64,000 bases of DNA. Source: Haliotis cracherodii (lineage: Eukaryota). The translations under genes and the position numbers were made by a program. Positions 1 through 64,000 of this stretch are shown in pieces (within the stretch, counting starts at the first letter, position 1; every line of letters starts with the position of its first letter). Under the pieces are notes generated by a model that saw only the letters and a program-made list of their open reading frames with translations, was not told where the DNA came from and did no database searches. The stretch is from positions 372,001-436,000 of the forward strand of contig NW_027266343.1 of assembly GCF_022045235.1 (NCBI RefSeq). Reading direction: 5' to 3'.

Positions 1-1085
1 AGATACAAGTCTTTGGATAAACATTATCAAGTTTTGACCACGTGGTTAAAATCCGGGTAAGAATCGGCAGTCCGGATGCTAAATCAGAACCACTCAGCGC
101 CACTCAAAATTTTCTAAAATCTGATGACATTTGTATGCGCATTGTCTATCATGATAACATGTTGATTTTGTTGCTAAAGTAAAATTTATATGTAAAGGTA
201 TACAGAGTGTCTGTGATTTTTATGGAGGCTCTCAGCCACGTTGACTGGATTCAAATACTTGTGGTCACTGTGGTGGTGCTGGTTTCTTACTGACTGTATG
301 CGGCGTAAAACAATATTCACTTAGAACTCGCTGAAGTGCTTCGCTTAGGTGACAGTCGCATAAAACTTTTACATAAATCAACAGACGTTTGGTGCGGTCA
401 GAATTTTAGTGTTAGAAGTTTTGCGGATACTATGTTCAGCCTAGAATTACCAGAAACCTTTTGTTTATCGTAAGAATGAAAGTGTCACATACAATCGATT
501 ATGCCATTTTATACTGACAATTATACCCCATATACGTGATATTTGGCAGAAAATAAACGTTGATCAAGTTAATAGTATTATTTATTGCAACAATACATTG
601 TCGTTCCAGTGTTTTGAAATCCAACGAGGTCACATGACTCGTTTGCTGTGCCAGTGGCTCAAATGGGAATGATTATAAAACCAACGACTCGCCAATTGAA
701 GGGGTATGTAAAGAAATGTGGCTCTTACTTCGTGAATGATATTTCAGTAATGGTAACTCTGTCCATGTCGACAACTGACAATATGCACTTTGGTTTTGAT
801 TTCGCATTAACTGCTTGTTAGCCTATATGTTTCGTGGTGCAACTGCAAATGCTGATGCACGATGACCGCGTTCACCAGCTGATTATCGGATAATCCCTTG
901 TTGGGAAACAGTAGGGAGGTGTCCTCACTGCATATATGACACTAGATGTACATAACTGTACTGTTGCTTTTGAGATGATGTGTTTAGCTTTATAAATGTT
1001 CGTTTTGCATAAAAACATCCCTTTTGTGATCAGCCAGTGACAGACGGAAAGGGGCACTAATCTCTGGCTTCTTCTCGGCTGTCTA

Positions 1086-1204
1086 TGTTTGTTTGTTTGT
1101 TGTTTAACGCCGCACTCACCAATATTCCAGCTTTATGACGGTGGTCTGTAAATAATCGAGTCTGGACCAGACCATCCAGTGGTTGACATCATGAGCATTG
1201 ATCC
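1086..1204 (-). mobile_element. 3' portion of a SINE-like retroelement
   Basis: - strand ends GCTGGAATATTGGTGAGTGCGGCGTTAAACAAC(AAAC)n, the tail shared with the other SINEs; related diverged copy at 9354-9518. Confidence 0.65.
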
Positions 1205-2687
1205 TAGCTGCCGTGAGTTGATTTGCTTGCTAATGCATCTGAGCGTGACAAGAGACTGGACTACTGTCTGCAAGGACAGCTAAATAAACTTGGAGGCAAT
1301 ATTTGTTAACGCATTTTTGAACACTGATAATTTACCAGTGATCTATGAAGATTTTGACAGAGGGCGCATGTTAATAAATTTCTTCAGCGTAAACAAAACA
1401 GACAAAAAGAATGGCGGAGATCATTGGATGTCGTCATTTGGAAATACCACTGCTGGTTATAGTTAAATAATAAAAAAAAGTATCCATGCAGTGAAAGCAG
1501 TTTCGGATTTCGGATTACGTTGACAATACGATTACAACTCCCTTGTTGTCATCCATGTCTTCTGATATAACCATGATAACCCTACACTTGTGTATTTGTT
1601 GTCATTCACGTGATGCTCAGTTAACAAATTTATTACAGGTATATTGGTATTTAGGACCACTCAGATTACCTGTTAAAGGTTCCCATTTGGCATTTCTTGT
1701 GTCTGGGGTACTTATTCAATCTAAATCCAGGTTTGAAATGAGGTGAAACGTGTGTTATGTAATATGTACGTGGCAGCCCAGCAAGAGATGAATGATCCGT
1801 TGATTTACTTTTTTGTAAATCAACGGATCATTCCTAGCCATCAAAGGATTAACAGAAAATACATTGATAGATTAATCACTGTTATCTTGCACAGTGGATA
1901 TGTCAAAAGTAAGTGTTTACATGTGTAGGTTTACTAAAGCAGACGGAATACACTCATATCATGGCTTGAAGCGCCAATGTTAAAACAACATACTTTGTTC
2001 AAAGGGTTAACTGATAATACGTTGATTGATTGCACATTGTTATCTAACTCAATGGATTTTTTTTAAGAACCGTGGACATTAGGAAAATAGTTGTCACGTG
2101 GGCTTTCTCAGCTGACCTTTGAGACTTGACACCTTTGTGAAACACCTGAAACAAACTAAGTGATCAGTTGAGAAATGAACACGAGTTATGATATCCCGAA
2201 ACGCTACATATATTTTAAAATATTTGATTGTTACCATGGTTACAGTGACGCGTGACATAGAATAAGTTTCTTTGTACAGCTGCAGATGTTTGGGATATTG
2301 TTCCTTTGTGTGGATATTCACAGATACATTCCTCGAACAAGGTAGCTGCCTAAAATTATACATATAACTTTGGTTGGTATTGAACATGTTGAACAGAAAC
2401 ATAATTCTTGTTCTTCTTCATCCTGGTTGGGAAGTTCTTTGATAGACATTGTTTTCACAAGTATTTTCATTTGTAAGCATGTATATGTTACACTCAGTGT
2501 GTAAAATGTGATTCACTCAGGCAGTTTATAAAATGTCTAAATATTTTCATATTTTCCATTTATTTGACAGATTGATTAAAAATGTTTAAGACATTCAAAA
2601 GGGCTTACAAACATCACAATAGGTTAATTATGATAGCATTATACGCCAAGTAATATGGAAATGTACTTTTAATCCTAACATTTTCAG

Positions 2688-2956
2688 GGGGCACGGGTGG
2701 CCCAGTCGTCTAAGGCGCGGCGATTCGCTGTGCAGAGTTGCGTCCATTGGGCACGCCAGAAACCTATGATTGTGGGTTCGAATCCTGGTTTGCCCCGATT
2801 ATGTTTCTAGGTTTGTCAGCACCATACCTGTGCTCGTGGGTTTCACCGAAGTGGTAAACATCTAAGACCTGCATCACCTCGGGCTTTCATCTCACATTAA
2901 GCTGACACGCCGCGACATGACTGTAATACTGTTGAAAGTGGCGTTAACACAACTCA
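2688..2956 (+). mobile_element. tRNA-derived SINE, full length, with 14-bp TSD
   Basis: A box GGTGGCCCAGTCG, B box GGTTCGAATCC; TSD CCTAACATTTTCAG at 2674-2687 and 2957-2970; tail ...GTGGCGTTAACACAACTCA. Confidence 0.88.
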
Positions 2957-3397
2957 CCTAACATTTTCAGTCACTTGGAATTTGTTGTCATAATAATAAG
3001 GATGGACATATTTTTCAGTCAATTTGTTAAATAACTGAATATTTAGGCATCAATTAAACTTCCTGAGTGAAAATGTTACACATTTTGACTGTAAAAATAT
3101 ACACACGACTATCAATAAATGTGACAAATGCGCTTACGAATGGCGCAGAACAGGTCAAGAACTAGTCTAGATTTTTGCTCTGTCATCCGGGTACTCACTG
3201 GGAAGAACAACCAGTCCCGGGGAATTGCTTTAGATCAGTGCCCCTTTAATTGATAGCAAGGAGGTGGGACTGCTGGATTCTGCTGGATTCTGCTGGTTGT
3301 AGTCAAACCGGCCTCATGTCAGAACGGCCTCGAAACTCAAAAGTCAAAACGGCCACAAAAAAGTCATGAGTAGTAAAACCATGACCCAAGAGTATTA

Positions 3398-3500
3398 TGA
3401 ACTGTGATATATAGCTGTGATAAAGAACTGTGATATGGAACTGTGATATAGAACTGTGCTATAGAACTGTAATATAGAACTGTGATATAGAACTATGATA
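3398..3500 (+). repeat. ~13-bp minisatellite (GAACTGTGATATA)n, about 7-8 copies
   Basis: Directly visible tandem units. Confidence 0.85.
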
Positions 3501-3670
3501 TGGATGTTGTAGGAGAGGATTTGGATGTTTTGGTTGTTGTGATTGGGGCAGTTGCTGATATGGTCCGAGATGGCTGATTTACTGTCTGACTTGATGGTTG
3601 AAGTTTTTGTGCGCTGATTCTGGTGGTAGAACTTGCTGATATGGTCCTCTACTGTTAATCCTCCACCTAC
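3500..3670 (-). mobile_element. Penelope-like element GIY-YIG endonuclease remnant
   Basis: Translation ...KSDSKSAISDHISNCPNHNNQNIQILS resembles the PLE 'SAIxxH...H...IxIL' motif. Confidence 0.45.
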
Positions 3671-3676
3671 TATATA

Positions 3677-5135
3677 CACTGAACAACAAACGTTCCTGTG
3701 ACAATGAATAAGATTTAATGCAAAGTTATGTTTCTTACCAAATCTGAAACAATTTCGCTTTGCAACAGATAAAAGACTCCTGTAAGTGTTCAAATGATTT
3801 AATTTGCCATACTGACTTCAGAAAATGCGTGATTTCATAAAAAACATGAACATGCCAAAGTGTCAGTTTACAAATCAACAGCGTGTGTTTCCACCTCTGG
3901 TTGGGATGCAAGCAACACATCTTCGTCTCATGGAATGGACCAGGTGTTGCACAAAGTCCTGTTGGATATCTGTCCATATCTGCCGGAGCATGTTTCGAAG
4001 TTCCTGGAGTGTCTGTGGAACATCTCATCCCACATGTGCTCGATTGGTGAGAGATCAGGGGAGCGAGCCGGCCAGGGGATGACATTCACGTTGTTTTGTT
4101 GAAATGAACCCTGAACAAGTCAAGCCATATGAGGCTGGGCATTGTCATGTTGAAAGGTAATGCCTGGGCCATGACGACGCAAAAACGGTAGAACAACAGG
4201 GCCGATGATCTCGTCGCGGTAGCGCTGTCCATTGAGATTTCCCTCTACCACTATCAAACGGGTCCTCTGTCTTGCTGTAATCCTACCCCATACCATAACG
4301 CTGCCGCCCCCAAATTGATCTTCTTCGATGACACAGTGATTGACGTAATGTTCACCTCGATGTTGGTACACTCGAATCCGTCCATCGCTGTGGCTGAGGT
4401 GAAAACGAGACTCGTCAGTGAATAGAACTTGTCCCCACTGCATGGCCGTCCATCGTAGACGCTGTCTACATCACAGTAGACGTGCTTGACGGTGGTTTCC
4501 TGTCAAAATGGGACGTCTGACGAGTCTTCTGGCGACAATCCCTGCACATATGAGTCGATGACGTATGGTTTGTGAAGATATTCTTCGAAGGCCACTGATG
4601 CTTCTTGCACTCACTGTTGCTGGCTGGAATCGATTTCGTAGGTGTGTTGTTCAAGTTCAGTTGTCTTGTCGATTATTGGTTACGCGTGGCCTGCCATTCC
4701 GAGGATGGTCTCTGACTGCAATCATCTGTTGCCAACGTTGCCATAAACACCAAATGGTGTTTCTGTGGACGTTAAATTGTCTTGCAACATCACGTTGATT
4801 CAATCCTGCTTCAAGCATACCAATGGCTCGTAGACGCTTGGCTCGGACAGGTTGGCATTTCGTAATGTTGAATAATTGCGTTTTTCTGAGTGGTTGTTGT
4901 CAGCATGTTGCTAAACAATGCATATGGAATCCCGTTTACGCACATGTTTTTATACCCATTCTTGGGTAGTGAAATGCATGGGGCTTGCATAAAAGTCAAC
5001 TTTTGCATGGAATGCATGCTTTTCTGTAGCAGCTGCGTTTTTGTGACTTTATGTACTGCAAACTTGAAAACCAAACTTACCTTGTTTGCAAATACGCTAA
5101 AAAATTGGTGTCACAGGAACTTTTATTGTTGAGTA
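3677..5135 (-). mobile_element. Tc1/mariner DNA transposon, near full length, decayed
   Basis: 27-bp TIRs CACTGAACAACAAACGTTCCTGTGACA / TGTCACAGGAACTTTTATTGTTGAGTA (4 mismatches), TA on both sides; internal transposase. Confidence 0.93.
3875..4858 (-). pseudogene. Tc1 (DD34E-type) transposase pseudogene
   Basis: RAIGMLEAGLNQRDVARQF (HTH), GRPRVT, LFTDESRF, GGGSVMVWG, FQHDNAQPH, WPARSPDLSPIEHMWD, SMRRRCVACIPTRGGNTRC*; split by frameshifts and stops. Confidence 0.92.
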
Positions 5136-5760
5136 TATATTCTTTTCCATGTTCCTCTTCATTCAGTCTTGCCTTGTATAAGGATCTCTACCTAAACGTC
5201 ACCTTTACAGTATTAAAGAAGTTGTATCCATAAATTGTGTCTCCTTTGTCTCCTAAGTAATGCCAAGCAAACAATTCATCTTTGAGGACGTATCTGTACA
5301 AATTGCATGTTGTCAATAATACAAAACATGCCTATTAAAGGCCTTGGATACCGTAAGTGGTTGGGGGACAAGATGGCACCCTAGTAACAAGCTATTCAGC
5401 AGTGAAATAGACCAGTGCTGTGATTGGTTAAATGGCTTAAACTATGTATTGAAGCATTGTTCAAACCCTCAGAATACCTGCAAAATACGTTTCAGCTGTC
5501 ATGATATTACCAGCATTAACCCCTTCCTCTGATATGTCAGTATTCTCGATTGGAGGAATCATTATGTAAAATGACCTGTAGATGCAATTTTTATACATTT
5601 TTATAAGGAATTGTCAATACCCTCGTGAACGGAGCTGTCTGTCTATTTTTATCAAATAATGTTCTATGCAACGGAATTTTGGAAGACAATGACTAAAGAA
5701 ATGTGTCAATGTATGTTTGTTATTGTGTTCCAGCTATGGGAACACCACGATGCTGCTGCC

Positions 5761-5861
5761 ATGAACATGTCCCAGATCCCCTTCAACGTGTCGCTCCCTT
5801 TGCTGGGGGTAGGGGTCATGACCCTGCTTCTCTCCCTGCTCTTCTGCTGCTACATGTGGAA
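5761..5861 (+). CDS. RNF24: RNF24/RNF122-like RING-H2 E3 ligase, first identified coding exon (TM helix). Exon acceptor at 5733/5734; the true start could lie in an upstream exon
   Basis: ttccag| acceptor, GCCATG start, translation MNMSQIPFNVSLPLLGVGVMTLLLSLLFCCYMWK matching the RNF24/122 'LPLNIY...ILSLLFCCY' TM segment; donor AA|gtaagt (phase 2). Confidence 0.9.
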
Positions 5862-6139
5862 GTAAGTATACATACAGCTGCCCTTCAACTAATTCAACAA
5901 GTTATAAAAAACTATTCCACAAACTAATCCTATCACATAAAATATTTATGTCTATAAAATGTCTTTGTCATGGAAACCTTTAAGTGCTACACCATTTTTT
6001 CGTATTTCAAAAATTCAAGACACTTAGTGGAAATTTCCACATCTTGAATTTTCAAGATAAAAATAATAATTTTGTGGCCCTAATAAACTTCCATACTGTA
6101 TGGCATACAACTAAGTCTTCCTGATTCCTGAACAATAGG

Positions 6140-6268
6140 GGCGGTTGGGTAGCCTAGTAGTTAAAGCGTTCGATCGTCACGCCGAAGACCCGGGTTCGAT
6201 TTCTGGTGTCCCCCGCCGTGATATTGCTTGAATGTTGCTAAAAGCGGTGTAAAACCATACTCACTTAC
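6140..6268 (+). mobile_element. Short tRNA(Asp-like)-derived SINE with 14-bp TSD, internally deleted, in RNF24 intron
   Basis: GGTAGCCTAGTAG A box, GGTTCGATT B box; TSD TCCTGAACAATAGG at 6126-6139 and 6269-6282; tail GCGGTGTAAAACCATACTCACTTAC. Confidence 0.85.
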
Positions 6269-6540
6269 TCCTGAACAATAGGACTATCACTGAAATATTG
6301 TGTAGTGTGAAACGCCTCTATAATTGCCAAGTGGCCATTATCAAAGACGTTTTAGTTTCATCGATGTTTGAACTAAGCTTTTTCACTACCACTCCATTTC
6401 TTGAAAGAAATTTAACATGTTGAGTATGGTTTTGAAAGAGCCCCCTTCGTCAATCTTAAACTCCCAGAGCATTTTAATAGTGAAGTTTAGCATGTTTAGT
6501 GAACAACTGTTTCTGGTGCTGCATATACCTCTGTTGACAG

Positions 6541-6580
6541 ATTGAAGCGGGACGGGCGGAGAGAGAGGGGGTACAGGAAT
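6541..6580 (+). CDS. RNF24: RNF24-like coding exon 2 (40 nt, (K)LKRDGRRERGYRN)
   Basis: ttgacag| ... |gtaagt; phase 2 to 0 fits both neighbours; resembles the RNF122 'KLRNQAQSERYGYKE' juxtamembrane segment. Confidence 0.85.
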
Positions 6581-7060
6581 GTAAGTCCAATGATAACTCT
6601 CAGAAACAAATATCCTTTCATTGTGTGCATGCAATGGTTTATTCAGTATTAGACTAAAAACACAGCCAAGGATTTTCACAGGGAAATAATTTATATGGGA
6701 GTTTTTCTCCCCAAAATGAATGGAATTTTTAATATATTTTTTTGGATAATTTGTTTATCTAGAGCATTACCATGGATCTGTAAAACATTATACACAAATA
6801 AATAAAGCATTATGTCTTGACCAAAGCTTTTTAAAGTAATCTCTATTACATTTAATGAATTCGTTGTTAACTAATAAAATTCAGGGGAGCTCCTTATGGA
6901 AAATGGGAATGTTGGTAGATAAATACTTTTTCTACAGTTGAAAATGATTCATTTGGACAATATAAGGACATTTGTTTGCATATTGTTACCAGGCTTTGCG
7001 TTATGTGCGATATCCAAATATCCATCGTGCCAGATGGAGCGCACTTTGTTGTGTTCACAT

Positions 7061-7955
7061 TAGGGCTGGGACAAGTCCTGAGTTACTACCTGGGTACCCG
7101 CCGGCTGTTACTTGACCCTACCCAGCTACACACCACCGGCTGTTACCTGACCCTACCCAGCTACCCACTTGCTGTTACCTGACCCTACCCAGCTACACAC
7201 CACCGGCTGTTACCTGACCCTACCCAGCTACACACCACCGGCTGTTACCTGACCCTACCCAGCTACACACCACCGGCTGTTACATGACCCTACCCAGCTA
7301 CCCACCGGCTGTTACCTGACCCTACCCACCTACACACCGGCTGTTACCTGACCCTATCCAGCTACCCACTCGCTGTTACCTGACCATGGGCGGATACAGA
7401 GAGGGGGTGCCGGGGTGCGCACTCCCCCTTTTTATTTCGAAAAAAATCTTTATTTCTGTATAAATTACCACCAAAGACAATAAATAGATCTTAATTGTGC
7501 ACCCCCCCTTTTCAAAAAAGCTGTATCCACCCATGCCTGACCCTATCGGCTACCCACCGGCTGTTACCGGACCCTACCGGGCTACCCATTGGCTGTTACC
7601 TGACCCTACCCGGGTACCCACTATAGGTCTCAAGATTTGGGTACAAAATGTCTGATTGGGATTAGTTTGACCGTAGCCCTGGCAAAATGTATTCAGTTAT
7701 GTGTATGAAATGATCTGGTCATGCATACACTGAAGTTTATTCAAAATATATAAAGATCAGAAGAAATGGGTGCATAGTCCATGTAGTCAGAAAGAAGTGC
7801 GAACATTAGTGAGTTGTAGTGTAGAGTTCTAGATAATTTTTGCCATTAAACAATATATCACGTGACAAACCACGGGTCCAGGCCGTCCTGTGGGTTCCTG
7901 GGCCCTTCTCAGTACCCACCTGGCCCGGGTACCTGAGTTACCCGTCCCTGCCCTA
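7061..7955. mobile_element. hAT-like non-autonomous element with internal ~31-37-bp tandem repeats
   Basis: TIRs TAGGGCTGGGAC / GTCCCTGCCCTA; 8-bp TSD GTTCACAT / GTTCACAC; internal (CCGGCTGTTACCTGACCCTACCCAGCTACACACCA)n. Confidence 0.8.
7385..7535. mobile_element. 151-bp MITE nested in the hAT-like element
   Basis: 15-bp TIRs CATGGGCGGATACAG / CTGTATCCACCCATG (1 mismatch); CCTGAC duplicated on both sides. Confidence 0.85.
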
Positions 7956-8489
7956 GTTCACACCTTGTCCTGTCAGCTAGATTTCTAAGATGGGTAATCA
8001 GGCTGGTAATGTCTATTCTGCCAATAGCAATGAGATGTTATAGTTTTGCACAACTTGTGAAATACAGTTTTAAAGACGACCCATGTTATCAGTGATGAGG
8101 ATAGCTGCATTCCTGCTAGTAATAGTTAGTGGTGTAACGATATGGTGGGATGGCGATATGATACATATCCTGATACTATGGTTTTCATACAATTTGTATC
8201 TCAATACAGTACTTTTGTTTTAGGCAATGTTTTTTGAAAATATAGTGCAGGCGGCGGTGTCTTTTTTTTGGTTGTTCAAACCAGTATGTAACCAAATAAA
8301 CAGTTGTGAAACAAAATAAACAGTTGTATACAATTAACCTGGGAAAGGGCCTCCCTACATAAATGTATTCCTTGATAGTAAAATAATGGAATACAGTTTT
8401 TGACTACCATTAGACTTGGATATTTAAGGATTTTTAGGGGTTTTTTTTAAAATGGAAATTAAAACGAAACGTGTGATATTGGAACAAAG

Positions 8490-8862
8490 TTTGTCTGTCC
8501 GGTTCTCAAAGGGGACCAATTTTTCTCAAAAACTATTTAAGTCAGAGAAATGAAATGTATACACTGTCATGATCTCAAGTGAGTTTGAAAATTGGTGTTG
8601 TAAATTCAATTCTTGCAGAGTTATGGCCCTTGCACCGTGTTTTTCAACTTAGTGCATATTATGTGAAATGGGGACAAGTTTTCTCAGAAACAGTTACTTC
8701 AATAAAAGTTAGCATGCCTATCTCAGAGATACTTGTCAAGACTGAGTTCCAAAATTGGTCCCGTAAATCATTTGTTTGCAGAGTTATGGCCCCTGATCCA
8801 TGTTATTTTACTTGGTAAAAGGTGTCTGCAATGGGGACAAGTTTTCTCAGAAACTACTGAGT
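8490..8862. repeat. About two diverged ~160-bp units resembling Helentron/HINE central repeats
   Basis: TTTTCTCAGAAAC-like motif at ~8521, 8679, 8843; GCAGAGTTATGGCCC at ~8615 and ~8778. Confidence 0.5.
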
Positions 8863-9109
8863 TAGTTTATCTGAGAGACACTTATCATGACAGTTATATT
8901 TTGTGTGTATTAATTATACATTTGATCATTTTTTCTGATAACATAAACCAGTCAATCTCTTCTTAAGGCTTTCTAAGACTCTTTTTTTTATAGTTTATAT
9001 TCAATACTATATGAGCAAACAAAATTCTAATGTGCCTCATGGCAGGGTATAGGAATAACGCTGTTTTATTGTTTTAATTAAAATGTCAAAACCATTATCT
9101 TCTTTACAG

Positions 9110-9148
9110 ATTCGAACAGTGAAGGTAAAGAAGAAAGTTGAAACTGAG
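9110..9148 (+). CDS. RNF24: RNF24-like coding exon 3 (39 nt, IRTVKVKKKVETE)
   Basis: tttacag| ... GAG|gtaaga; phase 0-0; positional match to RNF24 'VILKEKVKELNLHE'. Confidence 0.82.
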
Positions 9149-9251
9149 GTAAGATTATGAACATGCAAACATCGTAAAATCAGTAGAGAGTTGAAAAGGG
9201 TCCTAATGGAGGGTAAGTCTTCTGGCTGTGAAACCGCCATCTCTGTTTCAG

Positions 9252-9331
9252 ACATGTGCCGTCTGCCTGGAGGAGTTTAAGTACAAGGAAACACTCTCCA
9301 TTTGTCCTTGTAAACACAAGTTCCATCAAAA
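9252..9331 (+). CDS. RNF24: RNF24-like coding exon 4, first half of RING-H2 ([27 protein letters not shown])
   Basis: tttcag| ... AA|gtgagt; CxxC...CPCKHxFH motif typical of RNF24/122. Confidence 0.93.
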
Positions 9332-9353
9332 GTGAGTTTTACAGCTGTTTCTT

Positions 9354-9518
9354 GAGTGAGTGAGTTAGCTTTCAACAGTATTTCAATTATATGTCTAGAC
9401 CTTGTAATATGATTTGGATTTGAACCCGGACCAGACAAACCAGTGGCTAACAGATCACATCCACGTCATTGGGACATGACACTCATTCAGCGAAGTCACA
9501 GAGCGTGCCACCTGATCC
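9354..9518 (-). mobile_element. Diverged copy of the 1086-1204 SINE family
   Basis: (ACTC)n tail; shared GGACCAGACxxxCCAGTGG block. Confidence 0.5.
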
Positions 9519-9589
9519 TCCCCAGGGAGCTGAGAATAAAATTTTAGTGCACACTGATCTAAAGCCAGGGTAATAATAATATACTGCAT

Positions 9590-10015
9590 GAGCATTCAAC
9601 GTTATGTTTCTTCATGTATGGGAGACCATAGGCCCATGTACATTTCAGTTATATATAGTAACACACAATTGAGGCAATTTACATTGAAAACAATACCAAG
9701 GGTATAATATTAGGTCTTTGTACGTAATAAATAATAGAGCTTCCTTCACATACTTAGCTACATGTCTGAGTATACAGTCATTTTGGCTGTATAGATTGCT
9801 AAAGTATCAATACATGGATTGTTATAGAATCTTACAGGAATATACTTTTGTCTCAATGATGCGTAAAACGGGCAGACAAACACAAAATGGACTTCGTCCT
9901 CAATACAACCATTGTTACATAGCCGACAAAAGCTTTGTGAATAAACAATATCCTCTCTTCTGCCCAGATTACTCCATAAAGGCATTTCACTTAATGAGCA
10001 TTCATTTGGTGAATT
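9590..10015 (-). mobile_element. 5'-truncated LINE 3' end (ORF2 C-terminal CCHC knuckle; RTE-X/CR1-group-like)
   Basis: ORF 9758..9985: FCRLCNNGCIEDEVHFVFVCPFYASLRQKYIP. Confidence 0.75.
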
Positions 10016-10022
10016 GAATTTG

Positions 10023-10445
10023 CAGGGCTCGATTTATCTATGTGAAGCATGCAGCATTGCAACCCATTTTTGAAAAATGCAACCTAATATATATGTCTAC
10101 ATCACCAAGTGCTTGTCAAAACATTTCAAGTTTGGGTCCACACAGAATCCATCTTTGAACTCACTCAACACCTCTAAAGTTTGTTTACCATTCCACATCA
10201 CTAATCCCTGTTATGTGTAATTTCTCATATTTCTTAGGTTTGATGTAATCAAACTGTGGGTGCTTCTAGATAAGCACATGTTCCTTTTACGTTTTACAGC
10301 AATGCAACATAGATTTATGTTACACTGGCTGCAGGATGGCCCATGTTTCAACTTTGATAAATTTATGGGACCAGGGTGCAGCCTGGTTTTGTTTGGTGCA
10401 ACTTGGTTTCCATTGCAACATTGTGCAAGTTAAATCAAGTTCCTG
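10023..10445. mobile_element. Possible degraded hAT-like MITE
   Basis: Imperfect TIR CAGGGCTCGATTTA / TAAATCAAGTTCCTG; repeated TGCAAC subterminal motif; no TSD found. Confidence 0.35.
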
Positions 10446-11144
10446 AAATGGAGCCCTGATGTGAACCTTCCCATCTCCTGTAGGATATGTCTGTGACATG
10501 CATGTTTACTATTGCATTATGGGTAATACAGAAACTGTTTGACTGATGAAGCAGAAATACGTCATGTATGTTTCTTGAAGTTTTGTGATTTTACTTTTAG
10601 GTTAAGACTAAACAGAAATTCTTCAAATTTCATTAAATGTTAAAACGTTTTCTTCAACAAAAAAAAGCTGAAACCTTAATTTGATTTGATTTGAGTTTGT
10701 TCAATGCATCCAGTTTTGCTGAAATAAGCTTATACTCAGAATCTTTAGTACAAATGTGCTATAATTCACCTTTGATGTTTGTAACCATAACAACAATGAA
10801 AGTCATGTCATGAGAAGGTCAACGGACAAGGTCACAATAAAATATACCAGCTAAAATCTTTTTGTTTACATATCTTTTTTTAAAGTAAAATTGAATGATA
10901 TAGTGGGGCAGTTAAGGCTAAAATTGTGCACTTTGGGTTAAAAGCACCAAACTTGGCACACTTATACATTGAACTGTTCTGAACATTTTTGGATATGTAT
11001 CCACCTCAGCATAGCCCCCTGGTGGTAGAAAATCCAAGATGGCCACCAACATGGCTGAACTCTCTAATGTTTTTTTGATATTGAAACTAGTTTGGTGTGT
11101 GGTTTTCTTAACCGATATTTATTTGTCATCTTGTTACATCCCAG

Positions 11145-11256
11145 GTGTCTGACACAGTGGTTGCAGCACAGGAACATTTGTCCTATGTGTAAAGCTAAAG
11201 TCCAGTATAACGCAGGGGAGACAACTAGCTTGATAGAGGGCGCAACACCCTTGTGA
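11145..11256 (+). CDS. RNF24: RNF24-like last coding exon ((K)CLTQWLQHRNICPMCKAKVQYNAGETTSLIEGATPL*)
   Basis: cccag| acceptor, phase 2; completes C3H2C3 RING (CLxxWL...CPMC); spliced CDS 372 nt = 123 aa + stop. Confidence 0.93.
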
Positions 11257-11462
11257 AACAAGTCCAGGCTCCATTTTGAAAGTGCTAGTAAGCTACTGCC
11301 TGACAAGCCAGACTGCAGACAATTGGACAGGATGCGGTGGAGACATCACAAGTGTTGAGAACCTATGCAACGTGTGTCATATGCAATTAAATATGTCTTG
11401 TTTTGAAATAATCCACTATATCCTGCTTAGATGTATCTCACAGTTACTGTACAGTACATTAG

Positions 11463-11694
11463 AACTGAAGGGGTCGACGGCACGGGTACTACAGATATGT
11501 ACCCATACCCAAATGTACCCTGATCAAGATCAGAATAGTACACGGTACCGAAATGGCATACAAGTCAATCCCACAAACGGAAACCGGTACAAGTTGTATA
11601 TCTGTATTCTAATTTTGGTTAGGGAACATTTCTGTATACCGAAAAGTACCTGGGGTAAATATCTGTTGTAACCTTGACGACAATTCCTTCAGTG
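11463..11694. mobile_element. MITE with CACTG-type terminus, in the probable RNF24 3' UTR
   Basis: ~42-bp imperfect TIR ACTGAAGG...ACAGATATGTACCC / GGGTAAATATCTGT...CCTTCAGTG. Confidence 0.6.
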
Positions 11695-12221
11695 TAAATT
11701 AGAACAGAGGAGAACTTTATGTATGTTCACCTGTATAGTTGAATCTGTTTGGCTGGGAAAGAAAATTATCTGTTTGTCAGTTTTACAAGGAATTTTGAAG
11801 TGAGACATAAAAATCAACTCCCTTTACAGTGGACAGAGTGGTGACCGTTCTTGTTGATATATGTAAATATTAAATATAATTAAGTGATTTTTAAGGTGCT
11901 AAATGTGTAATGGATGTTGTATCAGTAGAGTAGAGGATGTATCAGTTGTTTTTGTTTATAGATTTAGCTGAGTATAGATAAAATTAGAAAATAAGATAAT
12001 AATTGATTATTCTATTGAGTCATTTTAATTTGCAGATATGTATCCTGAGTGAAGGATGTATGAGTAACAATAAGGCAACATATTTTTATTTTACAGATTC
12101 AACCAAACAGCTGAAAACCACAATCAGAAAATAACATAAAATAGTTAAGTTAATTGTTAATGTTCATGTAATTACTCCAACTGTCTGATAATGGCGTAAA
12201 TATCCAGCAGGTGCTCTGACA

Positions 12222-12345
12222 AGTGAGTGAGTGAGTGAGTTGTATTTTCCCCAACAAGATTTTAGGGGACACCAAGATTGGGCTTCACACATTGTTTCAA
12301 TGTGGAGACGGGAACCTGGGACTTAGGTGGGGTGAGTGAACACTA
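12222..12345 (-). mobile_element. Degraded SINE of the same family as 6140-6268
   Basis: (ACTC)n tail on - strand; GGTGTCCCC core and B-box remnant GGTTCCCGTCT on - strand. Confidence 0.6.
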
Positions 12346-12413
12346 GGCTGGGCTAGAGTTCCCACTGACATTTAATGAAGGGCATAAGCCCTGGTTGATG
12401 ACAAGATTACTAA

Positions 12414-12771
12414 TACTGTTTTCAACGTAATAAGCGCTCCGCTATAATAAGCGCCCACGGCGATATTTGCTAATATATTGGTTAGTGAACAATCCCAATT
12501 AGCACTCTTCCGATTGATCTATGTACACAAGACTTATTTATTCGTGTATGATACGCACTCGTGTGTTATATGCACCCTTAATTATGGGCAATTAAATTCT
12601 GGAAAAATATATCTGTCGTGTATAATACGCACAGACTTTTCTTTTGTATCATTTTAGGCCGTCAGCATAAACCACAAAATTTACGATCTCTCACCAAAAT
12701 TATATTCTAATAAGAGCTCCCTATTTCTAATTTTGAGAGCGCCCTGGGCGCTTATTATGTCGAATATGGTA
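12414..12771. mobile_element. TA-flanked Tc1/mariner-pogo-type MITE
   Basis: TACTGTTTTCAACGTAATAAGCGCTC / GGGCGCTTATTATGTCGAATATGGTA (20/26 inverted match); internal TATAATAxGCxC repeats. Confidence 0.65.
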
Positions 12772-13231
12772 TATGTTAACTGAGATATAGTAGGCCACAA
12801 TAAATTAATTATATTTTCATCCCAATATTTCCAAAATGAGAAATGGGAGGCATTTTATTTTTTAGGTATATATTAAAACCAACTGTTATGGGCATCGGAG
12901 TACATTACATGTCAACAGATGTGATTCACATGAAGCAGGACTGTTTGGTGCGACTAGGCATTTGGTGGTTTTATCAAGTAACAAAAGAAAATGCTCATAG
13001 TGATTTATTTTTATGGCTAAAACATGGAACCTTGAGAGAGCCACAATTATCATGCATCGTTAACTTTATCCTCAAGAACCGCGTTCATACTTCTTTGGCC
13101 TCTTATTCATATACAGAAGCTGACTATTTTTGTACTGCCCACCGAACACCTAGAAGTGTGACAGTGAGAGATGAATACAGTGAAAACATGGGTGTGGACA
13201 TATTTTTGCAACCAGTAGAAAAGTCTAGATG

Positions 13232-13407
13232 TACAGTGAACCCTTGTTATTCTGGATGTACATTTGCAAGTATGACCATCTGCATTAACGAATGTCTGGT
13301 TTAGTGAATCATTGTTAGCCAGTGATGTCCTTTGTATGTATTGAACATTCTGGAGTGCAAGGATTTCAGATTAACGAGGAGGTCCAGACTAACAAGGTGT
13401 CTGTGTA
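13232..13407. mobile_element. Degraded TACAGT-terminated MITE
   Basis: TACAGTGAACCCTTGTTATTCTGGA / TCCAGACTAACAAGGTGTCTGTGTA partial inverted match. Confidence 0.4.
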
Positions 13408-16295
13408 TAGATTGTCTGTGTATAGGTTGTTGGACTGGCTCATTCATTTGTTGTGTATATCATTAATAGTTGTTGTTTAGCTGTTACTTTTTATTTGTTA
13501 CAAAACCTGCATCTTTCCAATGCAAGGGCATTAACTGACTATAAAAGTCCAGTTTCCACCCTAGCTGAACTAGGCTGGAATTCCGGAATTACATTTTGCC
13601 TGGACTAACAACACTATGCATAGTCCAGTCAAAATCATGTAATGAACTAGACTTCTAGTTCGTTAAGAACATGGATTTAAACGTGCAGTTTTCGGTCAAC
13701 TGCAGGAATTGGCAAAGCATGTGTACCGCCAACTTGGCGTCATCAGAAAATTTGCAAATCATTTCAATGTTTTTAACCAAGGTGCTCAAGTGATTTGTTG
13801 CTCTTGGCAGGGTAAGACCCATTATATTACAATATTGATCTTGATTATCGATCAGATCATCTTAACTGGGTGCCGCCATTTTGTTTAAAGCAAATGCAAG
13901 TGATATGAGAGGTTTGGACACTAGGAGGGACATAACTCGCAATAGCCACCCGTGGAAAAACCAGTGACCTGTTCAATGTGAAAATGTTCCCCAGACTTCT
14001 CTCAACTGAATTTTACTGATCCAAATTCTTTTTGACGTTAATTGAAGGGTTGAGTGTTTTTTGTGCGCCATATTAAGATATGTTGTGATACAGAGGGATT
14101 TATCTCGACCTGCTCAGAGGCTGTTATTCACTCTAAGCCCGCAGCAAATGACTGCAAAAATTCTCAAATAGGAATTAAGAAATTCCCAGTTCATGTATAT
14201 ATAATATATAATATATATATATAATTATATAGTCATATAGGATCAATATATGGTAAGAGATTTCAATGCTTAGTAATGTCGTGTTATTGCTTTGAATGCA
14301 GTGTTAGAATACAATGATAAAAACCTCCGAAATTAGAAAATAAGAAGTTAAATAATATTTGATCTTAGAGCTACGACAATCTTATGTATTATTAACTATA
14401 CGCCCAGATGCTGCATGATATATTTTCGTGCTTGTCAAAAAGCTACATAGTTTAAATCAATGCAGCTGTGCTGTGAAGCCACTCTCTGAACACAGGAGAA
14501 CCGCATCGTGTATCCTATCATGATGAATGCATATTGGGGTGCACCAGTGCAGGTGAAACATTTCCTACTTAGGTATTTCTTAACTTGCTTTTCCTAATCA
14601 AATTTGAAAACTTTGAGTTGTCTGTTTTGAGGTTGTGTATTTTCAAGATGTGTTTGGGGATTTCCTGTTTACAGTTTCCTTTCTTAGATAAGAGAATAAT
14701 TAATTCTATTTTGTTGTCTCTTGTAAGATATTTGACAATAAGCAAGGTAAAAAATAGAAGACAAACATTATATGATCATGCTGAATGACGATCCTGGTTC
14801 AATACTTCAATATTTTTACAAACAATAAACAATATTTGTAGACAAATTATCCACATGTGATATAGAAACCATGTAAAATTGCCAAAATACTTTTTCAACA
14901 AATTAGCCAGTGACATTTTGTTGAATGAAGGTTGATGCTGTAAAGGAAGAAAAAACATCTGGCCATTATTCATATCTTCTATAGTACCCCATGTATATAG
15001 TTGTTATGTTCTGGTATTTATTTTTTGTATTGTGGTATAACCCAGACTACCAGTACATCCTGGGTAGTGTATATATTAGTAGGGGTCATGGCCTCTGTAA
15101 AGATCTATATTGTGAGACTGTTTGAATATGCCAAGATGAAAGTTTTTTCTATTGATTAGGTTTATGATGTTAATTTGTTCAGGAGCTCTCATGCTTCTCT
15201 GTGGTCAGGTGGATATAGATGTAGACTTGAATTCCAGTAAGGTTGCTGGTTGTGAGTTCTAACCCAGGTTTCAGCAATGAGTTTTTTTGTATAATCTGAA
15301 ATGTATATTGAAGCCTCAGTTTCACCTCTTCCTGTCATGTGATCAGGTGTGAGCACACAATCTCCATGCATTAGATGTACATGTGCTGTGTGATCCTCCA
15401 TGTTGTCTGCCGATTGTCACAGTCTGTATGAAAGTATGTTGGAGCACAAATTTTTCTAAACCTCGTCACTTCGTCACTGGAAGCATCATTTCAACGTTAA
15501 CAGTTCATGATGCAAACGAAACTTTCAGTGTGAAACGATTAACGATATGACGCTGACAATAAATTCCCTGTGATGCGAGCGTTTCAGAGTTTTTGGGTTC
15601 TTGCATCTACACTGTTTATCCAGACCACTGTTCCCAAGTTGTCTGGATAACCAAATTCAGGATTGACAGATGATGACTCCAGTGTAATACATACATTGCA
15701 AGTGATTCCATGGCATTTGATTGGCTAACCAATGGATTGGCCGTCCAACCAATTTACTCACATGAGCGCAACATTCTAAAATTTCCATGCTAAATTTCTG
15801 TGCCTATTCCAGATGTTACCTTGCCTTGTCAGTGTCAGTTCATGGAGACTAGATTTAAAAAATATAATCTCTTTCTTTTTCCACCTTATACTTGAGATAG
15901 AAAAACACATACAGTTGCTGATAAATCTGTGAACAAGGATTATGTTATCACTGAGGTCATCATAGAGTAACATGGTGCCGATCATTATCATGTGTGGGTT
16001 TTCCATGAGTAACGTTTATCTGTGAATAATATATTTGCAATATGATGTATTTTTCAATTTGATAAAAAACACAGCTTTCAAAACTTGTCACCAGTGAAGC
16101 TACATGTTTGTAGCTGTGTGGCTCAGCTGCATCACCCATCATCGTAAGTGCTTGTAGCAGCAGCAGTTTAGGTTTTGATGTCTCCTAAGGCAGGGGACGG
16201 CCAGTGGTAATGTATGGCTTGAAGTTACTGCCTATGGTATGACATTATGATCCACCAGTGTGTCTGCCTCAGACAACTTTCCATGACAGGCATTG

Positions 16296-16660
16296 ACTGA
16301 AATATTGCTGAGAACAATCGCTGAAATATGGCTGAAACAATCACCATGACATGGTTAAAATATTGCTGATTGCAGTCACTGTGACATGGTTGAAATATTG
16401 CTGATTGCAGTCGCCGTGACATGGCTAAAATATTGCTGACTGCAATCGCTTTGTTGTGACATGGCTGAAATATTGCTGACTGCAATCGTTGTGACATGGC
16501 TGAAATATTGCTGATTGCAATCGTCGTGACATGGCTGAAATATTGCTGACTGCAATCGCTGTGACATGGCTGAAATATTGCTGATTGCAATCGTCGTGAC
16601 ATGGCTGAAATATTGCTGACAGCAATCGTCGTGACATGGCTGAAATAATGCTGATAACAG
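16296..16660 (+). repeat. 35-bp minisatellite (GTGACATGGCTGAAATATTGCTGATTGCAATCGTC)n, about 9-10 copies
   Basis: Visible tandem units; explains the repetitive ORFs 16225..17007, 16376..16567 and 16425..16706. Confidence 0.92.
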
Positions 16661-17074
16661 TCATAATGACATTGCAGCAACATTGCAACTTCATTTGAAA
16701 CACCATTGTTGTTTTGTAATATATTTAATCTTAGTGTTAGATTTGCGTCTTTGAAACAACAATACCTCAATGAAGCCTTCGACAAGGGCACTTCTAATAC
16801 ACTCGCAATATAATCGTATGTCACTAATATAGAAGCAACACGATAAAACATGATGCATGAGTGATTCGACACACAAGAATACAGAAACTTGACATTGGAC
16901 ATTGATGAGGTTTTTGCCAGCATCAAGAGTCCCAAACAAAAGATGGTCAAGTAAAAGTGAGTCAAACAGAGTAGCCGTGTCTTTGGAACTCTTGTATATA
17001 CCTGCATTAATAATTAAATAATATCTATCCTAAGTATCCTCATATAAATATGTATATATACATATAGATATTAA

Positions 17075-17290
17075 GGGGACTGGTCATTTTGTCATGGGGG
17101 GGGGGGGGCCTTAGATATAGTGCTTTTGCATTTCGTCATGTTCAGTGGGTCATGAAAAAAATGTATAAGGACATGGGGAGGGTCATCCAAAAATATGATA
17201 AGAATAAGGTGTGGGTCATTATTTTCAGTACGTTAGTGCATCAACCACATCTGACCTACGCCCAACCCTCTGTAATAAATGACCGGTCCC
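17075..17290. mobile_element. PIF/Harbinger-like MITE
   Basis: TIR GGGACTGGTCATTT / AAATGACCGGTCCC flanked by TAA on both sides. Confidence 0.75.
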
Positions 17291-18146
17291 TAATGAAATG
17301 GCTCTCATGTTCATCACATCCTGTTTTTGTCTCACTGTGGTGTAATGCACAAGGGCAGGTAACTCTAACCAGCCTAGAAGTGGCATTGAGTTTGTGATCA
17401 CTGAGTTTCCAATAGGTCAGTTGAATGGCAAATTGTAGAACTGTTTACTTCATCAAGTTGATCCATGTATCATACAATCCTTTCTGTAATTTTGCAATGT
17501 TGTTTACCATAAATGTGACACAGCCAGTTTACATCCAGTGGGACGCATGAAGATCTGTGTCCTGTACACACAAATGTGTAAAATGGATCTCCCTCAAAAT
17601 ATACTCAGAGGGACAGACAATAATATTCATTGTACCAAATTCTTGACAAGACATATAAAGCTCCTGTAATTAAAGTAACTATTTAATCTTTCAGTACTCT
17701 CCACAATTTCATAGACTCATATCTCCTGTATGGACCCTAGAAATGAATAAGGCAAAACCCTGACCTCGGTATTATTTTGTCAAAACCAAGAAAAGGGGAT
17801 CAGTTGTTGTTTCTCTGAGGATTCTGCTACGATCAGATAATATCAGGTTCAAGGGAAAGTTGCTCACCATTGTGAAGGAGTAACAGTACAGTCTGAGTTC
17901 AGTTCTCTGACTCTTAGTTCCAGTGATATAAATGGGGTACAAGGCCACGCTGCCTGTTATTACTGATGTTGTGATGACTTGATTTCTTTGTAACCATGTG
18001 TCTTTCAGATACTTTGTATTCTTTGATTGTCTTACATTATTGAACCATACCATGCTGCGTGTATTGCATGTAAATATTGAAAGCAGTTTAATAAAATATT
18101 TACACTTTCCTGTCTCCTGGTTTGTTCTGGACCTGGTGAGGGGCTG

Positions 18147-20815
18147 AGAAGGCAATAGAGTGGTGATGATGACATGATGGGGGCAGAGGGAGGAGAAGGC
18201 AATAGAGTGGTGATGATGACATGATGGGGGCAGAGGGAGGAGAAGGCAATGGAGTGGTGATGATGACATGATGGGGGCAGAGGGAGGAGAAGGCAATGGA
18301 GTGGTGATGATGACATGACGGGGGCAGAGGGAAGGGAAGGCAATGGAGTGGTGATGATGACATGATGGGGGCAGAGGGAGGAGAAGGCAATGGAGTGGTG
18401 ATCATGGCATGATGGGAGCAGAGGGAGGAGAAGGCAATGGAGTGGTGATGATAACATGACGGGGGCAGAGGGAAGGGAAGGCAATGGAGTGGTGATGATG
18501 ACATGATGGGAGCAGAGGGAGGAGAAGGCAATGGAGTGGTGATGATGACATGATGGGGGCAGAGGGAGGAGAAGGCAATGGAGTGGTGATGATGACATGA
18601 TGGGGGCAGAGGGAGGAGAAGGCAATGGAGTGGTGATGATGACATGATGGGGGCAGAGGGAGGAGAAGGCAATGGAGTGGTGATGATGACATGATGGGGG
18701 CAGAGGGAGGAGAAGGCAATTGAGTGGTGATGATGACATGATGGGGGCAGAGGGAGGACAAGGCAATGGAGTGGTGATGAGGACATGATGAGGACAAGGC
18801 AATGGAGTGGTGATGATGACATGATGGGGGCAGAGGGAGGAGAAGGCAATGGAGTGGTGATGATGACATGATGGGGGCAGAGGGAGGAGAAGGCAATGGA
18901 GTGGTGATGATGACATGATGGGTACAGGGAGGACAAGGCAATGGAGTGGTGATGATGACATGATGGGGGCAGAGGGAGGAGAAGGCAATAGAGTGGTGAT
19001 GATAACATGACGGGGGCAGAGGGAAGGGAAGGCAATGGAGTGGTGATGATGACATGATGGGAGCAGAGGGAGGAGAAGGCAATGGAGTGGTGATGATGAC
19101 ATGATGGGGGCAGAGGGAGGAGAAGGCAATGGAGTGGTGATGATGACATGATGGGGGCAGAGGGAGGAGAAGGCAATGGAGTGGTGATGATGACATGATG
19201 GGGGCAGAGGGAGGAGAAGGCAATGGAGTGGTGATGATGACATGATGGGGGCAGAGGGAGGAGAAGGCAATTGAGTGGTGATGATGACATGATGGGGGCA
19301 GAGGGAGGACAAGGCAATGGAGTGGTGATGAGGACATGATGAGGACAAGGCAATGGAGTGGTGATGATGACATGATGGGGGCAGAGGGAGGACAAGGCAA
19401 TGGAGTGGTGATGATGACATGATGGGGACAGGGAGGTCAAGGCAATGGAGTGGTGATGATGACATGATGGGGACAGGGAGGACAAGGCAATGGAGTGGTG
19501 ATGATGACATGATGGGGGCAGAGGGAGGGGAAGGCAATGGAGTGGTGATGATGACATGATGGGGGCAGAGGGAGGAGAAGGCAATGGAGTGGTGATGATG
19601 ACATGATGAGGACAAGGCAATTGAGTGGTGATGATGACATGATGGGGGCAGAGGGAGGAGAAGGCAATGGAGTGGTGATGATGACATGATGGGGGCAGAG
19701 GGAGGACAAGGCAATGGAGTGGTGATGATGACATGATGGGGGCAGAGGGAGTAGAAGGCAATGGAGTGGTGATGATGACATGATGGGGGCAGAGGGAGGA
19801 GAAGGCAATGGAGTGGTGATGATGACATGATGGGGGCAGAGGGAGGAGAAGGCAATGGAGTGGTGATGATGACATGATGAGGGCAGAGGGAGGAGAAGGC
19901 AATGGAGTGGTGATGATGACATGATGGGGGCAGAGGGAGGACAAGGCAATGGAGTGGTGATGATGACATGATGGGGGCAGAGGGAGGAGAAGGCAATGGA
20001 GTGGTGATGATGACATGATGGGGGCAGAGGGAGGAGAAGGCAATGGAGTGGTGATGATGACATGATGGGGGCAGAGGGAGGACAAGGCAATGGAGTGGTG
20101 ATGATGACATGATGGGGGCAGAGGGAGTAGAAGGCAATGGAGTGGTGATGATGACATGATGGGGGCAGAGGGAGGAGAAGGCAATGGAGTGGTGATGATG
20201 ACATGATGGGGGCAGAGGGAGGAGAAGGCAATGGAGTGGTGATGATGACATGATGAGGGCAGAGGGAGGAGAAGGCAATGGAGTGGTGATGATGACATGA
20301 TGGGGGCAGAGGGAGGACAAGGCAATGGAGTGGTGATGATGACATGATGGGGGCAGAGGGAGGAGAAGGCAATGGAGTGGTGATGATGACATGATGGGGG
20401 CAGAGGGAGGGGAAGGCAATGGAGTGGTGATGATGACATGATGGGGGCAGAGGGAGGACAAAGCTATGGAGTGGTGATGATGACATGATGGGGGCAGAGG
20501 GAGGAGAAGGCAATGAAGTGGTGATGATGACATGATGGGTACAGGGAGGACAAGGCAATAGAGTGGTGATGATGACATGATGGGGACAGGGAAGACAAGG
20601 CAATGAAGTGGTGATGATGACATGATGGGGGCAGAGGGAGGAGAAGGCAATGGAGTGGTAATGATAACATGATGGGGGCAGAGAGAGGACAAGGCAATGG
20701 AGTGGTGATGATGACATGATGGGGGCAGAGGGAGGAGAAGGCAATGGAGTGGTGATGATGACATGATGGGGGCAGAGGGAGGAGAAGGCAATGGAGTGGT
20801 GATGATGACATGATG
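18147..20815 (+). repeat. 47-bp minisatellite AGAAGGCAATGGAGTGGTGATGATGACATGATGGGGGCAGAGGGAGG, about 57 copies
   Basis: Highly homogeneous tandem units, with a few shortened variants. Confidence 0.97.
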
Positions 20816-22403
20816 GCCGGGAATTGTTGGCAGTGCATGGAGAAGGGAGATAGATGACTGGTTAGGCTCTGGGGGAATTCAAGTTAGAAGTAGTCCACAC
20901 TGACCTGTGACTCTTGGAGAGGTGACTACATTCATTTGGTGAAATGGTGGTTTTCGAGTCATCATACTCAGATGTTGTTGGGAAGGGACGGTAGTGGGGA
21001 AGGAAGAGGATGGGAGTAGGGAAGGACGGTAGTCGGGATAGGAGATGATGGGAGTTGGGAAGGTAGAAGATGATGAGGGAGGGAGGGGATGGTAATAGGG
21101 AAGGGAGCGTTTGGAATAGACTGGGTGGTAGTGGGGAAGGGAGAGGTTGGGAGTGGTGGAATGGAGAGTGGGGAAGGGACAAGATGTCATTGGGGGAGAA
21201 GAGAATAATAATGGGGAATGGAGAGAATGGTAATGGGGAATTTAAAGGATGGTAGTGGGGAAGGGAGAGGTTTGTAGTGGGGAAGGGATAGTGGAATGGA
21301 GAGGGGGATACTGGGGAAGGGAGATGATTGGAGTGGGGAAGGTGAGAGAATGGGAGTGGGGAAGGTGAGAGGATTGGAGTGGGGAATGGAGAGGATGAGA
21401 GTGGGGAAGGTGCGGAAGGGAAAGGATGGGAGTGGGGAAGAGAGAGTATACGAGTGGAGAAGGGAGATGATGAGAGTGGGGAAGAGAGAGGATGGGAGTG
21501 GGGAAGGGAGAGGATGTTTATTGGGAAGGGATATGATGGTAGTGGGGAAGGTGAGATAATGGGAGTGGGGAATGGAGAGGATGACAGTAGGGAAGGGAAA
21601 GGATGGGAGTAGGGAAGGGAGAGAACGGGAGTGAGAAGGGAGCTGAACGGAGTAAAGATGGTATTGGGGAAGGGGACGATGGGAGTGGGGAAGGGAGATG
21701 ATGGGAGTAGAGAAGGGAGAAGATGCCAGTGAGGAAGGGAGAGGATGGTAGTGGGGAAGAGAAAACATGTTTATTGGGAAGGGACGTGATGGTAGTGGGG
21801 AAGGGAGAGGGTGTGGGGAGTGGGGAATGGAGAGAATGGGAGTGGGGAAGTGAGAGGATAGGAGTAGGGAAAGTGAGAGGATGCCAGTGGGGAATGGAGA
21901 GGGTGGTAGTGGGGAAGGTGAGAGGATTGGAGTGGGGAAGGGAGAAGATGAGAGAGGGGAAGAGAAAGGATGGGAGTGGAGAAGGGAGATGATGGTAATG
22001 GGGAAGGGAGGGAAAGGTATTTGGGAAGGGGAGGGTGGGAGTGGGGAAGGGAGGTGATGGGAGTAGAGAAGGGAGAGGATGGGATTGGGGAAGGGAGATG
22101 ATGGTAATGGGGAAGGGAGAGAAAGGTATTTGGGAAGGGGAGGGTGGGAGTGGGGAAGGGAGGTGAAGGTAGTGGGGAAGGGAGAGCATGGGAGTGGAGG
22201 AGGGAGATGATGTGGGGAAAATGGGGAAAGATGCCAGTGGGGAAGGGAGAGGTTGGTTGTGAGGAATGGAGAGTGGAAGGGAGAGGGGAACAGACAGGAT
22301 GTTTATTGGGAAGGGACATGATGGTAGTGAGGAAGGGAGAGGATGGTAGTGAGGAAGGGAGAGGATGGGAGTGGGAAAGGGAGAGGATGGAATTGGGGAA
22401 GGG

Positions 22404-22960
22404 AATTGAACTCGGCGACAACCACAACGGGGCGCGCTGACTTGGTTTGGTACAGCCGGCCTCCGTTGGGAGCGCCAAGTCGGGAGCACCCGGCGCCGAC
22501 CAGGCTTGGGAGCACTGGGTCCGACCGAGACGGGAGCACCCGTCAGCGGCCAGAACGGGACGCGCCAACTTGGCTTGGGTGCGCCGGCTTCCGACGGGAG
22601 CGCCAAGTCGGGAGCACCCGGCGCCGATAAGAAAGGGACTCGCCGACTTGGCTTGGGTGCGCCGAGTCCGCCCGACACGGGAACACCCGGCCCCGCCCAA
22701 AACGGGAATCGCCCACTTGGCTTGGGAGCGTCGGGTCCCGAGACGGGAGCTCCCGGCGGCAACCAGAACCGGACGCGCCGACTTGGCTTGGGTGTGCCAG
22801 CCACCGACGGGAGCGCCAAGTCGGGAGCACCCGGCGCCGATAAGAAAGGGACGCGCCGACTTGGGTCGGGGCCACTCCCGTGGAGACGACAGAGACAAGG
22901 CGAAATGCCCGTCACGCTTTGAACATCCTCGGAGAACATACCCCGGGGGTCGGGTTCACT
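22404..22960. repeat. CpG-rich island 1 (type A; mixed 69/78-bp subrepeats)
   Basis: Starts AATTGAACTCGGCGACAACCAC, ends GGGGTCGGGTTCACT; GACTTGG/CCAAGTC subrepeats. Confidence 0.9.
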
Positions 22961-24109
22961 GGGGTGGGGAATGGAGAGGATGAGAGCGGGCAAGAGAGAT
23001 GATTGGAGTGGGGAAGGTGAGAGAGTGGGAGTGGGGAAGGGAGAGGTTGGTTGTGGGGAAGGTGAGAGGATGGGAGTGGGGAAGGGTGAGGATGGGAGTG
23101 GGGAAGGTGAGAGGATGGGAGCAGGTGAAGGTGAGAGAATTGGAGTGGAAAAGGGAGACAATGGGAATCGGGAAGGGAGAGGATGGTATTGGGAAATGTC
23201 AGAGGATGGGAGCATGGAAGGTGAGAGGATAGGAGTGGGGAATGGAGAAGATGAGGGTACGAAGGGAGCTGATGGGATTGGGGAAGGGAGATGATGGTAA
23301 TGGGGAAGGGAGGGAAAGGTATTTGGGAAGGGGAAGATGGGAGTGGGGAAGGGATATGATTGGAGTAGAGAAGGGAGGGGATTGTAATGGGGAAGGGAGA
23401 TGAAGGTAGTGGGGAAGGGAGAGAATGGAAGTGGGGAATGGAAAGGATGACAGTAGGGAAGGGAAAGGATGGGAGTAGGGAAGGGAGAAAACGGGAGTGA
23501 GAAGGGAGCTGAACGGAGTAAAGATGGTAATGGGGAAGGGAGAGGAAGGTATTGGGGAAGGGGACGATGGGAGTTGGGAAGGGATATGATGGGAGTAGAG
23601 AAGGGAGAAGATGCCAGTGAGGAAGGGAGAGGGTGGTAGTGAGGAATGGAGAGGGTGGTAGTGGGGAAGAGACAACATGTTTATTGGGAAGGGACATGAT
23701 GGGAGTGGGGAAGGGATATGATGGGAGTAGAGAAGGGAGAGGATGGGATTGGGGAAGGGAGATGATGGTAATGGGGAAGGGAGGGAAAGGTATTTTGGAA
23801 GGGGAGGGTGGGAGTGGGGAAGGGATATGATGGGAGTAGAGAAGGGAGAGGATGGTAATGGGGAAGGGAGGTGAAGGTAGTGGGGAAGGGAGAGAATGGG
23901 AGTGGAGAAGGGAGATGATGTGGGGAAAATGGGGAAAGATGCCAGTGGGGAAGGGAGAGGGTGGTAGTGAGGAATGGAGAGGGAGGTAGAGGGGAACAGA
24001 CAGGATGTTTATTGGGAAGGGACATGATGGTAGTGAGGAAGGCAGAGGATGGTAGTGAGGAAGGGAGAGGATGGGAGTGGGAAAGGGAGAAGATGGGATT
24101 GGGGAAGGG

Positions 24110-24637
24110 AATTGAACTCGGCGACAACCACAACGGGACGCGCTGACTCGGTTTGGTACAGCCGGCCTCCGACGGGAGCGCCAAGTCGGGAGCACCCGGC
24201 GCCGATAAGAAAGGGACTAGCCGACTTGGCTTGGGAGCGCCGGCCTCCGACGTGAGCGCCAAGTCGGGAGCACCGGGCGCCGATAAGAACCGGACGCGCC
24301 GACTTGGCTTGGGTGCGCCGGCCTCCGACGGGAGCGCCAAGTCGGGAGCACCCGGCGCCGATAAGAACCGGACGCGCCGACTTGGCTTGGGTGCGCCGGC
24401 CTCCGACGGGAGCGCCAAGTCGGGAGCACCGGGCGCCGATAAGAACCGGACGCGCCGACTTGGCTTGGGTGCGCCGGCCTCCGACGGGAGCGCCAAGTCG
24501 GGAGCACCCGGCGCCGATAAGAACGGGACGCGCCGACTTGGGTCGGGGTCACTCCCGTGGAGACGACAGAGACAAGGCGAAATGCCCGTCACGCTTTGAA
24601 CATCCTCGGAGAACATACCCCGGGGGTCGGGTTCACT
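24110..24637. repeat. CpG-rich island 2 (type A; five near-identical 78-bp subrepeats)
   Basis: 78-bp period, e.g. GACTTGG at 24301 and 24379. Confidence 0.9.
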
Positions 24638-25646
24638 AGGGTGGGGAATGGAGAGGATGAGAGCGGGCAAGAGAGATGATTGGAGTGGGGAAGGTGAGAG
24701 AGTGGGAGTGGGGAAGGGAGAGGTTGGTTGTGGGGAAGGGGAGAGGATGGGAGTGGGGAAGGGTGAGGATGGGAGTGGGGAAGGTGAGAGGATGGGAGCA
24801 GGTGAAGGTGAGAGAATTGGAGTGGAAAAGGGAGACAATTGGAATCGGGAAGAGAGAGGATGGTAGTGGGGAAGGGACAGAATGGGAGTAGGGAAGGGAG
24901 AGGGTGGGAGTGCAGAACGGACAGGATGGGAGTGGGGAAGAGAGAGGACGGGAGCGGAGAAGGGAGATGATGGGAGTAAAGAAGGGAGAAGATGCCAGTG
25001 GGGAAGGGAGAGGGTGGTAGTTGGGAAGGTGAGAGAATCGGAGTGGAGAAAGGAGAAGTTGAGAGTGGGGAAGAGAGAGGATGAGAATGGGGAAGGGACA
25101 GGATATTTATTGGGAAGGGATATGATGGTAGTGGGGAAGGGAGAGGATGGTAGTTGGAAAAGGAGAGGATGTGAGTAGGGAAGGGAGAGGATGGGAGTGG
25201 GGAATGGAGAGCATGAGAGTGGGGAAGGGAGAGGATGAGAATGGGGAAGGGACAGGATATTTATTGGGAAGGGATATGATGGTAGTGGGGAAGGGAGAGG
25301 ATGGTAGTTGGAAAAGGAGAGGATGTGAGTAGGGAAGGGAGAGGATGGGAGTGGGGAATGGAGAGCATGAGAGTGGGGAAGGGAGAGGATGGGAATGGGG
25401 AAGGGAGGTGAAGGTAGTGGGGAAGGGAGAGAATGGGAGTGGAGAAGGGAGATGATGTGGGGAAAATGGGGAAAGATGCCAGTGGGGAAGGGAGAGGGTG
25501 GTAGTGAGGAATGGAGAGGGAGGTAGAGGGGAACAGACAGGATGTTTATTGGGAAGGGACATGATGGTAGTGAGGAAGGCAGAGGATGGTAGTGAGGAAG
25601 GGAGAGGATGGGAGTGGGAAAGGGAGAGGATGGGATTGGGGAAGGG

Positions 25647-26096
25647 AATTGAACTCGGGGACAACCACAACGGGACGCGCTGACTCGGTTTGGTACAGCC
25701 GGCCTCCGACGGGAGCGCCAAGTCGGGAGCACCGGGCGCCGAAAAGAACCGGACGCGCCGACTTGGCTTGGGTGCGCCGGCCTCCGACGGGAGCGCCAAG
25801 TCGGGAGCACCCGGCGCCGATAAGAACGGGACGCGCCGACTTGGCTTGGGTGCGCCGGCCTCCGACGGGAGCGCCAAGTCGGGAGCACCCGGCGCCGATA
25901 AGAACCGGACGCGCCGACTTGGCTTGGGTGCGCCGGCCTCCGACGGGAGCGCCAAGTCGGGAGCACCCGGCGCCGATAAGAACGGGACGCGCCGACTTGG
26001 GTCGGGGTCACTCCCGTGGAGACGACAGAGACAAGGTGAAATGCCCGTCACGCTTTGAACATCCTCGGAGAACATACCCCGGGGGTCGGGTTCACT
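25647..26096. repeat. CpG-rich island 3 (type A; four 78-bp subrepeats)
   Basis: Same ends as island 2, 78 bp shorter. Confidence 0.9.
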
Positions 26097-29000
26097 GGGG
26101 TGGGGAATGGAGAGGATGAGAGCGGGCAAGAGAGATGATTGGAGTGGGGAAGGTGAGAGAGTGGGAGTGGGGAAGGGAGAGGTTGGTTGTGGGGAAGGTG
26201 AGAGGATGGGAGTGGGGAAGGGTGAGGATGGGAGTGGGGAAGGTGAGAGGATGGGAGCAGGTGAAGGTGAGAGAATTGGAGTGGAAAAGGGAGACAATGG
26301 GAATCGGGAAGGGAGAGGATGGTATTGGGAAATGTCAGAGGATGGGAGCATGGAAGGTGAGAGGATAGGAGTGGGGAATGGAGAAGATGAGGGTACGAAG
26401 GGAGCTGATGGGATTGGGGAAGGGAGATGATGGTAATGGGGAAGGGAGGGAAAGGTATTTGGGAAGGGGAAGATGGGAGTGGGGAAGGGATATGATTGGA
26501 GTAGAGAAGGGAGGGGATTGTAATGGGGAAGGGAGATGAAGGTAGTGGGGAAGGGAGAGAATGGAAGTGGGGAATGGAGAGGATGACAGTAGGGAAGGGA
26601 AAGGATGGGAGTAGGGAAGGGAGAAAACGGGAGTGAGAAGGGAGCTGAACGGAGTAAAGATGGTAATGGGGAAGGGAGGGGATTGTAATGGGGAAGGGAG
26701 ATGAAGGTAGTGGGGAAGGGAGAGAATGGGAGTGGAGAAGGGAGATGATGTGGGGAAAATGGGGAAAGATGCCAGTGGGGAAGGGAGAGGGTGATAGTGA
26801 GGAATGGAGAGGGAGGTAGAGGAGAAAAGAGAAGATGTTTATTGGGAAGGGACATGATGGTAGTGGGGAAGGGAGAGGATGGTAGTGGAAAAGGGAGAGG
26901 ATGTGAGTCGGGAAGGAAGAGGATGGGAGTGGAGAAGGGAGAGGATGGGAGTGGGGAATGGAGAGGATGAGAGTGGGGAAGGGAGAGGATGGGAATGGGG
27001 AAGAGAGAGGATGGGATTTGGGAAGGGAGGGGATGAGAGTAGGGAAGGTGAGAGGATGGTAGCGGGGAAGGGTGAGTGGGAATTGGAGTGGAAAAGGGAG
27101 ACAATTGGAATCGGGAAGGGAGAGGATGGTAGTGGGGAAGGGACAGAATGGGAGTAGGGAAGGGAGAGGGTGGGAGTGCAGAACGGACAGGATGGGAGTG
27201 GGGAAGAGAGAGGACGGGAGTGGAGAAGGGAGATGATGGGAGTAGAGAAGGGAGAAGATGCCAGTGGGGAAGGGAGAGGGTGGTAGTGGGGAAGGTGAGA
27301 GGATCGGAGTTGAGAAAGGAGAAGTTGAGAGTGGGGAAGAGAGAGGATGAGAATGGGGAAGGGACAGGATATTTATTGGGAAGGGATATGATGGTAGTGG
27401 GGAAGGGAGAGGATGGTAGTTGGAAAAGGAGAGGATGTGAGTAGGGAAGGGAGAGGATGGGAGTGGGGAATCGAGAGCATGAGAGTGGGGAAGGGAGAGG
27501 ATGGGAATGGGGAAGGGAGAGAATGGGAGTGCAGAAGGGACAGGATGGGAGTGGGGAAGAGAGAGCATGGGAGTGGGGAAGGGAGATGATGGGAGAAGAG
27601 AAGGGAGAAGATGCCAGTGGTAGTGAAGAAGGGAGATGATGGTAGCGGGGAAGAGAGAGGGTAGGATTAGAGAAGGGAGAGGATGGTTATGGGGAAGGGA
27701 GATGAAGGTAGTGGGGAAGGGAGAGCATGGGAGTGGAGAAGGGAGATGATGTGGTGAAAAGGGAGAATATGCCATTGGGGAAGGGAGAGGGCGGTAGTGG
27801 GGAACGGAGTGGGTGGTGTAGGGGAACAGACAGGATGTTTATTGGGCAGGGACATGATGGTAGTGGGGAAGGGAGAGACAGGTGGCAGAGAAGGGAGAGG
27901 ATGGCAGTAGGGAAGGGAAAAGATAGGAGTAGGGAAGGGAGAGAACGGGAGTGAGAAGGGAGCTGAACGGAGTAAAGATGGTAATGGGGAAGGGAGAGGA
28001 AGGTATTGGGGAAGGGGAGGATGGGAGTGGGGAAGGGAGATGATGGGAGTAGAGAAGGGAAAAGACGCCAGTGAGGAAGGGAGAGGGTGGTAGTGGGGAA
28101 TGGAGAGGGTGGTAGTGGGGAAGAGACAACATGTTTATTGGGAAGGGACATGATGGTAGTGGGGAAGGGAGAGGGTTTGGGGAGTGGGGAATGGAGAAAA
28201 TGGGAGTGGGGAATGGAGAGGGTTGTAGTGTGGAAGGTGAGAGGATGGGAGTTGGGAAGGGAGAAGATGAGAGTGGGGAAGAGAGAGGTTGGGAGTGGAG
28301 AAGGGAGATGATGGTAGTGGGGAAGGGAGAGGATAGGAGTAGACAAGGGAGAAGATGCCAGTGGGGAATGGAGAGGGTGGTAGTTGGGAAGGTGAGAGGA
28401 TGGGAGTGGGGAAGGGAGAGGATGGGAGTGGGGAAGGGAGATGATTGGAGTGGGGAAGGGAGATGATGGGAGCAGAGAAGGGAAAGGATGGTTATAGGGG
28501 AAGGGAGAGGGTGCTAGTGAGGAATGGAGAGGGTGGTAGTGGGGAAGAGACAGCATGTTTATTGGGAAGGGACATGATAGTAGTGAGGAAGGGAGAGGAT
28601 GGTAGTGGGGAGGGGAGAGGATGTAAGTAGGGAAGGGAGAGGATGGGAGTGGGGAAGGGAGAGGATGGAAGTGGGGAAGAGAGAGACTGGGAGTGGGGAA
28701 GGGAGAGGATGAGAGTGGGGAAGGTGAGAGAATGGGAGTGGGGAATGGAGAGGATGACAGTAGGGAAGGGAAAGGATGGGAGTAAGGAAGGGAGAGAACG
28801 GGAGTGAGAAGGGAGCTGAACGGAGTAAAGATGGTAATGGGGAAGGGAGAGGAAGGTATTGGGGAAGGGGAGGATGGGAGTGGGGAAGGGAGATGATGGA
28901 AATAGAGAAGGGAGAAGATGGCAGTTGGGAAGGGAGAGGGTGGTAGTGAGGAATGGAGAGGGAGGTAGAGGGGAACAGACAAGATGTTTATTGGGAAGGG

Positions 29001-31251
29001 ACATGATGGTAGTGCGGAAGGGAGAGGATGGTAGTGAGGAAGAGAGAGGATGGGAGTGGGGAAGGGAGAGAACGGGAGTGAGAAGGGAGCTGAACAGAGT
29101 AAAGACGGTAATGGGGAAGGGAGAGGAAGGTATTGGGGAAGGGGAGGATGGGAGTGGGAAGGGAGAGGATGGGAGTAGAGAAGGGAGAAGATGGCAGTTG
29201 GGAAGGGAGAGGGTGGTAGTGAGGAATGGAGAGGGAGGTAGAGGGGAACAGACAGGATGTGGAAGGTGAGAGAATGGGAGTGGGGAATGGAGGGGATGGG
29301 AGTGGGGAAGGGAGAGGATGGGAGTGGGGAAGGTGAGAGGATGGGAGCGGTGAAGAGAGAAGCTGGGATTAGGGAAGGGAGAGGATGGGAGTAGGGAAGG
29401 GAGAGGATGGGAGTGGGGAAGGGAGAAGATGGGAGTAGGGAAGGGAGATGATTGGAGTGGGGAAGGTAAGAGAATCGGAGTGGGGAAGGTGAGAGGATGG
29501 GAGCGGGGAATGGAGAGGATGAGAGTGGGAAAGGGAGAGGATGGGAGTAGGGAAGGGAGATGGTGGGATTGGGGAAGGGAGATGATGGTATAAAGAGGAT
29601 GGTAGTGGGGAAGAGACACGATGTTTATTGGGAAGGGACATGATGGTATTGGGGAAGGGAGAGGATGGTAATTGGGAAGGGAGAGGATGTGCATGGGGAA
29701 GGGAGAGGATGGGAGTGGGGAAGGGAAAGAATTGGAGTAGGGAAGGGAGAGGATGGGAGTGCGGAAGGGACAGGATGGGAGTGGGGAAGAGAGAGGATGG
29801 GAGTGGAGAAGAGAGATGATGGGAGTAGAGAAGGGAGAAGACGCCAGTGGAGAAGGGAGAGGGTGCTAGTGAGGAATAGAGAGGGTGGTAGTGGGGAAAA
29901 GACAGCATGTTTACTGGGAAGGGACATGATAGTAGTGCAGAAGGGACAGGGTGGGAGTGGGGAAGAGAGAGGATGGGAGTGGAGAAGGGAGATGATGGGA
30001 GTAGAGAAGGGAGAGGGTGGTAGTGGGGAAGAGACAGCATGTTTATTGGGAAGGGACATGATAGTAAGGGAGAGGGTGTGGGGATTGGGGAATAGAGAGA
30101 ATGTAGAGAAGGGAGATGATGGGAGTAGAGAAGGGAGAAGATGCCCGTCGGGAATGGAGAGGGTGGTAGTGGGGAAAGGAGAGGATGAAAGAGGGGAAGG
30201 GAGAGGATGGGAGTGGGGAAGGATGAGAGTGGGGAAGGTGAGTGAATGGTAGTGTGGAAAGGAGAGGATGAGAGTAGGGAAGGGAAAGGATGGGAGTGAG
30301 AAGGGAGCTGGACGGAGTAAAGATGGTAATGGGGAAGGGAGAGGAAGGTATTGGGGAAGGGGACGATAGGAGTGGGGAAGGGAGATGATGGTAGTTGGAA
30401 ATGGAGAGGGTGGTAGTGGGGAAAAGTCAGCATGTTTATTGGGAAGGGACATGATAGTAGTGCGGAAGGGACAGGGTGGGAGTGGGGAAGAGAGAGTATG
30501 GGAGTGGAGAAGGGAGATGATGGGAGTAGAGAAGGGAGAGGGTGGTAGTGGGGAAGAGACAACATGTTTATTGGGAAGGGACATGATGGTAGTGGGGAAG
30601 GGAGAGGGTGTGGGGAGTGGGGAATGGAGAGAATGGGAGTGGGGAAGTGAGAGGATGGGAGTAGGGAAGGTGATAGGATGCCAGTCGGGAATGGAAAGGG
30701 TGGTTGTGGGGAAGGTGAGAGGATGGGATTGGGGAAGGGTGAGGATGGGAGTGGGGAAGAGAAAGGATGGGAGTGGAGAAGGAGTGGAGTGGAGATGATG
30801 GTAATGGGGAAGGGAGGGAAAGGTATTTGGGAAGGGGAGGATGGGAGTGGGGAAGGGATATGATGGGAGTAGAGAAGGGAGAGGATGGGATTGGGGAAGG
30901 GAGATGATGGTAATGGGGAAGGGAGGGAAAGGTATTTGGGAAGGGGAGGGTGGGAGTGGGGAAGGGATATGATGGGAGTAGAGAAGGGAGAGGATGGTAA
31001 TGGGGAAGGGAGGTGAAGGTAGTGGGGAAGGGAGAGAATGGGAGTGGAGAAGGGAGATGATGTGGGGAAAATGGGGAAAGATGCCAGTGGGGAAGGGAGA
31101 GGGTGGTAGTGAGGAATGGAGAGGGAGGTAGAGGGGAACAGACAGGATGTTTATTGGGAAGGGACATGATGGTAGTGAGGAAGGCAGAGGATGGTAGTGA
31201 GGAAGGGAGAGGATGGGAGTGGGAAAGGGAGAGGATGGGATTGTGGAAGGG

Positions 31252-31442
31252 AATTGAACTCGGCGACAACCACAACGGGACGCGCTGACTTGGTTTGGTA
31301 CAGCTGGCCTCCGACGGGAGCGCCAAGTCGGCACTCGCCGACTTGGGTCGGGGTCACTCCCGGGGAGACGACAGAGACAAGGCGAAATGCCCGTCACGTT
31401 TTGAACATCCTTGGAGAAAATACCCCCGGGGTCGGGTTCACT
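31252..31442. repeat. CpG-rich island 4 (type A, collapsed to one partial subrepeat)
   Basis: Same ends; internal CCAAGTCGGCACTCGCCGACTTGG hairpin. Confidence 0.88.
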
Positions 31443-33638
31443 GGGGTGGGGAATGGAGAGGATGAGAGTGGGGAAGAGAGATGATTGGAGTGGGGAAGGT
31501 GAAGGAATGGGAGTGGGGAAGGGAGAGGATGGTTGTGGGGAAGGTAAGAGGATGGGAGTGGGGAAGAGAAAGGATGGGAGTGGAGAAAGGAGATGATGAT
31601 AATGGGGAAGGGAGGGAAAGGTATTTGGGAAGGGAGAGGATGGGATTGGGGAAGGGAGATGATGGTAATGGGGAAGGGAGGGAAAGGTATTTGGGAAGGG
31701 GAGGGTGGGAGTGGGGAAGGGATATGATGGGAGTAGAGAAGGGAGAGGATGGTAATGGGGAAGGGAGGTGAAGGTAGTGGGGAAGGGAGAGAATGGGAGT
31801 GGAGAAGGGAGATGATGTGGGCAAAATGGGGAAAGATGCCAGTGGGGAAGGGAGAGGGTGGTAGTGAGGAATGGAGAGGGTGGTAATGGGAAAGAGACAG
31901 CATGTTTCTTGGGAAGGGACATGATGGTAGGGGAGAGGGTGTGGGGAGTAGGGAATGGGGAGGATGGGAGTGTGGAAGTGAGAGGATGGGAGTAGGGAAG
32001 GTGAGAGGATGGGAGCAGCTGAAGTTGAGAGAACTGGAGTGGAAAAGGGAGACGATGGGAATTGGGAACGGAGATGATGGTAGTGGGAAATGTGAGACGA
32101 TGGGAGCATGGTAGGTGAGAGGTTGGGAGTGGGGAATGGAGAGGATGGGAGTGGGGAAGGGAAAAGATGGGAGTGGGGAAGGGAAAAGTTGGGAGCGTGG
32201 AAGGTGAGAGGATGAGAGTGTGGAAGGGAGAGGATCGGAGTAGGGAAGGGAGAGGGTGGTATTAGGGAAGGGAGAGGATTGGAGTGGGGAAGGTGAGAGA
32301 ATGGGAGTGGGTAATGGAGAGAACGGGAGTGAGAAGGGAGCTGAACGGAGTAAAGATGGTAATGGGGAAGGGAGAGGAAGGTATTGGGGAAGGGGATGAT
32401 GGGAGTGTGGAAGGGAGATGATGGGAGTAGAGAAGGGAGAAGATGGCAGTGGGGAATGGAGAGGATGAGAGTGGGGAAGGGAGAGGATTGTAGTGGTGAA
32501 GGGTGAGTTGGAATTGGAGTCGAAAAGGGAGACAATTGGATTTGGGAAGGGAGAGGATGGTAGTGGGATATGTGAGAGGATGGGAGCATGGAAGGTGAGA
32601 GGATGGGAGTGGGGAAGGGAGAGGATGAGAGTAGGGAAGGGAGTTGGTGGGATATGGGAAGGGAGATGATGGTAATGGAGAGGGTGTTAGTGGGGAATAG
32701 AGAGGGTGGTAATAGGGAAGGGAGAGGATGAAAGTGGGGAAGGTGAGAGAATGGGAGCGGTGAATGGAGAGAACGGAAGTGAGAAGGGAGCTGAACGGAG
32801 TAAAGATGGTAATGGGGAAGGAAGAGGAAGGTTTTTGGGAAGGGGAGGATGGGAGTGTGGAAGGGAGATGATGGGAGTAGAGAAGGGAGAAGATGCCAGT
32901 GGGGAAGTGAGAGGGTGGTAGTGAGGAATGGAGAGGATGAGAGTGGGAAAGGGAGAGGATGGGAGTAGGGAAGGTGAGATGATTGGAGTGGGGAAGGTGA
33001 GAGAATGGGAGTGGGGAAGGTGAGAGGATGGGAGTGGGGAATGGAGAGGATGAGAGTGGGGAAGGGAGAGGATGGGAGTGGGGAAGGGTGAGTGGGAATT
33101 GGAGTCGAAAAGGGAGACAATTGGATTCGAGAAGGGAGAGGATGGTAGTGGGATATGTGAGAGGATGGGAGCATGGAAGTTGAGAGGATGGGAGTGGGGA
33201 AGGGAGACGATGAGAGTAGGGAAGGGAGATGGTGGGATTCGGGAAGGGAGATGATGGTAATGGAGAGGGTGGTATTGGGGAAGAGACAGGATGTTTATTG
33301 GGAAGGGAGAGGATGGTGGTGGGGAAGGGAGAGGATGTGAGTAGGGAACGGAGAGGATGGGAGTGGGGAATGGAGAGAATGAGAGTAGGGAAGGGAGAGG
33401 ATGGGAGTGTGGAAAGGAGAGGATGGGAGTGGGGAAGGGAGAGAATGGGAGTAGGGAAGGGAGAGGATGGGAGTGCGGAAGGGACAGGATGGGAGTGGAG
33501 AAGAGAGAGGATGGGAGTGGAAAAGGGAGATGATGGGAGTATAGAAGGGAGAAGATGCCAATTAGAAAGGGAGAGCGTGGTAGTGAGGAATGGAGAGGGT
33601 GGTTGTGGGGAAGGTGAGAGGATGGGATTGTGGAAGGG

Positions 33639-33829
33639 AATTGAACTCGGCGACAACCACAACGGGACGCGCTGACTTGGTTTGGTACAGCTGGCCTCCG
33701 ACGGGAGCGCCAAGTCGGCACTCGCCGACTTGGGTCGGGGTCACTCCCGGGGAGACGACAGAGACAAGGCGAAATGCCCGTCACGCTTTGAACATCCTCG
33801 GAGAAAATACCCCCGGGGTCGGGTTCACT
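33639..33829. repeat. CpG-rich island 5 (copy of island 4, offset 2387 bp)
   Basis: Near-identical to 31252-31442. Confidence 0.88.
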
Positions 33830-36800
33830 GGGGTGGGGAATGGAGAGGATGAGAGTGGGGAAGAGAGATGATTGGAGTGGGGAAGGTGAAGGAATGGGAG
33901 TGGGGAAGGGAGAGGATGGTTGTGGGGAAGGTAAGAGGATGGGAGTGGGGAAGAGAAATGATGGGAGTGGAGAAAGGAGATGATGATAATGGGGAAGGGA
34001 GGGAAAGGTATTTGGGAAGGGAGAGGATGGGATTGGGGAAGGGAGATGATTGTAATGGGGAAGGGAGGGAAAGGTATTTGGGAAGGGGAGGGTGGGAGTG
34101 GGGAAGGGATATGATGGGAGTAGAGAAGGGAGAGGATGGTAATGGGTAAGGGAGGTGAAGGTAGTGGGGAAGGGAGAGAATGGGAGTGGAGAAGGGAGAT
34201 GATGTGGGCAAAATGGGGAAAGATGCCAGTGGGGAAGGGAGAGGGTGGTAGTGAGGAATGGAGAGGGTGGTAATGGGAAAGAGACAGCATGTTTCTTGGG
34301 AAGGGACATGATGGTAGGGGAGAGGGTGTGGGGAGTAGGGAATGGGGAGGATGGGAGTGTGGAAGTGAGAGGATGGGAGTAGGGAAGGTGAGAGGATGGG
34401 AGCAGCTGAAGTTGAGAGAATTGGAGTGGAAAAGGGAGACGATGGGAATTGGGAACGGAGATGATGGTAGTGGGAAATGTGAGACGATGGGAGCATGGTA
34501 GGTGAGAGGTTGGGAGTGGGGAATGGAGAGGATGGGAGTGGGGAAGGGAAAAGATGGGAGTGGGGAAGGGAAAAGTTGGGAGCGTGGAAGGTGAGAGGAT
34601 GAGAGTGTGGAAGGGAGAGGATCGGAGTAGGGAAGGGAGAGGGTGGTATTAGGGAAGGGAGAGGATTGGAGTGGGGAAGGTGAGAGAATGGGAGTGGGTA
34701 ATGGAGAGAACGGGAGTGAGAAGGGAGCTGAACGGAGTAAAGATGGTAATGGGGAAGGGAGAGGAAGGTATTGGGGAAGGGGATGATGGGAGTGTGGAAG
34801 GGAGATGATGGGAGTAGAGAAGGGAGAAGATGGCAGTGGGGAATGGAGAGGATGAGAGTGGGGAAGGGAGAGGATTGTAGTGGTGAAGGGTGAGTGGGAA
34901 TTGGAGTCGAAAAGGGAGACAATTGGATTCGGGAAGGGAGAGGATGGTAGTGGGATATGTGAGAGGATGGGAGCATTGAAGGTGAGAGGATGGGAGTGGG
35001 GAAGGGAGAGGATGAGAGTAGGGAAGGGAGTTGGTGGGATATGGGAAGGGAGATGATGGTAATGGAGAGGGTGTTAGTGGGGAATAGAGAGGGTGGTAAT
35101 AGGGAAGGGAGAGGATGAAAGTGGGGAAGGTGAGAGAATGGGAGCGGTGAATGGAGAGAACGGAAGTGAGAAGGGAGCTGAACGGAGTAAAGATGGTAAT
35201 GGGGAAGGAAGAGGAAGGTTTTCGGGAAGGGGAGGATGGGAGTGTGGAAGGGAGATGATGGGAGTAGAGAAGGGAGAAGATGCCAGTGGGAAAGTGAGAG
35301 GGTGGTAGTGAGGAATGGAGAGGATGAGAGTGGGAAAGGGAGAGGATGGGAGTAGGGAAGGTGAGATGATTGGAGTGGGGAAGGTGAGAGAATGGGAGTG
35401 GGGAAGGTGAGAGGATGGGAGTGGGGAATGGAGAGGATGAGAGTGGGGAAGGGAGAGGATGGGAGTGGGGAAGGGTGAGTGGGAATTGGAGTCGAAAAGG
35501 GAGACAATTGGATTCGAGAAGGGAGAGGATGGTAGTGGGATATGTGAGAGGATGGGAGCATGGAAGTTGAGAGGATGGGAGTGGGGAAGGGAGACGATGA
35601 GAGTAGGGAAGGGAGATGGTGGGATTCGGGAAGGGAGATGATGGTAATGGAGAGGGTGGTATTGGGGAAGAGACAGGATGTTTATTGGGAAGGGAGAGGA
35701 TGGTGGTGGGGAAGGGAGAGGATGTGAGTAGGGAACGGAGAGGATGGGAGTGGGGAATGGAGAGAATGAGAGTAGGGAAGGGAGAGGATGGGAGTGTGGA
35801 AAGGAGAGGATGGGAGTGGGGAAGGGAGAGAATGGGAGTGGGGAAGGGAGAGGATGGGAGTGCGGAAGGGACAGGATGGGAGTGGAGAAGAGAGAGGATG
35901 GGAGTGGAAAAGGGAGATGATGGGAGTATAGAAGGGAGAAGATGCCAATGAGAAAGGGAGAGCGTGGTAGTGAGGAATGGAGAGGGTGGTAGTGCGGAAT
36001 GGAGAGGGTGGTAGTGCGGAAGGTGAGAGGATGAAAGTGGAGAAGGTGAGAGAATGGGAGCGGTGAATGGAGAGAACGGGAGTGAGAAGGGAGCTGAACG
36101 GAGTAAAGATGGTAATGGGGAAGGGAGAGGAAGGTTTTGGGGAAGGGGAGGATGGGAGTTTGGAAGGGAGATGATGGGAGTAGAGAAGGGAGAAGATGCC
36201 AGTGGGGAAGGGATAGGGTAGTAGTTAGGAATGGAGAGGATGAGAGTGGGGAAGGGAGAGGATGGGAGTGGGGAAGGGAGATAATTGGAGTGGGGAAGGG
36301 AGATGATGGGAGCAGAGAAGGGAAAGGATGGTTATAGGGAAGGGAAATGAAGGTAGTGGGGAAGGGAAAGGATGGGAGTGGAGAAGGGAGATGATGTGGT
36401 GAAAAGGGAGAAGATGCCATCGGGGAAGGGAGAGGGTGGTAGTGCGGAACGGAGAGGGTGGTATTGGGGAAGAGACAGGATGCTTATTGGGCAGGGACAT
36501 GATGAAAAGGGGAAGGGAGAGGATGGGAGTGAAGAAAGGAGATGATGGTAGTGGGGAAGGGAGGGGATGGGAGTGGGAAAGGGAGAGGTTGGGAGTGAGG
36601 AATGGAGAGAACGGGAGTGACAAGGGAGCTGAACAGAGTAAAGATGGTAATGGGGAAGGGAGAAAAAGGTATTGGGGAAGGGGAGGATGGGAGTGGGAAG
36701 GGAGAGGATGGGAGTAGAGAAGGGAGAAGATGGCAGTTGGGAAGGGAGAGGGTGGTAGTGAGGAATGGAGAGGGAGGTAGAGGGGAACAGACAGGATGTT

Positions 36801-39800
36801 TATTGGGAAGGGACATGATGGTAGTGGGAAATGTGAGACGATGGGGAAATGGAAGGTGAGAGAATGGGAGTGGGGAATGGAGGGGATGGGAGTGGGAAAG
36901 GGAGAGGATGGGAGTGGGGAAGGTGAGAGGATGGGAGCGGTGAAGAGAGAGGATGGGATTGGGTAAGGGAGAGGATGGGAGTGGGGAAGGTGAGAGGATG
37001 GTAACGGGGAGGGAGAGGATGGGAGTGGAGAAGGTGAGAGGATGGGAAAGGGGAAGAGAGAGTCTGGGATTAGGGAAGGGAGAGGATGGGAGTAGGGAAG
37101 GAGAGGATAGGAGTGCGGAAGGGACTTGATGGGAGTGGGGAAGAGAGAGGATGAGAGTGGGGAAGAGTGAGGATGGGAGTGGGGAAGGGAGAGGATGAGA
37201 GTGGGGAAGGGAGAGGATGGGAGTAGGGAAGGGAGATGGCGGGATTGGGGAAGGGAGATGATGGTAATGGAGAGGGTGTTAGTGGGGAATGGAGAGGGTA
37301 GTATTGGGGAAGGGAGAGGATGAAAGTGGGGAAGGTGAGAGAATGGGAGCGGTGAATGGAGAGAACGGGAGTGAGAAGGGAGCTGAACGGAGTAAAGATG
37401 GTAATGGGGAAGGGAGAGGAAGGTTTTGGGGAAGGGGAGGATGGGAGTGTGGAAGGGAGATGATGGGAGTAGAGAAGGGAGAAGATGCCAGTAGGGAAGT
37501 GAGAGGGTGGTAGTGAGGAATGGAGAGGATGAGAGTGGGAAAGGGAGAGGATGGGAGTAGGGAAGGTGAGATGATTGGAGTGGGGAAGGTGAGAGAATGG
37601 GAGTGGGGAAGGTGAGAGGATGGGAGTGGGGAATGGTGAGGATGAGAGTGGGGAAGGGAGAGGAATGGAGTGGGCAAGGGTGAGTGGGAATTGGAGTGGA
37701 AAAGGGAGACAATTGGATTCGGGAAGGGAGAGGATGGTAATGGGATATGTGAGAGGATGGGAGCATGGAAGGTGAGATGATGGGAAGGGAAGGGACATGA
37801 TCGTAGGGGAGAGGGTGTGGGGATTGGGGAATGGAGAGGATGGGAGTAGAGAAGGGAGATGATGGGAGTAGAGAAGGGAGAAGATGCCCGTCGGGAATGG
37901 AGAGGGTGGTAGTGGGGAAAGGAGAGGATGAAAGAGGGGAAGGGAGAGGATGGGAGTGGGGAAGGATGAGAGTGGGGAAGGTGAGAGAATGGTAGTGGGG
38001 AAAGGAGAGGATGAGAGTAGGGAAGGGAAAGGATGGGAGTGAGAAGGGAGCTGGACGGAGTAAAGATGGTAATGGGGAAGGGAGAGGAAGGTATTGGGGA
38101 AGGGGACGATAGGAGTGGGGAAGGGAGATGATGGTAGTGGGAAATGGAGAGGGTGGTAGTGGGGAAAAGACAGCATGTTTATTGGGAAGGGACATGATAG
38201 TAGTGCGGAAGGGACAGGGTGGGAGTGGGGAAGAGAGAGGATGGGAGTGGAGAAGGGAGATGATGGGAGTAGAAAAGGGAGAGGGTGTGGGGAGTGGGGA
38301 ATGGAGAGAATGGGAGTGGGGAAGTGAAAGGATGGGAGTAGGGAAGGTGAGAGGATGCCAGTCGGGAATGGAAAGGGTGGTTGTGGGGAAGGTGAGAGGA
38401 TGGGAGTGAGGAAGGGTGAGGATGGGAGTGGGGAAGAGAAAGGATGGGAGTGGAGAAGGGATTAGATGGTAATGGGGAAGGGAGGGAAAGGTATTTGGGA
38501 AGGGGAGGATGGGAGTGGGGAAGGGATATGATGGGAGTAGAGAAGGGAGAGGATGGAATTGGGGAAGGGAGATGATGGTAATGGGGAAGGGAGGGAAAGG
38601 TATTTGGGAAGGGGGGGGGGGGTGGGAGTGGGGAAGGGATATGATGGGAGTAGAGAAGGGAGAGGATGGTAATGGGGAAGGGAGGTGAAGGTAGTGGGGA
38701 AGGAAGAGAATGGGAGTGGAGAAGGGAGATGATGTGGGGAAAATGAGGAAAGATGCCAGTGGGGAAGGGAGAGGGTGGTAGTGAGGAATGGAGAGGGTGG
38801 TAATGGGGAAGAGACAGCATGTTTATTGGGAAGGGACATGATGGTAGGGGAGAGGGTGTGGGGAGTAGGGAATGGGGAGGATGGGAGTGTGGAAGTGAGA
38901 GGATTGGAGTAGGGAAGGTGAGAGGATGGGAGCAGCTGAAGGTGAGAGAATTGGAGTGGAAAAGGGAGACAATGGGAATTGGGAACGGAGAGGATGGTAG
39001 TGGGAAATGTGAGACGATGGGAGCATGGTAGGTGAGAGGTAGGAGTGGGGAATGGAGAGGATGGGTGTGGGGGAGGGAGAGGATGGGAGTGGGGAAGGGA
39101 AAAGATGGGAGTGGGGAAGGTGAGAGGATGAGAGTGGTGAAGAGAGGGGATGGGATTTGGGAACGGAGAGGATGGGAGCGGGGAAGGTGAGAGGATGAAA
39201 GTGGGGAAGGGAGAGGATGGGAGTAGGGAAGGGAGATGATTGGAGTGGGGAAGGTGAGAGAATAGGAGTGGGTAATGGAGAGAACGGGAGTGAGAATGGA
39301 GCTGAACGGAGTAAAGATGGTAATGGGGAAGGGAGAGGAAGGTATTGGGGAAGGGGATGATGGGAGTGTGGAAGGGAGATGATGGGAGTAGAGAAGGGAG
39401 AAGATGGCAGTGGGGAATGGAGAGGATGAGAGTGGGGGAGGGAGAGGGTTTTAGTGGGGAAGGGTGAGTGGGAATTGGAGTCGAAAAGGGAGACAATTGG
39501 ATTCGGGAAAGGAGAGGATGGTAGTGGGATATGTGAGAGGATGGAAGCATGGAAGGTGAGAGGATGGGAGTGGGGAAGGGAGAGGATGAGAGTAGGGAAG
39601 GGAGATGATGGTAGTGGGGAAGGGAGATGATGGTAATGGAGAGGGTGTAAGTGGGGAATGGAGAGGGTGATATTGGGGAAGGGAGAGGATGAAAGTGGGG
39701 AAGGTGAGAGAATGGGAGCGGTGAATGGAGAGAACGGAAGTGAGAAGGGAGCTGAACGGAGTAAAGATGGTAATGGGGAAGGGAGAGGAAGGTTTTGGGG

Positions 39801-42800
39801 AAGGGGGGGATGGGAGTGTGGAAGGGAGATGATGGGAGTAGAGAAGGGAGAAGATGCCAGTGGGGAAGTCAGACGGTGGTAGTGAGGAATGGAGAGGATG
39901 AGAGTGGGAAAGGGAGAGGATGGGAGTAGGGAAGGTGAGATAATTGGAGTGGGGAAGGTGAGAGAATGGGAGTGGGGAAGGTGAGAGAATGGGAGTGGGG
40001 AATGGTGAGGATGAGAGTGGGGAAGGGAGAGGATGGGAGTGGGGAAGGGTGAGTGGGAATTGGAGTGGAAAAGGGAGACAATTGGATTCTGGAAGGGAGA
40101 GGATGGTAGTGGGATATGTGAGAGGATGGGAGCATGGAAGGTGAGAGGATGGGAGTGGGGAAGGGAGAGGATGAGAGTAGGGAAGGGAGATGGTGTGATT
40201 GGGGAAGGGAGATGATGGTAATGGAGAGGGTGTTAGTGGGGAATGGAGAGGGTGGTATTGGGGAAGGGAGAGGATGAAAGTGGGGAAGGTGAGAGAATGG
40301 GAGCGGTGAATGGAGAGAACGGGAGTGAGAAGGGAGCTGAACGGAGTAAAGATGGTAATGGGGAAGGGAGAGGAAGGTTTTGGGGAAGGGGAGGATGGGA
40401 GTGTGGAAGGGAGATGATGGGAGTAGAGAAGGGAGAAGATGCCAGTGGGGAAGTCAGACGGTGGTAGTGAGGAATGGAGAGGATGAGAGTGGGAAAGGGA
40501 GAGGATGGGAGTAGGGAAGGTGAGATGATTGGAGTGGGGAAGGTGAGAGAATGGGAGTGGGGAACGTGAGAGGATGGGAGTGGGGAATGGTGAGGATGAG
40601 AGTGGGGAAGGGAAAGGATGGAAGTGGGGAAGGGTGAGTGGGAATTGGAGTGGAAAAGGGAGACAATTGGATTCGGGAAGGGAGAGGATGGTAGTGGGAT
40701 ATGTGAGAGGATGGGAGCATGGAAGGTGAGAGGATGGGAGTGGGGAAGGGAGACGATGAGAGTAGGGAAGGGAGATGTGGGATTCGGGAAGGGAGATGAT
40801 GGTAATGGAGAGGGTGGTAGTTGGGAAGAGACAGGATGTTTATTGGGAAGGGACATGATGGTAGTGGGGAAGGGAGAGGATGGTTGTGGGGAAGGGAGAG
40901 GATGTGAGTAGGGAACGGAGAGGATGGGAGTGGGGAATGGAGAGAATGAGAGCGGGGAAGGGAGAGGATGTGAGTGGGGAAGGGAGAGAATGGGAGTAGG
41001 GAAGAGAGAGGATGGGAGTGGAGAAGGGAGATGATGGGAGTATAGAAGGGAGAAGATGCCAGTGGGGAAGGGAGAGCGTGGTAGTGAGGAATGGAGAGGG
41101 TGGTAGTGCGGAAGGTGAGAGGATGGGAGTAGGGAAGAGAGAAGAAGAGTGGGGAAGAGAGAAGATGGGAGTGTAGAAGGGAGAGGATGGTAGTGGGGAA
41201 GAGAAAGCATGTTTATTGGGAAGGGACATGATGGTAGTGGGGAAGGGAGATGATGGGAGTAGAGAAGGGAGAAGACGGCAGTGAGGAAGGGGGAGGGTGG
41301 TAGGGAGGAATGGAGAGGGTGGTAATGGGGAAGAGACAGCATGTTTATTGGGAAGGGACATGATGGTAGTGGGGAAGGGATAGGGTTTGAGGAGTGGGGA
41401 TTGGAGAGGATGGGAGTGGGAAGTGAGAGGTTGGGAGTAGGGAAGGTGAGAGGATGGGAGCAGCTGAAGGTGAGAGAATTGGAGTGGAAAAGGGAGACAA
41501 TTGGAATTGGGAACGGAGAGGATGGCAGTGGGAAATGTGAGACGATGGGAGAATGGTAGGTGAGAGGTTGGGAGTGGTGAAGAGAGAAGATGGTATTTGG
41601 GAACGGAGAGGATGGGAGTGGTGAAGGTTAGAGGATGGTAACGGGGAAGGGAGAGGATGGGAGTGGAGGAGGTGAGAGGGTGGTAGCGGGGAAGGGAGAG
41701 GATGGGAGGAAGTGGGGAATGGAGAGGATGGTTTAAGGGAAGATGGGTGAGAAGGGAGCTGAACGGAGTAAGATGGGAATGGGGAAGGGAGAGGAAGGTA
41801 TTGGGAATGGGGGGGGGGGGGGGGGGGGGGAGTGGGTAGGGGAGATGATGGGAGGAGAGAAGGGAGAGGGTGGTAATGTGGAAGGGAGATGAGGGTAGTG
41901 GGGAAGGGAGATGAGGGTAGTGGGGAAGGGAAAGGATGTTTATTGGGAAGGGACATGATGGTAGTGGGGAAGGGAGAGGATGGTAGTGGGGAAGGGAGAA
42001 GATGTGAGTAGGGAAGGGAGAGGATGGAGAGCATGAGAGTGGGGAAGGGAAAGGATGGGAGTGCGGAAGAAAGAGGATGGGACAGGGGAAGAGAGAGGAT
42101 GGGAGTGGGAAAGGGAGAGGATGAGAGTGGGGAAGGTGAGAGAATGGGAGTGGGGAATGGAGAGGGTGAGAGTAGGGAAGGGAAAGGATGGGAGTAGGGA
42201 AGGGTGAGAAGGGAGCTGAATGGAGCAAACTTGGTAATGGGGAAGGGAGAGGAAGGTATTTGGGAAGGGGTCGATGGGAGTGGGGAATGGAGATGATGGG
42301 AGTTGAGAAAGGAGAAGATGGGAGTGGGGAAGGTGAGAGGATGGGAGTGTGGAAGAGAGAGGATGGGATTTGGGAAGGGAGAGAATGGGAGTGGGGAATT
42401 GAGAGGATGGGAGCGGGGAAGGGTGAGGATGGGAGTGGGAAATGTGAGACGATGGGAGAATGGTAGGTTGGGAGTGGGGAATGGAGAGGATGGGTGTGGG
42501 GAAGGGAGAGGATGGGAGTGGGGGAGGGAAAAGATGGGAGTGGGGAAGGTGAGAGGATGGTAGCGGGGAAGGGAGAGGATGGCAGTGGGGAAGGTGAGAG
42601 GATGGGAGTGGGGAATGGAGAGGATGGTTTAAGGGAAGATGGGTGAGAAGGGAGCTGAACGGAGTAAACATGGTAATGGGGAAGGGAGAGGAAGGTATTG
42701 GGAATGGGGGGTGGGGGGGGGGGGGAGTGGGTAGGGGAGATGATGGGAGGAGAGAAGGGAGAGGGTGGTAATGGGGAAGGGAGATGAAGGTAGTGGGGAA

Positions 42801-44423
42801 GAAAAATGATGTTTATTGGGAAGGGATATGATGGTAGTGGGGAAGGGAGAGGATGGTAGTGGGGAAGGGAGAGGATGTCAGTAGGGAACGGAGAGGATGG
42901 AGAGCATGAGAGCTGGGAAGGGAGAGGATGGGAATGCGGAAGGAAGAGGATGGGAGTGGGGAAGGTGAGAGGATGGTAGCGGGGAAGGGAAGGGATGGGA
43001 GTGGGGAAGGTGAGAGGATGGGAAAGAAAGGGGAAGAGAGAGGCTGGGATTTGGGAAGGGAGAGGTTGGGAGTCTGGAAGGTGAGAGGATGGTAACAGGG
43101 AAGGTGAGAGGATGGGAGTGGGGAAGGTGAGAGGATGGGAGCGGGTGAAGGTGAGAAAATTGGTGTGTAAAAGGGAGACAATGGGAAAGGGTAAGGGAGA
43201 GGATGGGAGTGGGGAAGGGAGAGGATGGGAGTAGGGAAGGGAGATGAAGGGATTTGGGAGAGAAGGGAAGGTATTTGGGAAGGGCATCATCGGAGTGGGG
43301 AAGGGAGATGATGGGAGTAGAGAAGGGAGAGGATCGTAATGGGGAAGGGAGATGAAGGTTGTGGGGAAGGGAGAGGATGGGAGCGGGGAAGGTAGAAGAT
43401 GCCAGTGGGGAAGGGAGAGGGTGGTAGTGTGGAATGGAGAGGGTGGTAGTGGGGAAGGTGAGAGGATGAGAGTGGGGAAGGGAGAAGGTGAGAGTGGGGA
43501 AGAGAGAGGATGGGAGTGGAGAAGGGAGATGATGTAGTGGGGAAGGGAGAGGATGGGAGTGGGGAAGGGAGAGGATGAAAGTGGGGAAGAGAGAGGATGG
43601 GAGTGGGGAAGGGAGAGGATGAGAGTGGAGAACGTGAGAGAATGGGAGTGGGGAATGGAGAGGATGACAGTAGGGAAGGGAAAGGATGGGAGTAGGGAAG
43701 GGAAAGGATGGGAGTAGGGAAGGGAGAGAACGGGAGTGAGAAGGGAGCTGAACGGAGTAAAGATGGTAATGGGGAAGGGAGAGAAAGGTATTGGGAAGGG
43801 GACGATGGGAGTGGGGAAGGGAGATGATGGGATTGGGGAAGGGAGATGATGGTAATGGGGAAGAAAGGGGAAGGTATTTGGGAAGGGCATCCTCGGAGTG
43901 GGGAAGGTGAGAGGATGGGAGCATGGAAGGTGAGAGGATGGGAGTGGGGAAGGTGAGAGGATGGGATCGGTTGAAGGTGAGAGAATTGGAGTGGAAAAGG
44001 GAGACAATGGGAATGAGGAAAGGAGAGGATGGTAGTGGGAAATTTGAGAGGATGGGAGCATGGAAGGTGAGAGGATGGGAGTAGGGAAGGGAGATGATGG
44101 GATTGGGGAAGGGAGATGATGGTTAAGTTGGAAGGGAGGGGAAGGTATTTGGGAAGGGCTTCCTCGGAGTGGGGAAGGGAGATGATGGGAGTAGAGAAGG
44201 GAGAGGATGGTAATGGGGAAGGGAGATGAAAGTGTTGGGGAATGGAGAGGATAGGTGTGGGGAAGGTGAGAGAATGGCAGTGGGGAAGGGAGAGGATGGG
44301 AGTGGGGAAGGCGAGAGGATGGTAGTGGTGAAGGGAGAGGATGGTAGTGAAGAAAAGAGAGGATGGTAGTGAGGAAGGGAGAGGATGGGAGTGGGAAAGG
44401 GAGAGGATAAGATTGGGGAAGGG

Positions 44424-44760
44424 AATTGAACTCGGCGACAACCACAACGGGACGCGCTGACTTGGTTTGATACAGCCGGCCTCTGTCGGGAGCGCCAAGT
44501 CGGGAGCACCCGGCGCCGATAAGAAAGGTACTCGCCGACTTGGCTTGGAAGCGCACGACGCAATACGGAGGAGAGTAAGTGAGTCACTTACATTTAAAGG
44601 TCGCATCGATATCAAAGGCAGGGCCTGTCACACTTTGAACATGCTTGGTGAACATACCCCTGGAGTCGGGGTCAATCCGGGGGGAGACGGCAGGGGCAAG
44701 GCGAAAGGCCAATCACACTTTAAACATGCTCGGGGAACATACCCCGGGGATCGGGGTCAA
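44424..44760. repeat. CpG-rich island 6 (type B; AT-richer core plus ~85-bp subrepeats)
   Basis: Same left end; core GAGTAAGTGAGTCACTTACATTTAAAGGTCGCATCGATATCAAAGG. Confidence 0.88.
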
Positions 44761-47700
44761 TGGGGTGGGGAATGGAGAGGATGAGAGTGGGGAAGGGAGA
44801 TGATTGGAGTGGGGAAGGTGAGAGAATTGTAGTGGGGAAGGGAGAGGATGGTTGTAGAAAAGATGAGAGGATGGGAGTGGGGAATGGAGAGGGTGGTAGT
44901 GGGGAAGGGAGAGGATGAAAGTGGGGAAGAAAGAGGATGGGAGTGGGGAAGGGAGAGGATGAGAGTGGAGAACGTGAGAGAATGGTAGTGGGGAATAGAG
45001 AGGATGACAGTAGGGAAGGAAAAAGGATGGGAGTAGGGAAGGGAGAAAACGGGAGTGAGAAGGGAGCTGAACGGAGTAAAGATGGTAATGGGGAAGGGAG
45101 AGGAAGGTATTGGGGAAGGGGACGATGGGAGTGGGGAAGGGAGAGGATGGGAGCGGGGAAGGGTGAGGATGGGAGCATGGAAGGTGAGAGGATGGGAGCG
45201 GGTGAAGGTGGGAGAATTGGTGCGGAAAGGGAGACAATTGGAATCGGGAAGGGAGAGGATGGTAGTGGGAAATGTGAGGATGGGAGCATGGAAGGTGAGA
45301 GGATGGGAGTGGGGAATGGAGAGGATGGGAGTTGGGAGGGAGAAAATGGGAGTGGGGACGGGAAAAAGATAGAAATGGGGAAGGTGAGAGGATGGGAGTG
45401 GTGAAGAGAGAAGATGGGAGTGGGGAAGGTGAGAGGATGGGAAAGGGGAAGAGAGAGGCTGGGATTTGGGAAGGGAGAGGATGGGAGTGGGAAATGTGAG
45501 AGGATGGGAGAATGGTAGGTGAGAGGATGGGGGTGGGAAATGTGAAAGGATGGGAGCATGGAAGGTGAGAGGATGGGAGTGGGGAATTGAGAGGATGGGA
45601 GTAGAGAAGGGAGAGGATGGTAATGGGGAAGGGAGATGAAAGTGATGGGGAATGGAGAGGATGGGTGTGGGGAAGGTGAGAGAATGGCAGTGGGCAAGGG
45701 ATAGGATGGGAGTGGGGAAGGCGAGTGGATGGTAGTGGTGAAGGGAGAGGATGGTAGTGAAGAAAAGAGAGGATGGTAGTGAGGAAGGGAGAGGATGGGA
45801 GTGGGAAATGGAGAGGATGGGATTGGTGAAGGGAATTGAACTCGGCGACAACCACAACGGGACGCGCTGACTTTGGTTTGATACAGCCGGCCTCCGTCGG
45901 GAGCGCCAAGTCGGGAGCGCCAAGTCGGGAGCGCCAAGTCGGGAGCACCCGGCGCCGATAAGAAAGGTACTCGCCGACTTGGCTTGGGAGCGCCGGGTCA
46001 GCCCGAGACGGGGTCACCCGTCGGCGACCAGAACGGTAGGCGCCGAGTGGGCTTGGGAGCGCCGGGTCCGCCCGACACGGGAACACCCGGCGCCGACCAG
46101 AACGGGAATCGCCGACTTGGCTTGGTAGCGCACGACGCAATACGGAGGAGAGTAAGTGAGTCACTCACATATTAAGGTCGCATCGATATCAAAGGCAGGG
46201 CCTGTCACACTTTGAACATGCTCGGTGAACATAACCCTGGAGTCGGGGTCAATCCGGGGGGGAGACGGCAGGGGCAAGGCGAAAGGCCAATCACACTTTA
46301 AACATGCTCGGGGAACATACCCCGGGGATCGGGGTCAATGGGGTGGGGAATGGAGAGGATGAGAGTGGGGAAGGGAGATGATTGGAGTGGGGAAGGTGAG
46401 AGAATTGTAGTGGGGAAGGGAGAGGATGGTTGTAGAAAAGGTGAGAGGATGGGAGTGGGGAATGGAGAGGGTGGTAGTGGGGAAGGGAGAGGATGAAAGT
46501 GGGGAAGAGAGAGGATGGGAGTGGGGAAGGGAGAGGATGAGAGTGGAGAACGTGAGAGAATGGTAGTGGGGAATAGAGAGGATGACAGTAGGGAAGGAAA
46601 AAGGATGGGAGTAGGGAAGGGAGAAAATGGGAGTGAGAAGGGAGCTGAACGGAGTAAAGATGGTAATGGGGAAGGGAGAGGAAGGTATTGGGGAAGGGGA
46701 CGATGGGAGTGGGGAAGGGAGAGGATGGGAGCGGGGAAGGGTGAGGATGGGAGCATGGAAGGTGAGAGGATGGGAGCGGGTGAAGGTGGGAGAATTGGTG
46801 CGGAAAGGGAGACAATTGGAATCGGGAAGGGAGAGGATGGTAGTGGGAAATGTGAGGATGGGAGCATGGAAGGTGAGAGGATGGGAGTGGGGAATGGAGA
46901 GGATGGGAGTTGGGAAGGGAGAAAATGGGAGTGGGGACGGGAAAAAGATAGAAATGGGGAAGGTGAGAGGATGGGAGTGGTGAAGAGAGAAGATGGGAGT
47001 GGGGAAGGTGAGAGGATGGGAAAGGGGAAGAGAGAGGCTGGGATTTGGGAAGGGAGAGGATGGGAGTGGGAAATGTGAGAGGATGGGAGAATGGTAGGTG
47101 AGAGGATGGGGGTGGGAAATGTGAAAGGATGGGAGCATGGAAGGTGAGAGGATGGGAGTGGGGAATTGAGAGGATGGGAGTAGAGAAGGGAGAGGATGGT
47201 AATGGGGAAGGGAGATGAAAGTGATGGGGAATGGAGAGGATGGGTGTGGGGAAGGTGAGAGAATGGCAGTGGGCAAGGGATAGGATGGGAGTGGGGAAGG
47301 CGAGTGGATGGTAGTGGTGAAGGGAGAGGATGGTAGTGAAGAAAAGAGAGGATGGTAGTGAGGAAGGGAGAGGATGGGAGTGGGAAATGGAGAGGATGGG
47401 ATTGGTGAAGGGAATTGAACTCGGCGACAACCACAACGGGACGCGCTGACTTTGGTTTGATACAGCCAGCCTCCGTCGGGAGCGCCAAGTCGGGAGCGCC
47501 AAGTCGGGAGCGCCAAGTCGGGAGCACCCGGCGCCGATAAGAAAGGTACTCGCCGACTTGGCTTGGGAGCGCCGGGTCAGCCCGAGACGGGGTCAACCGT
47601 CGGCGACCAGAACGGTAGGCGCCGAGTGGGCTTGGGAGCGCCGGGTCCGCCCGACACGGGAACACCCGGCGCCGACCAGAACGGGAATAGCCGACTTGGC

Positions 47701-50700
47701 TTGGTAGCGCACGACGCAATACGGAGGAGAGTAAGTGAGTCACTCACATATTAAGGTCGCATCGATATCAAAGGCAGGGCCTGTCACACTTTGAACATGC
47801 TCGGTGAACATACCCCTGGAGTCGGGGTCAATCCGGGGGGAGACGGCAGGGGCAAGGCGAAAGGCCAATCACACTTTAAACATGCTCGGGGAACATACCC
47901 CGGGGATCGGGGTCAATGGGGTGGGGAATGGAGAGGATGAGAGTGGGGAAGGGAGATGATTGGAGTGGGGAAGGTGAGAGAATGGGAGTGGGGAAGGGAG
48001 AGGATGGTTGTAGAAAAGGTGAGAGGATGGGAGTGGGGAATGGAGAGGGTGGTAGTGGGGAAGGGAGAGGATGAAAGTGGGGAAGAGAGAGGATGGGAGT
48101 GGGGAAGGGAGAGGATGAGAGTGGAGAACGTGAGAGAATGGTAGTGGGGAATAGAGAGGATGACAGTAGGGAAGGAAAAAGGATGGGAGTAGGGAAGGGA
48201 GAAAACGGGAGTGAGAAGGGAGCTGAACGGAGTAAAGATGGTAATGGGGAAGGGAGAGGAAGGTATTGGGGAAGGGGACGATGGGAGTGGGGAAGGGAGA
48301 GGATGGGAGCGGGGAAGGGTGAGGATGGGAGCATGGAAGGTGAGAGGATGGGAGCGGGTGAAGGTGGGAGAATTGGTGCGGAAAGGGAGACAATTGGAAT
48401 CGGGAAGGGAGAGGATGGTAGTGGGAAATGTGAGGATGGGAGCATGGAAGGTGAGAGGATGGGAGTGGGGAATGGAGAGGATGGGAGTTGGGAAGGGAGA
48501 AAATGGGAGTGGGGACGGGAAAAAGATAGAAATGGGGAAGGTGAGAGGATGGGAGTGGTGAAGAGAGAAGATGGGAGTGGGGAAGGTGAGAGGATGGGAA
48601 AGGGGAAGAGAGAGGCTGGGATTTGGGAAGGGAGAGGATGGGAGTGGGAAATGTGAGAGGATGGGAGAATGGTAGGTGAGAGGATAGGGGTGGGAAATGT
48701 GAAAGGATGGGAGCATGGAAGGTGAGAGGATGGGAGTGGGGAATTGAGAGGATGGGAGTAGAGAAGGGAGAGGATGGTAATGGGGAAGGGAGATGAAAGT
48801 GATGGGGAATGGAGAGGATGGGTGTGGGGAAGGTGAGAGAATGGCAGTGGGCAAGGGATAGGATGGGAGTGGGGAAGGCGAGTGGATGGTAGTGGTGAAG
48901 GGAGAGGATGGTAGTGAAGAAAAGAGAGGATGGTAGTGAGGAAGGGAGAGGATGGGAGTGGGAAATGGAGAGGATGGGATTGGTGAAGGGAATTGAACTC
49001 GGCGACAACCACAACGGGACGCGCTGACTTTGGTTTGATACAGCCAGCCTCCGTCGGGAGCGCCAAGTCGGGAGCGCCAAGTCGGGAGCGCCAAGTCGGG
49101 AGCACCCGGCGCCGATAAGAAAGGTACTCGCCGACTTGGCTTGGGAGCGCCGGGTCAGCCCGAGACGGGGTCAACCGTCGGCGACCAGAACGGTAGGCGC
49201 CGAGTGGGCTTGGGAGCGCCGGGTCCGCCCGACACGGGAACACCCGGCGCCGACCAGAACGGGAATCGCCGACTTGGCTTGGTAGCGCACGACGCAATAC
49301 GGAGGAGAGTAAGTGAGTCACTCACATATTAAGGTCGCATCGATATCAAAGGCAGGGCCTGTCAAACTTTGAACATGCTCGGTGAACATACCCCTGGAGT
49401 CGGGGTCAATCCGGGGGGAGACGGCAGGGGCAAGGCGAAAGGCCAATCACACTTTAAACATGCTCGGGGAACATACCCCGGGGATCGGGGTCAATGGGGT
49501 GGGGAATGGAGAGGATGAGAGTGGGGAAGGGAGATGATTGGAGTGGGGAAGGTGAGAGAATGGGAGTGGGGAAGGGAGAGGATGGTTGTAGAAAAGGTGA
49601 GAGGATGGGAGTGGGGAATGGAGAGGGTGGTAGTGGGGAAGGGAGAGGATGAAAGTGGGGAAGAGAGAGGATGGGAGTGGGGAAGGGAGAGGATGAGAGT
49701 GGAGAACGTGAGAGAATGGTAGTGGGGAATAGAGAGGATGACAGTAGGGAAGGAAAAAGGATGGGAGTAGGGAAGGGAGAAAACGGGAGTGAGAAGGGAG
49801 CTGAACGGAGTAAAGATGGTAATGGGGAAGGGAGAGGAAGGTATTGGGGAAGGGGACGATGGGAGTGGGGAAGGGAGAGGATGGGAGCGGGGAAGGGTGA
49901 GGATGGGAGCATGGAAGGTGAGAGGATGGGAGCGGGTGAAGGTGGGAGAATTGGTGCGGAAAGGGAGACAATTGGAATCGGGAAGGGAGAGGATGGTAGT
50001 GGGAAATGTGAGGATGGGAGCATGGAAGGTGAGAGGATGGGAGTGGGGAATGGAGAGGATGGGAGTTGGGAAGGGAGAAAATGGGAGTGGGGACGGGAAA
50101 AAGATAGAAATGGGGAAGGTGAGAGGATGGGAGTGGTGAAGAGAGAAGATGGGAGTGGGGAAGGTGAGAGGATGGGAAAGGGGAAGAGAGAGGCTGGGAT
50201 TTGGGAAGGGAGAGGATGGGAGTGGGAAATGTGAGAGGATGGGAGAATGGTAGGTGAGAGGATGGGGGTGGGAAATGTGAAAGGATGGGAGCATGGAAGG
50301 TGAGAGGATGGGAGTGGGGAATTGAGAGGATGGGAGTAGAGAAGGGAGAGGATGGTAATGGGGAAGGGAGATGAAAGTGATGGGGAATGGATAGGATGGG
50401 TGTGGGGAAGGTGAGAGAATGGCAGTGGGGAAGGGATAGGATGGGAGTGGGGAAGGCGAGTGGATGGTAGTGGTGAAGGGAGAGGATGGTAGTGAAGAAA
50501 AGAGAGGATGGTAGTGAGGAAGGGAGAGGATGGGAGTGGGAAATGGAGAGGATGGGATTGGTGAAGGGAATTGAACTCGGCGACAACCACAACGGGACGC
50601 GCTGACTTTGGTTTGATACAGCCGGCCTCCGTCGGGAGCGCCAAGTCGGGGGCGCCAAGTCGGGAGCGCCAAGTCGGGAGCACCCGGCGCCGATAAGAAA

Positions 50701-51820
50701 GGTACTCGCCGACTTGGCTTGGGAGCGCCGGGTCAGCCCGAGACGGGGTCACCCGTCGGCGACCAGAACGGTAGGCGCCGAGTGGGCTTGGGAGCGCCGG
50801 GTCCGCCCGACACGGGAACACCCGGCGCCGACCAGAACGGGAATCGCCGACTTGGCTTGGTAGCGCACGACGCAATACGGAGGAGAGTAAGTGAGTCACT
50901 CACATATTAAGGTCGCATCGATATCAAAGGCAGGGCCTGTCACACTTTGAACATGCTCGGTGAACATACCCCTGGAGTCGGGGTCAATCCGGGGGGAGAC
51001 GGCAGGGGCAAGGCGAAAGGCCAATCACACTTTAAACATGCTCGGGGAACATACCCCGGGGATCGGGGTCAATGGGGTGGGGAATGGAGAGGATGAGAGT
51101 GGGGAAGGGAGATGATTGGAGTGGGGAAGGTGAGAGAATGGGAGTGGGGAAGGGAGAGGATGGTTGTAGAAAAGGTGAGAGGATGGTTGTAGAAAAGGTG
51201 AGAGGGTGGTAGTGGGGAAGGGAGAGGATGAAAGTGGGGAAGAGAGAGGATGGGAGTGGGGAAGGGAGAGGATGGGAGTGGGGAAGGGAGAGGATGAGAG
51301 TGGAGAACGTGAGAGAATGGTAGTGGGGAATAGAGAGGATGACAGTAGGGAAGGAAAAAGGATGGGAGTAGGGAAGGGAGAAAACGGGAGTGAGAAGGGA
51401 GCTGAACGGAGTAAAGATGGTAATGGGGAAGGGAGAGGAAGGTATTGGGGAAGGGGACGATGGGAGTGGGGAAGGGAGAGGATGGGAGCGGGGAAGGGTG
51501 AGGATGGGAGCATGGAAGGTGAGAGGATGGGAGCGGGTGAAGGTGGGAGAATTGGTGCGGAAAGGGAGACAATTGGAATCGGGAAGGGAGAGGATGGTAG
51601 TGGGAAATGTGAGGATGGGAGCATGGAAGGTGAGAGGATGGGAGTGGGGAATGGAGAGGATGGGAGTTGGGAAGGGAGAAAATGGGAGTGGGGACGGGAA
51701 AGAGATAGAAATGGGGAAGGTGAGAGGATGGGAGTGGTGAAGAGAGAAGATGGGAGTGGGGAAGGTGAGACGATGGGAAAGGGGAAGAGAGAGGCTGGGA
51801 TTTGGGAAGGGAGAGGATGG
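44540..51820. repeat. 1578-bp higher-order tandem repeat, ~4.6 near-identical copies, carrying type B islands at 45834-46338, 47413-47916, 48991-49494 and 50569-51072
   Basis: ORF-track ends recur at 44713, 46291, 47869, 49447 and 51025. Confidence 0.93.
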
Positions 51821-54800
51821 CAGTGGGGAAGGTGAGAGGATGGTAGCGGGAAGGTGAGAGAATGGGAGCGGGGAATGGAGAGGGTGGTAGTGGGGAAGGG
51901 AGAGGATGAAAGTGGGGAAGAGAGAGGATGGGAGTGGGGAAGGGAGAGGATGAAAGTGGGGAAGAGAGAGGATGGGAGTGGGGAAGGGAGAGGATGAGAG
52001 TGGAGAACGTGAGAGAATGGTAGTGGGGAATAGAGAGGATGACAGTAGGGAAGGGAAAGGATGGGAATAGGGAAGGGAGAGAACGGGAGTGAGAAGGGAG
52101 CTGAACGGAGTAAAGATGGTATTGGGGAAGGGAGAGGAAGGTATTGGGGAAGGGGACGATGGGAGTGGGGAAGGGAGATGATGGGAGTAGAGAAGGGAGA
52201 AGATGGGAGTGGGGAAGGTGAGAGGATGGCAGTGGGGAAGGGAGAAGATGGGAGTGGGAAAGGTGAGAGGATGGGAGTGGGGAAGAGAGATGATGGGATT
52301 TGAGAAGGGGGAGGATGGCAGTGGGGAAGGTGAGAGGATGGTAGCGGGAAGGTGAGAGAATGGGAGCGGGAAATGGAGAGGATGAAAGTGGGGAAGGAAG
52401 AGGATGGGAGCGGGGAAGGGTGAGGATGGGAGCGGGGAAGGGAGACAATTGGAATCGGGAAGGGAGAGGATGGTAGTGGGAAATGTGAGGATGGGAGCAT
52501 GGAAGGTGAGAGGATGGGAGTGGGGAATGGAGAGGATGGGAGTTGGGAAGGGAGAAAATGGGAGTGGGGACGGGAAAAGATAGGAGTGGGGAAGGTGAGA
52601 GAATGGGAGTGGTGAAGAGAGAAGATGGGAGTGGGGAAGGTGAGAGGAAGGGAAATGGGAAGAGAGAGGCTGGGATTTGGGAAGGGAGAGGATGGGATTG
52701 GGAAATGTGAGAGGATGGGAGAATGGTAGGTGAGAGGATGGGAGTGGGAAATGTGAGAGGATGGGAGCATGGAAGGTGAGAGGATGGGAGTGGGGAATGG
52801 AAAGGATGGGAGTGGGGAAGGTAGAGGATGGGAGTGGAGAAGGGAGAGGATGGGAGTTGGGACGGGAAAAGATAGAAGTGGGGAAGGTGAGAGGATGGGA
52901 GTGGTGAAGAGAGAAGATGGGAGTGGGAAATGTGAGAGGATGGGAGAATGGTAGGTGAGAGGATGGGAGTGGGAAATGTGAGAGGATTGGAGCATGGAAG
53001 GTGAGAGGATGGGAGTGGGGAAGGGAGAGGATGGGAGTAGGGAAGGTCAGAGGATGGGAGCGGGTGAAGGTGAGAGAATTGGAGTGGAAAAGGGAGACAA
53101 TGGGAATCGGGAAGGGAGAGGATGGTATTGCGAAATGTGAGACGATGGGAGCATGGAAGGTGAGATGATGGTAGTGGGGAAGGGAGAGGATGGGAGTAGG
53201 GAATGGAGAGGGTGGTAGTGGGGAAGGGAGAGGATGAGAGTAGGAAGGGAGATGATGGGATTGGCGAAGGGAGATGGTGGTAATGGTGAAGGGAGGGAAA
53301 GGTATTTGGGAAGGGGTGGATGGGAATGGGGAAGGGACATGATGGGAGTAGAGAAGTGAGAGGATTGGAGTGGAGAAGGGAGATGATGTGGGGAAAAGGG
53401 GGAAGATGCCAGTGGGGAAGGCGAGAGGATAGTAGTTGGGAAGGGAGAGGATGGTTGTGGGGGAGGGAGAGGATGGGAGTGGGGAAGGAAGAGGATTGGA
53501 GTGGAGAAGGGAGATGATGGTAGCGCTAATAGATGGGAGTGGGAAAGGTGAGAGGGTGGGAAAGGGGAAGAGCGAGGATGGGAGTGGGAAATGTGAGAGG
53601 ATGGGAGAATGGTAGGTGAGAGGATGGGAGTGGGAAATGTGAGAGGATGGGAGCATGGAAGGTGAGAGGATGGGAGTGGGGAATTGAGAGGATGGGAGAG
53701 GGGAATGGAGAGGATGGGAGTGGGGACGGGAAAAGATAGGAGTGGGGAAGGTGAGAGGATGGGAGTGGTGAAGAGAGAAGATGGGAGTGGGGAAGGTGTG
53801 AGGATGGGAAAGGGGAAGAGAGAGGCTGGGATTGGGGAAGGGAGAGGATAGGAGTGGGAAATGTGAGAGGATGGGAGAATGGTAGGTGAGAGGATGGGAG
53901 TGGGAAATGTGAGAGGGTGGGAGCATGGAAGGTGAGAGGATGGGAGTGGGGAATTGAGAGGATGGGAGAGGGGAAAGGGGAGGATGGGAGTGGGGACGGG
54001 AAAAGATAGAAGTGGGGAAGGTGAGAGGATGGGAGTGGTGAAGAGAGAAGATGGGAGTGGGGAAGGTGTGAGGATGGGAAAGGGGAAGAGAGAGGCTGGG
54101 ATTGGGGAAGGAAGAGGATAGGAGTGAGAAATGGGAGAGGATGGGAGAATGGTAGGTGAGAGGATGGGAGTGGGAAATGTGAGAGGATGGGAGCATGGAA
54201 GGTGAGAGGATGGTATTGGGGAATAGAGAGGATGGGAGTGGGGAAGGGAGAGGATGGGAGTAGGGAAGGTGAGAGGATGGGAGCGGGTGAAGGTGAGAGA
54301 ATTGGAGTAGGTAAGGGAGATGATTGGAGTGGGGAAGGCGAGAGGATAGTAGTGAGGATGAGGGTGGGAGTGGGGAAGGGAGAGGATGGTAGTGGGGAAG
54401 GGAGAGGATGGTAGTGGGGAAGGGAGAGGATGGGAGTGGGGAAGGCGAGAGGATAGTAGTGGGGAAGGGATAGGATGGGAGTGGGGAAGGGTGAGGATGG
54501 GAGATGGGAGGGAAAGAATGGGAGTCGGGAAGGGAGAGGATGGGATTAGGGAACGGAGAAGATGAGAGTGGGGAATGGAGAGGATGAGAGTAGAGAAGGG
54601 AGAGGATTGGAGTAGGGAAGGGAGAGAATGGGAGTGAGAAGGGAGAGGAAGGTATTGGGTAGGGTTAGGATGGGAGTGGGGAAGGGAAAGGATAGGAGTA
54701 AGGAAGGCGAGAGGATAGTAGTGGGGAAGGTGATATGATGGGATTGGGGAAGGGAGATGATGGGAGTGGGAAATGTGAGAGGATGGGAGAATGGTAGGTG

Positions 54801-57800
54801 AGAGGATGGAAGTGGGAAATGTGAGAGGATGGGAGCATGGAAGGTGAGAGGATGGGAGTGGGGAATTGAGAGGATGGGAGATGGGAAGGGAGAGGATGGG
54901 AGTGGGGACGGGAAAAGATAGGAGTGGGGAAGGTGAGAGGATGGGAGTGGTGAAGAGAGAAGATGTGAGTGGGGAAGGTGTGAGGATGGGAAAGGGGAAG
55001 AGAGAGGCTGGGATTGGGGAAGGGAGAGGATAGGAGTGGGAAATGTGAGAGGATGGGAGAATGGTAGGTGAGAGGATGGGAGTGGGAAATGTGAGAGGGT
55101 GGGAGCATGGAAGGTGAGAGGATGGGAGTGGGGAATTGAGAGGATGGGAGAGGGGAAGGGAGAGGATGCGAGTGGGGACGGGAAAAGATAGAAGTGGGGA
55201 AGGTGAGAGGATGGGAGTGGTGAAGAGAGAAGATGGGAGTGGGGAAGGTGTGAGGATGGGAAAGGGGAAGAGAGAGGCTGGGATTGGGGAAGGAAGAGGA
55301 TAGGAGTGAGAAATGGGAGAGGATGGGAGAATGGTAGGTGAGAGGATGGGAGTGGGAAATGTGAGAGGATGGGAGCATGGAAGGTGAGAGGATGGTATTG
55401 GGGAATAGAGAGGATGGGAGTGGGGAAGGGAGAGGATGGGAGTAGGGAAGGTGAGAGGATGGGAGCGGGTGAAGGTGAGAGAATTGGAGTAGGTAAGGGA
55501 GATGATTGGAGTGGGAAGGCGAGAGGATAGTAGTGAGGATGAGGGTGGGAGTGGGGAAGGGAGAGGATGGTAGTGGGGAAGGGAGAGGATGGTAGTGGGG
55601 AAGGGAGAGGATGGGAGTGGGGAAGGCGAGAGGATAGTAGTGGGGAAGGGATAGGATGGGAGTGGGGAAGGGTGAGGATGGGAGATGGGAGGGAAAGAAT
55701 GGGAGTCGGGAAGGGAGAGGATGGGATTAGGGAACGGAGAAGATGAGAGTGGGGAATGGAGAGGATGAGAGTAGAGAAGGGAGAGGATTGGAGTAGGGAA
55801 GGGAGAGAATGGGAGTGAGAAGGGAGAGGAAGGTATTGGGTAGGGTTAGGATGGGAGTGGGGAAGGGAAAGGATAGGAGTAAGGAAGGCGAGAGGATAGT
55901 AGTGGGGAAGGTGAGATGATGGGATTGGGGAAGGGAGATGATGGGAGTGGGAAATGTGAGAGGATGGGAGAATGGTAGGTGAGAGGATGGGAGTGGGAAA
56001 TGTGAGAGGATGGGAGCATGGAAGGTCAGAGGATGGGAGTGGGGAATTGAGAGGATGGGAGAGGGGAAGGGAGAGGATGGGAGTGGGGACGGGAAAAGAT
56101 AGGAGCGGGGAAGGTGAGAGGATGGGAGTGGTGAAGAGAGAAGATGGGAGTGGGGAAGGTGTGAGGATAGGAAAGGGGAAGAGAGAGGCTGGGATTGGGG
56201 AAGGGAGAGGATAGGAGTGAGAAATGGGAGAGGATGGGAGAATGGTAGGTGAGAGGATGGGAGTGGGAAATGTGAGAGGATGGGAGCATGGAAGGTGAGA
56301 GGATGGTATTGGGTAATAGAGAGGATGGGAGTGGGGAAGGGAGAGGATGGGAGTAGGGAAGGTGAGAGGATGGGAGCGGGTGAAGGTGAGAGAATTGGAG
56401 TAGGTAAGGGAGATGATTGGAGTGGGGAAGGCGAGAGGATAGTAGTGAGGATGAGGGTGGGAGTGGGGAAGGGAGAGGATGGTAGTGGGGAAGGGAGAGG
56501 ATGGTAGTGGGGAAGTGAGAGGATGGGAGTGGGGAAGGCGAGAGGATAGTAGTGGGGAAGGGATAGGATGGGAGTGGGGAAGGGTGAGGATGGGAGATGG
56601 GAGGGAAAGGATGGGAGTCGGGAAGGGAGAGGATGGGATTAGGGAACGGAGAAGATGAGAGTGGGGAATGGAGAGGATGAGAGTAGAGAAGGGAGAGGAT
56701 TGGAGTAGGGAAGGGAGAGAATGGGAGTGAGAAGGGAGAGGAAGGTATTGGGTAGGGTTAGGATGGGAGTGGGGAAGGGAAAGGATAGGAGTAAGGAAGG
56801 CGAGAGGATAGTAGTGGGGAAGGTGAGATGATGGGATTGGGGAAGGGAGATGATGGTAATGGGGAAAGGAGGGAAGGTATTGGGTAAGGGGGGATGGGAG
56901 AGGGGAAGGGTGAGGATTGGAGTGGGGAAGGTGAGAGAATTGGAATGGAAAAGGGAGATAATGGGAATGAGGAAGGGAGAGGATGGTAGTGGGAAATGTG
57001 AGAGGATGGGAGCATGGAAGGTGAGAGGATGGGAGTGGGGAATGGAGAAGATGGTGGTGGGGAAGAGAGAGGATGGGAGTAGGGAAGGGAGATGATGGCA
57101 GCAGAGAAGGGAGAGGATGGGAGTAGGGAAGGGAAATGATGTGGTGAAAAGGGAGAAGATGCCAGTATGATAGGGAGAGGGTGGTAGTGGGGAATGGAGA
57201 GACAGGATGTTTATTGGGAAGGGACATGATGGTAATGGGGAAGGGAGAGGAAGGTATTGGGGAAGGGGAGGATGGGAGTGGGGAAGGGAGATGATGGGAG
57301 CAGAGAAGGGAGAGGATGGTAATGAGGGGGGGAGATGAAGGTAGTGGGGAAGGGAGAGGATGGGAGTGGAGAAGGGAGATGATGTGAAAAGGGAGAAGAT
57401 GCCAGTATGATAGGGAGAGGGTGGTAGTGGGGAATGGAGAGACAGGATGTTTTTTGGGAAGGGACATGATGGTAATGGGGAAGGGAGAGGAAGGTATTGG
57501 GGAAGGGGAGGATGGGAGAGTGGAAGGGAGATGGTGGGAGTAGAGAAGAGAGAGGATGGGAGAGGAGAAAGGAGATGATGTGGTGAAAAGGGAGAAGATT
57601 CCAGTGGGGAATGGAGAGGGTGGTAGTGGGAAGAGACAGGATTGATATTAGGAAGGGACATGGTGGTAGTGGGGAAGGGAGAGGATGGTAGTGGGGAAGG
57701 AAGAGGATGGTTGTGAGGAAGGTGAGAGGATGGGAGTGGGGAAGGTGAGAGGATCGGAGTGGGGAAGATGAGCAGATGGTAGTGGGGAAGGTGAGAGGAT

Positions 57801-58149
57801 GGGAGTGGGGAATGGAGAGGATGAGAGTGGGGAAGGGAGAGGATGGGAGTAGGGAATGGAGATGATGGGAGTAGAGAAGGGAGCTGAACAGAGCAGGGAA
57901 GGGAGATGATGGTAATGAGGAATGGAGAGAAATGTATTGGGGAAGGGTGAGGATGGCAGTGGGAAAGGGAGATGATAGGAGCGGGGAAGGCGAGAGGATG
58001 GCAGTGGGGAAGGAAGATGATGGGAGTGGCTAAGGGAGAGGATGGTTGTGTGGAAAAGTGAGGATGAGAGATGATGAGATAAAGGAATTGTGATGATGGG
58101 AGTTGAGAGTGAGGATAGGAGTGGGGAAAGGGGTGGATTGAAGTCGGAT

Positions 58150-59095
58150 GCACAGCACTCAAATATGTGACTGTTGAAATCCTTAGGGTAAAATGCATAC
58201 CTTGAGATTATACTTTCTTCAGAGGCGGCCTGAACTAACCTGTACTGGCCACGTACATCGCACTCAAATATGTGACTGTTGAAATCCACAGGGCAAGATG
58301 ATCACCTTGAGAGTATACTTTCTACAGAGGCGGCCTGAACTAACCTGTACTGGCTACATACATAGCACTCAAATATGTAACTGTTGAAATTCTCAGGGCA
58401 AGATGCACACCTTGAGAGTATACTTTCTACAGAGGCGGGCTGAACTAACCTGTACTGGCTACATACAGCACTCAAATATGTGACTGTTGAAATCCTCAGG
58501 GCAAGATGCACACCTTGAGAGTATACTTTCTACAGAGGCGGCCTGAACTAACCTGTACTGGCTGTGTACAGCACTCAAATATGTGACTGTTGAAATCCAC
58601 AGGGCAAGATGATCACCTTGAGAGTATACTTTCTACAGAGGCGGGCTGAACTAACCTGTACTGGCTAAATACAGCACTCAAATATGTGACTGTTGAAATC
58701 CTCAGGGCAAGATGCACACCTTGAGAGTATACTTTCTACAGAGGCAGGCTGAACTAACCTGTACTGGCTACGTACAGCACTCAAATATGTGACTGTTGAA
58801 ATCCACAGGGCAAGATGATCACCTTGAGAGTATACTTTCTACAGAGGCGGGCTGAACTAACCTGTACTGGCTACGTACAGCGCTCAAATATGTGACTGTT
58901 GAAATCCACAGGGCAAGATGCACACCTTGAGAGTATACTTTCTACAGAGGCGGGCTGAACTAACCTGTACTGGCTACGTACAGCACTCAAATATGTGACT
59001 GTTGAAATCCACAGGGCAAGGTGATCACCTTGAGAGTATACTTCTTTCAGGGTCAGCCTGTACTAACCTTTACTGGCTATGCATACCTTGAGATT
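58150..59095 (+). repeat. 103-bp tandem repeat, ~9 copies
   Basis: CACTCAAATATG (one CGCTC variant) recurs at 58156, 58261, 58366, 58469, 58572, 58675, 58778, 58881, 58984. Confidence 0.96.
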
Positions 59096-59343
59096 TTACT
59101 TCCAACAGAAGTACTAGCAAAGTATACTGCAGTCAAACAATTGACTGATAAAAATCATCCGGGTAAATCAATGTCATGTTCTCACAAATGAGATACTGGT
59201 ACAAGAAAACAAAACACAGCTACTGATTTAATGAAATATTTATTGTTGTAGTCGCTTGATAAGATAGATGTATATCAAATTGATTAAAATCAGTGTTTGT
59301 ATCACCCAAGGTACTTTTAAGAAGAGATACAAGAGTAGGATAT

Positions 59344-59346
<3 letters not shown>

Positions 59347-59390
<44 letters not shown>
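59347..59390 (+). repeat. (GT)22 microsatellite
   Basis: Directly visible. Confidence 0.98.
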
Positions 59391-59394
<4 letters not shown>

Positions 59395-59529
59395 GAAAAG
59401 TATGGACTTTGTCAGAAAAATGGCTAATACAGATTATGTAACATATATAAAGCACACCATTAGCTGAATGACACAACCTTAGCATGAAACCACTAATCCA
59501 CTCAAATAACTAGGCTTACATCAAATCCC

Positions 59530-61640
59530 CCATCCACCCACCTTGATAAAACCACACATCCCCTCACCTACATAAAACCACTAATTCCACCCACTTACCC
59601 AAACCACATTAATCCACCAATCCACCCATCTACATAAAACCACCACTCCAACCACTTACCCAAACCACATAAAACCACCCATCCACCCACTTGGCCCACC
59701 TACATAAAACCACCACTCCACCCACCTACATAAAACCACCCATCCACCCACCTACATAAAACCACCCATCCACCCACTTACCCAAATCACATTAATCCAC
59801 CCACCCACCAACAACCATAAAACCACCACTCCATGCACTTACCCAAATCACATAAAACCACTCATTCCCTCACCTACATAAAACCACCACTCCACCCACT
59901 TACCCAAACCACATTAATCCACCCATCCACCCACCTACATAAAACCACCACTCCATGCACTTACCCAAACCACATAAAACCACCCATCCACCCACTTGGC
60001 CCACCTACATAAAACCACCACTCCACCCACTTACCCAAATCACATTAATCCCTCCATCCACCCACCACCATAAAACCACCACTCCATGCACTTACCCAAA
60101 CCACATAAAACCACTCATCCCCTCACCTACATAAAACCACTATTCCATGCACTTACCCAAACCACATTAATCCACCTATCCACCCACCTACATAAAACCA
60201 CCACTCCATCCACTTACCCAAACCACATAAAACCACCAATCCACCCACTTGGCCCACCTACATAAGACCACCACTCCACCCACTTACCCAAACCACATTA
60301 ATCCACCCATCCACCCATCTACATAAAACCACCACTCCACCCACTTACCCAAACCACATAAAACCACTCATCCCCTCACCTACCACCATAAAACCACTAC
60401 TCCACCCACTTACCCAAACCACATTAATCCACCCATCTACATAAAACCACCACTCCATCCACTTACCCAAACCACATAAAACCAATCATCCACCCACTTG
60501 GCCCACCTACATAAAAACACCACTCCACCCACTTACCCAAACCACATAAAACCACCCATCCACCCACCTACATAAAACCACCACTCCACCCACTTGGCCC
60601 ACCTACATAAAACCACCACTCCACCCACCTACATAAAACCACCCATCCACCCACCTACATAAAACCACCACTCCACCCACTTACCCAAATCACATTAATC
60701 CATCCATCCACCCACCACCATAAAACCACCACTCCATGCACTTACTAAACCACACAAAACCACCTATCCACCCACCTACATAAAACCACTACTCCATCCA
60801 CTTGGCCCAACTAAACCCACTCATCCACCCACCTACATAAAACAACTACTCCATCCACTTGGCCCACCTAAACCCACTCATCCACCCACCTACATAAAAC
60901 AACCACTCCACCCACTTACCCAAATCACATTAATCCATCCATCCACCCACCACCATAAAACCACCTCTCCATGCACTTACCAAACCACACAAAACCACCT
61001 AGCCCCCCACCTACATAAAACCACTACTCCATCCACTTGGCCCACCTAAACCCACTCATCCACCCACCTACATAAAACCACCACTCCACCCACTTACCCA
61101 AACCACATTAATCCACCCATCCACCCATCTACATAAAACCACCACTCCACCCACTTACCCAAACCACATTAATCCACCCATCTACATAAACCCACCACTC
61201 CACCCACTTACCCTAACCACATAAAACCACCCATCCACCCACCTACATAAATCCACCACTCCACCCACTTGGCCCACCTACATAAAACCATTACTCCACC
61301 CACCTACATAAAACCACCCATCCACCCACCTACATAAAACCACCACTCCACCCACTTACCCAAATCACATTAATCCATCCATCCACCCACCACCATAAAA
61401 CCACAACTCCATGCACTTACCAAACCACACAAAACCACCTATCCCCTTACCTACATAAAACCACTACTCCATCCACTTGGCCCACTCATCCACCCACCTA
61501 CATAAAACCACCACTCCACCCACTTACCCAAACCACATAAAACCACCACTTCACCCACTTACCCAAACCACATAAAACCACCACTCCACCAACTTAACTC
61601 ACCTACATAAAACCACCCCATCCACCCATTTAGACCAATC
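59530..61640 (+). repeat. C/A-rich mosaic minisatellite (CCACCTACATAAAACCACCACTCCACCCACTTACCCAAACCACATTAATCCACCCAT modules)
   Basis: Shuffled ~26-35-bp modules; + strand nearly devoid of G. Confidence 0.95.
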
Positions 61641-61798
61641 TACATACACCACTGATCCAGTCACTTATCCTGCATACATAGTCAATTGTATCAAACCTTT
61701 GGAACCATCCTCCCAACTACCTACATACAGAGACCTACCTATCTACGTATCTTACTATAAACTAATTAACATGCACACTCCAACTTACCACTGAAGTG

Positions 61799-62146
61799 TC
61801 ACTGCGAGGCTGCCTCGGTGCTCCCTGAATGATGGGAGTTGTCAGGCAGTCTCTTTAGTGGGCGTGGCTCGGTGGACGTCTTCTGCGCAGAGGAGTTGCC
61901 TTGCTTTCTCCTCCACACCTTGCGTCGGCCACTCTGTGTATCCATGGTAACCTGGAAGGCTGCCCGCTCCTTCCTCTCCCTCTCCTTCACCTCCTGCTTC
62001 AGCTCCACCATCTCCTGTCTCAGCTCCTTCAGCTTCCTGTCAATGATGGCCTGGAGTTCCTGACGGGACGCTTCCACCTTGCGCTGCTTGTTGCTCAACT
62101 CCTGCTTCAGATCATCGAGCTTCCTCTTGCGAGAACACTCCTGGGC
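61799..62146 (-). CDS. Unidentified protein, last coding exon: coiled coil (AQECSRKRKLDDLKQEL...KERERKE) and basic tail ending TEAASQ*
   Basis: ctgttgtag| acceptor, phase 0; heptad-like E/K/Q/L pattern; GC3-rich codons; TGA at 61801-61799; overlaps ORF-track entry 61799..62098. Confidence 0.8.
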   Translation of the reverse strand, partial: AQECSRKRKLDDLKQELSNKQRKVEASRQELQAIIDRKLKELRQEMVELKQEVKERERKERAAFQVTMDTQSGRRKVWRRKQGNSSAQKTSTEPRPLKRLPDNSHHSGSTEAASQ

Positions 62147-62468
62147 CTACAACAGACAACATAACTGTTATCAGAAGATTCTCAAGCTAGCATCTACATT
62201 CTCTGTCACTCTCAACATTACAGACAGAGCAGCTTTTTTATAATAACTTGACAGGAAAGCAGACAATCTATTACATGCCTGTCACTTTTCATGAATGTTA
62301 CGAGGTTGCTGCAATGTCAGTTAAGGCTTCAATGCCTGTTTCTGATCTACTGATGTTAAAGTTCAGTTAGATCATTTAATGTGTTGATAGCTTAGACCTT
62401 GAGCTTCTAGTTGGACACATGGAGAACCAGACAAGTGAGAATCAAATCTAAATCAAACAACAACTGAC

Positions 62469-62768
62469 TTTCTGTGAAGAAGCCTCCTGATTCTCTGAAG
62501 CAACATCAGCAGCAGCAGCAGCAGAAGCAGAAGCAGCAGCAGCAACATCAGACCTGGAGACCTCCTCCAGACTCATCCGGGCAAAGATTGGAACCAGCTG
62601 GTTCTCGATGCGGTGGTCTGTCTTTCGCTTGGTGTGGCGGATCCTCCTTGAGGGAGAAGGCAGATGAGGAGAGTGATCATCCTCCGGAACCAGACTGTCC
62701 TCAGCCTGGTGCTCCGTGGGACGGCTCTTCCTGCTCGAGGGATGCAGGCGTGGAGAGTCCTTGTCATC
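62469..62768 (-). CDS. Unidentified protein, 300-nt exon (DDKDSPRLHP...DVAAAASASAAAAADV...SSQK), disordered with Ala-rich tract
   Basis: cccattctag| ... AAA|gtcagt; exactly 100 open codons; phase 0-0. Confidence 0.78.
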
Positions 62769-63004
62769 CTAGAATGGGCAGAACATCTGGTGATGAGGGC
62801 AGAGCAGAGCATATGTCCACCACCCGTGACATGTTTATTGTATTGTATTAGAACCATAAGGGGCAACATGTGGATGGCCAATTGCAATTTACCCAAAGCT
62901 AATGTGAAGCTAGAGAGGCTTCATATTACAATACATAAATACTGAAGCAAAGACTTCTCATAAAGCCATAGCTAATGTGTCCTTGCATTAATGACAGTAC
63001 TAAC

Positions 63005-63040
63005 CTTGTCTTCATCGTACCAAACCCGGAGACCCCTTTC
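63005..63040 (-). CDS. Unidentified protein, 36-nt exon (ERGLRVWYDEDK)
   Basis: tattttag| ... AAG|gttagt, phase 0-0. Confidence 0.65.
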
Positions 63041-63313
63041 CTAAAATATATTTAAAAAATTGTGAGAAAAATCAGTGAAAGAAAAACACAAAATTCCATT
63101 GAACCCAATAAACCCTCTTTGACAGTAATAACCGTGAAGTAAGAAAAATGCAAACTGCCTACAACAGGATAATGTTTTGCAATGACTTATGTTGAAAACA
63201 ATAATATTAGTTATTGTTGATGTTGATGTTTGAGGCCACAGTGTCATTTATGGGGGTCCTACACTATGGGGAACGACATTCTGAGGTCACAGCACCCATG
63301 ACTGAGGTCCTAC

Positions 63314-63391
63314 CTGTGGACGTTTAAAGCTGGGTTTGCTGTAGTCCAAGGGGTGAGGGCGGCCAGCAGATTTCTTGACAGAGGGACACGT
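63314..63391 (-). CDS. Unidentified protein, 78-nt exon (TCPSVKKSAGRPHPLDYSKPSFKRPQ)
   Basis: cctag| ... CAG|gtagga, phase 0-0, open frame. Confidence 0.68.
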
Positions 63392-63874
63392 CTAGGTCAT
63401 GGATGATATCAGTTTTAGATTTAGACCATAACAAATTCCCACAACATAGTTACATACTAATACTAAGAGCAGTCATTGCCAAGGTGGGAAGACCTGCCCC
63501 ATTATGTATGGTACACTGATCAAATCATGCACTTGTTATCACTACTGCATCGCTCAGCCCTCATCTCGCCCTCTCACAGAATCTCCATACATGCATCTCT
63601 CTTGGAAATACAAAGGCATAGAGGGAGATTTTGTGACGCTTCATGTGGTCTGTTCGAGATCATTATTTGCCACACAGGCATGGCCAATGCGGTTCTTTCA
63701 ATAGTGAACCATATTTAATGACTACTGACTTAAAACGAACATTTAAAATAAGGATAATTTGGGCTATTAGCTGTCTTCCACAATTTATCAATGTATGTAA
63801 AGTATTATTATATCAGTTGATATTTTTATTTCCGAAAGACGATTAAGGTTATATTTCCTAAAATATTTCTATAC

Positions 63875-64000
63875 CTTCACAGCCTTAGGCCTGTGCTTCT
63901 TGGGCAGGGGACTCTGGCAGTTCAGGGTGACCTTACGTCTGGGCGTGGGGGTAGGGCGGTTGAGGGGGGAGACACCTGGTCTACATTGACGCTGGTTGGA
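63875..64000 (-). CDS. Unidentified protein, exon truncated by window edge (SNQRQCRPGVSPLNRPTPTPRRKVTLNCQSPLPKKHRPKAVK)
   Basis: Open frame, GC-rich relative to flanks, donor AAG|gtatag, phase 0. Confidence 0.7.

What the first reader, a model, noticed from the sequence alone, without database searches (positions are those of the whole stretch)
22404..51072. Ten co-oriented CpG-rich cassettes in a G-rich satellite, built like an rDNA spacer/promoter fragment
Seen: ten GC/CpG-rich islands of 190-560 bp sit in an otherwise CpG-poor purine satellite. All share orientation, the left junction (GAAGGG|AATTGAACTCGG) and the right junction (GTCGGG..CA.T|GGGGTGGGGAATGGAGAGGATGAGAG). The fullest form (type B) is 69/78-bp GACTTGG subrepeats, a ~75-bp unique AT-richer core, then ~85-bp subrepeats. 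Known: GC-rich, copy-number-variable subrepeats around a short initiator are typical of 45S rDNA intergenic spacers, and GACTTGC is the Xenopus Pol I terminator box. Inference: one captured spacer/ETS (or other promoter-monomer) fragment was amplified with the satellite, giving a satellite punctuated by possible promoter/enhancer cassettes that could drive satellite transcription or nucleolar association. Shared junctions and no visible TSDs argue against ten independent insertions.
Basis: partly seen in the sequence, partly recalled or inferred. Interest (0 to 1): 0.8.

Follow-up and report, generated by a model that had tools for sequence, protein, structure and literature searches.

The report
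Ribosomal spacer fragments inside a satellite
Ten copies of a half-kilobase piece of ribosomal-DNA spacer sit inside a long purine-rich satellite near a chromosome end; they look like one old captured fragment multiplied along with the satellite, a known kind of event with no sign yet of a job of its own.

Summary
Ten co-oriented, CpG-rich cassettes of 193-559 bp lie in a 37-kb array of a 22-bp purine satellite, all with the same left and right junctions.

The cassettes match, collinearly and at 78-82% identity, a stretch between 28S and 18S. The donor is not the main rDNA. It is a second, divergent rDNA type on C11 and C13 whose 9.2-kb spacer carries an antisense 5S gene. The cassette corresponds to the stretch that starts about 30 bp upstream of that 5S gene: GACTTGG subrepeats, a unique core, then the first 83-bp subrepeats.

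The promoter reading is not supported:
- The only promoter-like block shared by both rDNA types lies about 3 kb downstream of the cassette segment and is absent from the cassettes.
- The core resembles it no more than chance allows.
- 5 of 10 cassettes lack the core.
- One probable RNA run of the same species put no contig on the cassette.

Independent DNA of the same species and of a relative carries the junctions.

Best reading: one old capture, multiplied by unequal crossing-over. This is a new member of a known kind (spacer-derived repeats). In passing, the genome has two complete, divergent rRNA gene sets.

The parts
21161..58070 (+). Host satellite: about 37 kb of a 22-bp purine-rich unit (GTGGGGAAGGGAGAGGATGGGA), with the G-rich strand on +
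   Evidence: Tandem Repeats Finder rows of period 22/44/66. GC skew is about +0.9. C is 1.6% of bases in 52001-58000.
22404..22962 (+). Cassette c1 (group A, 559 bp): mixed 69/78-bp GACTTGG subrepeats, no core, one terminal 83-bp-type unit
   Evidence: Junction motifs, motif map, blastn to the spacer at 78.7% over 465 bp.
24110..24639 (+). Cassette c2 (group A, 530 bp): 78-bp subrepeats x5.3, no core
   Evidence: 87% identity over 212 bp to the C11 spacer.
25647..26098 (+). Cassette c3 (group A, 452 bp): 78-bp subrepeats x4.3, no core
31252..31444 (+). Cassette c4 (group A, short form, 193 bp): left unit plus terminal 83-bp-type unit
   Evidence: 88.9% over 99 bp to the C11 spacer.
33639..33831 (+). 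Cassette c5 (group A, short form, 193 bp), 2387 bp after c4
   Evidence: 90.9% over 99 bp to the C11 spacer.
44424..44763 (+). Cassette c6 (group B with an internal deletion, 340 bp): has the core
45834..46341 (+). Cassette c7 (group B, fullest form, 508 bp). Left unit and GACTTGG subrepeats run from 45834 to about 46125, the core is 46126-46203, and two units of about 87 bp run from about 46204 to 46341
   Evidence: 78.8% over 448 bp to the C11 spacer and 77.8% over 424 bp to the C13 spacer.
47413..47919 (+). Cassette c8 (group B, 507 bp)
   Evidence: (99% to c7).
48991..49497 (+). Cassette c9 (group B, 507 bp)
50569..51075 (+). Cassette c10 (group B, 507 bp)
44764..51075 (+). Youngest higher-order repeat: four 1578-bp units (satellite plus cassette), running from the end of c6 to the end of c10
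   Evidence: Right junctions are spaced 1578 bp four times. Flanks of c7-c10 are 96.8-100% identical.

Best explanation
The cassettes are copies of one fossil fragment, originally about 0.5 kb, of the intergenic spacer of the genome's second rDNA type, the one with a 5S gene in its spacer.

In that rDNA unit the order is: 28S, 3.75 kb of spacer, antisense 5S, GACTTGG subrepeats, unique core, about 29 subrepeats of 83 bp, promoter-like block, transcribed spacer, 18S. The captured piece starts about 30 bp upstream of the 5S gene and ends inside the 83-bp repeats.

The steps I infer:
1. The piece entered the 22-bp purine satellite, 0.4 Mb from the telomere of C80, once, before this species split from at least one relative. 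The likely route is double-strand-break repair or ectopic recombination with spacer DNA.
2. Unequal crossing-over in the satellite then copied blocks of 1.4-2.4 kb containing it.
3. Slippage and unequal exchange among its own subrepeats changed their number and deleted the core in half the copies.

I take the cassettes to have no promoter activity of their own. They keep the spacer's repeated CCGACTTGGC motif and its CpG content.

Shown: the homology, the collinearity, the shared junctions, the duplication pattern and the presence in other samples. Inferred: the capture mechanism and the lack of function.
For: Homology and position of the donor
- The search with 45834-46338 returns only the window's own cassettes on C80, plus C13:4557-7479, C11:20508688-20510676, one 226-bp island on C9 and one 77-bp piece on C11.
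- 18S genes lie at C13:9822-11692 (+) and C11:20504171-20506041 (-). A 28S 3' end lies at C13:1-600 and an antisense 5S at C13:4357-4475.
- blastn of the whole window against these spacers and one main unit hits exactly the ten cassettes plus a (GT)n run, merging 587 alignments into 11 intervals.
- The alignment runs collinearly through the last GACTTGG units, the core and the first 83-bp units. Mean column identity is 81%, and the core is 68 of 78 identical.

Single origin and amplification
- Both junctions are identical in 10 of 10 cassettes.
- The satellite flanks group the cassettes in mosaic fashion. For example, the right flanks of c1 and c3 are 100% identical, the left flanks of c2 and c4 are 99.2%, and c7-c10 are 96.8-100%.
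- Spacings are 1578 bp x4 and 2387 bp.

Not an rDNA array in place
- No rRNA gene reaches threshold in the window or in the 10 kb on either side.
- No other spacer piece is present there.

Not an artefact, and old
- X3 contigs (same organism, another study) bridge the right junction: records 14 and 15.
- X8 (another organism label) bridges the left junction with 94 letters on one side and 39 on the other: record 18.

Not the promoter
- A 38-bp block, AACTATCCA(A/G)CGTATCG...TAATGTG, is the only spacer stretch upstream of 18S conserved between the two rDNA types. It lies 1752 nt and 851 nt before 18S. Its score is 34 against shuffles of 16.5 +/- 2.2, with 0 of 500 reaching it.
- Core against that block: 118, 441, 16 and 448 of 500 shuffles reach the score.
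- The core marker is present in only 5 of 10 cassettes.
Against: - Identity to today's spacers is only 78-82%, so the actual donor lineage is not in hand.
- Groups A (c1-c5) and B (c6-c10) agree 93-96% in the first 70 bp. In the terminal unit, right up to the shared junction, they agree only 78% (c4 against c7) to 83% (c1 against c7). The c1 terminal unit is 93.3% identical to a present-day spacer unit. A simple 'one capture, then neutral decay' model does not predict this. It calls for later conversion from rDNA or among subrepeats.
- The cassettes have not lost CpG. Observed/expected is 1.0-1.23. There are 34 shared CpGs, 6 cassette-only and 11 spacer-only, and only 2 of those 11 read TG or CA in the cassette. 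The unique flank stands at 0.54. That pattern would also fit protected, factor-bound DNA.
- The 11-mer GCCGACTTGGC is exact in 8 of 8 C13 subrepeats. In the window, 52 of 53 matches with up to 1 mismatch lie in cassettes, in both orientations. It looks like a binding site.
- The expression test is weak. It rests on contigs only, from one run guessed to be RNA.
- A target-site duplication cannot be judged. Both flanks show the TGGGGAAKGG part of the monomer, which fits either a 10-bp duplication or the loss of half a monomer.
Confidence: 0.8

Rival explanations
1. The cassettes are working spacer elements, in effect a natural pseudo-NOR. Arrays of the spacer's CCGACTTGGC motif stay unmethylated and bind the factor that binds the spacer of the 5S-linked rDNA. 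They then act as a terminator or fork-barrier-like element, an enhancer-like element or a spacer-promoter-like element, drawing this subtelomere to the nucleolus or driving satellite transcripts.
For: - CpG is undepleted next to a depleted flank.
- The motif is invariant in the spacer subrepeats and present 29 times forward and 28 times reversed in the cassettes.
- The structure is kept in a related organism.
- The group A terminal unit stays close to current spacer units, as if sequence is still exchanged with rDNA.
Against: - The core has no similarity to the promoter-like block, and half the cassettes lack the core.
- The segment is absent from the main rDNA type, so it is not a general Pol I element.
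- No RNA contig lies on the cassette in X22. Only 4 short, poorly matching satellite-like contigs were laid.
- The 78-bp unit does not fold better than shuffles: z = -1.63, and 11 of 200 shuffles fold at least as well.
- No Rfam family matches: the best hit is sR53 at E = 0.36.
Confidence: 0.12
2. The cassette belongs to a mobile element that entered both the rDNA spacer and the satellite independently.
For: - Spacers are often built from transposon remnants (PMC10319768, abstract start in the search listing only).
- A small island of 2.9 GACTTGG-like 80-bp units on C9 abuts a 425-bp high-copy element.
Against: - The genome search with the cassette finds no dispersed family: only C80 (the window), C11, C13 and two small pieces.
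- The 40 scored copies of the C9 neighbour element (2140 candidates) all begin after the GACTTGG units (query position 717 or later) and so do not include them.
- The cassettes have no terminal repeats and no reading frame.
- The cassette is a contiguous stretch of three different spacer repeat zones in spacer order.
Confidence: 0.04
3. The array is a decayed nucleolar organiser in place: an old rDNA array of the second type whose genes were lost while a spacer-born satellite expanded.
For: - The position is subtelomeric: C80 starts with about 10 kb of (TAACCC)n and the window is 0.37-0.44 Mb in.
- The second-type rDNA copies lie at contig ends.
Against: - No 18S, 5.8S, 28S or 5S remnant lies in the window or in 10 kb on either side.
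- No other spacer zone is present.
- All ten cassettes have the same two breakpoints against the satellite.
- The 22-bp satellite has no match in the spacer.
Confidence: 0.04

Closest known systems
Satellite repeats derived from the rDNA intergenic spacer (for example tomato, Jo et al. 2009, PMC2679016, abstract read; Physcomitrella IGS-related tandem repeat, PMC6302065, and As51 in characiform fishes, PMC13170303, abstract starts in search listings only)
   Same: Spacer subrepeats are found outside the nucleolar organiser. They are multiplied by recombination or segmental duplication and shared among close relatives.
   Different: Here the spacer piece did not itself become the satellite. It is a passenger that punctuates an unrelated 22-bp satellite as part of higher-order units of 1.4-2.4 kb. 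The donor is a second, 5S-bearing rDNA type.
Xenopus spacer organisation: spacer promoters followed by 60/81-bp enhancer repeats, and the T3 terminator box (recalled, not checked in any call)
   Same: In the donor spacer, blocks of different subrepeats lie upstream of the gene promoter, with a short repeated motif resembling GACTTGC in 6 of 7 bases.
   Different: Spacer promoters and enhancer repeats in Xenopus copy parts of the gene promoter. Here the core shows no such similarity. No binding or transcription data exist, and the animal is a mollusc.
Pseudo-NORs: ectopic arrays of spacer enhancer repeats that bind UBF in human cells (recalled, not checked in any call)
   Same: Arrays of spacer repeats away from rRNA genes.
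   Different: Those arrays are engineered and large and have proven UBF binding. Here there are ten small natural cassettes with no binding data.
NOR-5S: a 5S gene inserted antisense in the 45S spacer of turtles and crocodiles, expressed in oocytes (PMC8789306, abstract read), and of Nototheniidae (PMC10138776, abstract start in search listing only)
   Same: The donor rDNA unit has a 119-bp antisense 5S gene in its spacer. It is 87% identical to the canonical 5S array, close to the ~20% difference reported for turtles.
   Different: Here the 5S-bearing unit is a separate rDNA type whose 18S and 28S also differ by 6-7% from the main type. Its expression pattern is unknown. The cassettes do not include the 5S gene.

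Membership tests
rDNA-spacer-derived dispersed or tandem repeat | Sequence homology to the host's own intergenic spacer | tested here: met
   78-82% identity over 399-448 bp, collinear, to the spacers on C13 and C11 that lie between 28S and 18S. There is no match to the main rDNA type.
rDNA-spacer-derived dispersed or tandem repeat | Located outside an rRNA gene array | tested here: met
   No Rfam rRNA match at gathering score in the window or in the 10 kb on either side. No other spacer or gene piece was found.
rDNA-spacer-derived dispersed or tandem repeat | Copy number raised by local duplication rather than transposition | tested here: met
   Junctions are identical in 10 of 10 cassettes. 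Spacings are 1578 bp x4 and 2387 bp, and flank identity reaches 100%.
Pol I spacer promoter / enhancer cassette | Copies part of the gene promoter | tested here: not met
   Core against the promoter-like block of either rDNA type: 118, 441, 16 and 448 of 500 shuffles reach the observed local score. The block itself is only a candidate promoter, picked out by its conservation between the two types.
Pol I spacer promoter / enhancer cassette | Transcripts start in the element | tested here: inconclusive
   X22 (guessed RNA, same species, contigs only) has depth 0 from 45808 to 46428. Contigs cannot show starts, and low expression would be missed.
Pol I spacer promoter / enhancer cassette | Binding of Pol I factors (UBF, SL1) or of a terminator factor to the repeated motif | not testable with these tools
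   Only motif conservation could be shown.
Transposable element insertion | Dispersed copies with the same ends | tested here: not met
   The genome search finds no such family. The high-copy element beside the C9 island does not include the GACTTGG units.
Transposable element insertion | Target-site duplication | tested here: inconclusive
   The flanks are periodic. TGGGGAAGGG on the left and TGGGGAATGG on the right could be a duplication or simply the satellite phase with half a monomer missing.
CpG island (composition criteria: over 200 bp, GC over 0.5, CpG observed/expected over 0.6; the criteria are recalled) | Meets the composition thresholds | tested here: met
   8 of 10 cassettes meet them. 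c4 and c5 are 193 bp, so too short. GC is 0.57-0.68 and observed/expected is 1.00-1.23. Methylation state was not measured.

The most novel reading that the evidence does not exclude
The cassettes are a natural pseudo-NOR. Fifty-seven copies of the spacer motif CCGACTTGGC are kept free of CpG decay and occasionally re-copied from the rDNA by ectopic conversion. They bind the spacer factor of a second, 5S-linked rDNA system, which might be germline or oocyte specific as in turtles and zebrafish. In this way they tie a G-rich subtelomeric satellite to the nucleolus or mark it for Pol I-linked transcription.
Probability: 0.1. Interest if true: 0.7.

Novelty: new member of a known kind. Interest (0 to 1): 0.4.

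Why it matters
Taken alone, this is a clean, datable example of how a piece of ribosomal spacer escapes the rDNA, lands in a satellite and is carried along by the satellite's own expansion. It also hints at later sequence exchange with the rDNA.

Its larger value is as a pointer. It led to a second rDNA family in this genome, with its own 18S, 5.8S, 28S and a spacer-borne 5S. That kind of dual ribosome-gene system is known from zebrafish (recalled) and, for the 5S part, from turtles (PMC8789306, abstract). If the second family turns out to be stage- or tissue-specific, the cassettes give a ready natural test of whether its spacer repeats can act away from rRNA genes.

Tried and rejected
Known RNA families. 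Rfam at gathering score over the whole window found nothing. At E <= 1 over 44300-46500 it found only sR53, 17.9 bits, E = 0.36. I rejected this line.

Hairpin or cruciform in the 78-bp unit, which carries the motif in both orientations. The DNA fold gave z = -1.63, and 11 of 200 shuffles fold at least as well. This is not evidence.

Core as a copy of the gene promoter. Rejected.

Core as markedly better conserved than its surroundings. The difference is only modest: 87.2% (68/78) against 81-82% overall.

An empty site in the satellite that would show an insertion and a target duplication. None of the 11 other copies of the right-flank monomer variant is preceded by the left-flank monomer.

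The 44-bp match at 59347-59390 to an rDNA unit. It is a (GT)n run that matches the main unit's microsatellite.

Relatives of the 22-bp satellite. Arrays 64-73% alike lie on many contigs. Since the cassette search returned nothing at those places, no cassette is known there.

Earlier scan notes near this place. There were none.

The Xenopus GACTTGC box. The paper search listed 10 papers, all with 0 occurrences of the word, so the analogy remains a recollection.

Paper searches for abalone rDNA variants or mollusc spacer-derived satellites listed no paper on either. The Haliotis rDNA papers by Guo et al. are cited in PMC6730533 but were not among the papers listed. I did not try to open them, so I did not see their sequences.

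No supplementary file was asked for.

Full report
WHERE THE WINDOW LIES. The window is G000:C80:372001-436000. C80 is 60,096,789 bp and opens with about 10 kb of (TAACCC)n at 4-9973. The window is therefore 0.37-0.44 Mb from a telomere. Earlier AI notes of this scan call the genome black abalone. I did not verify that. The 18S lengths I found (1859 and 1871 nt) are within 1 nt of those tabulated for Haliotis species in PMC6730533 (1,858 and 1,871 nt; passages read). That is consistent with the label but is not proof.

THE OBSERVATION.
- A 22-bp purine satellite runs from 21161 to 58070.
- Ten C-containing islands interrupt it.
- The left junction 18-mer occurs 10 times with no mismatch, all on the + strand, where shuffles expect 0.00.
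- The right-flank 24-mer is exact at the ten cassette ends. It also occurs 11 more times with one mismatch elsewhere in the array, so the fragment sits in a recurrent monomer variant.
- Cassette lengths are 193-559 bp, GC is 0.57-0.68 and CpG observed/expected is 1.00-1.23. The unique flank 1-17000 has 0.54.
- The satellite is CpG-poor chiefly because it has 1.6% C; its own observed/expected is 0.90. The 'island' contrast is therefore mostly one of base composition.

WHAT IT IS.
Apart from the window's own cassettes, 45834-46338 matches C13:4557-7479 (+) and C11:20508688-20510676 (-), plus a 226-bp island on C9 and a 77-bp piece at C11:7036257.
- 18S genes lie at C13:9822-11692 (+) and C11:20504171-20506041 (-).
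- Rfam places a 28S 3' end at C13:1-600 and a 5S gene on the opposite strand at C13:4357-4475, with its counterpart on C11.
- With the tandem-repeat maps, the C13 spacer reads as follows:
  - 28S end at 600;
  - several repeat families up to about 4230;
  - antisense 5S at 4357-4475;
  - eight GACTTGG subrepeats of 54-78 bp at 4557-5072;
  - a unique core from 5075;
  - about 29 subrepeats of 83 bp at 5141-7556;
  - unique DNA at 7557-8358;
  - 53-bp repeats at 8359-9163;
  - 18S at 9822.
- blastn of the whole window against these spacers and one main rDNA unit hits the ten cassettes and nothing else except a (GT)n run.
- Group B cassettes align collinearly across the last GACTTGG units, the core and the first 83-bp units: 77.8-79.2% over 423-448 bp by blastn, and 81-82% by global alignment.
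- The left end of the cassette corresponds to a point about 30 bp upstream of the 5' end of the 5S gene. The alignment there is loose.
- The main rDNA type has no similarity to the cassettes. It has a 9.45-kb unit and was found on C10, C12, C23 and C75.

SINGLE ORIGIN, THEN AMPLIFICATION.
- All ten cassettes share both breakpoints and the adjoining satellite variants.
- Right junctions are spaced 1578 bp four times (c6 to c10), and c4 to c5 is 2387 bp.
- Flanking satellite identity is mosaic, as unequal crossing-over would produce. The right flanks of c1 and c3 are 100% identical, the left flanks of c2 and c4 are 99.2%, and c7-c10 are 96.8-100%.
- Inside the cassettes, subrepeat number varies: 78-bp units x5.3 in c2 and x4.3 in c3.
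- In c1-c5 the core is missing, with GACTTGG fused directly to the tail of an 83-bp unit.
- No rRNA gene or other spacer zone lies in the window or in 10 kb on either side. This is therefore not a decayed rDNA array.

INDEPENDENT SAMPLES (contigs only).
- X3 is DNA of the same organism label from another study. Its records 14 and 15 cross the right junction, with 243/31 and 41/62 letters on the two sides. Its records 11 and 12 match cassette B with 0 differences.
- X8 is DNA of another organism label. Its record 18 crosses the left junction with 94/39 letters and 15 differences. The junction therefore predates the split of these two organisms.
- X18 is guessed RNA of a third organism. It has contigs on the GACTTGG subrepeats only, and one contig that reaches just 14 letters past the left junction, which I do not count as bridging.
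- X22 is guessed RNA of the same species. It has four short contigs, all on satellite flanks at low likeness, and none on the cassette.
- X3 also holds a 185-nt contig of depth 1016 that matches the spacer version: it differs from the cassette at 18 places, and its loose end carries the spacer's extra 13 bp seen. Cassette-exact contigs have depth 38-40. Read loosely, since the tool warns that depth is no copy number, the donor spacer is present in roughly a hundred copies and is collapsed in the assembly.

HOW IT WORKS: THE PROMOTER IDEA.
- The two rDNA types are unalignable across almost all of the spacer.
- They share a 38-bp block, AACTATCCA(A/G)CGTATCG...TAATGTG, lying 1752 nt (second type) and 851 nt (main type) before 18S. 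Its local score is 34 against shuffles of 16.5 +/- 2.2, with 0 of 500 reaching it.
- That block is my candidate for the gene promoter or start site. This is an inference from conservation and nothing more. It lies about 3 kb downstream of the cassette segment and is not in the cassettes.
- The core resembles it no better than shuffled sequence does: 118, 441, 16 and 448 of 500 shuffles.
- The core is only modestly better kept than its surroundings: 87.2% against 81-82%.
- Five of ten cassettes lack the core.
- The cassette is therefore upstream-spacer material specific to the second rDNA type. It is not the initiator.

WHAT SPEAKS FOR SOME RETAINED ACTIVITY. I report this as fully as the rest.
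- The 11-mer GCCGACTTGGC is exact in 8 of 8 C13 subrepeats, where shuffles expect 0.18.
- In the window, 52 of 53 matches with up to 1 mismatch are in cassettes.
- Counting GACT[T/C]GG and its reverse, the cassettes hold 29 forward and 28 reverse copies, including a 14-bp triplet of reverse copies in group B.
- The cassettes show no CpG decay: 34 CpGs are shared with the spacer, 6 are cassette-only and 11 are spacer-only. Only 2 of those 11 read TG or CA in the cassette.
- The terminal 77-bp unit of group A is 93.3% identical to one current spacer unit (C11 unit at 4542). It is only 83.1% identical to the terminal unit of group B, although the satellite 24-mer right after the junction is identical in both groups. 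The comparison used 22 spacer units that a pattern picked out, not all of the roughly 48.
- The simplest account is gene conversion after capture, either from the rDNA spacer or among subrepeats, with the tract stopping where homology stops. I did not test this further.

MOBILE-ELEMENT RIVAL.
- The cassette has no dispersed family.
- The C9 island is 2.9 units of an 80-bp GACTTGG-like repeat.
- The 425-bp high-copy element beside it (2140 candidates, 40 scored) begins after the island in all scored copies.

VERDICT. The cassettes are a real feature, correctly read as a captured rDNA spacer fragment co-amplified with its host satellite. The kind is known: spacer-derived repeats outside the rDNA, for example in tomato (PMC2679016, abstract). 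The particulars are new: a passenger in another satellite's higher-order repeat, a donor that is a 5S-bearing second rDNA type, and possible later conversion. Promoter or enhancer function is unsupported but not excluded.

SIDE FINDING, PARTLY FOLLOWED.
- The genome has two full rRNA gene sets. Identity between them is 93.7% for 18S, 98.1% for 5.8S and 93.2% for 28S, and the internal transcribed spacers barely align.
- The differences cluster in a few 100-nt windows, while other windows have 0-3 changes.
- Rfam scores are nearly equal: 1719.6 against 1728.9 bits for 18S, and 3031 against 3063 for 28S. This points to two working types rather than a pseudogene.
- The spacer-borne 5S is 87% identical to the canonical 5S array on C23, which has a 3.0-kb period.
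- This recalls the antisense NOR-5S of turtles (PMC8789306, abstract) and the maternal and somatic rDNA of zebrafish (recalled).
- My paper searches listed no report of this for abalone. That is a statement about those three searches only.

Noticed in passing
L032+L042 (C13:1-18948), L044/L045 (end of C11) and L046 (C10:29299809-29309808): There are two divergent rDNA families in one genome. The main type has a 9.45-kb unit and an 18S of 1859 nt. The second type has an 18S of 1871 nt and a 9.2-kb spacer. Identity between them is 93.7% for 18S, 98.1% for 5.8S and 93.2% for 28S, and the internal transcribed spacers barely align. The differences cluster in a few windows, and Rfam scores are nearly equal, so both look functional. 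The two 18S lengths match the two lengths tabulated for different Haliotis species (PMC6730533).
   Followed up: partly
L032:4357-4475 (-) and L044:6409-6526 (+): A full-length 5S rRNA gene sits antisense in the spacer of the second rDNA type (Rfam 105 and 99 bits). It is 87% identical to the canonical 5S array at C23:50.93-51.14 Mb, which has a 3.0-kb period. The layout is the same as the NOR-5S of turtles and crocodiles (PMC8789306, abstract).
   Followed up: partly
L032:8070-8107 and L046:8597-8634: A 38-bp block is conserved between the otherwise unalignable spacers of the two rDNA types. It lies 1752 nt and 851 nt upstream of 18S and is a candidate Pol I promoter or start site. A second shared element of about 70 bp lies 450-800 bp after the 28S end, and is repeated 2.7 times in the second type.
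   Followed up: partly
L046:6970-7130 approximately (main-type spacer): The spacer of the main rDNA type contains a run of telomere-like CTAGGG/TTAGGG repeats. This was seen in the sequence printed.
   Followed up: no
Start of C2 (L052:5815-10000), C13:16269-18948 and C11:20496277-20499596: Three contig ends carry the second-type rDNA ending inward with the spacer cut at about the same point (spacer position 2679-2829). There are also paralogous spacer-like pieces about 0.2 Mb further in on all three. This looks like duplicated chromosome-end segments. Other spacer zones have dispersed copies on C3, C4, C12, C17, C36, C56 and C67.
   Followed up: no
window 18146-20816, 58152-59079 and 59546-61632: Three further satellites flank the 22-bp array: a 47-bp unit x57.7 (92% matches), a 103-bp unit x9 (92%), and a C-rich 61-bp unit on the opposite skew. 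The long 'ORFs' at 18032-20791 (-) are reading-frame artefacts of the 47-bp repeat.
   Followed up: no
window 4120-4443 (-): A remnant reading frame with a weak DDE_3 transposase match (E = 0.00078, 19.8 bits, below Pfam's cut-off of 28.6).
   Followed up: partly
L022:1729-2153 (C9:3384396-3384820): A short interspersed element of about 425 bp with over 2000 candidate copies at 90-93% identity across the genome.
   Followed up: no
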